A stretch of 64,000 nucleotides of DNA from Raillietiella orientalis (Eukaryota). The position numbers and the translations under genes are program-made. Each line of letters begins with the position of its first letter. Positions within the stretch are counted from its first letter, which is position 1. Below the pieces are notes generated by a model. It was not told where the DNA came from. It did no database searches and saw nothing but the letters and a program-made list of their open reading frames with translations. The stretch covers positions 2,914,001 through 2,978,000 of the forward strand of contig JAYWIR010000026.1 in assembly GCA_036172245.1 (NCBI GenBank), written 5' to 3'. This document shows, in pieces, positions 1-64,000 of this stretch.

Positions 1-2299
1 GCAAGGAAAACGATAGCGTAAAAAAGACCATCGTCCCGAAAGGAAGTCAAATGAAATCTTAACTGGGAAGTTACTAAGTGTTTTTGAATCGATTGACACC
101 CATCCACATCGATCAATTATAAATTATACTTTTCGTTGTACGATACGAGCAAGAAACAATAAGAGTGCAAATAGAATCTTCAACGGCAATGAGTACATCG
201 CATGGTTCCATTCTGAAAGACGATGAAATCCCGGCTTCCGTCTGTGGTGAATCCATCCAAACACGCCACCGTACTGACAAACGTTCCGACAAAAAAGACC
301 AAGGTCGAATGTAAATTGGAAAGTGATTTCCTGCTTGCCGATGACCTTGTGTGGCGAAAGTTTAATAGAAAACGTTTTGGATTGCTCAGCATCGTGCGGG
401 TGGTCTCCTGTGCGGGAGTCTTCACTGTGGCAAGTACGCGTGCCACACGAAACGCCTAGGCTTCTCATCTCGGCCGAGATTTCCTTAATGGCCTTGCATG
501 TGCCTGATCTCAGCAAGAAAACCGAGTCACGGGAAAGGCACCACCCACCACTGTTATTTTACGTTCTCAGCACAAAGGTGAGCTGAGTCTACCTTTCGGC
601 TGCAATTCCGGAATGGCAGGCTGCAAATTTTTGATTTTTGGTAAACGTCAGGCTAACACTTTGCTTGCAGCTGGGTATTTCTCCTTGGAGGCGGCGGTTA
701 TTGAATCCTGGATCAGTCACGATTTGGCACACCTGTGGTGCTACCTGCTTATGAGAACCACGTTTGAACAACATCAGGTTTTCGACGTTGCTTCGGTGCA
801 GCAAAAAGTATTTCTGAGCTGCAGGCAGCACGCGCGGCGTAGAAGTAGTACTGTTTCGCTGCGGATCCTGGAATGAGTTGGGCGCCCCCGTCGTGATGGC
901 AGAAGGATCCGGCAAGCGTCTCTGTGGCGTGCAAGCGCCACGTCGATGGCTTTGTCGCAAGGAAACAACTCATAGATCTTCGTGGCGTTGGCATCGGCTG
1001 CAACTCTCGTCGTGGCTTTCTCGGCTTCAGCAAAAGACGAGTATGCATGTTATGCGTGGATTGCTGCGGATGCGACGGGAACATCTGGCAAGGCTTCGCT
1101 TGCACAGGTTGTAATCCGATGAGGAATGCTTTCGATGATAACAAGGGTACTCCGCCGTGGCGTCGATCACATCCGTGAATTTGCTCACAAGAGCACCTAG
1201 ACTCCCAATTTGTGAAGCAAGCTAACGCTCGTCGATTCGCCCTGGCAACACACCCCTATGATGGTGGAGCGTAGACACTCTGGTGCGAAAGACAACACGC
1301 CGCCTTGGTCAACACAAGGAGGTGGTTGTGCAAATAGAAAATCAATTTTGGCAGGTGGAGATTTAGAAGAAATCGTAGTGGTCTTTGTCCGCCTGTAGAG
1401 TTGGATTCATCTAATGCGGCGTGTCGCGGAAGATGTGCCTGCTGGGGAGGAGTCACCAGGAGAGAAGGAGCACATAGTAAGAAGGAAGACAAACAAACAA
1501 ACGCAAGAATGTCCAACGGAGAGTTTTGAATTGTTTAGGAAGGATGTGTAAGGAAACAATCACAGTTTTCCATTTGCATCCTCTCAAGGATGTCGGCAAA
1601 GTCGTCCTGTCTGTGTGTAGACAACATTCATCGCTCTGCAAACTTAAGACAGAATATATGCATATGTTCTCTTCTGTTCGGTATCATGGTCAAGAGAGAC
1701 AACAGAGATGTTATGCGCGGCTTTTCATCCTCAGTTGTGAAGTCGTTTGGTCACCCCGATTTCATGAAGGAGCTGCGATCGTCGAGGCGGGCGGCGTTGC
1801 GCCAAGCGGGAAGACGTGTCGGACTAAGGCCTTCGGGTGGTCTTCAGGGGAGTTGGAGGAAGTGGTCAAACGTTTCCTGCACATGACCGGAGGGCAGTGC
1901 ACTTAAAATTCAACAGCAAAATGATTCTCTTTCGTAGCATTTAGCACGGTCTCTTGTCCTACTTCTCCTGTTCTATTTGTAGAGGGCGTGTGTTGAATAT
2001 GATGGTCCAACAAGGGAGTCGCAGTATCGAGTTCTGCTGCGTGAGGGGAAGCAAGAGTTTGTCTATGAAATGCGCAAATATCTGCACTTCATCAGAAGGG
2101 ATGCCCAGGAGATCCGTTGAGAGGACCCCTCCAAGGAGAGTGACGCGCTGCAAGAATCAGGCAGCTGACGCGCCAAGCTACCTACCCAACTAAATGTTTT
2201 TCCTTCTGATCCTGAGGGAAATCTGCCAAGTTGCTTTCTAGTTGCTTTTCACGTGCTCTTCCGTAGAAAGGTCGGCGCAGAGGCACCAGTTCTCGTTTA

Positions 2300-3500
2300 G
2301 GTCACGAGCTCCATCTGGAGCTCTCGGTTTGTTTCAGCTAGGAGAGGCGAACATGTCTAGAATACAGCAGATCTTGTGTTTCCTCCAAGTTCAGCTCGCA
2401 CGGCTTCGCTCTCATTTGAGTAGTTTTGCTTCGCTTATCGACACATTTGGTGGGCGAGAAGGAGGTGCATCAAGGCAACCAACTGTCGAGGCTGGTGACC
2501 TCAGCGAGGCGGTCCTCGGTAGTTGTAGATAAGTAAGACCGGTAAGCCAAACCGTGCCAAAACGAAGAAGTGAGAGATTCGGGACCACCTCTCTTAAGTT
2601 GACTCTCGAATCAGGAGCTGACGCTTTATTCTTTCACGGATCAGCATGTCGAGTCGAGCGTTCCCACGCTAAGGATGTGGTACTTCGTTATCGCGTTGGT
2701 GTGCCACCAGTGAATGCGCACTGGCCGTGTGAAGACGACTAGCTTTCGTCTCCCCATCAACAAACCACGCTGAGTCGTTTTTCCTCGTGGTGAACACTCC
2801 ACGTTTAAAAGGATTTCTTTTTTTCTAGAAACCTTAGATCTTGCCTGGAGGAAGCGAATTTTCTCCAAGTTCGAGCGGCAGTGATCGTCCTAGAAGAGTA
2901 GAGCTCTGACAGAGCGGCGTGCCGATGCTGTAGAGCAGTTAAGAATCAGATGGAATCTGCCTAACGGAAGACGCGATGTTCAGTTCTTTGCTTCGGTGCG
3001 AAATCGTGTAAGCGCCGTATCAGCGTCGACATCTTTCTGCTTCACTTGCAAGTCTACATTGAGCTCACGAAACTCGTGTTCATTCCTACGTTTATTAATT
3101 TTTTTTCTTTCTCATTTGCGTTTCCTTTCGACGATCTTTCTCTCCATCTTCAGTCTTCGTTCTCCCTTCTGTTCCATGTTTCTTGCTCCTTGTTGTCATC
3201 ACCACCACCTCGTGCCTACGGTCGCCTTTTATTTGTAGTCGCCAAAACTTGCAAATTGTTGGATAAAACAATCGGTCTTCAATCCCAGGATTCAGCAGGT
3301 GGAATTTCTTCCCGAGAATCAAAGAGAACAGCAAGAACTGGAATTTTCGTGAAAGCAAAGGGTCGGTTTGTGAGAGTTGAGCTGCGTTCATGTCGTCCGT
3401 CGGGAAGCAGCGCCTTGGAAAACGCAAGTGGCAACAAGTAGAATGCAAATAGGAGCTAGGCAAAAGATTGGCGAATCTTGTTTGCAAGCTGACATTCCTT
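2300..3500 (-). pseudogene. Possible very decayed R2-like C-terminal remnant
   Basis: IRFLQARSK...RGK followed by GDES..SHGQCAFTGG, resembling the CCHC/RH region, with KKFHL...DRLFY upstream. Many stops. Confidence 0.3.
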
Positions 3501-6500
3501 GCAATTCAGCTCAGGTAAGCATGTCACATACTTCATTACGGATGCTTCTCTGTCGATGGATGGCTTCCTTCCACACTTCTCGATCCTCAGAGCGATTGGA
3601 GCATAGAAGGTCCATAGGTAAGTCCTTTCAACCTTGCCTATTCGGAATTTAAGGACCCTTTGATAAATTTCGTGCTCCCTTTCAACGCACAGCTTCTATA
3701 CCACCAGAATGGAGTTAACTCAGTTGTGTTGGCTCGAAGACGACAAAGCTGAGGAGCACCTTCTCCTGCTATGGATTCCTTCGCAACATGCAGAAAGAGA
3801 CTGCGCATATGCAGCACGAGAGTGGCATGAACGCAATCGTTGCAATTCTGGGAGCGAAATGGGATGCATCTTCCTTGTGAGAGGAGAGATTCTGCGTTTT
3901 AACTGTGAATTTCCTTGGTCATCTCTAGAAAGGCTCCAAACACAGAAGTGGGCACATGTCGCACATACGTCTTGGGAGTATACGAAGATCCTGTGAAGAT
4001 GTGTGAACTCAAGCACATCTTTCCGTATGTAGCGCTTTTTTGTCGCGCCTCTCACATCGCTTTGCAGCCGTATAGAGCACGGCAACGAAAACGGCTCCCG
4101 ATAATGGGTTCTATCCTCACTGGAAGTTCCCTCGTTGCCTGGGACGTGCCATTCTGAATTTCAATCTGCCACGTTCTTTTGTTTTCGATATGCAGATCAT
4201 TCGTTTTAAACCTTTTCGTTTTCCGGCACGTGTTGTTAGTACTAGCGCTTTCAGCAAGAAAACGCTGACTTTGCATTACCAGGCTGCATGGACCTGCTCA
4301 TCGTTCCGATGCTCGGAGAGGGGGATGAGCTCATCTGTGTCTTCACGCAGCATTTTGATCGTGACACTGAACTCTATTTCCTGGTACATATGCGTGTTTA
4401 TTTATCTCGGGCGGATTGTAGGTAACGTTCCTGCAGCTGCACAGCTTGGTGGATTGCATCGCGGCTGCAGCAATGTGATGTTCTCTAGGGTCCCGAATAT
4501 TCGACGCATTCGACACATGCAACAAGTGTTGAACGTGACTGGTATTGGTTAGCAGTGTGCATGGATCCGTATAAAGCATGGAGCGTATGCGCACCTTGCT
4601 GGAGTGTGACGCTCAACGAACGACTTGTTGTGTGCTATATTCTGGAAGGCCTGATGCTGTGGCGATCATTCACCATCGTAAGGAACACTTTCCGCATACA
4701 ATTGAATCAGTCGTCAGATCGCGGATCCTTTTCTCTGATGCTCTTCTTGTACGCGGCTCACTGTTCATTTCAATCGTGCAACTATGAAGATGCAAACATC
4801 TGGTTTGCCGTCTGCTTCCTCCGTCAGCACGCAGGCTTCGGAAAGATGATCGCGCTGTTTGGCAACTTGCACGATGTTTGTTCGTGTTGTGTGTGCGTTT
4901 TGTGTACATGGCTTCCTCCACCGAGATGCAGCATGATCGCAGCGTGAGCTATTCAGCTTGTAGTGCGGAGTTTCGCGTGCTTGAGTCGAGTTTGATGATG
5001 GACTCCCAGTTTGTAGCTCGCTTCGCAATAGCACTTGCTGATTTACGAATATCGACTTCTTTCTCTTGATTTCTGTGATTTAATGAAGCCAGCTAGGAAC
5101 TCTTGACATCAGTTGTTTACTTTTTGCCGTTTGATTTTGTATGCACACGTATATTGCTGCTTGCGTTGGACTTACGTATGCTCCTTTGTTTTTCAGTTTG
5201 TTTCCTTTTTTTTTTGGCATACCCCAAGATTGTGTGTTGCAATGTGCACGAACCTTACTTCACTTGAAGAAAAGTCGTTATCGGATCTTTTGTATTTTAC
5301 AAATGTGGATGGTGCCTGTAACCTCTTTTTGGACAACACTGACTCTCATTGTGAAGTTTGGCTGAGCAATAGGAAACATATTACACCTGGAAATGTTTGC
5401 CAATTGGATCTTGAGGTAGGTGAAGTGCAATGTATATTTAATTGTAACTGTTATGCCAGGTGGAGGGACCTCTCCCTACTGAGAATATTGTTTATTATTT
5501 AGAAGGTCCAGATAATTCTTGCCAAATAACTTATCCTGGAAGAGTTGTAACGTACGCCTGCATTCATATTTTGGTTTCGTTTGTGAAACTTTATACATAA
5601 GCAGCATGCATTGTACCATTTTTCCTAATGTTTCTCACTCTTTTGCATGTTTCTTCTGACTGTACGTACTAAATATTACCTGTGCTTTCTCATGTCATTG
5701 GTCATTATGTGTGTATGGAAGAAGTACTTTGAAAACACTTGAAAACTATTGATTTCTGCAAATGACTAACTTATATTCTTAGATGTTCTCAGTGAAGTCT
5801 GACATTTTTCCTAATTTCACTTGAATTGGTTTTAACCTTCCATATGGTCTTTTATGAGTTCAGTTTAGGAAAGCTATCGAGATCTGTGTTATGAATTTTG
5901 TTTTTCATTTCTATGTTGTTTAGTTGTTTCTGAACATAACCTCGACTTGATTCAGTTTTCTTTATTATTCAGACTAAGATCTGGCCGAAATGTCTTCCCA
6001 ATACCTGGAAGACTAAATTGCACGTGGACCTCTGGAACATTGGTTACGGTGAAGATGAAGGGCTTGTAACTGGTGGATGTTGGAGGTTGGCTGAATAGAA
6101 TAAAAGCATTCTCTTGTTTCGTTAATTACTGGAATCTGAATCTCAACTATAAAAGGTATTCATAGATAATTAGTCCACCTTTCAGGATGAGCACATAAGA
6201 ACTCGTAGTTGAAAGAGCACTGCAAATTGAACTTTGGGAATTCTTCTTGCTTATGTATCACAAATAGCATTGGAAAGTAAAATTCCTCAAAGGTAAACGT
6301 ACGTTTTGTGAGTTATGTATATTTTATGAAAGACTTGATTCTAAAATTCTGTCTACGTCTACGCATCAAGTAATAGGATTCTTTATTATTTATTCATAAT
6401 CAAAGCATACGAGTTGTTACATTATAAAAAGCATGTTTTATTAGAATGTTTTAAGATTCCACTAAAATTATCCTGATAAAATCAGGATGTCTACCAAAAA

Positions 6501-8749
6501 ATGAAGCAAAGAAATATTAGTGAAGTAAAAATTTATTTTTTAAAATAACCATTCAGCAACTCTTTTTCATATAGCCTTGTGAATCATAAACTTGTATGGA
6601 CCTTTTCTTCCTTACACTTCCTTTTATAGTCATTCTCGAAATGAGAAAGCTACCATTTCACCGTGGATTATCTGATGGAGCTATTAATAACGTTTTCGGT
6701 CTATGAACTCTTATTAGCGACGATCAACCCGATTCTAGAAGATTGGCAGAATGCAATCTATTGCAGTATCACGAAGCCCCATGCCGTCCTACCCATTTTT
6801 ACTCGGCTCTATGTGCTCATACAGCATGTGTCTATGTCCTTATTTGACAAGCCTGAACACTTTATTTTCCTATCCCGTAATTCCACCTGTCTTTTCCCTT
6901 TGGAATTCTCTCTTCTGCAGCATCTCAGTCAAGCGCGCAATCCCTCGTTTCCTCTCATAATTTTTGTTTCTATACCGAAAAGAATTTGCTATTTCCAAGT
7001 CAAAAATAGTAATCAACCATGAACCCATAGTAAAAAATTCCAATAACAAATGCAAAATTTACTCACTAATTTTGCTCGATGACAACTTTCTCTAAGGCAC
7101 TCGCCTTCCAACTTCCTTGTTTACTGCATTTCGTCCCGAACCCCTAGTATTCTAAGTTAAACATTAAACTACTAGCAACGAAAGATGGTCATCTTTGTGG
7201 TTGTTGCCTATCTTCAATCATGACTTCAAATTTGCAAACCTCAAGAGAAATGGTAATTCCTAGTATTCATCTGTAAAATCTAATGAAGACAATCTTCATC
7301 CATCGTTATCTTTGCAAATAAAAATAACAAAAAATTTCGATTTCATTTTTATTGTATTTATTTCCGCAGAAATCTTGAAATTTATTGTTTCACAACTCTT
7401 TTCCTATTATTCCTTATTTTGCTGTTTCTTCTACGCTAATCTGGAAGTTGAGACCCACAATCCTGAAAACTGACCTTTTTTCGATATCTAATTATTATCT
7501 GCAATTGAAGTGCTTCTTTTGAATGCCTTTGTTTTTGAAGATTACACCTGAACACACCACTCACATACTCTTCGAGAGAGCATTTTCAGTTTTGCGACCT
7601 TCCCTGTTTGTCATTATCTTCAATAGTTTACTATTAGTTGGAACTCAAATCACAGGGTGCTCCACACTCAGAGTGTTCATTGGACGCTCCACTTGTGTGA
7701 GATAAAACCTCTGAGTATCGGGGCTCATCAGTTCCCATGGCGATAGCTTTTCACCGTCTCCACGTGGAGGCTGGACTCGATCTCTAATTCAGATTTCTCC
7801 ACCTTTACTCTTGTCCATCATCTTTCATTCGAACTTCCACTCTGATCTCACATTTCATAGATTTGGTAAGAACATTACTTTTTGTTTTTTATGATTGGGA
7901 ACTACTTTTCGGTATATATACTGCAAGTAACTCCCAAATATTAGAAATTAAAGACTACTTATTTTAGTGGAACATAATATCCTAACTCCCTACGAAAAAA
8001 ATCTGCAAAATTTAAGTGAAGCCAATGCATACCCCTGTTGATGGAGAAAAATTTTTCATCACAGTCGTTTTCTACTACTGCAGTCATTTTGACTTTAAAA
8101 TCGAAGTTACCCATTATTCTTTTGAACATTCTCAATGCTTCGCTCCATGTAAGCCATAAAGACAAAAATTGGAGTGAAAACACTTGTTTTGCAAACAAAT
8201 ATTTTTCATTTAAAATTGAGGCGTACCCTCAAATTTAGAATGGAATTTATAATTTCAATCAATATATAATTACAAAATTTAATAATTCCGCACACTTTCG
8301 ATCCTCCTACATTTGCTTACCATGTGTTTGTTTCTTCGAAAACTCTCATTTCCTCTTCTCAAGACCACTTCGACATTAGTATCATCCTCTTATTTTCCGG
8401 GATTATAAAACTCACGTTACAATCTAGATACGACACCAGCAAATCTTTTCGGTGGACACCTAATATGCCATTTCTAATGATTCACGATTGCAATCGACAA
8501 ACCAGGGTTTTCAAAAAAGTTTGGCTATCATATTGCAAATGGCGATGGGTCGAAATCAAGAGATGTTTAGGGGATCAGATGCTTCTGATTTTGGGATAAG
8601 CACCGTTCCTGAGGATTTCCAATCATCTGGAATTCTGTGGTGGTGCAAACAAGCAGAGAATAATGAAGCAAGAAAGGAACTGTCTGGATCTGCACGACGA
8701 CTTACACTTTGATATGCAATTCTGTCACTCCCAGGTGAGCAATCTGTAC

Positions 8750-9345
8750 AGACCAGCTCAACAAGGAGGGGAGCAAAGAAGCGACGTCCGTCACCGAGCC
8801 CACATTTAATGGCGTCGCTTTCGAACGAGCGGACAAGGAGCTCGTCGCCTCACTACAGCGACCTTCCAATAAAACGAAAAAGGCCTTGAGGCGTCCGGCT
8901 TCCGCAAAGGGGTCTGAGGTCTCGGGACTCTGAAGCGAAATTTAAAAACTCACCTTCCTTAGCCGCGGAACCCCACCGGAAAGCTGGACTGAAGTCCAAG
9001 AATCCGCTGAGGATCATTTCCCCTATCGGAGGGGAAGACATGTTCTCCGGAGGCGACCGTGTAATGAGCGTGGGAAACTCCCAGGCCCCGTCGTCCAAGA
9101 AATTTAAACGCTCTGACGATTAGTGGCTGGACGAGGTGGAGGTCCAGCCTCAGGTTCCTAATATGCATCAGATCGCCATTGTCCCTGTCTACATCCCGCC
9201 TACCTCCTTCTTGGCAGGTGCTGCTATCTCACTTTCCCATCATGAATGCCGGAAATTGCCTCTCGCCGTCGTCTGCGGATCTCCTGCTGGAACGTCAAAG
9301 GGCTGATCGACAAGAACAAGAGAAGAGACGTGGCCGTCATTCTGC
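8750..9345 (+). pseudogene. X-type Tx1 fragment: ORF1 C-terminus and APE N-terminus
   Basis: RLRISCWNVKGLIDKNKRRDVA (APE motif I). Upstream FERADKELVA resembles LERVAEELAT at ~35270 (minus). Confidence 0.7.
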
Positions 9346-10850
9346 CATTCTTCTTCCCAGTGCTGCTGCAACAGTTTGGTGAGGCAGCTTCCAAAGAAAC
9401 GATGCTTTGCTGCCGATTACAATGGAAACAGCAGCACATCTTGTTCCCATTTCAAGGGGAACACGGAGCTGTCCAAACAAATGGGGGCACAACTATCTCT
9501 TCGGAGCACTGTTTGGTTTAACAAAGAAGTCCCTTTGCTCGATTCGGAGGAGTGGCGGCTTGCACCAGCTCCTCTGTCTTCCCGCCGCCGAGGAGCCTAG
9601 ACACTCCTGCAATTGTGAAGAAGAATTCGTATTTGCCACTTTGCAACTGTCATTGTTTGCCCTGAAGGCAGACAGAGCTGCAGCGAGTATTGTGGTGGCC
9701 AGACGATACGACTTCTTATTGTCCTGCACGACTTCGTTCAGAACATGGCTCAAGAAAAGTCGCAGGAGTCGAGGATCTTCCTAGCGCATAGCTTTGGAAC
9801 TGGCGCACGATGCAAAAGATTCCTGCCGCCATGCATTGGTGTTCATAGGCCAGCAGGAAATCCAGTTTTGGGCTTCCAGCAGCAAGGACAACTGCTTCAG
9901 TGGAAAGTCAAACCCCTTCCCGGTGTGCTGAAAGTTGTGCAGCAAAAAATGGAGTCCTTCGCTGCCCATGCAGCTCCTGAGTGAAAGGCGCGCGAGTAAG
10001 CGCCACGGTGTATACCACAGCTTGGCATGGAGCTGCAGCATACGAAACTGGACCTGCAGCTCGATGCTGCTCATGTCGAGGAATCCGCATTCTGACGCGG
10101 CGCCACCAAGTCTTTCAGTCTTACCCGGGAACTTGCAGCGCCCCACAGCGTTTTGCGTAGTAGACGTTGCTCCGAGGTCTTGACTTCCTGTGGGGGTTAG
10201 CAAACAAATAACAGGAGGCAGAGGAGGGGGCAACGGAGGTGTTCCATATGCTGGCCCATTTCGGCAAGACGAACTCGCTACCGGATAAAGGACCAAGCGC
10301 ACGCTCCGCCTTCCGAAGGCAGTTTGACCACTCTTCTGCGACGCAGAAGTCTCCCAACGGCACGCTAAGGTAATTGAAGTATATGACCTTGGAAATCCTC
10401 AGGTGGATCCAGTCGCACGGCCCTTCCTACGTCGCTCCCGCCTGAACGACCATGCACTTGCTCTTGTTGACGCTCACAACCGCTCCGCAACGGATCAACT
10501 CAAGAATCTTCAAGCGACTCCGCCGAGGTGGACATGAGCAACAGGACAAGCAGGTCATCGGCATACACTGCCACAAACGGTGTACCTGGACAGGAGCTCG
10601 GCAATTTGACGAGGTTAAGACTGTAAGACTCCAGCATGAATTGAAAGTAAATGCTGAAGAACAACGGGTTTTAGCTATCTTCCTGTCACATGCCCCTTCG
10701 CACCGGTACGCCGTGCGTGTGACAGCTACTAAAAGCAATAGATGTTATTGTGCGGCACCAGCAGGAGCGCAAGTATTCCAGCAAGACCGCTGGGAGCCCT
10801 ATACGTTCCAGTAGCTCCAGAAGATACTTTTGGTTCAGGCAGTCGAATGC
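9346..10850 (-). pseudogene. Family D ORF2 fragment (RT from the AFD motif to C-terminal region), degenerate
   Basis: AFDCLNQKYLLELLERIGLP, HGVPVRRG, YADD-like region, SVNKSKCM, KKSYRLATT. Homologous to 32195-34100 (+). Confidence 0.85.
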
Positions 10851-11265
10851 CGTCGCCGTTTGGAATGTCAACGGCATGATAGTATTCGGCAGGAGACGAG
10901 ACATGGCCGCCCTATTAGTATTCTTCTACCTTGCTCTGCTGCAGGAAATTCACGTGATCTCTGCAGAACAAGCGCAAGAGGTCGAGTGGATCTCTGTGGT
11001 ATCGGTGTGGGAAACCGCAGGGTTGCCTTCCATCTTCGGCCAGCAGTGGAGGCCGCGGCGCGCAGCGTGCGGTTCGACGATAACGTCGTGTCGGCCAGCT
11101 GTAACTCAAGTGGTCCGACTCCATCGACCTGATCGCCACGAATGTATACGCCCAGAAAGACGAAGAAAGAATTTTTCCTTACCCTCCAGAGCGACGCGCT
11201 GCCCGAGGGAGGCTGCGGAGGCCCATCTGGTTGCAGGTGATTTCAACGTTCGCTTTCACGGGAGT
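10851..11265 (+). pseudogene. A-type AP-endonuclease fragment
   Basis: AVWNVNG, LLQEIH, AVEAAARSVRFD, AHLVAGDFNV. Nucleotide similarity to the minus-strand APE at 18950-19200. Confidence 0.8.
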
Positions 11266-11269
11266 CGGT

Positions 11270-12562
11270 CCTGCAATCATGTCGCTCCGTTGCTCCGCTG
11301 TTTAGTTGTCTTATGCGTCCCGCTGCTCACTCCTAAGGATGAGCAGTGAACAACGCAACGTGGAAGACCTCGAGCCTGTGTTTCAGGAACTTCCCGCAGC
11401 TGGAACGATGGCGACCACCTATGCGAGCCCCACGCCACTGACCAGGAGCTTCGCGGACGTGGCTGCATCTGCAGCCATACAAGGATGCCTTCCAGACAAG
11501 GCGGAGTTGCAAGCGTATGTAGCCCAGATCTACAAACCTGCGCTCCGCTATAATGTAAGTGGGGTAGGTAAGGCTGGGGAGGAGTTCGCGGACGAACTCT
11601 ACCGTGTTGGAGTGCGAGAGGAGCACCTGCTAGCCCTCATGCCTGTTCCAGCATTGGGCTATGTCAAGGTCTGATGCAAGCAGGCTGAGCTTGTGCAACG
11701 GCTCCTCCGCACTCCTTTGTCCATTTGCGGGAAAAAAGTTTTTCCCTTCGCGATGGACAAGTCCTTTGTCGTTGTTCTATCGGACGTAGAGCCGGAGATC
11801 AACAACAAACAGTTGATGGACGCCTTGGCGAATTTTGCCACCGTTAATGCGGTGCGGAGGAAGGGTAGTTTCTATAGGAAATCCTCCTCCGTCCACACAG
11901 GATTTGCTGAGGTTAGGGCTACCGTCCCTAACCGCCGCACGCTGGCTACCACGCTACAGTCAACGGCAAGGTCGTTCACCTGTGGTTCGTAGGCAAAACT
12001 CGCGCGTGCCAGCAACGCAACAACGAAGAGCATCGGGCTAAAGAATGCCCTTTTCCAAAGTGCCGCTATTGCAAGGAGTCTGGGCACGAAATCAGGCATT
12101 GCCCGGACATTAAGAAAAAAAAGGAGGCTGTAGACTCCGGCGCGCCAAAGAGAGCTCTGAGGAGACAGCAGCAGCCTCAAAAAAACGAGAAAACGCGCGA
12201 AACCCCTCAAAAACCAGGCAGGAACGTAGAGTCTCAAGAGGCTTTCTCTGCCGCAAAGCCCCGAAAGTGAAATCGGCCGGCAGAGAAGTCTATTAAAAAA
12301 GGGCACGAGGGCTCCGCGCGTGCCGTCACTGATCTCGTAGCGGAAAGAGGAGTTACCGTCCTGGGAATGGAGTCAGTGAAGCCAGATACACCGGGGACAC
12401 GCGAATAGCATTTACACGAAAATCGTCTCCTTGAGCCCCTTGTCCATTTCGGGGGCTTCGACAGGAAACCCCGAAAAGGCAATTGGAATTCCGGCGAGAA
12501 AAGCTGGGAAAAGCGGCGGCGAGTTCTTTGGAAACTCGCCGCATCATCCCCAACGCGGTAGC
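11270..12562 (+). pseudogene. Family D 5' region / ORF1 (N-terminal part with decayed zinc knuckles)
   Basis: RSFADVA, AELQAYVAQIYKPALRY, RTPLSICGKKVFP, KCRYCKESGHEI. Collinear with 19390-20630. Confidence 0.85.
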
Positions 12563-15330
12563 TTTTACCCTGTTTGAATTGCGAAGGGGAGAGTTTGTTT
12601 ACCTTAACACCTTCAGTATTCTCACTTTTTCTCACTTTTCTCAATGTTCTGGAATCATTTGAAAAATATGACAGTGCATTTAAGTTGGAGTCCCTCCACA
12701 GCTTCTGATTCCAATTTCTCTTTCCAGGAGTTCTTTCAATGTTTCCATAGCTGGCACATGGCTTATTCCTGTTCACATTTTGGCCCTCCTTTTCACCATG
12801 CTTTTAATAAAGAGGGCTATGGTAGGGCGGACCATCGGGTTGTATCGTGGTACGTTGCCATTTCCTTCGAACATTCCAACGGGAGTCTCCATCTTCCGCA
12901 AGGCCGGCAAGTCTATCACCTGCTTAAGACTAGTCCAGTCTTGGAGCAGAGATGGGCAGGTGAGTACGCGAAGTTGAATTTCTCTGGTTCCACAGGCATT
13001 GCACTTCTCCTCCTGCGGATATATGGTCCAGTGTTTAGTCCTAGCCGCTCGGAATGCCGCCGTGATAAAACATCAGCAGCTCATCCTGAGTTCCGGGTAG
13101 TAAGTCTCTCGTCCAGATCGAGGTTCACCTTGGGGCAACAGTATCGGATGGTGGCTGCAGACGTCCTCGTCCGGTTCCTTTATTATTGCTTCTCGTACGT
13201 TTTTCCTGGTTATTAGGCGCCAACAGCTGAATTCCTGATTGTTTCAGACCTCTCAATATTTGTGGGTGAATCTTCCCACTATCTATATAGTTAGCTGATA
13301 CAGCCTCATTTTTTGGCGATTGCTATTAAATGAGAACTGCTTGCACTCCTTTATGGTAATCTTTGGGTTCTCAGATATCCACTTCCTGGTGTAAGGAGGG
13401 ACGTGCAAAAATCAGAGGATAATCCTGGGAAGTTCGCCCTCCCAAATTTTCTTACTTCTAAGCACTATTTTGTGGTGCTGGGTGGCCATCAGTGACCGTT
13501 TCCGTATCCAAGTAGGGTCGATGTTTCTCCACTATCCTTGCTTGCATAGGAAGGACATCAGTCCTGTGGAATTTTGATCAACTTTGGGTTGGTTTTCTAC
13601 CCCGCATAAAGCCACTCGTCCCATTTGGTGACAAGATCCAGGAATCGTCGCACGTCCAGCAGGTGCACGGACAGTTTGAGCGACATCATCCCTGTCCAGC
13701 CTTTGTCTCGCGGTCTGCACAAGAGTTTCAGCATGACCCGCGGCTGAAACTTCCTCCACAGTATTCTCCGCTGCAGTTGTTCCACCTGCTGGCACGTGTC
13801 TTCGTGTACTCTACAAAAGGCTGCTCCGAAGAGCATCTTAAGAATGAGAACTCCGTTCCACAGGTTTGCCCTTTGCTTCAGGCAGAATTCGAATTGCACG
13901 TATTTTGCAGCCTCTTCTCTTGTTTTCATTAGGATTCCCTTCTACATTCCCTGCAAAGCCGAGACATCGCCGATGTGGACTTCCAGGTACTTGATATTAA
14001 CCAATGCTCGGAATCTTGCTTCCGCTAAGGCGGTAAGGTCCAGGATTCCGATGGGATTTCTGAGCGTTCATCTTGAAACCCAGTCCTCTTTCCATGGACT
14101 TGACGACACCGAAGAAAGAATACTGATCCATCTCGTTCTTCAGGAAGAAGGGCAGATCGTCCGCATACTCTAGGTAAGTCAGTCTGTCGTCAAGTCGTAT
14201 TCCTTCGAGACGGCCGCCACAGTGGATCAGTGAAAAAAACCGATTCCATATAAACTACGAACAGCATCGGACTAAGGTCGTCTGACGGATTCCCTTTTCC
14301 ATCATCATGTCTGCCGTATCATTTCTATTGATCGTCATCTTGCTGTACTGTCCTTCAAGATTCTTCTCCACGTAGTCGGCGAATTATTCTGGGTAGACCA
14401 GTTTTCTCAGAATCTTCATCAACCTTCCATGGCCCACGGAATGGTACGCATTCTCCATATCCGTGCATCCCACCACCAGGTTGTCGCCTCTGTAGCGACT
14501 GTGACCTAACGTTGCTTTGGCACACTTCACGTTCTCACACATGCTGCGTCCGGGCACCTCTCACGTCTGCATTGCACAAATTACGGATGGCACCGTCTTG
14601 CTTAAAAGGGTTAGCCCAGATAATGCTTAACCATTTGGCATCCGTGTTCATGATAAGGATGGGCCACCATTGGGTGACCTGAATCAGATCTCCTGCTTTG
14701 AGCAGCAGCCTCATGCGGATCTCGTGGAACGACTCGGGTAGCTTCCGTTCTTCTCGGATGTAAAGCGTGATCTCGTGGAACAACCGCAGGTAGGCGTTTA
14801 GTTACCGTTGATACTGCGAGATTGGCATGCAATCAGGGCCTGGAGCTTCGTTATTTCGAAGTCTAGCGAATGCTGCACTTCTTGGATGGAGATTTCTCCT
14901 TCTAGGCTTTCCTGCTGCTGAGGAGAGATTTGTTTTTGCAAAAATCTAAGAAAAACGTCCTGCTCGCTTCTTGACAATTCACGCTGTCGAAAATGGGAGT
15001 GTAGTGTTGATGGAAGGCCTCCGCTGTTTCTTCTAATGTATACCGAAACTGCTCTTTTTGCTGGATGCAGAAGATATCCGCTGAAAGATTTCCCTTCTCC
15101 TGCACGTCTACTTCTCCTTTTACGTTGCGGCAGACGTACTGGATCTGGTACTGGTCCCAGTGTTTGAAGAGTGAGCGATCTTGGATGATTTGCTCTCGGT
15201 ACGCTTGCTTCCTGATCTTCCTGTTTGCGAATTGCGCATTTCAGGACACGTGGATGGTTTCCTTCAATCTGTCCCAGTCCTCGACTCTGCGGATCGTTGT
15301 GTCGCGCAGGATCATCTCAAGAGTTCCTGG
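12563..15330 (-). mobile_element. Old, degenerate family B copy (ORF2 from end of APE to 3' UTR)
   Basis: EAAKYVQ...ANLWNGVL, YADD, TQWWPILIMNTDAKWL, ADIFCIQ, IRRVEDWDRLK and GMFEGNGNVP all match B ORF2, with many stops and frameshifts. Confidence 0.88.
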
Positions 15331-15439
15331 TAACAAAGAAGGGTTTGAAATCAGGAAGGCATACACATGTGTGCAGCGCTTGTGCCTACTTGCTTCCATG
15401 GCTGTCAACCCCTCAGATACCTCCTCTATTCCAACATCG

Positions 15440-15626
15440 ATGCGGTCGATCCATGGAGGCAAACATCGTTTTCGAGCGTCCCTGGATGCAGCTGCAGGAA
15501 GTCGTGGCGCTGCAAACCCTGGCTGGAACAGGAGGCGTAGCCGCAGGGAAAAAGAACAGGCGCCGAAGGCTGCAGGGAACGCCAGGTGCCTTGGCGGTCG
15601 CAGTCGACCTCCACAAGGCGTTCGAT
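15440..15626 (+). pseudogene. Family D RT fragment ending at KAFD
   Basis: GRSMEAN...TPGALAVAVDLHKAFD matches 32226-32405. Confidence 0.8.
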
Positions 15627-18600
15627 TTTCACCCGGATTTCGCCGATGCGTTTATTATAAAATAAACATTTACAAAGACGTGCAGTGGCTGGACCACTGC
15701 TCCAGCAACGAACGAAGAAACACAGAGCCTGCCGGGTCACCGGTTCGCAAACCTGTACGGTCCACCACGGCAACAGGGGGAAGGAGGAAAAAAAAAAAAC
15801 AAAATTAAAAGAAAATAAAAGAACTGGGAGGGTACGGGAAGGAATCACAGTTGCTGGTGGGGCCGTTGCATCCTTTGCAGGATGCCGGCAAGCTCTTCCT
15901 GCATACTTGCATCCAGGTGAGGCCATCGCGACGATCTCAGGAACTGGGAGGCTGGTTGGATGGCACCATGGACGCGTTTTCCCTTCCGTTGCCTTGCTCC
16001 AGGCAGTGACGATCCAGCGTACGCAGCACAAAGCTCCTAACGAGGCCGCAGGCCGTAGGGCGTCGGCAACGAAGAGGGTTTTCAGAGCGTCCCTGCGGTT
16101 GCCGCAGGGGATTACGATGGCCGCGGCAAAGCGGAACCAAAGGAGAGAAGGGCAACACAATCCACTAGCAGGTGGGAGAGGGACTCCCGTTCCCCACATC
16201 GAACGCAATTGGGGTCCACCGCTCCCCAGGTCCAATGGTGTCGGCGGGCGTTGCAGGGGAGTCCCCAGTCCTGCAACAGGAATGCCGACTCCTGCCATTT
16301 TAAGGAAAGGGTGGAGGTGTTCATAAGTATTGGGGGCCACTTCAAACGTTCAATGAGAACGTCGAGCAGCGCGCCCCAGCGAAGAAGTCCATGGGGAAAC
16401 CTACTCGGGGTGGCAGCGTCAGTCAGCTGACCCGTCATACACTCTCCTATCTTCTAGTCCTTCCCGGAGATTGTAACTGTAACCTCCCAATTCGCCGCAA
16501 CATCGCTGTCCAGATCTTCAATCAGGGAGGGCAGCGCGGCAGCGAGGGGCGTTCTTCCTGCCCACGCTCTCTTCTTTGGATCCTCCAGGATCCCGCGGAG
16601 CGTCCAACTTCTGTAACCCCCAAACAGGAACCTTCGTTCCTGTTGAAAGCGTTGCATGCCGAACTGTCCCCACGTTCAAACGGTTTTCTGCAGCCAGGCA
16701 CAACAGTTCAAAGGGCGACAGGTGACCAATCATGGGTTTTTCCGGTACAGCGCAGCCACCCTCCGGAGCTGGAGTCCGCATCAGATGACGCAGCGACGGA
16801 GTGCAAGAAATGACGTCAGACCCATCTTACCGGTGGCAAGGTGGAGGAGGAGACGTGCAGGGACGCACCAACAGGTGCACCACAACTCTGGAACAAGTGC
16901 CGACAATCGGAACTGGAGCTGAAGCTCCAGCCGCTCCAGCGTCAGGAGGCCCAGACCACCGTCCCGACGAGGAGCGCACAAGTCCTTTAAGCGGACTCGG
17001 GCACTCCCGTTGCCCCTAAGGGCGATACGGAGGAAATCCTATGTCCGCTTTTCAATTCTCTCTGTGGGGGGGCAAACGAAAAGCAGGGGGCGGAGGAGAG
17101 GAGCCGCGAACGTGTTCCAAACCGCGGCATGTTCAGGCAGGAAAAACCTGTCGCCTCGGAACGGGCCGATCGCCGTCTCTACTTTTTGGAGGCAGCAGGA
17201 CCACGCATCCGTAGGGGAGTAGTCCCCCAACGACACACCGAGGTACTTGAAGTACCTCACCGTGGGGATCCCCAAACGGACCCAGTCCTGCTGCCCTGCC
17301 CACGCCGCACCAACTGGCATCACGAACGACTTCACCCTGTTCACCGTAAGTCCGGTTCCACGATGCAGCAGTTCGAAGAACTCCTCGACCGCCGAAGCCG
17401 GAATGGACATAGGGAGCAGCAGCAGAAGGTTTTCCGCGTATGCTGAAACGACCGGCGTACCGGCACAGTCGTGTGGCAGGTGCGCCAGGGTTCCCCTGTA
17501 CGCTCTCAGTACCAACTCAAAGTAGGTAGTGAAGAGCAAGGGGCTCAGGCTGTCTCCCTGCCGGATCCCACGCCGCACCGGCACGCCATGCACGGTCCGC
17601 CCGCTGAAACTAACGTTGATGAGCGCGTCGCGCCAGCTGGAGCGCAGATAGGCCACTAATGAGGCCGGGAAGCCCAAGCGTTACAGAAGCTCCAGAAGGA
17701 GATTCTGGTCGACTAAATCGAAAGCTTTCCGCAAGTCGACTGCGACCGCAAGGGCTCCCTCCCCCACCCGACCAACCGACCCCTTGCCAGCGCACGCACC
17801 GGAATTCCGGCTGTGCACCAAGCTCCTTTCTTGTTGGAGCTCTAGCTAGGTGGAAGGGTGGAACAGGTTCGCCTCCATGCTTCTTCCGGGAACAGCATAT
17901 GTCTGTTCCGGGCTGATGAATATGTTGGCAACCCGTCCTAACCTCTCTGCCCAAACCTAGGGCTAGCAACTTGGCGTCCGCATTCACAATTGTGATGGGA
18001 CGCTAGTTGTTCATGCTCCTCAGATCTCCTCCCTTAGGGAGGAGCCGCACCTTTGCCGAACGAAACGAGGCGGGAACGTCACCTGTTTCGCATATCAGCA
18101 AGGTGAGTTGCTGTACCAGGGGGGTAAGCTCAGCCGCGAAAGTTTGGTAAAACTCCGCGGGCAGGTTGTCCTCCCCTGGAGCCTTGAGCCTCTTGAGCTT
18201 TCCGATGGCCGAGAGGATCTCGTCCATCGTGAAAGGCTCGTCGAGGGTCTTTCTCTCCTCCTCCCCGATCGCTGGAGCGCCTTCCGGAAGCAGGTCTCGT
18301 GAGACGTTCCTCTGCGGAGGTGTCCTGGCATACAGGGAGGAGTAGTAACTCCGCAGCAGGCCGCGGATTTGGGCGGGTGCCGAGTGCTCCTGGCCCTGAT
18401 CGTCCAGCAAGCTGGCCGATCCGGACTACGAGGCTTTCCTTTCGGCTCCCGCTTTGTATTACGCCAGCCTGCGGATGTCGGGGGTCCTAGCGGAACGAAG
18501 AGTCTGCAGATTGGCTCGTTGCTTACGGACCCCGGTCCCAAAACCCGTAGGTATGCAGTGCAGAGGGAACTGGTCGCAGAACTCCTGGACCGATCGCTTG

Positions 18601-19275
18601 AAGCGGTCCCAATCCTGGAGTGTCCGCAGCCTGAAGCTCCGTATGAACGTGCGGAGATGTTCCGCCGCGTCCGAAAGCTTCAGATAGTCCCCTGGTAGAC
18701 GCCACGTTGACAAGGGGGAACACCAGTCGCGCGGATGGATCTCGAGAACTAGCGGGCGATGGTCGGACAGCTCGCACGGTAACTTGCCGCGCCTGCCCAA
18801 GCGAGGGCACAGGTGCTCGTCAAGAGACACGTGGTCGATGCTGTCCTCCATCCCCGGTGCACTGGCTAACAAATTGCAGGTGTGCACCGCCATGCACACC
18901 TCATTGACCAGGTCGCGTTCGAAATTCTGCCCATCTGGTTTCAAGCGAACGTTGAAATCGCCTGCAACCAGATGGGCATTCCGCACGCCTGCTTTGGTCA
19001 GCCAGTTGCGCCTTAGGGCAAGGAAAAAATCTTTCCTCGCCCTCCTGTTCATCAGGTCCGCGCCTCTCGGTGCGTACACGTTCTTCACGATCATATCGAT
19101 CGAGTAAGACCACCTGAGATTCAGCTGGCCGACACGATCGTGATCGTTGAACCGCACGCCCAGAGTAGCGGCCTCGACGGCTTGCCGAAGCAAGTAGGCA
19201 ACACCGCAACTTTTCGGTCTCCAACAAATGTACCATAGCCGCCCTCCGGAGATCCTTTCGATCTCTTGTCCTTCC
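15627..19275 (-). mobile_element. Family A Tx1-like element: almost complete ORF2 (APE-RT-CCHC, frameshifted) and 3' UTR
   Basis: NVYAP, AGDFN, IDHV, SDH; KAPGED, DLRKAFD, GIRQGDSLSP, YAEN, KYLG; CVRC...HLLVDC. 3' end is AATAAA...CCGGGTGAAAA. Confidence 0.92.
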
Positions 19276-20620
19276 ACAGTGCAGACGTGTTTACGCATCT
19301 CTACGCGTCCGCGATCGAGCATCTTTGTGCGTGGGTTTTCGCTCGCACTTGTGCGTTTCTTGGAAGTGGACGAAGCAGAGTTGTGCAGCATGGCCACTTC
19401 TAAGAATGATGTGGAGGAGAGAGCCTTAGAATCCAATTCAATTGGAATATAAGCGGCAGCATCCTCCGTGACGGTTTCCTCGCCTTCGGTGAGGAGTTAC
19501 GCCGCCGTCACCCCCCAGGGAGCAGGACACTGCGATGCGGAGTTGCAGGCTTATGTGGCATCAGACTACATGCCCGCCCTCCGTTATAAGGTCAGTGGGC
19601 CCCTCAACGGGAGGACCGGGCGCGAGCTCAACGATGAGCTCGTCCGGATCGGCGTTCGGGAGGAGGAGCTCCTTGCTATCATGCCTGCGGGCAGGATGGA
19701 ATACAACAAGATACAGTGTAAAAACGCGGCACATGTGCAGCGTCTTCGTACTCCGTTGTCCATCGGTGGCAAGGAAGTCCTGCCTTCCGTGATGGACGAC
19801 TCGTTTGTCGTCCAATTATGCGACGTCGAGACGGAAATCTCCGACCGCGATGTCGTAAGTGTGCTGGCAAAGTTCGCCACCGTGCACGCTCTGTGGAGGA
19901 GGCCAAATCCTCTTAAGGATTTCCCCTCTGTCCACATTGGACAAGCCTCCGCGCGGATCACCGTCGCGAACAGGCGTGTTGTGCCTGAGCAGCTGCAGGT
20001 GAACGGCACGGTCGTTCACCTGTGGTTTCTATGACAGACTCGCGCGTGCGAGCAGTGCAGCAAGGAGGGACACCCAATAAAGGAATGTCCCACCCCGAAA
20101 TGCCGCTATTGCAGAAAATCCGGGCACGAAATAAAAAAGTGCCCGGTCCTTGCAAAGAAAAGGGCAGCAGCGGAAGTTCGTCGCGTTCAAGAGACCAACG
20201 CACGAAAGGCCGCTGCCCCCAAGAAAAAGCAGTGTCCGCGAAGTCTTGGCGAAAGAGCAAAGCAATACCCGGCAATACAAAAGGCGTCCCCGCCCACAAC
20301 GCCTTAAAAGGGGGAAATCGCGGCTCGGAAACCAATTAAAAAGGGGCGCAAGGGTTCGACGCGTGCCGTGCCCACCCTCGCTGCCGAACAGGGAAACACG
20401 TCTCCAAGCCAGGAACAGGGAAATCTCCGAAGAACCTAGGTAGGAAAGGTAGGTGAGCAAGAAGATCGCCATAGGGAGAAGACTTCCAGCTCAAACCAGC
20501 TCTCCCTTCCCAAACCGGCAAACCCTCAATCCAACATAGGGATCCCTACGGCGGCTACGAAACCCGTAGTAAGCCGCGACGCGCCGCGCAAAAACACGCT
20601 GCATGCAGCCGCCCCTTTAA
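19276..20620 (+). pseudogene. Family D 5' UTR and ORF1 N-terminal part (ATG ~19390), interrupted by the B tandem
   Basis: RSYAAV, YMPALRY; CCHC knuckles CEQCSKEGHPIKEC and CRYCRKSGHEIKKC; Lys/Arg-rich tail. Confidence 0.88.
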
Positions 20621-20632
20621 CGACTCGGCAAG
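20621..20632 (+). repeat. B target site / TSD copy 1 (CGACTCGGCAAG)
   Basis: Sits between D ORF1 and the 3' tail of the truncated B copy. Confidence 0.9.
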
Positions 20633-21722
20633 TTTCCCCAAGTTCCACAAGGGGTGGGGTAAATTTATTTTTCAAAAATTTTTCTACAAAAACATTCACA
20701 CTACAGTCTTTTTCATACAATTTGCACTGTTTTTACCACTCTGAAGTCCATAAGTTCACAAGTTCTGCACTCATGGTGGGTTTCCTGCTCTTTGGTCCCG
20801 GGCGTCGTCTTCTATCCTCTTCAGGATGAATCTGTTCGTCCAGGCTTGGATTTTCCCACAGTTTCTAATGCCCATTTCCCTCTTCAGGGGCCCTTGTAGG
20901 ATCTCCATCGGTGGTGCGGTTCTCCAGGCTTTCCTCATTTTTCACCACCGCACAAGTATGGCGGTGATGAAGAGGGCGATGGACGTCCTCACCATGCGAT
21001 TCTAACAGGGAACATTACCATCCCCCTGAAACATCCCGGCGAGGATCTCCATTACGGATCTGTTCGTGAGTCCGATGGTCCTTTTCAGGATCAGCCAGTC
21101 ATGCAGCAATGTGGGACACGTCAAGACATTAAGTCTCGTGTCGTTGTCTCCACATGCCGCGCAGTGTCGATCTTCCCGTCTTCCGGTATAGTACTGCAAT
21201 CGGGACCCACTCTGGATTCCTCCATGATAAAACATCAGGAGGTCATCCTGGGTGCCCGGCGGCAGGTCACTCCTCAAGAGCATCGTGCCGATCGCTAGCA
21301 GGTTGAACCGGTCACTTCCGTAGCGATCGGCGGCTTCCTGGAGGGCACTGATGTCACGGTCTTCTTCCCGAATTAATCTTCGGAGGTTTGTTTTGAACAA
21401 CCTCGACCACGCGAAGTCGTTGTGGTTGATCCACACCTCGCGCATCATGTGGGTAAACCTTCCTAACATCATCTCTATATACCTAAGTATACGAGTGTGA
21501 TGTAGGTACACTCCCCGCCTCCACTCCTGGATTCGTTGTAGGGTAACTCTGAACCGCTGGTGGATCCAGATTCTCGTGTCCGGCGTGACAGGAAGCATCC
21601 AAGGGATCACCAGGATGGACTCGTCCTGCAAAGTTCCCTACTTCTCGGAACGATCTTGATTTTGTGCTTTCGCACCAGCCGTTGCTTCCTCGTCCAGGTT
21701 GGGTCGATTTTTTTCCATTCGC
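20633..21722 (-). mobile_element. 5'-truncated family B copy (ORF2 C-terminus + 3' UTR), tandem to the full-length copy
   Basis: ORF 21002..21631 is highly similar to the B ORF2 C-terminus (QDESILVIPW...LLMFYHGG...CPTLLHDW). Same 3' terminal sequence. Bounded by CGACTCGGCAAG (20621-20632) and CGACTCGGCAGG (21723-21734). Confidence 0.93.
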
Positions 21723-21734
21723 CGACTCGGCAGG
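21723..21734 (+). repeat. B target site / TSD copy 2 (CGACTCGGCAGG)
   Basis: Separates the two tandem B copies. Confidence 0.92.
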
Positions 21735-21868
21735 TTTCCCCAAGTCCCACAAGGGGTGGGGTAAGTTTATTTTTCTATAAAAATACAAAATTTACATTCG
21801 CACTCTCATTCACTCAATACAAACATTTTGCACTTGGGGGTCCTTGGGTTGCACTAGAGTTCTGCTTT

Positions 21869-24800
21869 TCAGGGGGGAATTCCAGCTGGATGGTCCCAGG
21901 CGTCGTCCTGGATCCTCTTCAGGATGAATCGGTACGTCCAGGCGTGGATCTTCCCGCAGTTCCTGATGCCGATTTCCCTCTTCAAGAGCCCTTGTAGGAT
22001 CTGCATCGGTGGTGCGGCTCTCCTGGCTTTCCTCATTTTCCACCACCGCACAAGTATGGCGGTGATGAAGAGAGCTATGGTCGTCCTCACCATGGGATTG
22101 TAACAGGGAACATTACCATCCCCATGAAACATCCCGGCGAGGATCTCCATAACGGACTTGTTGGTAAGTCCTATGATCCTTTCAGGATCAGCCAGTCATG
22201 CAGGAGTGTGGGACACGTCAAGACGTGAAGTCTCGTGTCGTCGTCTCCACATGCTGCGCAGTCTCGGTCTTCCCGTCTTCCTGTGAAGTGCTGCACTCGG
22301 GACCCACTCTGGATTCCTCCGTGATAAAACATCAGGAGGTCATCCTGGGTGCCCGGCGGAAGGTCACTCCTCCAGAGCGTCGTGCCGATCGCTAACAGGT
22401 TGAACCGTTCACTCCAGTAGCGTTCGGTGGCTTCCTGGAGGGCACTGGTGTCACGGTCGTTTTCTTGGATAAGCCTTCGGAGGTTTGTTCTGGTTACCCT
22501 CGACCATGCGAAGTCGTTGTGGTTGAACCACACTTCGTGGGTCCTGTGGGTAAACCTTCCTAACATCATCTCTGTATACCGAAGTATACGTGTTTGATGT
22601 AGGTAGCCTCCTCGCCTCCACTCCTGGATTTGCAGTAGGGTAACTCTGGACCGCTGGTAGATCCAGCTTCTCGTGTCCGGCGGGACAGGAAGCAACCAAG
22701 GGATCACCAGGATGGACTCGTCCTGCCAGAGTTCCCTGCTTCGCGGCACGATCTTGATTTGGTGCTTCCGCACCAGCCGTTGCTTCCTCGTCCAGAAGGG
22801 GTCGATTTTGTTCCATTTGCCTGCTCGGCCTAGCAGCGCAGTCATCAGGCCTTTCGAGTTGTTAAGCAACAACGCGTAGGCCCTGTGCGCCGCATACGGC
22901 CAGTCATCCCAGTAAGTGGCCATGTCCAGGATGTGTCGGGTATCCATGATTTCCATGGAATGTGCAAGCGACTTCATCCCGGAACCGCCTTCTTCCCTGG
23001 GACGACACAGGGGTTTCAGTCTTACTCTTGGACGATAGTGGCCCCAGAGTGTTTTTCTTTGCAGCTTGTCGAACTCCCTAGTAGTGTTCTTGTTCATCCT
23101 CGCGAAGGCCGCCCCGAAGAGCACTTTCGGAAGGAGTACTCCGTTCCATATGTTGGCATTTCGCTTCATCCCAAGGTCCGTTCGGGTGTACTTGGCTGCT
23201 TCCTTGGCCGTTTTCCCCAGGATTTCCTTCCACAGCAGCTTCGACGCAGAGCCGTCGCCGATGTAGACTCCCAGGTACTTGGCCGTGTCCACCGTACGGA
23301 ATCCACTACCCGGTAGAGTGGAGAGATCCAGTATTCCGACGGGCGAAAGCTGGCTCTTCTGGGAATTGATTTTTAAGCCCAAGCCCTGTTCCATCTGGTC
23401 CACCACATCCAGAAACGCACGCTGATTTTTCTCTCCCTTGATGAAGAAGAGTAGATCATCGGCGTATGCCAGATGGGTAAGACGCTGGCTATCGATGGTA
23501 ATCCCGCTTAGTCGTCCGCTCTTCTCGATAAAGGACGACAACGCCTCCATATAGATGACGAACAGCATCGGACTTTGCGAGTCGCCCTGTCGGACTCCTC
23601 GTTCCATCCTGATTGCTGCCGTCTCCTGGCCGTTGATCTTGATCCAGCAGTACTGGTTCTGGAGTACCGCCCTCACGAAGTTGCTGAAGTGTTCCGGAAG
23701 CCCTAGCTTCTCCAGAACCTTCAGCAGCATCCCATGGTCGATGGAGTCGAAGGCCTTCTCCATGTCAGTGAACACCAGCACCAGGTTCTCGCCGACGTAT
23801 CGACTGAGTCCAACAGTGGCCTGGGCACACTTGACATTGTCCGACATGTGTCGTCCTGGGACTGCACATGTCTGGACCGGAGAGATCAGCCTCGACATGA
23901 CCTTGTCTAAGCGGTTGGACCAGATCTTCGCCAACCACTTGGCATCGGAGTTTAGAATCGAGATTGGCCTCCATTGGGCGATCTGGGTAGAGTCGCCTCC
24001 TTTCGGCAGCAATCTCATCCGACTCTCGTAGAAGGACCGAGGTAGTCTGCCTTCTTCCCGGATGCAGAGGGTCAACTGGTGGAACAAGCGCAGGTAGGCG
24101 TGCAGGTACCGCTGATAGTGCGTGATGGGTACACTGTCAGGGCCCGCTACCACGTCCTTGCGAAGTTGCCCAAACGCAGTCTTCACCTCTTCTTCGGAGA
24201 ACTCCTCCTCCAGTCTGTTCCGCTGGAGGTCGTCGGTCCTCTTCTCGAGATAGCTCAAGAAGGCCTGTTGACTAGAGCGACACAGCTGTTGTCGCCTGAA
24301 GTGTTTCGTGTAATGCCTGTGAAAGGCATCCACGATGTCCTCAGACGACTGTCGCTTTTGGCCGTCGTACTGGATGCAGAAGATATCTGTTGCAAGATTT
24401 CTCTTCTCCAGCACGCCGACTTCCCCTTTTATGTTATTGAGGACGTACCGACTCTCGTACTGATCGAAGTACTTTGAGAGGGAGCGATCTTGGATGTTCA
24501 GCTCCCGGTACGCCTCTTGCCTCAAGCGCCTATCCCCGAACTGCATGTTCGCAAACAGGTGTATCCTGTGTTTCAGGCTGTCCCAGTCGGCGACTCTTCG
24601 GAGTGTTGTTGCCCTCAGAATCGCCTCCAGGACAGCCTGATGTCCGGGATGGGTTTCGAACCAGGCGGGCATGCTGATGAGCGCCGCCCTGGTGCCTTGC
24701 CTCCGTCGAGGATTCTCCGTTCTTAGGGAAAACCGCACCAGGGGGTGATCGGACACCGTAGTCATAGTGTCGCGAAAACCCTGGATGCGGTTCCCAAGTT

Positions 24801-25385
24801 CGGTGCTGTGCAGGACGTGATCGATTGGCTTGTGGCTTGCTGTTCGCCAGACCAGTCCGAACTCCTCGGATAGCCGTCGATACGCCGTCCTTCCTCTGGC
24901 GTCTTCCGAATAAATGATCTCATCCAAGATGTTGAGATCGCCAGCAACTATCACGACGTCCTTAGGGGCGACCTTTTGCCGGAGTGTTGCATGCAGCGCC
25001 TCCGCACAACGATGTTTTAGCCTGTGCGGCCCGTACACGTTCACCAGGATAAGGTGAACAGTCGCGGACCAGGCCAGTCGCATGCCGATGATTCGTCCGG
25101 GTTGGGGACAGAACACTTCCAGAATAGTGGGGGCTAAGTTGTTCTTTATTAGCACCGCCACACCCTTCGTGTTCCGTTCTCCTTCGTTGACGAACATCTG
25201 CCCGTTGAATCGCCGTTCTATTCGCTGGCTTATCTCGAGACCCATCCTGTGGGTCTCCTGCAGGCACACGATGTCTTGTTGTGCGTGGTCCGCACAATCC
25301 TTCTTCTTTTTCCCTGGTGGACCACACCGTTTACGTTCCAGGAGGCGATGTTTATCCTCCTGGCGGTCGATAGGGAAGAGGCCAT
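21869..25385 (-). CDS. Family B ORF2: AP-endonuclease + reverse transcriptase + C-terminal CCHC, split by two single-base frameshifts (~25275, ~22178)
   Basis: APE motifs IASWNVNG, LQETH, AGDLN, IDHVL, SDH. RT motifs PGPD-like VAGPD, WRPISILNSDAK, DMEKAFD, GVRQGD, YADD, KYLG. Zinc finger CAAC...HVLTC. Three ORF pieces (25230..25490, 22171..25269, 21869..22150) join into one protein. Confidence 0.9.
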
Positions 25386-25398
25386 AAAAGGGGAAGAC

Positions 25399-27186
25399 CT
25401 ATTTTTTGGCCTTCCTGAGCTTCTTCTGTCTGTGAGAGCGTGCTCTTCCAGACAATGAAGAAGCAGCGGGCTTCTCGCTGCCGGCGTCACTCTCCGTACC
25501 TGTGAGGTCGGTAATTTCCGCCTCCTCCGTAGAGTGTTCCGCCTGCGCGATCAATTTTCGAGATAGCGCCTCTATTTCGACTTTGGCGCAAAAGTTCGCC
25601 TTCACGTCGAGAAGCTGTTCCTCTAACTTCTCGCGTTCAGCGACCTCCACCACCTGGTTGATGTTCTCTTGTGCAGTGCAGATCTTCTGCAAGATTTTCT
25701 CTTGCTGAGGACCGCTCTGCACCTCCATGATCTCCTCCGCCAGTGTTGCCAACTCCTCCGTAGTCTGCAGAGCCTCCTGCGACACTTTAGTGGCTTCCTG
25801 TCTCTCTTCCTTCGCGCCTTCCTGCGCTACCTCCATCTTCTCGCCTTCCTGCTCTGCTGCTTCCAGGATTTGAAGAGTTCCTTGCTCCTTGACGAGCATC
25901 CTCCTCTTTCCCTTCTTTCCCACTTCTATGAAGCCGTCCGCCGACACCGGGACAGCTTCTTTCACTTTTTTCTGCCTTCCTGCCTTCTGAGGCTGTTCGG
26001 CCTCCTTGATGTTTCTCTCTCTTACGGGAGAGAGACCTCGAATCCTTCTGCAGTTTTCAAACTCCGGACAGCTCCATTTCGCATGTCCGTGTTTCTTGCA
26101 GAAGGAGCACACCTCCGGATGCGGGCAGTTTCGGACTTGATGTCCTACTTTGCCGCAGCGGAAACAACGACACGTTGGGCAAGAGCCGGGCCTGTGACCG
26201 AACTGCTTGCACCCGGTGCAGAATACCGGTTGTTGCCGGTAACGCACATTCACTCCCTGGGATTGTTCGTCAATAACGGCCAATCCAGGGATGACCGCTC
26301 CCTCCCTCAACTTCATCTTGGCGATCATGTCGCCAGAAAATATGTTTCCAGAGAAGTTCTGGAAATCAAGGTCCAGAACTTCCCCAAACTGCTCCAAGTA
26401 ATTCCACACCGCTAGTTGCGGTGTGAGGATGAAGATGCCGTTTAAAAAGACAGTTGTGTATGGCATCTCGCCAATACCACAAACCATCCGTCCTTGTATA
26501 TTGATCCCCTTCTGGATCAATCGCTCTCTAATGTTTTCACAGTCTGTAAAGACTGTGAACCCGTTGTTTGATGGAATGATCGCCTGAATGCGATCAAAGT
26601 CTATGTCCATCTTGTCGAGGGACAAATAGACCTCCCTGATGTTATTAAATTTTATTAGCCCCGTCTTGAAGATAATGGGCTTTACGTTGGGGCCTATTTC
26701 CACTATTGGTCGGTCCACTTTTAGTACTTTTCCGCTAAGCGGCTTACCGAATTTCCTAGGTGGGTGGACACTCGCCTGTCCAGCCGCCACCGAAGCATAA
26801 GAAAAGGGCTGCGGCGCCGCAGCCGAACAAGATGGCGTCGCTCCCTGCACCGCGTGGACGCCCGCGGGTCCCGCCTGGGACGCCACCGCCGCGGGCGCAA
26901 ACCTCGACGTTGCCGCCGTTACCGCCGCGGGCGGCACTCTCGGCATCGCCGCCTCAGGGGCGACCTTCCCCGCCGCGGGCACGATCCTCGGCGTCGCCGC
27001 CGCGGGCACGACCTCCGCCGTCGTCGCCGCGGGCACGACCCTTGGCATCGCCGCCGCCGGCGCAGCAAAGCCCGCCGCGGGCGCGATCCTCGGCATGCCT
27101 GCCACCGCCTCGCCGTTGCCACACGTTACCTCCATGGCTTCCATGGGGGACGACGGTCTCTCCACTCCTCTTCTAGGTGCCTGCAT
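25399..27186 (-). CDS. Family B ORF1, gag-like nucleic-acid-binding protein (~595 aa from first ATG)
   Basis: Uninterrupted ORF with an Ala/Pro-rich N-terminus, an SYASVA motif, three CCHC knuckles (CTGCKQFGHRPGSC, CFRCGKVGHQVRNC, CSFCKKHGHAKWSC) and a Glu-rich coiled-coil-like C-terminus. Start chosen as the first ATG (27186). Confidence 0.88.
   Translation of the reverse strand: MQAPRRGVERPSSPMEAMEVTCGNGEAVAGMPRIAPAAGFAAPAAAMPRVVPAATTAEVVPAAATPRIVPAAGKVAPEAAMPRVPPAAVTAATSRFAPAAVASQAGPAGVHAVQGATPSCSAAAPQPFSYASVAAGQASVHPPRKFGKPLSGKVLKVDRPIVEIGPNVKPIIFKTGLIKFNNIREVYLSLDKMDIDFDRIQAIIPSNNGFTVFTDCENIRERLIQKGINIQGRMVCGIGEMPYTTVFLNGIFILTPQLAVWNYLEQFGEVLDLDFQNFSGNIFSGDMIAKMKLREGAVIPGLAVIDEQSQGVNVRYRQQPVFCTGCKQFGHRPGSCPTCRCFRCGKVGHQVRNCPHPEVCSFCKKHGHAKWSCPEFENCRRIRGLSPVRERNIKEAEQPQKAGRQKKVKEAVPVSADGFIEVGKKGKRRMLVKEQGTLQILEAAEQEGEKMEVAQEGAKEERQEATKVSQEALQTTEELATLAEEIMEVQSGPQQEKILQKICTAQENINQVVEVAEREKLEEQLLDVKANFCAKVEIEALSRKLIAQAEHSTEEAEITDLTGTESDAGSEKPAASSLSGRARSHRQKKLRKAKK
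26880..27120 (-). repeat. GC-rich coding tandem repeat in B ORF1 (AAxPRxxPAA-type units)
   Basis: Repeated gccgcgggc(a/g)cga.. units encoding AMPRIAPAA / AMPRVVPAA / ATPRIVPAA / AMPRVPPAA. Confidence 0.8.
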
Positions 27187-27360
27187 CCTGGCAGCTGGTC
27201 TTGCTGCACGGGACCACTGCAGGTCTTTTGCCGCGATCTCCTCGCCGCTTCTTTTTTTTTTGTTTCTTCTGGAAAACTTCCCCTTTCCGGGCACACACGA
27301 GCACAATGAACTGATTAAGTTGTCAAGCGCACAATACTTCGAGCCGCGGAGCAAGTTCAC

Positions 27361-27372
27361 CGACTCGGCAGG
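27361..27372 (+). repeat. B target site / TSD copy 3 (CGACTCGGCAGG)
   Basis: Abuts the 5' end of full-length B. D ORF1 resumes after it. Confidence 0.92.
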
Positions 27373-28840
27373 AGCGGAGCGATCTCCCGACTGTCAACAA
27401 GGTGACTCCGTTGCCGCCTTTTGAAGGAGTAGCAAAAGCAACGCCCCCAGAGAACGCAGCGAAAATCCCGGAGGTTTTCGCAACTACTGTCGCGGAAGCT
27501 TTCGAAAATCGCGAAGTCGAATGGAAGGTTGTGGAGAGGAGGAAAAAAAAATCTCCAAAAAAAGCTTTGCAACATCCATCTGTGAGCTCTTCCAAAGGAA
27601 AAAGCAGTCGCGGGAATACGAAAACACGTTCGGCTTGTGCCTCTTCCAAGGAAAAAGCCAGCGCCTTCAACGCGTGCAAGTCCGCTTCTGTGACCGCGGA
27701 GAAGACCATTCCGGTGCAATCGGAAGGATGCAAGCGCACGTCGATCGTGCGAGCATCAGATTCCCCAAAGGAGTCCGATAGCGCCTCTGAACGACGCGTT
27801 ACTCGCGCTGGAGCGAGCGCCCGCAGGGCTGAAGCCCTGAGGCGTGACACACTCGCCGCGGAACGGCGAGTGCTCACATCGGAACCCACAGGTTCTGCAC
27901 CCGGGGAGGGGCACCCGATTACGTGCAGCACAGTTAAGGCCGGTTGCGACCGCGCCCTCCAGCCCGTCGTGCTGCTTACTGCCCGCTCGCCGGGTGAGGC
28001 GAGCACCACGGCCTCGCTTTCCCAGCCGTAAAGAGGGCAATCGCGTCTTCTCGTCGTGTTGCCGTAACGCCTTGGAAAGTCAACGGGCTCCAACATGAGG
28101 AGAAGATGCGACTAGTGGCTGATGCTCTGCGCGCTTTCGACTTGACGCTCCTGCAGGAGATTCACAGCATCACCGAAGAGCAGGCTGCCGAAATCGAACG
28201 GCGCGCGGGCGGAACGCTACTTTATAGGTGCGACGTTGCACGTACGTGCGGCGTCGCTTTCCTCGTGCGAGGAACTTTGGTGGGAGCGGTGCGCAGCGCT
28301 CGTTTCGACACGGAAGGCCAAGTGGGACAGCTTGTACTCAAGTGGTCCTACTCGATCGACCTTGTCGTAACCAACGTGTACGCCCCGAGCGGTGCTGGAC
28401 GATGGGCCGAAAGGATTGAGTTCTCCGGTACCCTTCAAAGTCAGTGGCTCACTCGATCTCACCCTACTGTTGCCCATCTCATTGCGGGGGAGTTTAACGT
28501 CCACCTGCTTTCCGAGAATACATCCCACAAAAGGGAAGAGTTGCTAGCGGAAGAGATGTGCGCGTCCGTGAACGCGTGCAAATTGTTCGCTAGCGACCCT
28601 GTTATGGCAGGAACGCCGGACCACGTATACCTTGATGAACACTTGCTCTCTCGAGTGGGTCGGAGAGGTCCCGTGCCGTCCGTGCTTTCAGACCACAACA
28701 GTTTCGAGTTCGAGTTGCTTCCGCTAGGCAAGGGGCCTCCAAACTGTTTTTGGAGGATGCCGGTAGACTGGCTAAGCCACCCAGAGGCGGCTGAGCATCT
28801 TCGTCTGTACCTCCTTGGCTTTGTTATAAGTGAGCTCGAT
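27373..28840 (+). pseudogene. Continuation of family D: ORF1 C-terminus (to 28031) and APE domain (~28050-28840)
   Basis: Low-complexity ORF 27402..28031, then WKVNG, LLQEIH, NVYAP, AGEFN, DHV, SDH. Cut off by an antisense A 3' end. Confidence 0.88.
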
Positions 28841-31640
28841 TTTCACCCGGTTGCGTGGGGGCGTTTATTCTTTAGGATAAAACAAACGTTGGTGGCTGAC
28901 CAGGTGGTCCGGCGACGCACTGGTATACAAAATTAAGCCTGCCGGGTCACCGGTTCGTATTCCGGCACGGTCCATCACGACAGCAGAGGGGCCAAGGACA
29001 AAACAAAAAATTAAACAAAAAAAAAAAATATATAATATCAAGATCTGGGGAGCACGGGAAGGGATCACAGTCTGCCGTGGGGCCGTTACATTTTTAGCAG
29101 GATGATGGCAATCTGTTTTTGGATTGTTGAATCCAGATGGGTCCATCCTGTCGCCGTCCGCATAAATTCGGCTGCGCACTGGACGGTACCCTTATCGCGA
29201 TGTCCTTTCGTTGCCTTGCTATTTGCAGCGACGACCCCGCGAAAGCAGCACAGAGCTCCTAACGAGGCCGATGGCCTAAGAGCGTCGCCTAAGAGGCCTA
29301 AGAGGGATCTAACTGCATCTCTGGGGCTGCCGCAGGGGATACCGATTGCCGGGTCAAAACGGTTCCAAAGGTCCGAAGAGCCACACAATCCAAAAGGACG
29401 TGAGTAAGGGACTCCCTTTCTCCACACCTCGCACAGTTGCGGCTCACCGCTCCCCAGGTCCAATGGTGTCTTCGGGCGTTGCAGGGGAGTCCCCAATGCA
29501 GCAACAATAGCGCCGATCCCTGCCATTTTAAGGGGAGGGTAAAGGTGTTCATCAGCACCGGGGGCCACTTTAATTGTTCCCACGGAACATTTAGCAGCTC
29601 GCTTCAGCGCAGAAGTCCAAATGGGTGGTAATCCGGGACGCAGTATTGCAGAGAATTCCCGTTTTCCATTCCCGATCTTTTTCTGCGTAACGGAGATTTT
29701 AGCATGCACATCCGATTTCGCAGCAGTGTTGCCATCCAAATGTTCCGCGAGCGAAAACAGCATTGCAATGAGGGGAGTTTTTCTTGCCCACGCTCGTTTT
29801 TGGGGGTTCTCCAGGAACTCTCGGAGCGTCAGGCGGTTATTACGGGCGAAGAATTGTCTCTACCCTTCTTGCGTGCGTTGCTGGTAGCTTCTTTCCCACG
29901 TCTGAACCGTTTTGTGCAGCCATGCAGGAACGTGAACATGGATACAGCAGAGCCATCCTGCGTTCTTCCTCATCAGGTCAGCCTCTCTCCGCAGCTGCAA
30001 CTCGCAGTGACCGACTTGGCGGCGACGACAAAGCTCTAGTAAGGATGACAGTCCCACCTTGCCTGTATAGTTTTCGATGAGGAGACGTGCGGGCTCGCAC
30101 CAGCTGCTATTCCAATGTTTCGCCACTAGAACGACTAAGCGAAACAGGAGCTGGAGCTTCAGCCGCTCTAGCGTCAGGAGCAGTGACCGCCGTCCCGACG
30201 CAGAGCGCTCAAGTCCTCAAGCGGAAATCGCACCCTCCCATTACCTCACAGGGCAATCCTTAGGAGGTCCTTCGTCCGCTTTTTAGTCTCTATGGTGGGA
30301 AGGCAAACAAAAAGTAGTGAACGGAGAAGGGGAGCCACGAATGCGTTTCACACCGCGGCTCGTTCCACCAGGAAACACCTGCGGTCTTTGAACGGGCCGA
30401 TCGCCATCTCCACCTTCTGAAGGCAGCTGTACCACGCATCCGAAGGAAGAAAATCCTCCATCTGTACGCCGAGGTAGTTCAAGTACCTCACCGTGGGGAT
30501 CATCAAACGGACCCAGTCCTGCTGCCCGGCCCACGGCGCACTAACTGGCATCATGGACGACTTCGCCCTGTTCACCGTAAGTCCGGTTCCCCGATGCATC
30601 AGGTCGAAAAACTCCTCGACCGCCGAAGCTGGGGTGGACATAGGGAGCAGCTGCAGTAGGTCTTCCGCATATGCTAACACCGCGGGCGTAACGAAATAGT
30701 CGCGCGGCAGGTGCGCTAGAGTTTCCCTGTACGCTCTCAGTACCAACTCGAAGTAGGTACCGAAGAGCAAGGGACTCAGGCTGTCTCCCTGCCGTATGCC
30801 GCGTCGCACCGGTACGCCGTGCACGGTGTATGCACTGAAAAAATCTCGATGAGCGCGTTGCGCTAGCAGGATCGCAGGTATGTCAGCAAAGAGACCGGGA
30901 AACCCAAGCGTTCCAGGAGCTCCAGAAGGACCCTCTGGTCGACACAGTCGAATGCTTTATGCAAATCGACTGCGACTGCGAGGGCTCCCTCCCTCCCAAC
31001 CATCCCGGATGTCCGGCTGCCCATCCTGACCCTTTCCTGTTGGAGCGCGAGAAAGGTGCTGGCGAGGAACAGGTTGGCATCCTTGCTACGCCCGGGAACA
31101 GCATATGTCTGCTCCGGGCTAATGAAGCTTTCCGCTAACCGCCTCAGGCGTTCAGCCCACAATTTCGCCAGCAGCTTGGCGTCCGCGTTTATCATGGTAA
31201 TCGGCCGACAGTTGCTCATGCTCCGAAGGTATCCTCCCTTAGGGAGGAGACGCACCTCTGCCGAACGAAACGAGACGGGGACGTCGCCCGTTTCGCGGAT
31301 CAGCAAGGTGAGTTTCTTTACCAGAAGTGTGAGCTCTGCCACGAAACATTGAAAAAATTCCGCTGGCAGGCCGTCCTACCCTGGAGCCTTCCGCCTCTTG
31401 AGCTTTTCGATGGCCGAGATGATCTCGTTCATCGTGAAAGGATCGTCGAGGGTCTTAATATTTTCCTCTTTGATCGCCGGAGTGCCTTCCAGAAGAAGTC
31501 GCGAGACATGCCGTTCCGGTGGAGCGCGCGCCTACAGGGAGGAGTAGAATTTTTTTAATAAGCCTTTCACCTGGGCGGGCGTGGAGTGCTCCAAGCCCTG
31601 GTCGTCCAGTAAGCTGGCCGACCCGGATTGCCATGCCTGC
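28841..31640 (-). mobile_element. 5'-truncated family A copy (RT, CCHC, 3' UTR), degenerate
   Basis: LLDDQG, LLPKGG, DLHKAFD, GIRQGDSLSP, YAED, CARC...HVLLDC. 3' UTR is homologous to 15627-15870. Confidence 0.9.
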
Positions 31641-31644
31641 CTCT

Positions 31645-32011
31645 CGGACGCCTCCGTGGGCGCAAACCTCGACGTTGCCGACGCCGCCGTCGCGGGCGCG
31701 ACCCTTGGCATCGCCGCCGCCACCTCACCGTTGCCATACGTTACCTTCATCTGCATGGGGGACGTTTGCCTCTCCTCTCCTGCTGATGCCTGCATCCTGG
31801 TGGCTGGTACTGCCGCTGAGGAAATTTGCGAGTCTTCCGTCGTGATCTCCTCAGCGCTTCTTTTGTAGATGTATCAGCAGATCCTACGCAGCACACTCTT
31901 GTCCACACTCACTTTCTTCTGCACACTTTCCCTCTCCGGGCACACACGATCACAATTAACAGATTAACCGTAGTCGTGCGCGCAAAACAATGAACCTCGA
32001 AGCCAGGTCAC
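31645..32011 (-). mobile_element. 5' end (UTR + ORF1 start) of another family B copy
   Basis: Homologous to 26890-27360 (VTYGNGEVAAAMPRVAP...ATSRFAP; ccgggcacacacga). Confidence 0.85.
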
Positions 32012-32023
32012 CGACTCGGCAAG
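32012..32023 (+). repeat. B target site at a second locus (CGACTCGGCAAG)
   Basis: Abuts the 5' end of another B copy. Followed by D ORF1 sequence homologous to 27373 onward (TPLPPFxGVA...EWKVVERRK). Confidence 0.88.
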
Positions 32024-34587
32024 AGAGGAGCAATCTCCCGACTGCCAAGATGACTCCGCTGCCTCCTTTTAAAGGCGTGGCGCAAGCGAAGCCACTAGAG
32101 GCGGTAGCGAAAACTTCAGAGGTTTCCGTGACGAAAGTCGCGGAAGCGTCCGAAAATCGTGACGGCGAATGGAAGGTTGTGGAGAGGAGAAAAGAAATAT
32201 CTCTGTGTTACTGGACGCTGTTACTGGGCGGTCCATGGACGCCAACCTCTTGTTCATCCGCACATGGCTGCAATTGCAGCATCGCGTGGCGATGGATCGT
32301 CGTGCAGAAGCGACGCCTTCGATCTCTCACCGGCGGAGGAGCGGGTCGCAAAGGGAAACTCCGGGAGCCTTGGCGGTTGCAGTCGATTTGCACAAAGCTT
32401 TTGATTGCGTGAACAAAAGGCTTCTCCTTGAGCTTTTGGAACGTCTGGGTTTCCCGGCATCCCTGTAGGAGTAATCGCGCTCCTGCTGGCGCCACGCGAT
32501 TACATTCATTGTTTTCAGTGGCTGTCGCGTGTACGTCGTGCCTCTACGGCGAGGAATTAGGCAGGGCGATAGCTTTAGCTCGCTGCTCTTTTGCAATTAT
32601 TTTGAATTGGTGCTGGAGGCTTGCATGTTGACGCTAGCCAACCTGCCTAGCTTCTGTCCGGGTACGCAGGCCGTGGCAGCCTATGCTGACGACCTGCTTC
32701 TTCTGTTGCCCATGTCCATCCCGGGAGCGTCGCTTGAATATTTCTTTGAGCTGATCCGTCGTGGTGAGGGCGTGAGCATCAACAGGAGCAAGTGTATGGC
32801 TGTTCCCGTGGGAGCGACGTGTGAAGGGCAGTTCGACTGGATCCGCCTCGGAATCCTCACGGGCAGGTACCTGAGGTGCCTTGGCGTGCCGTTGGGTGAC
32901 TTTTGCATCTCAGAAGCGTGCTCAAACTGCCTTCGGGAGGAAGATCGTGCACTTGTTCCGTTCTCAGTAGGCGAGTTCGTCTTGCCGGTACGGGCCAGCA
33001 TCTGGAACATCGTTGCCCCCCTTCTCCGTCTTCTGTTTGTTGTTTGTCCACCCCCTAGGAAGTCCAAGTCTGGGAGCAGCGCCTCCTCCGCAAAGCGTTG
33101 TGTGGCGCTGCAAGATCCCGCGTAAGACTGAAAGACTTGGTGGTGCCGCGTCAGGATGCAGGCTTGGGCATCCTAGACTTAAAAAGCATCGAGATCCAGG
33201 TGCAGTTTCGTATGCTGCGGTTCTGGGCCAAGCTGTGGTGTACGCCGTTGTGCTAACTCGCACGCCTTATACTAAGGCGCTGCACGGGAAGCGAGGAACT
33301 GCTTTCATTGTCTCCTCACTTTCGGCACACCAGAATAGGGTTTGGCTTCCCGCTGAGGCAGCTGTCCTTACTGCTGGAAGTCCAATATTGGATCTCCTGC
33401 CGCCCCAGGAACATTAATGGATGGCGGCAGGAATCTTTTTCATCGTGGGAAGCTTCCGAAGATCTTGGTCGCCTTCGACTTCTCCTCAGTCATCCATAAG
33501 ACGAAGTCATGCAGGACAAGAAGAAGTCAGATCGTTTGGCCGCCACACCACTCGCCTCAGCGCTTTTTGCCCTCAGAACAAGCAACGAGAATTGCCTACC
33601 GGCGAAATGGGAGTTCTCCTGCTCAATAGCGGGAGTCAGTAAGCTCCTCGGCTGCTGGACGACAAAGGATCTGGTGGAAACTGCCACTCCTCGTAATCAA
33701 GCAAAGGGCCTGCTTCGGTGGAGTGAGCATTTAAGTGTACCCCCCGAAGAGATAGTGGTTCCCCCCATTTGTTTGGACAATTCCGTGTTCCCCTTAAAGT
33801 GGAAACAAGATGTGCTGCTCTTTTTACACTGGGGATTCCACTGTAACCGGCAGCGAAGCATCGTTTCCGGGGGAGCTGCTTTGCCAAACTCTTTGAGGTG
33901 CGGAGTGATCGAGTCTTTTCCGCACCCCTTGCAGGACTGCGGTGACCTCCGTGAACTGTTGCGAAGGCTGATTTTAGCCATCCTGCCGCAGGGAGGCTCT
34001 GCCATTGATGTGCCGCGACGCTTCTTCAGCAGGAATGGATTTTCGGTTGGGGCGATTGTCGCAACCATGTGTTGAGTTCGCGCCATCGTGAATGCCCGCT
34101 ACGCCCTGTATTTGTCAGTGAAGCGAAGGGAGGCTCACCGGTTTGCAGCAAAATCCATGCAAATGGTTGCTAGGTGGTTTCATCTTCGTTACGAGGTGAA
34201 AAAGGACATCGCCGGCATCCATCGCCTGTTTACCGATTCTTAAGAACGGCGTAATCCGGTGACTCCCGCGACCTCTCACCCACCCATATCCCATTCCCGT
34301 TCGCTCCGTCGAATTCACGCTGCTAATACTTACATCCCGGTTCCTTATCGAGCGATCCCAAGGACCGTTGTCAGGACCTCACCCATTCATTGTTTTTCTT
34401 TTGTTTTTGTTTGTTTTCCCCTATCCCACATCATTCCGATTCTGTTATTCCGTCCTGCGTGCCAGGAAAATTTCCTTGATTTCTGTAGAGTCGTCGATTG
34501 GGAGCCTGATTTGGAACTGGTTTATTTTATATAATTTTTCGTTTATTATTACATGGAATAAACATCTTAGTGTGACCTGATGAGAAA
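32024..34587 (+). mobile_element. Family D element: ORF1 C-terminal stub fused (internal deletion ~32195) to RT, CCHC and 3' UTR
   Basis: DLHKAFD, GIRQGDS, AYADD, CLG; LRC...HPLQDC. T-rich 3' UTR, AATAAA at 34557-34562 and terminal CCTGATGAGAAA. Confidence 0.87.
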
Positions 34588-37500
34588 TCTCCCGGATGTG
34601 TGCTGCGGTTATCACGTGGATCTCCTTTAGGAGCGCCAGGTTGATCTCGTGCAGTGTGTCGGCCGTTTCTCGTTTGTTGCTGTCGCTGAGCAGCTTGTTT
34701 ACGTTCCAGCATGCCAAGCGAATTGGACGGCGTCAGGCGAGTTTACATATCCATCCTGGGAAAGTGGCAGTGCGACTCCCACCACCTGATCGTGCTGGAC
34801 GCTAGAAAAGAGAAGCGCTTCGCGCGGCATTTCGCCCTCCTCCCGCGAGGTCGACTGATCAGCAGGTCTGCTTGGAAGGACCGGAGCATCTCCCACCTGT
34901 TATGGGAATAGGTCTGTCAGGAGAGGCGAACATTGGGGTCGCGCCACCCACGTGCTCACCATCCTTCATGGGGGTTAGCTGCGATGCGACGTCCGGGCGT
35001 GGCAGATTCCCGTCGTGGGTTTCCACACTGTCCCTTGCCCCCTGAAGTGCCGGATTATCCATATCGCACCGAGGTCTGATGGATCACTTAGGCTTCTGGG
35101 ACCTACGTTCCGACTTCCGGGGTATAACTCCGTGGAGAAGGACTCGCTTACGGCATTCGGGACAGACTCGACTGCCTCCGCAGTTTCCATCGCCGCCGGT
35201 CTTCTCCCTTCCTTGCCCGATGGGTTTGCACGTTCTAGCAAACAGGTCGCGAGTTCTTCCGCCACTCGTTCTAAAGCGGCGTCATAGCTCCTGTCGAGAG
35301 TGTCACGCGGCTCACCGTCAGTGCAGGCGGAGGGTTCACCCTCACGGTCGTCCTGCTCAGCGGAGACGACAGTTGCAATTTCGCTGAGGGAGGCGGAGTC
35401 CAGAGCCTCCACGAGTTCCAATGTTTTCACCCGGGTAAGCTGGAGGTTTTATTATCTTAAAAAACAAAATTACAATTTATAATTGCAGTCGCTTGATTTT
35501 TCATTGTTTTTGTGTTCCTCTTGGAATACTTTTTCTTATTGTTTTGCACTTGTTTACCGACTTGTGTGCCGGTAAGGCCTACTCCACTCGCGAAGGGGAC
35601 GGGAAAAAAGAAAAAAAAATACACAAAAAAGCAGAAAAAGTCCTGAAGGACATTGTTTATGGGGAGGGGGAGGGAAGGGAAGGGATCACTGCTCGCCGAG
35701 GGGAAGCCTCGGCATCTGGTTACGGATGCTAACAAGTGCTAGCAGAATTTTCCTAAGCCGGCGCCAACGGGAAGTCTACTCCATGGAGATCACCGCCCAG
35801 TGGATGGCATTCCGACTGCTGCGGCCTCTTATCGACGCGTTCCACTTGTCCAGTAATCCTCGTATGCAGCAGAGAACTGCTACACACGCAGCACCTGGCA
35901 GGGAGTTTCGCATCAAGAGGCGACGAAAAATGTTTTTAGGGTCGCCCACCGCTACGTTTATGGCCGAAGAGAGTCGATCCCACGTTCGGCGGAGGGCAAC
36001 ACATTCGATGAGTAAGTGGGGGAAGGTCTCCCTTTCTCCACACTCAGTACAATGGGCATCCACATTCTCCAATGTCCAGTAAGACAGGCGTGCTCTGCTC
36101 AAAAGTCCCCAATGGAGCACAAGCAGCGCCGTCTCCTGCCAATCCAAAGGGAGAGTGCCACTGTCCCAATACACCAGGGGCCACTTCACCTCCTCTGGAG
36201 GTATGTTGAGCAGCTCGCCCTAGTGCACAAGTCCATTCGGCGTGACACTCGGGGTACTAGTGTCCCGTAGTTCCCGGGACGTCCTCGCGTTCAATAGGAC
36301 ACCTCCCACGATGCCTCCTCTTGGCTGTCCCTGGCTTCTCAGAGGAAGGGCAGTACAATTCAAGGTAGGTGAAGGAAGCCCACAGAAGTTTCCTTGGGTT
36401 GCATATGATCTCCTGCAGGGGGTGCCCAGTGTCCCTACCTCGACGGAGGCAGAAGTCCACATCGCTGGAGCCGTTGATTGTTGCCCACGCGAAAACGGAC
36501 TCCTGGAGCCAGGTAGTCCAGTTTGCAGGGCTGCAGGAGATCCACGGGTTGCTCCTCACCAGGGCCATCAATTCATGTAGCTGTGAACCACAATGGTACA
36601 GTCTACCGTCGTTGGCTACGAGGACTAAAGTCAGCCCATCGCAGCCGGTTGCCCTGTGGGCGAGGAGTCTTGCCGGAGCACACCAAGGTGCTTGCCAGTT
36701 CTTTGTCACAAGGAAAAGTTTTCTAAATTGGAGCTGTAGCTTTATGCGCTCGAACGTCAGGATACCAAGTCCACCGTCCCTGCGTGGAGAGCACATGTCT
36801 TTAAGTCGGACGCGGGGCCTCTGGTTACCCCAAAGGGCTTTCCTGATGAGGCCCCTTGTCCGTGTCCTAATTTGGGGAAGTTTGGGGCACACAAAAAGTA
36901 GAGGGCGAATGAGGGGGGCCGCAAAGGCGTTCCACACCAAGGCCCGTTCTCGCAAGTAAAACTTGCCGTCCCGGAACGGGCCGATCGCTAACTCTACCTT
37001 TTGAAGACGGTCGGACCAGGCTTCTGCGTTCCAATGCATCCGAGCATCTGCAGAGATTTTCCCTGCGCGGTTTTGCATTTTCAGCATCGCGCGTTGCTCT
37101 TGTTTCTGCATTCGGTTGCTGTTTTTGCTGTGTTTTGTGATTCTTTCGGGGCTTCACCAACTGCCAACCGTACAGGCCCTCAGCTTTCTCGGAGGTTTCC
37201 TCGTTTGACGCGTGCTGGACAAGTTGAAGCTGCGACAGCTTGTACCGCCCTTCCCTTTCAACTTCTCTTTTATTCCTGTTATGTTCGCGTATCCCTTGAT
37301 CTATCTCCGCTGCAGGGGGAAACGGGGTAGCGCGTTTTGGGCACACTCTGCACACGTGGTCCTTTTCTTTGCATACGTGGCACTCGATGTTCAGACACTT
37401 TCTTCAAGGTGGCCTATGGCATCACAGTAACCACAGTACTTGGGCTTTTCTACATACTATACGTCAACCCACTTGTGGTTGACTTCTTATTTACGGGGGA

Positions 37501-38150
37501 GCCTACGGTGTTCGTGGACCTTCACACGCCCTGATGCCGCTTCGCTGAAAAGGCCTCGTAAATCATGGATTTTGGCCATAGCGCATGCTCATTCCCGTGT
37601 TTTTTTAATTCCGTACTAACCGCAGTTCTCGTTATGCGATTTTTAATTCCTGTGAGTTGAACGACCACTGATCGGTCCATCAAGACCGGGAAGATCTTTC
37701 GTCCCTCCACTGTAAGCAGTGTGTTCATCAGGAGCTGCGTCAGACATATCCTTACAAGTCAGCTCAAAGCGCTGAGCACCGCTCAGGATGGAGAGACCAT
37801 CCAGATCCTCTTCGCGAACATTCAACGACTGCAACACCCTCGTGAAGGAGCGTGCAGTATTCCCGGCAAACAAAGGGCACAGCTTATATACAAGCGAAGG
37901 ATTGTATGCGCTGGCCCTGTACGCTGCCTGTTCAGCCAAAGGCTCCGCACTTGGTGCGGCCACGATGGCGCTTTACTTCCTCGCCGTCAGTGTGGACGTT
38001 TCTACTGGGGCGGTTGCCTTCATTTTTCAAGGTTCAGGAGAGGCGCAAGCCTCTCCAACGCCTATCTGCAGCGCGATGTCCTCAGGCAACGCTGCCATTG
38101 GACACCAGCGACTCCACACACAAACACAGTTCAAAAACTTCCCACTAACC
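34588..38150 (-). mobile_element. X-type element 5' half (ORF1 with decayed knuckles + APE N-terminus), interrupted by the C insertion at 35424-37027
   Basis: AYRASAYNPSLVYKL, CKEKDHVCRVC, ACWNVN...LLKEIH. ORF1 reads through (SDALE/LVEALD) once the insert and one TSD copy are removed. Confidence 0.8.
35424..37027 (-). mobile_element. 5'-truncated family C copy with 9-bp TSD GTTCCAATG (35415-35423, 37028-37036)
   Basis: KVELAIGPFR...PRRDGGLG...CTEC...HLLIEC. 3' end is AATAAA...CCCGGGTGAAAA. Exact flanking direct repeat. Confidence 0.9.
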
Positions 38151-38705
38151 GAAATTCGCGGAGCGCGACAAAAGCACGTCCGCCCGATCGTGTGCAGCAA
38201 CTTGTTCTCAAGTGGTAGGAATCGATCGAACTTGTCTTCACGGACGTGTATGCGCCGAGCCGCCCTGCGCGTCGCACCGAAAGGCTCGAGATTCTACAGG
38301 GACTGCGCGGCCGTTGGCTCAGCGATTCCGACCTCGACGTGGCCCACTACGTTGCCGGGGACTTTAACCTCCTCGTGCTATCATAGGAGATACACCGTCG
38401 CCAGAAGAAGCGGCTAGTGAACAAACTGTTCCTGTCAGTGCACGCTTCGAATGGCTGACGATCCTGGGATGCGTACTTTGACGGACCATGCGTTCCACTA
38501 CGACCACCTTCTCTGTCGGGTGGGTTGAAGAGCTCTCATGCCATCCGAGGTTCCCGATTACCACAAGTCGGAATTTGAGCTTCTACCGCCTGAAAATGGC
38601 CTTCCGACGCACGACTGGATGTCGCCGCCCGACTGGCTAACAAATTTGGTGGCGGCGGGGCACCTCCTCCAGCATCTTTGGGGCTTCGTCGTTCGAAAGC
38701 TCATT
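38150..38705 (+). pseudogene. D-type APE fragment, degenerate
   Basis: QQLVLKW, VAGDFN, HKSEFELLP, DWL...HLLQHLWGFV. Collinear with 28270-28840. Confidence 0.75.
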
Positions 38706-39270
38706 TCTCACCCGGGTGCACCGGGACGTTTATTCTTTCGAACAAAACAAGTCAAGAGTCTGTGGCTTAACTAGTGGTCCAGCCACGCGCGAACAAACAA
38801 TAGCAACCCTGCCGGGTCACCAGTTTGCAGACCGAAACGGTCCAGCGCGACAGCAGAGGGAGCAGGGACAAAACAAAAAGAAAAAACAAAAAACAAATAT
38901 ATAAAAACAACATCTGAGGGGCACGGGGAGGGATTACAATTTCCTGGGGCACCGCTACATCCATTCTAGGATGCTGGAAAACTTTTGTTGCATCTGTATA
39001 TCCAGGTGGGTCCATCCTGTTGCCATCTTCATAAATTTAGCGACGCATTGGACGGCACCCTTATAGCTTGGTCCTCCTGTTGTATTAATCCAAACAGCGA
39101 CGATCTCGCGAACGTAGCACAGGGTTTCTAACGAGGCTGCAGGCCGGAGGGCATAGCAAACAAAGGGGGTTTTAATTGAGTCTCTGAGGTTGCCGCAGGA
39201 GATTCCGATGGCCTCGGCGAAGCTGTTCCAAAGGGGACAAAGAGCAACACAATCCATAAGGAGATAGAAG
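38706..39270 (-). mobile_element. Family A 3' fragment (ORF2 end + 3' UTR)
   Basis: DCVALCPLWNSF...LRPAASL...ATGWTHLD. 3' UTR contains CCTGCCGGGTCAC. Confidence 0.85.
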
Positions 39271-42200
39271 AGGTACTTTTATTTCCGTTTCCCATGCCTC
39301 CTTGATCAGAGGTCAAACCAGGATTCTCTTGACCCGTTCTATGTACTGTAGCAAATAAGATTCGTCGGGGATCAACGGGAGTGCGAAGCAGCTTTGCGTC
39401 CACGTTTACTATTTAGTGTCAGTATCTGGTGTGACAAGGGTCAATTTCCATCGAGACAAGAGAGATGAGATGTACATCTTCCTTTCAGAGATGATCGCCT
39501 TCATAAAGGTTCGCTCCAGGCTTCTGTGCTCTTCTTCTGACGCTTACGATACCCCTAAGAACAAACCCTGCAAAAGGTCAACCTCTGACAGCACACTTGC
39601 GTAGAGAGAGGATGCCGATCCGTAAAGTTCTGCTCAGCTCTGCAAACTATCCCCATCTGCGAATGGGGTGTCTTTTCAGCTTTTCGTTTATAATGCCTAG
39701 TAAGTCGAGCACCTTCAAAAGGGATCCCGCCGTCTCGACACGACTCAGTTTGTGGACGAGACTGATGTTATTCCTCTTATACGGGTACGCGCTCTCTTCA
39801 GCAATAACTGCCGCTGTAGAGGTAGCAGCGAAATCCCTGCACAGTCTGCCTCGAGCAGAAGGCGATGCTGTTCATTAATGATTCGTGATAGTCGCAGGCC
39901 TTTTTTGCTCGCCCTACCATCGACCGCAGAAATCCACAACCATTTAAGTTGGCATGGATTTTCAATAGAGCAGCACTCGGGAAATGGGTTTGTACGGCAT
40001 TCCAGTGCGATGTGGTAAAGGTGAGCAGAATTTGGAATCAGGAGAACGCGCTGTCGTCCTTATCTGTATCCACACCCAGCAAATGTGCATTTTTGGGTGA
40101 TGGAGATGCACCCTCACGATCCTCATGACTCAAATTGGCGATGACGTCACGGAGTTATTGAAACGGTTTGGCGCTCCCTCGCGCGGACACATTTTGTTTT
40201 TGTATATTGCTCTCAGCTCTTCCATTTCCACGGTCATCCTGGTGGAAGTCAAGTACATCCGATGCTTCTGTCCCTGAAGACGTTGCTGGTATGAGTCACG
40301 ATGGTCTCACTCTGAAGGTTACGAAGTACGCCTGCTGCCGCTTGCGGCTTCCAACTCAGCGCGGTCAAGCAGCAATCGAAACTGGAAAGAAGACGATCTC
40401 GTAGTCTTACCGACCAATGCGCTCTCCACACAGACGCACGCATCGCACGCTTCTCCCGTCTACGCGAATGGGAGGGCATGTTGCAGGAGCTCAATAGGTT
40501 GTCCTCTGCAGTGCCTCTTGAACATGAAAATCTCCTCAGAAGACCTTTGAAACCAAAAACTCGAAGCGCCTTGCTGCATTATCTCTTCAGCTGCCAGCAA
40601 TTTTTGAGGTCTCACATTCACCTGAAGCAGCAGTGATCCACGCCAACATCCTTATGAAGCTCATCATAGCAGCCTCCCACGCTCGACTTGCTTCCGGTGC
40701 GCAATCGCCCCCTCAGAGTGTTGCCGGTGCTGCCTCGTCCGCTAAAAGCGGCTCTTCCCTGCCGCCCGCGGTTCTCTATGACACGCGCGTCTTCGCGCGC
40801 TTGACCGATGCGTTTCCTTCGGAGGTCAGAATCGAGCAGCTGAGGTCTTCATGCAGTCTGAGAGCAGGCCAAAGCTTTCGATTCACGTCCACCGCTATTC
40901 CAGTGGTGGACCTTCTACTAGCTCATTTTCCACATGTCGATGCTCAGGGATCGGTGGAACCCCAAAAATGTTTCTACCGAATGTGTGTTGCTATTATATC
41001 GGAGATTAAAGAGGAAGATACCCTGGTCGGGAAAGTTTGTTGTGAGCTCGGACAAGGAAAGGACATGAGGGCGGCGTCGACATTGAGAGAATGCGCTGTG
41101 AGCTTGAATATTCGATCTACTTGACCTTGTTGCACGCTGCAATACATAAGAGTGGATCGGAGCTGGAATTAATGATTCGGGATTTTGCAGGACCAATGCA
41201 GCAGCAATCAGTAAAATTTTCAAGCATGCAAAAATTGCGTTCCAAATTTGAATAAATGACGGTAATGGTGAATTGGGATTGCCGAATGCAGATTGAAGCG
41301 TGTGAGCAAGATGGAATGACTGTTCCGGAAAGACCCTGAACCATGTCCCTGACGTTGATCAGTATATGGATTGCTGCATGAATCAATATACATTACGGAA
41401 GTAGATGCACTAATATTGTATATGAACTCGCATATGCGTGAGTAGGCCGATATACAGATTTCTTTTGGCATATATACTTCTAAATATTTATTGGGGGGCA
41501 TGTTGGAAGCGAAATCAATATATGTTTCTGATCTATTCGTGCATAAATCACATATAAATGAACGACAGAACATTGTAAATACTCAAATAGTATGTTAATC
41601 ATGTATATTCATGCTCATGTTTGTATATAAATCAACATATGAATTGATTTGTATATTTTGAAAATACGTATGAACATTTACGTTTATTAACGCAATGCGC
41701 AATATTTATTAATATGTCTAGCACTGATTCTAAAAAAATCAATGTGCACGTTTTTGCTGAAGTACATTAATGCGTTTTCAAATAATCAATGTAAATGCAT
41801 GGAGTGTAAATATCGTATTCTAACAACAACCAAATACAGGAGACCATCCAAAACAGTAAAAAGGAATAAAAAAGAAACAAAGAAATAGATGGATGTAAGG
41901 GAATTTTGTGTTGGAGTTTAATTTCCCCTTTCAACACTCAGTAAAAAACACTCTCAGAAAATGGCAAATTTTATTTCCGGTATTGTGAGCAGCGATGAAA
42001 AATTTTATAGTAATTCGGTAATTACATATTCCCATCATATTTATCTGTTACGTGTATTCACGTATATTAATATACATCGTAAGCACACATACCCATTACG
42101 CATAAACCTTACAATACATCTCAACCAATACATTAATCAGTATGCAGATTTGCATATCAAGAAATGCAACCCTGCTGAAGGTCTTTGGAATGCAGCCCAA

Positions 42201-42449
42201 CTGAACCCGCACAAGGCGACAGCTGCAACTGCCGCGAGCGTGGCGCAATCACCTTGCCAACGCGCCAACGAACCGACATCACCAGACAGTCCCTACAGGG
42301 ATATCAGGGATTCTTCTATCGGCGCCAACCTTAAAGAGAGGCGTTTCTTGGCTCCTGGATTTACAGACTCTTCACGGCACTTCCAGCATTTCCTCCCACC
42401 AAAGCTGGGCGACCCGAATTCCGACCTGGAGAACACGCCTTCTGCAACA

Positions 42450-43560
42450 GCTCTTTAACAGTCAAGGCGCTGCGCACACGCTGGCAAGATCCGCGTCTTT
42501 CGCAATTGCGACGCCCGCTTCCCCTTTCCTGTTACTTCGATTCAAGGGAAAAGGAAATGTTTCTCTTTAGTTTCTTCCGCTTCGGTGTCAAAGGCGACTG
42601 TTCCGGGAATATCCGCAGCCTGCCGTAGCAATGGCAACTCCACGCGGCATGCGTCGCACGCTGGGGCCCGAAGCTACTCCGAAAGAGGCTGGAAGCGCGA
42701 AGATGACGCTGCGATCCTCCATCCAGGATTCCTGAATCGCCCTGCCAAGCTCGCAAAGGCAACCCCCAACACACCCACTGCGGGAGGGACAGAGCGTCAA
42801 GGAACCCTGGCTTGATGTGATCTAGCGACTCGTTGCGACCTCCTCCTGGTCCTTTCATCAAATGCAACAACCCGAACAGCGTGCAAAGCCGCCTTGTGCG
42901 GGTGCTGTGAGTCAGCAGGTTTGAACATCGCCACATCGGTGCGACAATGCCGAGGGTGCTGCGTACCCTCGAGCAGTGCAAGCAATCGGCACCCGCAGGA
43001 AGTCGGAACCTTTGGCAGCACTGGTAGCAAGTAGAGTGCCCTCCACGGATAAAAGAGGTGGCGGATCGTTGTCGGCGAAGTCTGGAAGCGACTGGTGGTT
43101 CTTCGGCAGCGAGGATGCTGCACCCTCAACAGGGATGCCATTTCTTCTGTGCAGAGTGCCGCAGCGCTGGTGAGGCCCTCGTACACGGGCAGTGGTGGAA
43201 AGAGGCAGTTGTGCCACCTGGGAAAACGGGCGTCTCGCCAACTGAACGCAGAGAGGTAAGCGCATGGCTGCGCGCAGTTCCACCAGGGAGCTCCTAGCTC
43301 GGAAAGGCTCGATCCTGGTTAGAAGGTTTGCGTTTCCACGTGGCGGATGCAAATCCCAGAATGATCGAGCAGGGCGATGTGCACACCCGGAAGGCGCGCC
43401 AAGCTTTTTCCAATTTTTTTCTGCTGCCAGAATTCCAGGATTACCCGCGAGCTGGCACTGGGATCCGAATTGCCGACACATGCCATTTGTAAGGAATCGT
43501 TGCTTCCTTTGTGCTGCAGGGTGGGGATTTCGTGTGCATTCTGCAGGGTGTTTCAGCATC
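42450..43560 (+). pseudogene. Highly decayed Tx1-like RT / C-terminal remnant
   Basis: Faint ordered motifs: FGV(K)GDCS, EDDAAIL, DKRGGG, WHWDPNC. Confidence 0.35.
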
Positions 43561-44599
43561 TGATCGTTGAACAGGGAAAGAAGATGGATGAAGGTGCTGA
43601 ATAACTTCGCCGCTATCAAGTGACCATTGCCTGTTTCGGGCATCTAATTCAGTTCTCTCGTGGAGAAAACGTTTTGTCAATGCGAGTGTGTGTACAGCAA
43701 CTTTAGTCAGTCTCTTGGACGCTCTCTTGCTTTTCTACGAGCTAAAAGGGACGTCACTATCCGCAAGTGGATGATATACAACGTCGTTGGCATCTGCTTC
43801 TCACACTGCAACCAGAATTTCCACATCCCGCGGTCACCCTCTGCTTGCAGTTTTTCCCAATGAGCACGGGTGCTATCTGTGCTACCTTGCTACTGTTTCC
43901 CTCTCCTCGTGCTTCCGACGACTATCATTTCATCATTGTTCTTCGAGGGGACGAAGGGTGGTAGCAAATTTATGTATGCACTGACTAGGGAACTTTTCCG
44001 ATGCCTGCACGAGGGCTGCATAGGGAGCCCAGGTTCCACAGGAAACCATTGCCCATTGGCACTTGCTAGGTTTGCGTCGAAAAGCAGCCTCGTTGTGGAT
44101 TCGAAACATTTTCTGAGCGATGCTCAGAACCGTTTTGTGCCTAGTGGAAGTTTCCATCGCCTTTTGGCGTCTGTGGATGTGTCGTATCACGGCCCATCCG
44201 TTGCCTTTTTCTGATCTTCAAAGATGGTCAAGGGACAGCTCGTTTTCTTTTCATGTGCTGCTTTTACTTGACGTCGGGAAGTCCGTGTCACATACTCGAA
44301 GTTATCTTCAGTTGTTAATCCTCACCGCACGGCGACCCACAAACAAAACCCGGTTGCTCCCGAGGACTGCATCTCTCATTGCAGCATGCCTGCGAAGGAT
44401 CGACTGAGCTTGTACGTCGATTCTGTTTTTCATTGCACCCGCTCGAGAGTTTAGGGATAAGGAAGCTGGAGATGTGACACACTCGGTATAACGGCGGCGA
44501 TGGGGGAGACAACCTACGCTCCTTGTAGTGACATGGAGACATGGCTCGTGCAGGAGTCGTTCTAAAGACAGAAAATTTGTAACATGAGAGTACTCTTTT

Positions 44600-47500
44600 T
44601 GTTTCGTTGCTTCAGCAGCCTAGCCTGCGGGAAGGACGAAGATACGTAGGTTTCCGTGCTATCTGTGCCTCTTGAAGAGCACGGTTTATTAATTTGTTCC
44701 TCCCACATGTACCTTCTCGTCCATCCTGTTCGACTTTCTTCTTCCAGTTTGACTGGGACAGTTTATCATGGGGTAATCCATGGAAGTACACGAGTCCCGT
44801 TGCCATCTCTGTGCACTTACACTGTTGTTGAGGCCAATGTCTTTACTTCTGATCGCTGGAAGCGAAACATGGGAGGTCTGTTGAATGCGCTCCTGCCAGC
44901 ATTGAAGTACGCTGAGAGTAACCGCGGTACGATGGCATTGCCCTCCGTAGCCCATTAATATGGCACATCTCTCGTCTCTGCAATGACTGGCACTGTTGAA
45001 GATTCTTGGGGAGAAATGCACCCTAGGTTTCCGTCTCTCCCCAAAGACCCGCACTTTTTCGGGAGACTGTTTTCACGCGGAACTTCTCTGGAGGCTGTCG
45101 TGTAAACAGAGGTTCTCCAGTTTACGCATGAGTGATCTATCTCACAACGGCATATTCGCACTAGTGTGGCACGAGACGACAATCAGGATGCAGCTATAAG
45201 TCGTGCTGATTACTGTTTGTCCCGCAGGGTATGCGGTTATCCTGCCGTAATGGTGGCCTCTGCTGTATCTCCATAATTTTCCACCCAAAGCATGAACCCA
45301 GATCTCCTTCCTCGATCCCTCAGTCCAGAGGATGACCCGCCCGGTGCGTACATTACATCCTTTTTATTGGCAATTCCTTCAGGGAGGGGCTTGCACCACG
45401 TGGCAAACCGAGATCGTGGGGCTCTTTGAGGTCTTTTGCTGCTGATCCCTGGGTAACTAGTTTGGAAGCGAGAGAATGCGAGATGTTCAGAAGACTTGTT
45501 TTGCCTTCACTACGTTTTACTTTTAAGTTTTCTTGCTTAGGAACTGCTTCATCGCGTTATGCGTTTTTCTCTGATTTACACATCCTTGAACTAAGAATTG
45601 CTGTTGCTTTGAGATCCCGCCTGGGTTACATTGCTACAAGTCGTTAAGCTTTTTGCTCCTTCTTCTTTCCTGAGCTCGTTAGAGGAAATGCTTCTTCACA
45701 TGATCTGGTATCAGCCTGCTTTATGGCTGTAATGGGTCTTGGGAGTTCCTTTGCAATTCCTTTGGGGAATTGGTTCCTGGCAGTGTCGATGTGTGCAAAA
45801 AGTTTGTCAGAGGGCTGTCAATAAATTGTAAGCATGAATTGAAAACTCCGGAGTATTCGGTAACGAGGAAATACGCTCTCGTAATATGTAACACTGTCCT
45901 ATGTTTCCCAAGGTGGACCATAGGTTTGAGGTACCCATGGCAGCGTAATAGCGTGTGTACTTTTACGAGGACTCCTCCAGCTCTCGTTCTATGTTGTGTA
46001 GCTGCTTTTGTGAGCGGGTTGGATGGCTTGATTTACAGTAGGTATCATTCAGACTAGGAGGCTATAAATTGTGCAGTTGCTTACGCGTGGTATGATACTA
46101 GAGTACTAATTTCTTAGGAAAATAGCGCTTCTACGTTTTTGTTATCTTCACTTCGTGCATGGTACTAAGATGGAACATATGTTCTTCTGCAATTTCCTTT
46201 AGGAAATTCCTAGCATGGAGTGAAAACTAGGGTTGCCCAGATCTGCAATGCATTCTTGCATATTCGGTGAAGTGTCCTAGTTCATTTAAGGTTGTCATCT
46301 GTCTTTTGGCAATCATTGAGAAATACTTGGAGGAGGTCGCAGTGTCTCCTTTTGCTCTTCAGTAGTGCAGTAGTTGCAGTCAGGTCGCATTTAGCTACAC
46401 CCTAGGTTTCTTTTTCATCTCCAAGATCACCACCCTTTTGAAGGGACTGTGACCACCGCAAACACCTCTGCCAGCTGTCGTTCAAAACAGATTTCTTTAA
46501 GCGTGTCAGTTGTTGAAGAGCATGGCTTGCATCTCCTGGAAGCACCGAGTTCTTGGGACTCTTTGCTAGATGTCTCACTTTGCTACTATGGTCCGATTGC
46601 AGCATGAGAGTCCGGAATCCATTTTGTAGAAACGAATTTACTTGCACAATACGGTATCCAAAAATTGATTGCATGTCGTAATAGAAATTGATAGTAACAT
46701 CCATGGCTGCTTAAAACAGCAAGCTGGGATAATGCTTCTCGATTGTGAAGCGATTCTTTCGATCTGTATAGTAGTGGGCAACCCAAGCACGATAGAACTT
46801 CGCTTTAAGCACTAACCCTTGGTCTCACTTGTGGTTGCATCAGAGATCGCTTAAAGCAGCCTGCTTTGCTCAGCCAATCTTGCCGCAGACCTTCTAAGAG
46901 CGCAATGCGTTCTTGGCGACTGTGGCTATTGTCGTGCGCCTACACGTTCATTTTCAACCAGTCCAATCCCATCGGACAACTTGTGACCACAAGTGCCTAA
47001 CTTGACCTTCTCCGTCGAAATGATCGTCGTGCAGCGCATTTGCGACAGCTGGCTTCAGCAATGGAGCCATACCTCGGGTGTAGTCTGCTCCTGTACGCCA
47101 TAATAGCCTCCCTTCTGAGATCATTTCGATTTCCTCTAGTAAAAGCGTCATCTGGTGAATGAATAGCTGGACTTTTGCCCTTTCTTCTGCATTTCCTTTA
47201 AGCATGAATTGACATTTAGTAAACTTGCTCGCAATGGATTGCTAGCATGCAACTTCTTCCACTTTATTTCTTCCACATTCGTTTAACTGCAGGCACCTCG
47301 TGCTTCGCATTTTTGTAGTTTTGTTGATCAGCTTGGAGCGGACAGTGCATTCACTGGTCCTGTGTGATGGAATGTTATGCTGCTGCTGAGTGTTCAGTGT
47401 TTCTTAATTTACGGGAAGATATTTACTTTAATATTCATCCGGTGACAATGCAGCAGCGCCGTATTTAAGCTTGATGCTGATCTTCGCATCTTCGTTTCTT

Positions 47501-49000
47501 CTTCAGCTGTGGCTATGCTCTACCGGAAGAGCAGCCCTGAACTAGGATTACGAACCCTTTGTTACCCTTTGTGGTTTCGGTGCGTGGGATCCTCATCGTC
47601 TATGTCTTCAACATCCTGTCTTCGCAAAGTATAGACATTCTTTGTTCGACTATTCGTGGATGACTATCGCTACTGTTCCCTTCTCCCAGCAAATATCAGA
47701 AGGAAATAGCTCATCTGTTTCCAGCTCCTTTGTGACATAATTCTCTTGTTTGTGAAATCGCGCTTCTAGGTCGCAAATCCGGATAATAGCATCATTTAAG
47801 TTGGCATACGTTGCCAAGGATTGTCATAGCTCCTATCAATCTTCTAGACCGTTTAGAAGAACGACTGACCCAGCGATTGACCATCTTACACGCAAGAAAT
47901 CTTTCTTTCTTTGCGTACAGAGTTAGCATTTCTTCTATGGTATTTGGATTGCAGGAAATTGCAGTTTCTTTGCTACTAAAATTTGGAAATATGTCCAGGT
48001 GGCCTTTCAAAGAAACCAGGAACATGGAACTTTTTTCTTCAATTTCCCTGTCCAGTTCCTTGCTCGACAAGACAGTAACATTTCCACTTCCATTAAGACA
48101 CGTTATCTTATAACCTTATATTCTTAGGTATTTGAGAAATCACATTCTCACACACCCGTGTTCTAATCTTACATTATGCTCTTCTTAACGATTACGGCAA
48201 TAAAGCCTGCAGCATTTTAACTCAGTATCGTTAGTTTCTGGGAATTGGAATTTCTATCACTCATGGTTCAGGAGATCTACCTCTCGTCTCGTATGCTATC
48301 TGGGGTTTCCACATGGGGCACATCCAAACTCTTCTTGCGCTTGCACACAATACTCAAGTCTTCTACATGAGATAGTTGAAATTTCATCCCTGTGAATCAA
48401 ATGCTCTTTCTTTGGGGAAATTCCTGCGTAATCGAATCCCATTTTGCAAATCATTCCTACTGCATTCCCTGTAAGATGTGAAGGGCAATTTTGGATTCTC
48501 CACGTACTCTTCGACGTATCTGGAGGTGCCGGCAACGAGATGTGCGAGTGAGTCGGGGGAGCCTTGCTTCGCACCGTCAAGGAAGCCTCCAGAGGTCATG
48601 ACCGGGAAGCATCCAGGTAGCTTTTCCCTTCTCTTCCCAGGAGAGCGATTCCTCTTTGTTCCTTGCTGGAATGGGAACGAATGTGGCTTTACGCTGTTGC
48701 TATTAATAGACTCCGTTTTCAAGATGGTGCTTTCTGGATCTCATTTCAAGCATGGTGCTGCACGCGACTTCAAACGAGAGTTTTGTGGACGAATCATCAG
48801 AGAGACCTTCGCTACCGTGAGCGTACAATGAGCCTGGGATGTGCCGCTTTGTTGCAGAAGCAAACTCATTAACGAGGTTTCGGTCCTCGGCTCTCTCTGT
48901 GCAAGCGAGGTGAGCTATCGCGGGAAACACGCACCCACATTTGCTACAGCAGCGCCAATCTACCGCGGCGCTACTACGAGCGAAACGCCGCCGCTTGCCG
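44600..49000 (-). pseudogene. Scattered, very old L1/Tx1-like remnants
   Basis: FGERRKPRV and LVYFHGLP (~44.7-45.05 kb); LPGD...QKGGD (~46.4-46.55 kb); knuckle-like Cys cluster (~48.3 kb). No continuous ORF. Confidence 0.3.
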
Positions 49001-51719
49001 GATGTCTCGCTCTTGGCATCTCTTAAAAAGTCCCCAGATGAGGGAGGGAGAGAGGGGAGTGGGGAGGAAAGGGATGTACGCACACGCACAAATTCTTGGA
49101 AGTGGTTTGCCTGGTGTCCAGCGATGGCTCTAACGCGACGATGCCCCGTGCACAGACGTGACCCCGCGAGGAAAACATGTAATTCAGGCGAAACTACTGA
49201 GTTGCGGAGGAAACACCAGTGTCTTCATCGTAGATCTTATTGCTGCCGGGTCCTTACTGTTTTGCTCGCTGCGTTGCCAACCAGCTAGCATTCCGAGCTA
49301 ATCGACTCCCCGAAAATACGGGAGCCTCGATTTGTGTGGATTTATTTGAATTTGTTTTCGCCCGTTGGACTTTGCCTCACGGGGAGAGTCAAATGAAGCC
49401 CCGGCGATTTCGTGGCGCACCTCTTCCTTCTCGTGCCTTGTCTTTAGCACGCGGGCGGGAAAGGGGGGGGGAAGCGCTGTCGAGAATGCTCCCCCGCTGC
49501 CGCGGCCCGAAGAGACTCAGCAAGCGACATACGCAGAGGCGGTGGTCAGCCTCCTCTCAACCTCGGCAGGAGGAATAAAGCCGCACGTGGTGTCTTTCCT
49601 CCTCCTCCTCCTCTCGTTGTCGTTCCTCGGCCCACGCTCCCCTGTTCTTCCTTCGCATTTCTGATGGCGATGCCAACCGTCTCAGAGCCCACTGATCCGC
49701 CCATCTCGGACGCTGCCTTCCTTTCAAGGCAAGTGAGGACCCGTGAGGATTCGACCGGCTAGTGTCCTTAATGAGGCCTGAGATCGGCTGTTCTTCGACG
49801 TCACCTACCGAGCCGCAATAACCAAGCGTAGTCGCGCCGAGGGCGCTGCCAGGGAGAGACGCCGATCCCTCGGACGGGAATCGGCAAGCGTCGGCTTGCG
49901 AGTGAGGCTCCAGACCGTGGAGGGCCCGTTCCAGGGAAATGCTCATTTCCAAGTCTACTGCGCTCCGAAGGCGCGTCCCTATCAACTGGGGTTCAAATGG
50001 CCAAAGCCATCCTGGGAGTCGCGCGGAAAGCACTCCGTGATTGCTGCTGTTCTTTCGCGCCCTCCCTTTGGCGCGAAAAGCCGACGGGGAGCTTTGAAGT
50101 TTTGATCGGACTCAATTTGGCGAGCTCACTAATCTAGATAGCTTGGATTTGAGGGCTTCATTTAGCATAGTATACATGGTAACCAGATACCAATCTCCAT
50201 GAGGTATCCAATCGTTAACTACTTTGCGCTTACATATCGTCCCATACGCAAAACAGGCATACAGCGAATTAATTGCTATCTCCTCGGCATCACTAGGTAC
50301 TGTCTTGAGTCGTGTAGTAAGTATGCCACATTTGCAAACTGGTATACACGACAAGGTAGTAAGTAGCATGCCTTGTCTGAGATGCACACTGGGAGTTTTT
50401 GGCTCAAAGGTAGGGTTATATCACTGCCTATTGCTTGGGTGATAATTGCTTCGGTTCGAAGAGGAACACTCTGGATTCTTGCTGGACTTTCAGTTGTTTT
50501 CTTGGTCCACCATCTCTGGATTGCTTTAGTTGATTTTTAGTTTTATTTTAGAAAGGTAAGATGTTTCTTGCCCTTCAGGCATCTTTTGATCTAGTGCTTA
50601 TTCTACATCTGCCTTCCTCTCTAACAAACTTTCGTCTTGAGATGTCCAAAGCACAAGATCCATCGCATCTTTTCCATTGGCAATCTCATCGGTTTTTAGC
50701 TCGGCTTGTTCAGAGCTGCTACAACTCTCTAGCTTCTTATGGCTGTAGAGTGCCCCAGTATGGGACTAGTTCATGACTGTAGTTAATCCTCCGTGAAGCT
50801 GTGAAATACCATGGGAAATTACGAGTAGAAGGAATGCCATAAGAAAAACAACTAAAGAACACAACAAATATCGGGAAACACAACTGTTTTTTGCCATATG
50901 TTTCCTTTGCCAGAATTCCATTGCCTCAGTGCCAATAATAAGAGGCAATAAAATGTTGCTTGCATTACAGCAGCACTTTTCCTCTTGTGCTTGGTGTTTG
51001 TGGTTCACCAGAAGTAGAAATCGATCGGCTGTGTGTTTTGATAGTAATGCCTTCTCCTGTACTATTTGGAATTCTCACATGTGGTTCCAAATCAGTGTGG
51101 AGCAATGAGCATCATTACTTTAATCGCTAGCCGACACTCTTAGGTCACATCAGCCCTGTTTTCTGAAAATAAACGCACGGAACAAGAGCTTTCTCTGCCA
51201 CGGAAGTCAATTGGACGAGGTTTTTTTTAGCCACAAAGGGTCCAAGAGCACGATGAATAAGTTCCGTATCCTGTGAATATCCACAGGCGGATTTTGTATT
51301 GCTACTTCGAGTGATGCAGCAATTGCTATTTGTGCATGTTTGGGAACCAGTCCTATTTCCGGCTGATCACTGCTGTCACTTTTGGGGCGCACCTGAGAAG
51401 AAGTAGACCTTCTGCCTTGAGTCAGCAAGGGTACGACGTGGAATGGTTTGCCAAAAATATACTATCCGCTGGCATCATATGTATTTGCTCAAGAAGATAG
51501 TACTCAGGCGATTGTCCACTCCAAGTAATGGCATGTTCTGTAGCCAAAAGAAGTGCGTGATCCTCCAAGCGTGTCTCACTCCTGTTATAGCCACCACAGG
51601 ATGCAGGCGCTTTCCTCGCTTAAGCATTTCTTTCTTTCTTTCTTAAGCATATCGGCTTATGAGAAGGCTTTTCATCTTCAACAGCTAGTCCTCCAGGCGC
51701 AACACTGAATATGTGAAGA

Positions 51720-52480
51720 TCCTACGAGACCGCCCACTTAATGGCTCATGGTCTCGCTTTCTTTAGGACAAACAAAACACGCCCACAGGGTCCGTAGAAA
51801 ATGTTGAAGAATGATCACATTTTTTGTCATGCAGCCGTGCCTCTTAGCACTCATAGCGCATGTTCAGAAATTCCACATTAAAGTTGTTCATTGCGAGAGA
51901 TTCCATTTTGCTGTGTCCACGTGTGGAGCTATTCTCCCAGGACGGGACTGGTTTTTATTGCCATGGTTGGGTTGCTGTCGACAGATTTCTGAAGCAAACC
52001 TTATCAATGCTTCGTTAACCTACCTTCCTTCTATGGCGGAGACGTGCTACTTCACGGTAAAACGAGGCGAAAATGCCGCTTGTGCCGCGGATCAGCAAGG
52101 TAAATTGCTGTACCGAGGTGATCAGCTTTGATATAACTACGCAAGGAGACCATCTAGTCCTAGAACCTCTTTGGTCTATGCTATGAAGATGATTAGCTCA
52201 CAGATTTGTGAAAACCACACGAAGACATCTCTCCTCCTTTCCTATTGCCAAAGCACTTACCTGGACCAGGTTTAAAAAAGAGTGGCGTTTAATTGGCCCA
52301 AGCTTGTAAAAGGAGGAATTAAAGAAGACTACAAGAGCGGTAGCCCAGTGCTCCCGGCTTCTGTCGTCCAGCAAGCTGGCTCACCTAATTTTCCGGGCTT
52401 GCCTCTCGGCTCACGCTCTGCGGATTCAACGGAGCTTATGATAGGATAACGAAAGTACAAATCACCTTCCTCAGTTCTCG
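51720..52480 (-). pseudogene. Decayed Tx1 RT N-terminal fragment fused to an RLE-type C-terminal fragment
   Basis: ASLLDD and VQQFTLLIRGT...ASF, then CFVCPKESETMSH. Inverted homolog at 58460-59200. Confidence 0.55.
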
Positions 52481-52569
52481 TAGTTGAGGATCGTCGGACA
52501 ATATGAAGGTGTGGGTGCACCTAGTTTGATGCTACAAGTTTTGACTTTCATCATTGATGGATCCCACCT

Positions 52570-52790
52570 CAACGATGATCTAGTCTCTGTGTAGGCATGC
52601 TGGAGGAAGATGTTGCCTTCATGTTCGCCGGAGAAGTTACAGACGTTAAATTACGTTACAATGACGCAGCATTTATGCAGCGCTTGCTCCGCGTCCTAAT
52701 GACCATTGGTGCAAATAAAGTCTTTCCAACCGCTAGGAAGGACTCTTCCTTCATCCAGCTTTCCGATATCGAGCAGAAGCAAATGATCTG
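52570..52790 (+). pseudogene. Family D ORF1 fragment
   Basis: AAFMQRLLRVLMTIGANKVFP...SFIQLSDIE matches AAHVQRLRTPLSIGGKEVLP...SFVVQLCDVE. Confidence 0.7.
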
Positions 52791-52799
52791 CGTAAACCG

Positions 52800-53965
52800 A
52801 TACGGCAGGCGTGTCTGAACGCGAGCTCGGAAAAGTTGCCAGAGTTTCCCTGTATGGTCTTAAAACCAACTCCATCTTAGAAATAGATGCTAAAGAGCAA
52901 GAAGCTCAGGTTGTTACCCTGCCATATGCCGCACTGAGTCGGCACACCGGTTGCGTCGTTGGGCTGCGAGTTTCTTCTGCAATGGCCCAGACTGGTCGAG
53001 ATATTCGGGAATGTCACCGGTGGCAATCAAAGCCTAAGGTCTCGATGAAGGCCAGAACAATTAAAAACTGACCTTGAGGCAGAGGCAGAGAATTTCGTTC
53101 TTGAGACGCATCAAACGCAAGGTCCCCTACTTGGATTCTTGCTTCTTCCTTTTGAAAGGTCCAAACTGCAGACATTCGAGATGACGTCTTTCTTCCAGTA
53201 GTCCAAATACTCTTGATGTTCCCACTGGGACGGGAGAAATATCACCGAAATATCTCCGAATAGGAATCCATCAAGCTCATCCAACGAGGGTTGAAGGAGC
53301 AGTTTTTTATGTACCATCTCTCGAAGCGATTTCATAGCCAGATCCTTTACGGAGATGTCTTGCGAAGTTAGGATCTCAAGGCAACTGTTTCCTGTAAAGA
53401 TTTCAGCCTCTGCCTCTTGATGCGACTGACAGATGTCAGTCGCATCAAGCTGAGGTATCCACTGTTTTCTCCATATGGATATTAATTAGCTGCTCTAGCT
53501 AAGAGTTCTCCACTTCTTTCCTGATTTCAACATCCACAATCTTCCATTCGTTCTTCTGATGCGACCCTTGCCTTTGGAAATACACAAGGCTAGAAGAAAA
53601 AAGTCTTTAGTACATCAATCTTCTTCCAAGGAGACAGGCCTGATTCCATGATAGTCAATTCCTTACCTATCATTCCCTCCTTGGCAGGCGCGGACGTGAA
53701 CATCTCAATCCCAAAAAACTTGCCCAAATACTTGTACGCATCCGAGAGCGATAGGCTGGGAATCAAGCCACCAATGACTTGCAAATTCAAGCTTCTAATA
53801 CCTTTCGATGTTCTTCCATAATATCAGCGCATTTCTGCGGATTTATACAAAGACCTGACCTTTTAATAAGAGACGCCAAATGCTGTAATTTCTTCGGATG
53901 TCCTCTTCCGAAATTCCAATGACGACTAGGTCATCAGTATATGCAAGGAGCGAAACTTCACCAGC
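52800..53965 (-). pseudogene. Decayed RLE-type (NeSL/Utopia-like) non-LTR fragment
   Basis: LLAYTDDLVV, YKYLGK, LSPWKKIDVLKTF, IETLG..CH. Collinear with the 61333..63927 protein. Confidence 0.75.
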
Positions 53966-53984
53966 GTGCTCTGCTTAAAAGTAC

Positions 53985-55560
53985 CTAATGGAGCACAAGC
54001 AGAGCAGTATCCTGCCAATCCAAAGAAAGGGTGCCACTGCCCCAAGACTCCGGGGGCCACTTCACCTCCTCTGGAGGTATATTGAGCAGCTTGCCCTAGT
54101 GCACAAGTCCATTCGGCGTAACACTCGGGGTACTAGCGTCCGCTAGTTCCTGGGAAGTCCACGCCTTCAATAGTTTTTTCCTGCCTCCAATGAAACAGGA
54201 CACCTCACACGATGCCTCCTCCTGGCTGTCCCTGGCTTCTCAGAGGAAGGGCAGTACAATTCAAGGTAGGTAATGGAAGCTCTCAAAAGTTTTCTTGGGT
54301 TGCATATGATCTCCTGCAGGGGATGCCCAGTGTACCTACCTCGACGAAGGCTGAAGTCCACATCGCTGGAGCCGTTGATTTTTGCCCACGCGGAAACGGA
54401 CTCCTGGAGCCAGGTAGTCCAGTCCGCGGGGATGCAGGAGATCCACGGATTGTCCCTCACCAGGGCAACCAGATCCCGTAGCTGAAACCCGCAGTGGTTC
54501 AGACCACGGTCGTTGGCTACTAGGATTGAGATCAATCCGTAGCAGCCGGTTGCCCTGTGGGCGAGGAGTCCTGTGAGTGCACACCATGGTGCTGTCCAGT
54601 ATTTTGCCACAAGGGCAAGTTTTCTGACTTCGAGCTGTCGATCCATGCGTTCCAACGTCAGGAGACCAAGTCCGTCCCTGCGTGGAGTGCACAGGTCTTT
54701 AATTCGCACACGGGGACTCCGATTGCCCCAAACGTCTTTCCTGATGAGGCCCTCCGTCCATGTCCTGATTTGGGGTGGAGCGAGGCAAACAAAAAGTGGG
54801 GGGTAAAGTAGGAGGGCCACGTAGGCGTTCCTCACCGCGGCCCGCTCCTGCAAGTTAAACTTGCCTTCCCGTAACGGGCCGATTACCAACTCCACCTTTT
54901 AGAGGTGGTCGGTCCAGACTTCTGCGGCGCAGAATTTCCCCAACGGAACGACAAGTTACTTGGAGCACTCGCACGTGGGGATTTCCAACCAGATTCATTC
55001 TGGTCGTCCAGCCCACATCGAGCCAAGATGAGTAATGGACGAACCTGGAGGAAGACAGTTCAGAAAGAACTGGTCGCGGAACTGTAAATGTTGATTTGCA
55101 AGAATAAACGCCTTGGCACATATGGGTGAGAATCTAGCGTCATGCAGTTTAAAATGTCGCATGAATGCATGGAGATGTCTGTTGCTCCTGCGAAATTAAG
55201 CCATGCTTCTGTTAGGAACTACGTTTGGGAGTGTACGGACATTTGCACACTGCACAGCACAAGTCCGAAGTGATTGGACAGCCTTGACGGTATTGCTCCT
55301 CGATTTTCCATTTGTGTGCCCTGACAATTGTTGAGGAAGATGTGATCGATGTTTGTAGCCGTCCAACTTTTCCGGTCAACAAGTTGGTTGCGTACATTGC
55401 TGCCCACAGCTCGTTGATCAGTTGTACTCGTACATCGCATGCAGATGACGGTGGACTCATTGTTGTCGTTGCTTCGACGATCGATTTAGAACTATGCTCC
55501 CAGAGTTTGAGCAGGAGCCACATTTCCGAGCTGTGGCAGGTACGAGTCGACTGAGTCAAT
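53985..55560 (-). mobile_element. Family C fragment (late RT / C-terminal region) with upstream APE remnant
   Basis: ORF 54167..54895 is closely similar to 36257..37111. IDHIFL...LSNH APE motifs at ~55250-55360. Confidence 0.85.
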
Positions 55561-56249
55561 CCCTCACATTCTTTTAAACAGAAATACCGTCAAGGAAATC
55601 TGGTGGGGATGATAGAAGCAACTCTGCACCAGGAGGACACCGCAAGCGTAGGTTCTTGGTTCCCATGGCCACCGTTACTACAATCATGGGTTGCATCAGC
55701 GCCATCGTTTCGGCCTGACAGGTGCTGGAAATCACCAGGCATCCGAGAAGAATCATCAGGATGGCAGCCACTTACAGCCTTTACGGCTGCTAGGTGACCT
55801 CCTCTGATAAAAGATTAGATCACCCATATCCACCGTCGGTCGATGGGTGGTTCGGAACGGCGAACCCGGTGATCTTTGTCCTTTTCCTCCCATTATTATC
55901 TTTTTCCCCTAATTCCACTTTCCCTTACTTTCTTGATTCTTTCTGTTTTGATCCCGTTGAATACGAAGCACTTAGGAAGTCTTGTGCCCGTTATTCTAAT
56001 TTTGTTTTTGTTTTCTAGTTTTTTCCTTGCTCCTTTTCCGTTACGGAATTTCCGTCTTCGCTGCCTGCCTGCTGGTGAACCCTCCCGTTTCTTTTTGGTC
56101 TGTGTCGAGTTCTTTGTTCTCCATTTGTCTGCGTGACCGGGAGATAGATATCCACATCCGAGGAGATGTTGTTACAGAAATCCCCGTCTGCTTGTGCTTC
56201 TCTTTAGTGTTGAGCCTGTAGAAGTAAAAGGCAACTCCTTCTGAGGCAA

Positions 56250-57366
56250 TGGAAATTAGCAGAGCTGCGTCCGCCCCTGTTGTCTCAAAATGAACGGCCG
56301 CCTGAAATTCGTCTCACGTCACCCGTGAGGAGTTTCGCTGATGTTGCTGCAGCCGCAGCTATCAGAGGGGGGCCACTTGACGAGGTGGAGTTGCGGGCAT
56401 ATCTTGCCCAAAGCAACAACTCCGTACTCTTCTATTAGGTGAGCGGCGTTCTTGCCGGTCGCGATGCAAAACAGTTCAGCGATAAACTGACCCGTGTAGG
56501 CATCCGCTAGGCTGACGTTCTCGCCCTCATGAACGTTAGGGGCATGGGTCGCGTTAAAGCGTGAAAGACGCGGCACTTGTGTAGCGTGCTTCGCACGCTA
56601 CTCAGCACTCGCGTCAAGAAGGTTTTTCCGACCTGCATGAAGTCGTTCGTGGTGGAATTTTCCAAAATCGAACCGGAAATCTGCAGCAGCGATGTCAAGA
56701 GACGTGATGGAAAAATCCACCAGAATCCACGAGCTCTGGAGGAATCCAAGCACCTTCTAGGGCTTTCTGTCCATCCACAGCAAAGTTGCCGCTGTTCGGC
56801 TTACAGTGGCGAACCACCGAGTATTGCCTGCGAGGCTGAGGGTGAACGACCCCTTCGTTCACCTTTAATACGCAACCAAGCCTCGCACGTTCAAAGAATG
56901 CGTCGAAGAGGGGCATCGCCAAAATGGATTCCTCTCAGGTAAATGCCGATATTGCAATGGTAAGGGACACGATTTACAAATGCTTCGAAGAAAATAAAAG
57001 ACCCACGGGAGGAATATAGCGAAACCAAAATAGCAGATCAAAAACCGAGCAACGCACGCCCGATCCCGCGACGGATAAGACGCTTTAGAAGGCACGGAAG
57101 GGCTCAGGAAGCCCGCAACTGTCCCCGTTGTGAACGGCGGCACTGCAGGTGAGGTCTTCAAAGCCCCAACCAAACGCGACACAGCGAATATAGGTAAGCA
57201 GCAGCGCAGATGCACGAAAACCGCTACTCCTGCTACGCCTTCCCCTTCGTGGCCACGAAGTGTCAAAAGAAGGAGACTACCGACTGGGGAGAGCGACCCA
57301 AGAAGAGCAAAGGGCCTTCTCTAGCGACCTTACTACAGGAAGGCAAAAGCCGTTTGACTTCTGAGG
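56250..57366 (+). pseudogene. Family D ORF1, degenerate
   Basis: RSFADVAA, VELRAYLAQ, KKVFPTCMKSFVV, KCRYCNGKGHD. Confidence 0.8.
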
Positions 57367-57660
57367 TTTTCCATGCCCTAATTGCGGTGAAATGAATTTA
57401 TTTTCTGCTTTTATCTATACAAGGTTAATGGTCAATGTCACTGTTTTTCACTTTCAGGGTTGATTTTCGGCATCAAGCCAGTGAATTTCAGTGGGGATAT
57501 CACTCACTTGAAAATGCTCCGAAATTCTTTGCAGTATATAATAGTAATTCCTAAAACGAATGAGTCCACACTTCCTGATCGAAATTTCCTTCTTCACTAG
57601 TCCATTGAGGATGGTTCTTGAGGATGGATTAGTTCAACATTTTCCTTCGCCTCCTTATGC
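57367..57660 (-). mobile_element. Old family B 3' end
   Basis: ttcctgatcgaaatttccttcttcactagtccattgaggat aligns to B 21960-22000. AATAAA (57397-57402, minus) lies at nearly the same distance from the terminus as in B. Confidence 0.7.
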
Positions 57661-57719
57661 GAGACTCTTTTCCAGCTGCCGCGAGTGCAGCACACGCGAA
57701 ATCCTGGACAAATAGACTG

Positions 57720-58155
57720 AGTGGAGGAGAGGCAGCAACAGCCGGAATGACATTTACGGGGCATTGATCTCTATGAAGAAGGCTTCCCTATGGCCCCGGC
57801 TACAAATCCTACGAACTGTCCTTGTCAGCATCGAAACCCAGGTCAGAGGACCACCTGCGGCAAACAAGTGATCCTTTCCCTTTCCTCTCCACCCCGGAAA
57901 ACATTGCCCTTCTCTTTTGTTTTTGTTTTTGATTTTTGTGGTTTTCCCTCCCCCATTGCCAGAGGAGATAACCTCACCGCCCTGAGGGCCGGCAACGGTA
58001 AGTGTTTCTAGAGAGGCAGAATCACGTGTTCTGCCTGAAAATAAATGTTGAGACTTTATTATGAGATCAGTTATTAGAAAATCATAAAATATTGCTTTCT
58101 TAGAAAACTGTATTGTTACAATCTTAATAAATGCCCGGAGAATCCGGGTGAAAAA
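57720..58155 (+). mobile_element. Family C-type 3' end
   Basis: agtgatcctttccctttcctc matches the C 3' UTR. AATAAA at 58126-58131 and terminal CCGGGTGAAAAA at 58144-58155. Confidence 0.75.
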
Positions 58156-58459
58156 GGTAGTAGGCAGGGAAATCAAGGAAAAGGGTTCTCAAGGATGCAG
58201 AACGCGATGCCTGCAAGAACGCATGATTCCTCACTGTGAACTGTCCCATTAGCAAAAGTGTGGAAGCCAACGAACGAGATAATGAGTTTACGGACGATTC
58301 ATATACTTCATATGGACGCTAGGCACTGGTCTTCAGCACAGGAGGCGAACACCACAGCGTGATCATGGTAGCAATGATTCTAAAGTAAGAAATCGCTTTC
58401 TGACGACGATTCTACGCCTGTTGGAACGTAAAATTGCTGCGCGACGGTGGTCAAAAGGC

Positions 58460-59200
58460 CCGACAGCTGATTTGTATCTTCGTTATCCTATCGCGAGCAT
58501 CGTTAAGATGTATAGAGCGCAGAGTATAGAGCGAGAGCCGAGACGCAAGCCCGGAAAATCGGGTGAGCCAGCTTGCTGAACCACCAGATCCGGAAGTACT
58601 CGACAGCTGCTCTTGTGGCCTTGTACAATTCCTCCCTTTACGCGCTACAGCTACTTCAATGCAATTTTTCTCAGACCGCCCGATCGTTGCCCTTACTTTC
58701 AGAGATTTCCTGTATTCTTTATGTGGCAATAGGAAAGGAGCAGAGAAGTCTCGATGTAGTTTTACAAATACATCAACAAGATTTCAGGGCTGGGAAGTGA
58801 TCCTGCAGAGTTTTTTCTAAGCCGACCACCTCGGTACAATAACTGACCTTGCTGTTACGCGGATCCAACGACATTTTTGCCTTGTATCGCTGTGCACTAG
58901 CACGTCTTCTCCCCAGAAATCAGAAGGGCTAAATGAGCATCAGGAAGGTCGATATGGTTTGCCTCAAAAATAGATCTGTCGAAGACCTAACCCTCCCTGA
59001 TAGTAAAGCACCACACTTAGTCACAGAGAGGTGAAATCTCTCACTATGGGAAAACGTAAAGTAGAATGTTTGAGCCTGCGTTGGGATTGCTACGGGGCAG
59101 GGTACCATGATCAGAAATGTGGTCATTTGTCACAGACAATTTTGGCATGCGCAAGCGTCTGACCAGAAAATAGCAAGACCATGAAACATGATGGTTGAGA
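58460..59200 (+). pseudogene. Inverted homolog of the 51720-52480 chimeric fragment
   Basis: Shared ordered blocks gatttgta..ttcgttatcctatc, gcaagcccggaaa..ggtgagccagcttgctg, cacctcggtaca, gcacgtct, agaccatga. Confidence 0.6.
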
Positions 59201-60929
59201 TCAGAACACCGGTGTGAAAGAAGTTAAGGTCTGAATGGGGCTACGGAAATTCCTTTAACATATGAGGTTAGAAAATCACGCCTTAACGGATAGGGAAATT
59301 ATGAAAATACTATTCATTAAACGACTGACTGGGCAAGAAAGCATCAACATTCGGAGTATTTTTGTAAACATAACAATACTTAATTGGCCCCATTCGAAAT
59401 TGAACACATTACAAAGTGATCGTCAAATCAACCCTAAGATGTATTAACATAGATCGCTGCTGGCATCTCTTGATTCTCGATGGTATTCACTGAGTTATCA
59501 AAGATCCACACTATCTCCAATCGCTGATCTGCGTTTAACCCCGTCTCTCTGCAGGAAACCTACGAGAAAACAGTCAACTTATGCTGGCATCGCTCATCCA
59601 TTGAACTAAAGACGTCCAGTCTTATGGAGAAATTGGTTTCACAATTGGAATCTGTTTCAAAATGGAAACAGCTACGAATTCCTGGTTGCCTCCTTCCGCA
59701 GGTTGTGTATTGTTCCTTTCTTAGAAACCGTTGGTATTGGAGCTAATCGCGACATGGGACCTCCAAAAACGCCAGCAAGGGCAGCACTTGGCCAACAGCA
59801 CTCTCAAGTTCCTACCCGGAAATACATTTCTTTGCCTTCATATCATCTAGAGTCAAGAAAACTGGAGAGCATGCTATCTGGCATGCTTTACGAGTACCGA
59901 GGGAATTGAACTGCGTTATGAAGCATCGACGCGATACTCAATTGCTGATGTACGTTAGGCTGTAGCATGGAGCATGTAGAGAGTACTGGCACAAGTTTAA
60001 GAACATTATGCTGGCCTCATGCAGCTGGTACACAATTAACATCCACTGCTTTGGAGTGAATATCCACAGACAAGGAAATCACTCTGCGGCAAGAAGAAGC
60101 TGGAGACTTGGAGAAGCTCACGGAAACGTAAGCAGGAAAGTATTTAAATGCGAAACCATACATAGAAATGCTTACTAGATTTTTTGCTTGCAGGAATGTT
60201 TGCATACTTTTGTGCGAAATTTTAGACAGAAGCAACGTCTTTAGGAATATGTTGAAGCAGAAGATATAGAAGCAAAGATTGTGTCAGACGCGTGAGATGA
60301 AGTACGAGAACTTTCCAGAGAGACAAAAGAAGGAAACCTAGCATGCGCAGATGGTACTGGATGGATGGATTGGTAATGGATTGCATTTGCAGATGCATGC
60401 CGAACACCTGCAAATATCAGCAACGGGGAAAGACAAAAATTCAAATGCCAAATCGGCGAAGGTGAGGCAAAAAAAGTTGCACCGTGATCAACATGGCAGC
60501 AGACTGGAGAGCCCCATTTCGAGTGCCGGCGGGGGACACGATATGCAGTCCATTCTATCGGACTGCATGGGTTGAATTAGTGGTGGATTTTTGAGCTACT
60601 TCAATGGCTACGCTGCGAACCATAGGGCAAGAGTACTGATCAATAAATCTGAGAGTAGCGATTTTAGCACTGCTCCTGCGCAAACAGGAGAAACCGCAGC
60701 CACAGCTACAGAAGAAGAAACTGAAGAATCGAAAACCGGCATGAAGTGCCGCTTCAAGGAATTCCCAATGATTCCATCGGGTCATCGATTTTTATTCGTG
60801 GTACGCAAATGCGATGCTGCTGCATTGTCCATAAATCAACATGTGCGGCTGCATGACAAAAGAGGAAAGCAGGAACCCTTACGGAAATGAGGAAACAGTA
60901 AACACTTGGCTGCTCAATCAGCACATATA

Positions 60930-63900
60930 ACTTTATTGTATCCATGTTAAAAGTTGAGACTGTATAGCAGGGGAGATGCTCTTACAGCTCAAGGGGTACA
61001 TGGAGTGAGAGTATACAAGTGACCAGCGTAGCGCTGATCTTTCTGTAAATCAGACGTCATATGTCTGAGGAACGCGGCCACGTAATGTTTATCAGGGCAA
61101 ACATTTGCCTTTATTTTTTACGTGGCCGAGATTTACAAATGGTTTTAGGTCCTTAGATCTTAAGTTATTGTTTTGGTTTGAGGACATAGGGTCCTGGCCG
61201 TGCGATTTTCCCAGGCAGAATCTGCCTTTATTTCTCGCACAGACCAAGAGTACATGGCACAGAGGTAGGTAACATAGTTTTCTTGATCATTCTCAAGTCC
61301 AAAAGTTTGGTTGTGGAGGTAAACAGCTGCCTCTACTGCTGGATCAGGTCTTGAAGGGCGGCACGGCACCACGGGACGGTCGGTATTACGCTGGTTTTGT
61401 CCGTTTTGGATGAGACGTGGTCGGCATAGATATTCCTGGCTGCACGGATTACAGAGCACACGAGCTTAGGGCGAATTGCCTTTATTTCGTGGCTGCTCAG
61501 GCCCATGCAGCTCAGGACCGAGTCGTTCTTGGGGTGCCAGCTACCTAACGATCCAATCACAAAGGCTTCAACCTTAACGTTGTAGCCCTTTCTCTCATAT
61601 CTCCTGCGGAGGTCAGCATACTTCGCAATTTTGTTTTTTCTTGCCGCATCCATTGCTTCCTTCCGTTTCTCGGAGGGGATGCACACATCCACGATGATCA
61701 AGCGTTGTCCATTGGATGCGACGATGTCGGGCCGCAGATTGCTATCGATGGATACGTCTGCTCTATCGACCGAAAAGTGGCCCCATTTCGGTCGAGCGGA
61801 ACGCTCTAGCATGGCTAATATGGTGTTATGCCTAACTGTAATTGTAGTTCCCAGATGTTTGGTGCAGTGACAAAGCACATGGGACAGAGTTTCCTTCGGG
61901 TACGGGCAATGTCTGCAGGCCTCGTAGAAGTCCGGTCGCTTTCGATTCCCGTTTAGAAACATCTGATTAAGGCGGGCCCTGTGGATAAATTTCCAGTCGC
62001 AATGACGAATTAACTCGGGCCTGTCCAAAAAGGCCATAGAGGCTGGATAAAGGGCTACGCAATCCATAATGCGGCCCTGGTCCGGTTTACTTCTCAGCAC
62101 ATTACTTCTTTGGAGCCTTTTCAAGCCCCGAATGGATCGGGCTATTATTTTCCGGTCATTCTCGCGGAGAGTCCTATTGGAAAGTTGGATGGATACTTTG
62201 CTTGCTCGAATAGACCACTGTAGGTTAAGCCTCTTCGAGGCTTCGCGAGCTCTGGACCAATAGTCGTTGGGGTCTCCCGACTGTCGATGAAAAGGAGGGT
62301 CAATGTCTTCGCTAATATAACCGGATATTAAGGTGTCAGACGGTTGTTGTCGCACCTTCCTCCGGACAGTTTTATTCAGAGAGGCACAGGCCATCTCTCT
62401 TATGGTTAGGTCAGGGCGTGTCAGTATTTTAAACGCTAAATCAATGGCCATAATATCGGCCTCTTCGGCGAGGATCATCAGCCCTAGACCACCATATCTC
62501 TGAGACCCGTAGAGATACTCTGTGGAAGAGGCTCTGGTCAGCAGGAGAATGTCCTTCTTCAAGGTTTTCTTAATTACTTCATCCAGGTCGCTCCAAAAGC
62601 CCCTGGGCTTAGAGCCCATCCGCATGGAGTGGATGAAGGATGGAAAAATAAACGTTTTTAATGCATCTAGCGTTTGCCACGGAGCTAGTGGTGCCTCCAG
62701 GATTTTGGCAACGCTGGATCGGATGTCGGCTTCAAGCGCATCACGGTGGATGGCATCGAACCCAATCGGCTTCCCCAGGTAGCTGTAGGTGCCAACGTCT
62801 GTGAGGGCGGGCAAGAGCTCACCCGCCACTCGGAATCGTTGGCGTCCAACAGTTCTTGGGGTGCTCGGATCGTACTGAAACGATGCACACTTCTTGGCAT
62901 TAATTGACAAACCGAGTCGAGATGCCATTGCGCTAGCACAATCAAGTGCTTTTTGAAGTTCAGCCGCATCCTTTGCTAATATGACTAAGTCATCTGCGTA
63001 GGCTAACAGATTAGCTTTAGGCACTTGGCTCTTGATGCATACACAAAGAGGCTCTAATGTGATGTTAAATAGCAAGCTTGATAGAGGGCAACCTTGCTTG
63101 TCCCCCCTTTTGAGGGGAATGGGCGCTGATAGCCCTTCTTTGGTAACAATCCGGGTGGTGTTCCCGGAATACATCTGGCAGACAAGCTCTGCAAACTTTT
63201 CACCAGCATTTGCGCTGTGAAGTGTGCTTAGCAGCTGCGAATGGGGGACCGTTGCAAAAGCATCTTTAAGGTCCAACCAAGCAATATTTATGAATTGATG
63301 GTGACGTTTACAGTATTCCATCTGGTGTCTAAGCATGAAATTATGCTCCATAACACCGTCATATGGAAGAAAGCCCTTCTGGTGCGGGCCAAGAATCCTG
63401 TTTGCCGAGATCCAGTCGCGGAGTCTTCTGGCGAGGCATTTTGCGAATATTTTTCCAATAGTCCGGCTAATGGCTATTGGCCGAAAGTGTGCGGGATCTT
63501 CGCTTCTTACTGCAGAATTTTTTGAGATTAGCGTCGTCCTCAATTCCTTCCATTCGTGGGGAATGCGGTGGTGTGCCAAACAGATGTTAAATATCGCTTT
63601 TAGAAACCGACACTCTGAATCGAGTTTCTGAAAGGCAGAGTAGGGGATACCATCCGACCCGGGCGCCGTGTCTTCACACTGTCGGAGACAATTGGCGATT
63701 TCAGGGGGAATCAAAGGGAGACATATCCACTTGCGCTTCCGTTGATCCTTCCACGGGGTCCCACGCCACGGAGCGAAAGTCGGGACGAGCCTTAAACAGC
63801 TCCTTGAAATATAGTTCGACACGCTCAGGGGATGCCTGGCATTGTACTTGGTTGCCGTCCAAGATATGCCTGATCGCCCTTCGGCGATTCCTGCCGTACA

Positions 63901-64000
63901 TCCTCTGCAGCGACTTAGCAGACACACTTAGTTGCCGGTGTTCTTGGGTTGGGGGGGTGAAGAGACGTAGTTTGAGGATGTTTCTGATCGCGTCATAAGC
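60930..64000 (-). mobile_element. RLE-type non-LTR retrotransposon (NeSL/Utopia/R2 group); 5' part lies beyond the window
   Basis: Long ORF plus ~400-nt structured 3' UTR with AATAAA near 60932-60937. The exact 3' terminus is uncertain. Confidence 0.9.
61333..63998 (-). CDS. RT-CCHC-restriction-like endonuclease polyprotein (partial; one frameshift near 63715)
   Basis: LQRMYGRNRRRAIRHI (upstream frame); TAPGSDGI, FRPIA, QKGF, WLDLKDAF, QGCPLS, YADD, YLG; CRHC...HVLCHC; RHN, RPDIV, DV.IP, K..KY, FVIGSLGSW. Confidence 0.92.

Follow-up and report, generated by a model that had tools for sequence, protein, structure and literature searches.

Within a 64-kb window of the Raillietiella orientalis genome, complete 3′ ends of LINE inserts lie at identical positions in different copies of other, related LINEs, and our comparisons demonstrate that these insertions were independent events. 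Site-specific LINE-into-LINE targeting is the likely explanation, in which related lineages carry endonucleases that nick sites in each other's coding sequence.

The window (the whole stretch of DNA that was analysed) is nearly all LINE debris, with 13 other ORFs giving no Pfam match, and from 8.7 to 39.3 kb it is a nest of L1-superfamily LINEs with APE, RT, zf-RVT and CCHC ORF1 and without a poly(A) tail. This part contains at least four lineages: A, B, D and X, and additionally the A-like E. A Pfam run on 197 stop-to-stop ORFs of at least 75 aa was too insensitive for fragments, which were mapped instead with an HMM built in this analysis together with tblastx and tblastn. The fragments, strands and order reported by the initial annotation are correct, and its mirror-image unit, X(+) at ~8750–9373, D(–) at 9374–10850 and A(+) at 10851–11269, is borne out. 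Its treatment of X as one family does not hold, as protein similarity between the two APE N-termini assigned to X is only 39%. The features are as follows.

S1, 8437–8750, minus: part of the RT of a LINE from an unrelated family, R (tblastn with the ORF at 61333–63927 of the same family, aa 84–187; tblastx).
S2, 8751–9373, plus: X, A-like, running to the APE N-terminus ('CWNVKG...VLLQQ') and cut there (HMM match 9267–9341, profile 6–30; tblastx to other APE N-termini).
S3, 9374–10850, minus: D, RT from 'AFD' toward the 3′ end, lacking ~680 nt of the 3′ end relative to S15 (blastn, 9370–10850 to 33893–32397, 74%).
S4, 10851–11269, plus: A, APE N-terminus ('AVAVWNVNG') to 'GDFNVRFHG' (71.5% nucleotide identity to the A1 APE, blastn; its ORF at 10723–11346 matches Exo_endo_phos at E 0.0019, under the Pfam curated cut-off).
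S5, 11270–12553, plus: D, 5′ UTR and ORF1 (two CCHC knuckles, basic tail), tail cut by B′ (translation; alignment to S9).
S6, 12554–15440, minus: B′, a diverged B lineage with complete 3′ end, 5′-truncated in the 'SDH' region of the APE; its 810 codons contain 12 in-frame stops and 4 frame changes, where intact B has none.
S7, 15441–15621, plus: D, RT 'GRSMEAN' to 'KAF(D)' (translation; tblastn with protein P0001, query 175–234).
S8, 15622–19290, minus: A1, complete 3′ end (...AATAAACGC...CCGGGTGAAAATCGA, without poly(A)) to APE 'HV' (76% aa identity to P0001 over 213 aa).
S9, 19291–20620, plus: D, 5′ UTR and ORF1, tail cut by B (translation; alignment to S5).
S10, 20621–21722, minus: B, 3′ fragment, the last ~1.1 kb (85.6% identical to intact B).
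S11, 21723–27556, minus: intact B, its 3′ end adjoining the 5′-truncated end of S10; ORF1 at 25399–27393 (664 aa, CCHC; zf-CCHC 7e-4), ORF2 at 22171–25398 (1075 aa, APE and RT).
S12, 27557–28835, plus: D, ORF1 tail and APE to 'LLGFVI' (HMM 28055–28807, profile 7–277; translation; length check against X).
S13, 28836–31647, minus: A2, complete 3′ end, 5′-truncated between APE and RT (blastn, 15622–18445 to 28836–31647, 73%).
S14, 31651–32204, minus: B, 5′ fragment (B 27556–26886), ending at the start of the B ORF1 internal repeat.
S15, 32222–34575, plus: D, RT from '(V)TGRSMDAN', with 'KAFD' intact, as far as a complete 3′ end (AATAAA at 34558).
S16, 34576–35419, minus: X, APE N-terminus ('...ALLKEIHVITAAHIREISHQ') and inter-ORF region.
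E, 35420–37033, minus: A-like 3′ part (RT C-terminus, zf-RVT) inside X(–) ORF1, parallel to it; 3′ end ...CCCGGGTGAAAACATTG; 82% identical to 53964–54926 (Pfam zf-RVT 1.3e-5 on 35779–36219).
X, 37034–38150, minus: ORF1 (CCHC) and 5′ end (translation; tblastx to D ORF1).
S20, 38186–38700, plus: D, APE from ~50 codons after 'EIH' to 'LWGFVV'.
S21, 38701–39286, minus: A3, complete 3′ end, ~580 nt kept.

The ORF2 of intact B combines an N-terminal APE with an RT (Exo_endo_phos 1.9e-13, RVT_1 5e-35), which places it in the L1 superfamily, while the A, D and E fragments match RVT_1, Exo_endo_phos and zf-RVT, each below the Pfam curated cut-off, and draw their support mainly from the HMM map. A1, A2, A3 and E share a common 3′ terminus and differ in their 5′ ends, the signature of target-primed reverse transcription, and the same pattern of complete 3′ ends with variable 5′ truncation is seen in B′, the B fragment and intact B. 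The closest named proteins, from tick, lizard, frog, plants and Mucor, show ~30% identity. In a tree without reference elements A/D and B form sister clades (87/86); the branch length of S3 is not meaningful because its row is partly out of frame (10 X and 6 stops in the HSP). A protein atlas returned generic APE/RT clusters only and no taxon, and a metagenome scan with the A/D/E C-terminal alignment returned a single locus (L001), which matches nothing in the window at E ≤ 1e-5.

In different host copies, intact insert 3′ ends adjoin the same codon. The proposed insertion of B into D ORF1 stands: B 3′ ends lie in the ORF1 tail at 12553/12554 and 20620/20621, with the D flank alignable up to the junction, and a third B is stacked on this site at 21722/21723, so that all three B-type 3′ ends in the window (12554, 20621 and 21723) are at the site or stacked on it. 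Both proposed A sites in D are likewise real. At the end of the D APE, A 3′ ends lie at 28835 and 38700, the same codon ±1 ('LLGFVI|' versus 'LWGFVV|'), and in the D RT an A 3′ end lies at 'KAFD' (15621/15622) and an A 5′ end, that of S4, adjoins the same 'AFD' codon at 10850. Of the five A/E-type 3′ ends (15622, 28836, 38701, 35420 and ~58165), three fall within coding sequence of D, where two codons are hit. Locally, the A sites show only the short motif RRGYTC^, and the same 9-mer is present unhit in A2 itself. A further 'KAFD' break considered at 53074 was rejected, as homology continues upstream of it ('VGDLAFD').

The insertion of D into the APE N-terminus of A or X is real but less tightly placed than claimed: the junctions at 34575, 9373 and ~19290 are in A-like hosts but spread over 19 codons and do not share one codon, as S2 stops at 'LLQQ', A1 starts at 'HV' and the end of S16 is 16 codons further on. 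Of these junctions, the one at 34575 joins the complete D 3′ end to the X(–) APE N-terminus. The head-to-head meeting of an X 5′ end with a D APE near 38150 is present but fuzzy (38130–38190), and its codon differs from that of A1. The big D(+) element has a different host at each end, A1 at one and X at the other; that A1 and X (S16) might be a single host interrupted by this element was considered and rejected, their 48-nt overlap being only ~40% alike. The 5′ UTR alignment could not place D 5′ ends to the nucleotide, and no empty sites or target-site duplications were seen for any insertion in the window.

Independent insertions here share same-nucleotide junctions, as expected of target-specific LINEs, which are delimited in PMC4494074 by one kind of sequence in >20% of flanks. 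In this window alone, a tiny one-locus sample, the flanks at the same target number 3/3 for B, 3/5 for A/E and 1/1 for the intact D 3′ end. Could such coincidences arise by non-specific nesting in a repeat-rich, gene-poor region, through chance or a break-detection bias at conserved motifs? The abundance of LINE debris would suit this, as would homology being most visible at conserved motifs and three of the four non-recurrent junctions being parallel. However, the boundaries were set at the nucleotide level by complete insert 3′ ends and not by host homology, and a chance model that places 17 junctions (136 pairs) in a 5-kb host and tolerates offsets of 7 nt predicts 0.19 coincidences where we see at least five (P(≥5) = 1.8e-6), each site comprising only 2–4 events in one 64-kb window. 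We consider non-specific nesting very improbable.

Whether the recurrent junctions all trace to segmental duplications was checked, and they do not: they arose by separate insertion at fixed sites of related LINEs and not by block duplication, because the copies differ mainly at third codon positions and divergence is unequal across the junctions. Mismatches between B and B′ at codon positions 1/2/3 are 0.295/0.228/0.502 (~805 sites each), whereas neutral simulations are flat at ~0.35. The D ORF1 pair S9 and S5 (0.307/0.234/0.496, p = 3e-10) and the D APE pair S12 and S20 (0.273/0.275/0.468, p = 7e-5) behave alike, and NG86 ω for these pairs is 0.24–0.34 versus 0.47–0.74 for neutral simulations in the same pipeline. 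The codon-position signal is weak for A1/A2 (p = 0.03) and S3/S15 (p = 0.006), pairs that by themselves are compatible with copying. A segmental duplication or higher-order repeat should have diverged neutrally and to the same extent to either side of a shared junction, which was not found: across junction J2 the values are 0.613 on the D side and 0.736 on the A side, and across J4 0.80 on the D side and 0.68 on the X side (shuffled baseline ~0.60 for both).

These comparisons bear on the idea that composite blocks of D with its inserts formed once, were multiplied by segmental, tandem or inverted duplication or as a retrotransposed D transcript with antisense inserts, and then decayed, the junctions being inherited. 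Units I and II do have the same order (D ORF1, B-type, D from 'GRSM'), S3 and S15 are 76–80% alike with only a mild third-position excess, and the mirror-unit D–X junction resembles that at 34575 with a ~740-nt deletion. But dead composites should diverge evenly over the three codon positions and to the same degree either side of a junction, unlike the strong third-position excess of B/B′, S5/S9 and S12/S20 and the unequal divergence across J2 and J4; the partner ends also differ, B′ being truncated at 'SDH' where S14 has a full-length 5′ end, and similarity between the two copies is much lower for X than for D. Inherited composite blocks, already disfavoured for J1 and J2, are unlikely. A simple inversion as the origin of the mirror unit was rejected, since S4 and A1 overlap and are 71.5% alike over 260 nt (blastn), which makes them different copies. 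Finally, the intact, young B sits exactly at the 5′-truncated end of an older B fragment from which it differs by 15%, a position that fits re-use of the site if the part that is recognised belongs to the D sequence on the other side.

An assembly artefact, with collapsed or mis-joined repeats creating false junctions, is hardly credible. The region is repetitive, and of the 621 contigs of an independent run (X1, covering 26% of words) aligned to 19300–39290, 346 are under 90% alike and only 31 are at least 99% alike, with depth <1 in some bins. Yet the copies are 15–35% diverged, too different for an assembler to mis-join, and run X1 has a D–B junction at the same site: at least one of its contigs joins 20615 to 21719 with one extra letter, a further such junction offset by ~5 nt. 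Another X1 joint, 20027 to 28019 (intervening length not given), may be a D copy without inserts.

The initial annotation had also proposed an antiparallel rule with a single exception and mutual targeting. All five recurrent sites are indeed antiparallel, but three of the four non-recurrent junctions are parallel; because a site-specific nuclease fixes orientation per site, the orientation test has n = 5 (two-sided p ~0.06), too small a number of sites to prove a rule. The claimed exception, a D 5′ end at ~11270 following A, is confirmed, but further parallel junctions exist: E(–) within X(–) ORF1 (35420–37033), A2(–) adjoining the B(–) 5′ fragment (31647/31651) and B on B (21722/21723). Junctions that fit a clean nest poorly are that between A2 and the B 5′ fragment, the D 5′ end against A at 11270 and the 3′-truncated D at 9374. 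Mutual targeting holds only in part: A enters D and D enters A-like hosts, but B enters D only and no element was seen to target B cleanly.

Under site-specific targeting, the nest would be the product of target-primed reverse transcription by several related lineages of the L1 superfamily, whose endonucleases appear to nick specific sequences within the coding sequence of other lineages. The B lineage would use one site, the basic tail of the D-type ORF1, and may have a second at the RT 'PGRS', suggested by only two 5′-side junctions; the A lineage would use two places in D, the 'KAFD' codons and the point where the APE domain ends, and the D lineage a region near the catalytic 'LQEIH' of an A-like APE. 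The antiparallel insert at every recurrent site implies that the host sense strand is nicked and primes cDNA synthesis. We infer that the endonuclease sets the site, possibly with help from pairing between the RNA 3′ end (...AAAAUCGA) and the nicked 'TCGA(T)', and that targeting gives a safe harbour. Later insertions would re-use or stack on the same sites, with deletions and rearrangements blurring the nest.

In agreement with the proposed lack of a host repeat, the window has no rRNA, snRNA, tRNA-like RNA (0 Rfam hits) or satellite, and its sole tandem repeat is inside B ORF1. No telomeric repeat was found in it either, and within the window the nest is accordingly not of the telomeric or rDNA LINE array type. 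R1/R2 in rDNA and HeT-A/TART at Drosophila telomeres, the analogies drawn in the initial annotation, are site- or region-specific LINEs sharing one niche; in contrast to the present nest, these use a host repeat or chromosome end. LINE arrays that extend themselves and need no host repeat are not a new concept, with precedents in Zepp and Cnl1 (PMC8226300 and PMC9942834). Zepp/ZeppL of green algae are L1-type LINEs that likewise insert into existing copies and form clusters without a host repeat (PMC8226300, citing Higashiyama 1997), but Zepp targets its own family in tandem arrays of 3′ ends, whereas here the recurrent junctions are cross-lineage, antiparallel and at several defined codons. 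Cnl1 of Cryptococcus is a non-LTR element that also prefers insertion within itself and forms nested arrays (PMC9942834), but its arrays are tandem, of one family and subtelomeric. The nest has only one same-family tandem junction, that of B on B at 21722/21723, and re-use of the D site accounts for it.

A close parallel in kind, APE-type LINEs at a fixed position of another transposon family, is the Tx1 clade, for which PMC4494074 treats transposon targeting as established and attributes target choice to the endonuclease. The families it describes are Tx1L in the Tx1D piggyBac element, the crocodilian Tx1-Mar in Mariner-N4_AMi, Tx1-8_Crp and Tx1-4_AMi in LTR elements, and Tx1-9_AMi in Harbinger. 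In contrast, the elements hit here are themselves LINEs, related to the inserts and from one superfamily with them, the sites are coding and targeting runs in more than one direction; the Tx1 label given by the initial annotation is provisional. Keyword searches of a limited literature collection found no paper describing cross-family LINE-into-LINE targeting at coding motifs, which is not proof of absence.

A further-reaching reading, possible but tentative, is that related site-specific LINEs evolved to nick the sense strand in their rivals' conserved codons, thereby gaining a multicopy harbour and inactivating competitors. The sites concerned are the RT 'KAFD' and 'PGR', the APE 'LQEIH', the APE end and the ORF1 tail. 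If this is true, then purifying selection on the rival would keep the harbour intact, arrays would grow without a host repeat, and insert and host lineages would have co-evolved for long (dS >1 to either side of the same junction). Should the pattern extend to the whole genome, the niche of one transposon would be the coding sequence of another, related transposon, with specificity kept over long divergence, and competition or parasitism among LINEs would add to the targeting of host repeats, DNA transposons and self. The lineages would also provide a natural set of APE endonucleases with different, definable targets, of which that of B, apparently intact, is open to testing. The finding bears on how LINE-only arrays form, for example candidate centromeric or heterochromatic blocks.

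The 64-kb window, free of N and with a GC content of about 0.50, holds one apparently intact LINE, lineage B on the minus strand, whose frames at 22171-27393 contain no stops or frameshifts across 1739 codons. B is also the family with the greatest coverage in public run X1 (depth 55-100) and may still be active today. Around it, the stretch from 8.7 to 39.3 kb consists throughout of fragments of related elements at 65-85% DNA identity, which we placed on a shared ORF2 coordinate using an HMM made in this analysis, tblastx chains and tblastn with P0001, an RT of 619 aa that is intact on a public contig and 76% identical to the A copy A1.

LINE features of the window
25399-27393, minus strand: B ORF1, 664 aa, zinc knuckle
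22171-25398, minus strand: B ORF2, 1075 aa; Exo_endo_phos 1.9e-13, RVT_1 5e-35
11270-12553 and 19291-20620, plus strand: D ORF1, two CCHC knuckles
27557-28835 and 38186-38700, plus strand: D APE
15441-15621 and 32222-34575, plus strand: D RT
9374-10850, minus strand: D RT
15622-19290 (A1), 28836-31647 (A2) and 38701-39286 (A3), minus strand: lineage A
10851-11269, plus strand: lineage A
8751-9373, plus strand: X, A-like, 5' part only
34576-35419 plus 37034-38150, minus strand: X, A-like, 5' part only
61333-63927, minus strand: family R LINE, 864-aa open frame, RVT_1 3.5e-29
8437-8750 and 53207-54004, minus strand: fragments of the same family R

In the RT tree the D copies cluster with A1, A2 and P0001 (100/99), and B with its diverged relative B' (98/98) is the sister clade (87/86); RT residue identity is 56-60% between A and D and 28-30% between B and A/D, and the closest named proteins are ~30% identical and scattered taxonomically. 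Every element examined in the nest is without a poly(A) tail, and A, B and D alike carry AATAAA a few tens of bases before the 3' end. Family R branches apart from A/D/B, with animal-derived sequences and on a long branch. Immediately left of the nest, 6001-8000 is AT-rich (GC 0.354) and resembles no other part of the window.

The initial annotation proposed that junctions recur at homologous codons, and complete insert 3' termini do meet one host position in different copies, which is the strongest evidence of recurrence because target-primed reverse transcription (TPRT) fixes that end. Two B-type 3' ends lie at the D ORF1 tail, at 12554 (B') and 20621 (a B fragment), with D flanks alignable right up to the junctions (...AAACTCGCCGCAT..CCCCAA versus ...AAACACGCTGCAT..CCTTTAA). 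A enters the D APE end directly after 'LLGFVI' (A2, 28835) and 'LWGFVV' (A3, 38700), and enters D RT at 'KAFD', where AAGGCGT(TCGAT) precedes the A1 3' end at 15621/15622. The opposite side of that codon is seen at 10850, where D at GCATTCGAC adjoins the 5' end of an A copy (APE start). Insertion of D into the A-like APE N-terminus holds less exactly, as three junctions do fall there but are spread over 19 codons rather than sharing one. D keeps an intact 3' end only once, at 34575, beside '...EIHVITAAHIREISHQ' of X(-); in the mirror-image unit X(+) stops at 'LLQQ' beside a D lacking ~680 nt of its 3' end, and A1 starts at 'HV', adjoining a D 5' region. A further recurrence, absent from the initial annotation, is seen in each unit, where a B-family 5' end meets D RT '(P)GRSM' (15440/15441; about 32204-32222). 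The B sides are a B' truncated at the 'SDH' motif and a full-length B 5' end plus ~20 nt, and identity between the D pieces is just 67%. Chance alone, given 17 junctions in 5-kb hosts and a tolerance of 7 nt, predicts 0.19 coincidences (P(>=5) = 1.8e-6).

If the shared junctions were copies of a duplicated block, they would trace to segmental duplication, a possibility the initial annotation had raised against itself; for the best-sampled junctions this is disfavoured, with three lines of evidence favouring independent events. Mismatch between B and B' at codon positions 1/2/3 is 0.295/0.228/0.502 (about 805 sites each; plain DNA alignment), whereas neutral simulations of the B ORF give a flat 0.35, and the same pattern is found for the two copies of D ORF1 (0.307/0.234/0.496, p = 3e-10) and of D APE (0.273/0.275/0.468, p = 7e-5). 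NG86 omega for these three pairs is 0.24-0.34, against 0.47-0.74 in neutral simulations through the same tblastx pipeline. Most divergence flanking the B|D and A|D junctions thus predates loss of selection, pointing to separate active lineages that had diverged prior to insertion. While the third-position signal is possibly inflated by mutation bias at GC-rich third positions, decay counts and unequal junction divergence are unaffected by it. Over 810 codons B' shows 12 in-frame stops and 4 frame changes, against none in intact B, far too little decay for neutral change to explain the 34% B/B' mismatch. The D sides of the APE-end junction match the shuffled baseline (0.613 vs 0.612), and its non-coding A sides stand at 0.736; for D|X the values are 0.80 (D sides) and 0.68 (X sides). 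The codon-position signal is uninformative either way for A1/A2 (p = 0.03), the D RT pair 9374-10850/32222-34575 (p = 0.006) and B versus the B fragment (flat).

The proposed rule of antiparallel insertion fits all five recurrent sites, at each of which the host sense strand carries the primer end, but not for every junction. Since a site-specific nuclease fixes orientation per site, the sample is five sites rather than 12-13 antiparallel junctions (two-sided p about 0.06). The parallel exception already noted at ~11270 is borne out, and others accompany it: the A-like 3' part E(-) at 35420-37033 lies inside X(-) ORF1, A2(-) adjoins a B(-) 5' fragment at 31647/31651, and B is stacked upon B at 21722/21723. 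X is continuous around E, with 1704 nt from ORF1 start to APE 'WNV' when E is removed versus 1682 nt in D (ORF1 of 19291-20620 plus APE of 27557-28835). The sequence flanking E (...GCCTCCACGAGTTC) is similar to that at 'KAFD' (...CCTCCACAAGGCGTTC), which fits recognition of sequence rather than of host family. A third D-like ORF1 at 56316-57062 (+) is followed by a same-strand E-like 3' fragment at 57684-58165 (+) ending ...AATAAATGCCCGGAGAATCCGGGTGAAAAAGG, which together may be a second parallel A/E-type element behind a D/X-type ORF1 (cf. 35420-37033).

Together these junctions suggest that the lineages act as target-specific APE LINEs, in which the endonuclease would select the nick site by analogy with Tx1L and R1 (PMC4494074, section 3). 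The A RNA 3' end (...AAAAUCGA) may pair with the nicked ...TCGA(T), aiding the choice of site; the position at 15622 is therefore ambiguous by 5 nt. Intact B has its 3' end (21723) exactly at the 5'-truncated end of the B fragment starting at 20621, and a contig of X1, the one public run containing part of this DNA, joins 20615 to 21719 with one letter added, giving a further D|B junction offset by ~5 nt. Because the young intact B abuts the 5' end of an older B fragment that differs from it by 15%, the B site probably has its recognition part in the D sequence to the right, from 27557 onwards, which would outlast the first insertion. The unit D ORF1, B', D from 'GRSM' could have arisen by two B' insertions, at the ORF1 tail and at 'PGRS', with subsequent recombination between them. 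Outside this mechanism fall a short motif common to the A sites (RRGYTC^), the same 9-mer being unhit in A2 itself; the large D element, whose two ends are flanked by different hosts; and the A2|B 5' junction, located just where the B ORF1 tandem repeat (26885-27096) begins. This repeat, with 27-48 nt units, encodes a repeat rich in Ala and Pro, and the B 5' fragment stops exactly at its start (31651 corresponding to 26886), beside the 5'-truncated A2.

Between APE and RT, at A coordinate ~920-950, lies a 5' boundary common to three A-like copies (31647; 52445; 58520), which could reflect a shared point of truncation or another site of insertion. A-like RT N-terminal fragments at 51805-52480 and 58452-59132 form an inverted pair, 64-73% alike, and 53416-53449 is a near-perfect 34-nt palindrome (32/34). 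Summed contig depth in run X1 is 434 at 28638-29304 versus 8-100 elsewhere; this A-rich part of the A 3' UTR (AAAACAAAAA...) is far commoner than other parts of that element.

LINE arrays lacking a host repeat and transposon-targeting LINEs are both already known, Tx1-clade families hitting fixed positions in a piggyBac element, Mariner, LTR elements and Harbinger (PMC4494074). The suggestion that the nest has no host repeat agrees with the window, which is without an Rfam family or satellite and so has nothing indicating rDNA, snRNA genes or telomeres. Full-text literature searches found no account of such mutual targeting among LINE lineages, which is weak evidence of novelty. Unlike the known cases, here several related lineages hit one another, insertion is antiparallel at defined codons of conserved domains, and, around one site, insert and host lineages are both deeply diverged (dS > 1). 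As the initial annotation proposed, the lineages may form a mutual network of Tx1 type, with antiparallel insertion as its rule and a safe-harbour function. The initial observation was mostly right, and for this one 64-kb window the best reading, and a fairly probable one, is site-specific insertion among LINE lineages.

Follow-up and report, generated by a model that had tools for sequence, protein, structure and literature searches.

LINEs with sequence-specific insertion are natural models for programmable RNA-templated DNA insertion, and the known ones mostly target multicopy genes of the host, simple repeats or DNA transposons. The targets include 28S rDNA for R1 and R2, U2 for Keno, 5S for Mutsu and microsatellites for Kibi and Koshi. 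In the Tx1 clade, which the part of Kojima 2015 cited here describes from animals (PMC4494074), Tx1L and Tx2L of Xenopus laevis occupy a specific site in the Tx1D and Tx2D DNA transposons, and the cited passages ascribe this specificity to the endonuclease (PMC4494074, PMC6719617). The crocodilian families covered there prefer other transposons: Tx1-Mar is found in Mariner-N4_AMi, Tx1-9_AMi in Harbinger, and Tx1-8_Crp and Tx1-4_AMi in LTR retrotransposons. Two further traits are given in the same sections. SINEU-3 forms tandems in which the copies sandwich a target-site duplication, attributed to sequential insertion, and target-derived 5' extensions of crocodilian Tx1/SINEU-3 reveal a master copy residing in the target (PMC4494074). 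Target specificity is assigned there when more than 20% of flanks are of one kind, genome-wide (PMC4494074).

Here we describe a 64,000-nucleotide stretch of Raillietiella orientalis DNA (the window), in which LINEs of one lineage, B, are found inserted in ORF1 of LINEs of another lineage, D.

Results

Two B copies interrupt ORF1 of the host element D1

The features of the locus are collected in Table 1. The host copy D1 lies within another element, E1, and its 5' boundary was set by the continuity of the E1 APE gene across the insertion and by a TCTC duplication. The first part of D1 ORF1, a single frame from the ATG to 20632 carrying four in-frame stops, encodes an RRM-like region and, at 20047 and 20101, a pair of CCHC knuckles. 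Virtual excision of 20633-27372 restored the frame exactly, ORF1 continuing through 27373-28031 with the APE domain next. A previous interpretation made from the letters of this DNA (the sequence-only reading) had proposed two tandem B copies lying antisense inside D ORF1, whose removal rejoins ORF1 with APE after it; both points are borne out, B1 and B2 both being on the minus strand. The end that it gave for D, at 28840, proved wrong, as D1 extends to 34591.

Table 1. Coordinates of the elements, junctions and duplications in the window.
Feature	Position	Strand	Description
D' ORF1	11306..12562	+	63% nt identity to D1 ORF1; stops at B' junction
B'	12563..15387	-	diverged, decayed B-lineage element, 5'-truncated; 62% (nt) and 47% (aa) identical to ORF2 of B2
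D1, whole element	19266-34591	+	one element, inserted within another (E1)
D1 5' end	19266..20620	+	5' UTR and first part of ORF1; ATG at 19390
Target-site duplication, copy 1	20621..20632	+	CGACTCGGCAAG
B1	20633..21722	-	1090 bp; 5'-truncated B: ORF2 C-terminal part and 3' UTR
Target-site duplication, copy 2	21723..21734	+	CGACTCGGCAGG
B2	21735..27360	-	5626 bp; full-length B
Target-site duplication, copy 3	27361..27372	+	CGACTCGGCAGG
D1 ORF1, C-terminal part	27373..28031	+	in frame with 19390-20632
D1 ORF2, APE endonuclease domain	~28079..28839	+	downstream of ORF1
E2	28840..31648	-	5'-truncated D-like element (RT and 3' UTR), in D1 directly after APE
B-like 5' end	31649..32011	-	363 bp; ~70% identical to B2 5' end
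Fourth 12-mer with D-like ORF1 C-terminal sequence	32012..32203	+	CGACTCGGCAAG and 180 bp; 79% identical to 27361-27555
D1 RT, C-terminal part and 3' UTR	32204..34591	+	3' end ...AATAAACATC...GATGAGAAA
D'' ORF1	56315..57366	+	~60% nt identity to D1 ORF1; stops at B'' junction
B''	57367..57636	-	third B lineage, 3' fragment: ORF2 C-terminal tail and 3' end

Compared with E1, D1 lacks about 700 bp between APE and RT, in the linker. ORF1 of E1, a related element, is uninterrupted through the linker region (~37260-37000) and carries no B insert. The window also contains duplicated nests, for example 36088-37028 and 53964-54926 (82%). Fourteen further ORFs of the window gave weak RT and APE matches only, no host gene being recognised in the window, and tRNA and Rfam scans returned no match; a tRNA-derived SINE considered at 28840-29040 was dropped.

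B is an APE-type element with its own genes

On the minus strand, B2 ORF1 runs from an ATG at 27186 to a TAG at 25399-25401 and ORF2 occupies 25398-22174, with a C-terminal tail in a different frame reaching ~21872. Together the ORFs span 5.2 kb without a premature stop, and the element ends in ...AATAAA...GGGGAAA. ORF2 matched Exo_endo_phos at residues 40-218 (E 1.9e-13) and RVT_1 at residues 466-712 (E 5e-35). B is thus an APE-type non-LTR retrotransposon, with APE preceding RT in ORF2. ORF1 contains three CX2CX4HX4C (CCHC) knuckles at 26220, 26166 and 26109, also on the minus strand; Pfam zf-CCHC scored 20.0 bits, slightly below its cut-off of 20.8, and HIV nucleocapsid was matched with an E value of 4e-4. 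An ORF1 with CCHC zinc knuckles is the gag-like type of Tx1 and plant L1.

Among solved structures B2 matched human L1 ORF2p best (E 4e-48) and R2 proteins less well (E 2e-25); RTs of the RTE, CR1, I and Jockey groups are absent from the Protein Data Bank. Such comparisons suggest an affinity of B to the L1 group; within the L1/Tx1 group, the Tx1 placement given in the sequence-only reading is putative. On a quick tree built with 60 unnamed database relatives, B and D appear as sister lineages.

The sequence-only reading had called B a hyperparasite of D. This was overstated: long open frames in B2 encode an ORF1 protein, APE and RT of the element itself, so that B would use D for landing and draw no machinery from it. 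Strictly, a hyperparasite would depend on D proteins, whereas B is autonomous by gene content.

B1 and B2 derive from different source elements

Over ~1.1 kb, B1 and the 3' part of B2 are 85.7% identical, and no long identical words are common to their 3' ends. In 286 compared codons, pS was 0.219 and pN 0.083, a 2.6-fold synonymous excess (Fisher p=1.1e-6). As the differences are mainly synonymous, the two copies diverged under purifying selection, which indicates different source elements and no local duplication. This synonymous excess, together with the sequences of the duplication copies described below, upholds the earlier proposal of separate insertion events and contradicts the simple tandem duplication by which that proposal might have fallen. 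The 5' junction of B1 shows microhomology between the target and B-internal sequence. A 3' hairpin is clear in B1 and B2 alone (z -2.0) and weak in B' and B''; a hairpin conserved across the B lineage was dropped as a candidate, the consensus being weak (-5.3 kcal/mol).

A 12-bp duplication marks the insertion site

Both B1 and B2 are flanked by the 12-mer CGACTCGGCARG. In a scan of the 64-kb window, this 12-mer was found exactly on the plus strand at 20621, 21723, 27361 and 32012, that is, before, between and after the two B copies, as had been reported earlier, and at a fourth place. B is accordingly an insertion in D ORF1 bearing a 12-bp target-site duplication. When one mismatch was allowed, four matches were found, all of them exact, against 0.57 expected, and none of 100 shuffles reached four. 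The 13 window sites with two mismatches had no B end at any of them, and at three mismatches the count (95 against 92 expected in the window) was uninformative.

Copies 1, 2 and 3 of the duplication read CAAG, CAGG and CAGG, and the copy at 32012 reads CAAG. This pattern, with CAAG in the imported copy, fits an order in which B1 was inserted first, the right-hand copy of the duplication mutated and B2 came later. The long open ORFs of B2, set against the four stops of D1 ORF1, indicate that B2 is younger than the host copy.

The fourth 12-mer adjoins a B-like 5' end. This end and that of B2 start at the identical base beside the 12-mer, and D ORF1 C-terminal sequence follows both. The block at 32012-32203 was probably brought in as a flank with a chimeric insert, 28840-32203; the fourth 12-mer being inside that insert, there is no resident target at that place. 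We also considered 32012 as part of a second resident D copy ('D2') and rejected it, as the 5' and 3' ends of D1 flank one interrupted E1 APE gene.

Diverged B lineages lie in ORF1 of diverged D lineages

Four B-lineage 3' ends are present in the window, at 20633, 21735, 12563 and 57367. All four adjoin a D-lineage ORF1 or the duplication, in antisense orientation, and the two B-lineage 5' ends of the window are likewise located at the site, or in the segment, of D ORF1. Conversely, the three D-type ORF1 first halves of the window (D1, D' and D'') are all interrupted by antisense B-lineage 3' ends. Measured from an anchor that aligns well in ORF1, the junctions lie at distances of 263, 236 and 250 nt, those of B' and B'' falling in one short linker stretch. 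The flanks of B' and B'' are AACGCGGTAGC and GACTTCTGAGG, both without the 12-mer, and B' and B'' are each a single copy. B' and B'' thus appear to occupy the ORF1 linker segment used in D1, with base-level homology of the sites uncertain. When a W-basic peptide motif served as the anchor, the linker alignment put the B' and B'' sites elsewhere in the linker, in disagreement with the colinear DNA alignment, which was preferred because both reading frames of D1 and D' match at that place.

Identity at the first, second and third codon positions was 0.63, 0.70 and 0.43 for B2 against B', and 0.62, 0.71 and 0.43 for D1 against D'; over the aligned codons, nucleotide identity was 59% for each pair. 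This pattern indicates that the B and D lineages diverged as functional elements and hence that the insertions were independent. Since diverged B lineages sit in the matching ORF1 segment of diverged D lineages, the association is likely to be old.

Sequencing-run contigs and database searches

The stretch was found in one sequencing run, X1, at 0.37 of words, no RNA run being listed. Contigs of X1 covered 30 of 30 bins, and 30 of the 493 contigs were at least 99% identical. Counting contigs of at least 80% likeness, the summed depth was ~10-13 over the D flanks and 60-96 over B2, a 6-8x difference. The higher depth over B indicates that most other B copies lack D1-like flanks at this level of likeness; those copies may be flanked by diverged D copies or by DNA unrelated to D. 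The earlier assignment of the D ORF1 site as the target of B is thus strengthened by the additional B-lineage ends in the window and weakened by this depth.

One X1 contig joins 20615 to 21719, also skipping 20389-20553, as would fit an allele or a further copy of D with a single B at that site. A joint from 20027 to 28019, skipping 7991, might represent an empty D copy; the contigs are short and supplied no flanks. At 22179 and 25285, all X1 contigs show single-base indels relative to B2, which may be consensus errors of the assembly or changes private to B2.

A protein search with B ORF2 yielded 156 relatives, nearly all unnamed, the best being 27% identical. The same query matched generic RT/APE clusters only in the ESM Atlas and seven loci in a metagenome scan, all at 32% identity or less. 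Exact-pattern scans gave no match to the B 3' junction in genome_contigs or to the B 3' end in viral_contigs.

Discussion

The arrangement described here is probably the work of an autonomous APE-type LINE that inserts sequence-specifically and in one orientation, with the C-terminal linker of D ORF1, a gag-like gene, as its target; all evidence for targeting comes from one 64-kb window. The B endonuclease would nick the D sense strand immediately 3' of 5'-CGACTCGGCARG, and the freed 3'-OH would prime reverse transcription at the 3' end of the B RNA (...GGGGAAA), as the precise 3' junctions suggest. A cut of the second strand 12 nt upstream would then produce the 12-bp duplication that is seen in the sequence. 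As this duplication would restore the site beside D downstream sequence, a second element could enter, B1 presumably being followed by B2 to give the tandem. D copies would offer B a multicopy safe landing site, and every insertion would inactivate one of them.

Recognition might instead reside in the RNA: read-through transcripts of B carrying D flank would anneal to a nicked or breathing D target, the nuclease being weakly specific. Annealing of read-through RNAs to the target has been proposed for R1 and R2. Here, the 12-mer (32012) and a further 180 nt of D sequence (32024-32203) are attached upstream of the B-like 5' end (31649-32011), a structure indicating that transcripts with D flank exist and undergo reverse transcription, and annealing would easily accommodate the B' and B'' sites, which differ from the 12-mer. 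However, the transcript-flank evidence is limited to the 5' side, the four 3' junctions are all base-exact, with no copy showing read-through at the 3' end; the 13 two-mismatch sites without a B end do not separate the two models. We regard this explanation as unlikely.

That one ancient chance insertion produced a D::B composite, later copied by segmental duplication or by D retrotransposition without any targeting, seems to us very unlikely. Composite copying would account for the equal overall divergence of D1-D' and B2-B', and duplicated nests do exist in the window, but a dead composite would have lost the purifying pattern found in both pairs (third positions at 0.43 against 0.62-0.71). 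The open ORFs of B2 within a host whose ORF1 has four stops also point to a younger insert, and the tandem requires two insertions at one site.

The tandem itself could in principle stem from a single insertion, with local duplication of the 12-mer and of the 1.1-kb 3' part of B by slippage or unequal exchange at CTCGGC. Such an event predicts exactly the observed topology, and the B-internal sequence at the truncation point of B1 does resemble the 12-mer. Neutral decay after duplication is nevertheless a poor fit to the 14% difference between B1 and B2, with its synonymous excess (p=1e-6), and to B2 ORFs lacking a premature stop; the junctions at 32012, 12563 and 57367 would also be left unexplained. 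We therefore give local duplication hardly any weight. Mis-joining of repeats by the assembler, at the tandem or at the junctions, is scarcely credible: no single X1 contig covers the whole stretch and all X1 contigs carry the two indels relative to B2, but the run covers every bin with contigs of at least 99% identity among them, the 3' ends of B1 and B2 share no long words, and frame-exact restoration of ORF1 with matching duplications is unlike the product of a mis-join.

Returning to sequence-specific insertion by B, a wider reading can be sketched, which we hold as a tentative possibility and are inclined to doubt as a whole: B and D, as sister lineages, would have co-diversified in one host, one of the two becoming a specialist on the gag-like ORF1 of the other in an arms race. 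The target would have drifted across D lineages (CGACTCGGCAAG, AACGCGGTAGC, GACTTCTGAGG) with matching B lineages following it; lying in a fast-evolving linker, it would make escape cheap. The second D-like lineage, E, may behave likewise at the post-APE site. A LINE having the coding region of a sister LINE as its target would show that retrotransposons can make niches on one another and that an APE-type endonuclease can adjust its specificity to a moving target, and dense LINE nests would be partly directed and not random. The pairs B/D, B'/D' and B''/D'' would then constitute a natural endonuclease-target series for mapping the determinants of specificity.

The locus shares several traits with described systems. 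R1/R2-type LINEs insert precisely and in a single orientation into multicopy sequence by target-primed reverse transcription, as B would; copies truncated at the 5' end are also on record for them, as are insertions in tandem or in pairs (PMC4640811, PMC3747384). Their targets are multicopy host genes or simple repeats that host selection keeps constant, whereas that of B is a selfish, fast-evolving element. Crocodilian Tx1 families, as far as the cited sections describe them, have counterparts in B for the preference for a transposon family, the tandems around a duplication and the target-derived 5' extension; they differ in the duplication, 16 bp in the crocodilian Tx1/SINEU-3 report against 12 bp for B, and in their targets, which are DNA transposons and LTR retrotransposons in place of a non-LTR ORF1 (PMC4494074). 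Accordingly, the suggestion that the target of B is undescribed stands for a LINE ORF1, which was absent from the parts of the literature searched, and has to be narrowed in that transposon-targeting Tx1 families are already published (PMC4494074). Tx1L and Tx2L, as portrayed in the passages cited above, resemble B in being APE-type LINEs that can be autonomous and have another multicopy transposon as their specific target. That target is a non-autonomous piggyBac-type DNA transposon in Xenopus, while B lies in the protein-coding ORF1 of a LINE, and, unlike Tx1L/Tx2L, B would have as its target family what appears on the quick tree to be its own sister lineage.

Two B elements inside ORF1 of D1

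In the window, eukaryotic non-LTR retrotransposons of the APE type are nested in one another; scans for tRNAs and Rfam families found none. Along the chain of nested elements at 11280-38100, D' (a diverged D-like element with an ORF1 at 11306-12562 and an RT fragment at 15388-15626) contains B' and E1. The latter, a D-like minus-strand element (15626-19265 plus 34592 onwards), contains D1 in its APE gene and the RT element F1 (from 35424) in its ORF1, while D1 contains B1, B2 and a chimera involving E2, another D-like minus-strand element.

The two ends of D1, the LINE that hosts B1 and B2, interrupt the E1 APE gene (5' end 19266, 3' end 34591). As the E1 peptide is continuous across the insertion (...ITAAHIRE/IERISGG...) and TCTC is duplicated, D1 is one element of 19266-34591, larger than the sequence-only reading had allowed. 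Its ORF1 opens with the ATG at 19390 and stays in one frame, broken by four stops, as far as 20632. After in silico removal of 20633-27372, it continued in the same frame through 27373-28031, so that the earlier statement that excision of both B copies rejoins ORF1, followed by the APE domain, was correct. Besides B1 and B2, D1 carries a third insert (28840-32203), and its own RT restarts at ~32204.

B1 and B2 are antisense copies of B, an APE-type LINE. Since B is autonomous, the term "hyperparasite" proposed for it was too strong. ORF2 of B2 is a frame of 1075 codons (Exo_endo_phos, E 1.9e-13; RVT_1, E 5e-35) with a C-terminal tail that runs on in a different frame. Both copies end at the 3' side in ...GGGGAAA, directly adjoining the 12-mer CGACTCGGCARG. 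This 12-mer occurs exactly at 20621, 21723 and 27361, as had been noted, and additionally at 32012; four copies compare with 0.57 expected in the window, and none of 100 shuffles contained at least four.

Coordinates of B- and D-lineage features in the window
Feature	Position	Strand or orientation	Remarks
D' ORF1	11306-12562		D-like, 63% identical to that of D1; ends at B'
B'	12563-15387	antisense to D'	decayed; 47% aa identity to B2 ORF2
B1	20633-21722 (1090 bp)	minus	3' part of B only
B2	21735-27360 (5626 bp)	minus	full length
B2 ORF1	ATG at 27186 to TAG at 25399-25401	minus	three CCHC knuckles
D1 APE domain	~28079-28839		after ORF1
B-like 5' end	31649-32011 (363 bp)	minus	~70% identical to B2
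D'' ORF1	56315-57366		third D-like ORF1; ends at B''
B''	57367-57636		3' fragment of B lineage

B1 and B2 are 85.7% identical. The topology of the pair and a microhomology (CTCGGC) at the 5' end of B1 would both permit a local tandem duplication. However, the differences are mostly synonymous (pS 0.219 vs pN 0.083 over 286 aligned codons, Fisher p=1.1e-6), and the 5.2 kb of B2 ORFs contain no premature stop. Much of the divergence therefore predates insertion and arose in replicating lineages, which counts against tandem duplication and supports the separate insertions proposed earlier. The copies of the 12-bp duplication read, in order, CAAG, CAGG and CAGG. In the simplest history of two insertions, B1 would have inserted first, a mutation would then have arisen in the right-hand duplication copy, and B2 would have entered that copy and duplicated it.

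The fourth 12-mer lies at the junction 32011/32012, where a B-like 5' end starts at the same base as B2. The 12-mer leads into 180 bp from the C-terminal part of a D-like ORF1; together (192 bp) they are 79% identical to the D1 counterpart. A second resident D at 32012 was ruled out, because the two ends of D1 belong to a single insertion event. On the minus strand, the order of the insert is E2 RT and 3' UTR, B-like 5' end (joined to E2 at 31648/31649) and upstream D flank. We therefore read the 32012 block as a flank brought in with a chimeric cDNA, which would arise by 5' transduction or template switching. The block still records another B-lineage element at the 12-mer site in another D copy. 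About 700 bp of the D1 APE-RT linker are missing at the insert, which looks like the outcome of template switching or 5' transduction plus target deletion. Within the insert, contigs of runs X2 and X3 pile up to very high depth on an A-rich low-complexity segment (28992-29043); these runs otherwise contain almost none of the stretch, and this depth thus reflects a simple repeat, not the element.

Diverged B and D lineages show the same arrangement

The ORF2 tail peptide of B'' (...ILNGLVKKEISIRKCG...) matches the tails of B1, B2 and B'. Within the window, all B-lineage 3' ends (4/4) adjoin D-lineage ORF1 or the duplication, all in antisense, and both B-lineage 5' ends (2/2) adjoin a 12-mer that continues into D ORF1. 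Each of the three D-type ORF1 first halves (D1, D' and D'') is broken by a B-lineage end. The occurrence of B in D is real and far beyond chance. The linker region of the D-like E1 ORF1 (~37260-37000) reads through with no B insert.

The distance from a solidly aligned ORF1 block to the downstream junction is 263 nt in D1, 236 nt in D' and 250 nt in D''. The local match of D' to the 12-mer site is good (CCCCTTTAACGACTCGGCAAG vs CCCCAACGCGGTAGC), and just upstream of the D' junction both reading frames correspond with D1, which indicates colinear DNA homology there. The D'' junction may lie ~20 nt further along. Both the D' and the D'' site would shift if the alignment were instead anchored on a W-basic peptide motif; given this uncertainty, we claim that the B, B' and B'' junctions fall in the same short linker segment, not at the same base. 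In the region 12563-15626, B' is 5'-truncated at ORF2 residue ~234, and as a D-like RT N-terminal fragment lies directly next to it, ~2.3 kb of D' (ORF1 remainder, APE and linker) are absent beside it.

At the three codon positions, B2 and B' share identities of 0.63/0.70/0.43, and D1 and D' of 0.62/0.71/0.43; each pair therefore diverged as functional elements. This, together with the much lower decay of B2 than of its host D1, argues against a single chance insertion later copied as a dead B-D composite. The view that B is a sequence-specific LINE landing in the ORF1 of another LINE is well supported within the window, as is its extension to the diverged lineage pairs.

Copies of B in sequencing contigs

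One run, X1 (Logan contigs), contains the stretch, with 493 contigs placed, 30 of them at 99% identity or more. Summed depth was ~10-13 over the D flanks and 60-96 over B2, dropping toward the B 5' end; B must therefore exist in multiple copies, many of them truncated at the 5' end. The excess over B2 also means that most other B copies in X1 are without a D1-like flank at a likeness of at least 80%. This is the main point against strict specificity, unless these copies reside in diverged D elements such as D' and D''. One contig joins 20615 to 21719, also skipping 20389-20553, consistent with an allele or a further copy of D in which this site holds just one B. No X1 contig spans the B1-B2 tandem. 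At 22179 and 25285, every contig placed there (3 and 4, respectively) has a single inserted base relative to B2, reflecting either changes private to this copy or assembly consensus errors.

Relationships of B, D and E elements

The best solved relative of B ORF2 is human L1 ORF2p (E 4e-48), followed by R2 proteins (E 2e-25); among its database relatives (n=156) the best is only 27% identical. A quick IQ-TREE of 68 rows, which combined 60 database hits with 8 elements of the window (several of them assembled from fragments) and omitted one short window row, placed (B2, B') as sister to (D1 RT, D3, E1, E2, F1) with an SH-aLRT of 96. B and the D/E elements have a 3' terminus in common (AATAAA, short stem, GGG(T)GAAA). 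The closest sampled relatives of B are thus its targets. A further LINE family on the minus strand (61333-63927, 864-codon open frame, RVT_1 E 3.5e-29) formed a long branch beside the B and D clade in the same tree. The minus-strand RT fragments F1 (36088-37028) and F2 (53964-54926) are 82% identical, the closest element pair in the window besides B1/B2.

Three E-type minus-strand 3' ends (28840, 38709 and 15626) read ...CCGGGTGA(A/G)AA and are flanked by TCGAT or TCAT. E2 and E3 adjoin the same base just past the APE domain in a pair of diverged D-type elements on the plus strand (28328-29398 vs 38198-39262, 68% identical; codon-position identity of the APE parts 0.60/0.72/0.50), and the third end adjoins RT motif A (KAFD) of a D-like fragment. 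Perhaps E-type elements form a second lineage that prefers one site within D. Four more D/E-type termini (34555-34591, 55100-55134, 58120-58154 and 35424-35460) have AATAAA, a short stem and GGGTGA(A/G)AA in common. Their flanks differ (TCTCCCGG, TCTAGCG, GGTAGTAGG and CATTGGAAC), so that D/E-type elements as a whole are not strictly site-specific.

Comparison with known site-specific LINEs

In the literature searched, which besides the two papers below included PMC4640811, PMC3747384 and PMC5035012, we found no LINE specifically targeting the ORF1 of another LINE, and we call the target new only within this scope. The portion of Kojima 2015 (PMC4494074) covered here describes Tx1 families that target piggyBac-type Tx1D, Mariner-N4_AMi and Harbinger elements, and two that target LTR retrotransposons; it ascribes tandem copies sandwiching a target-site duplication to sequential insertion and reports target-derived 5' extensions. 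Among TEs that prefer other TEs, Cosby et al. 2019 (PMC6719617) name Tx1, which inserts into Tx1d. From these sources, homing of LINEs into other transposons is already known, and the new part would be the use of another LINE's ORF1 as the target.
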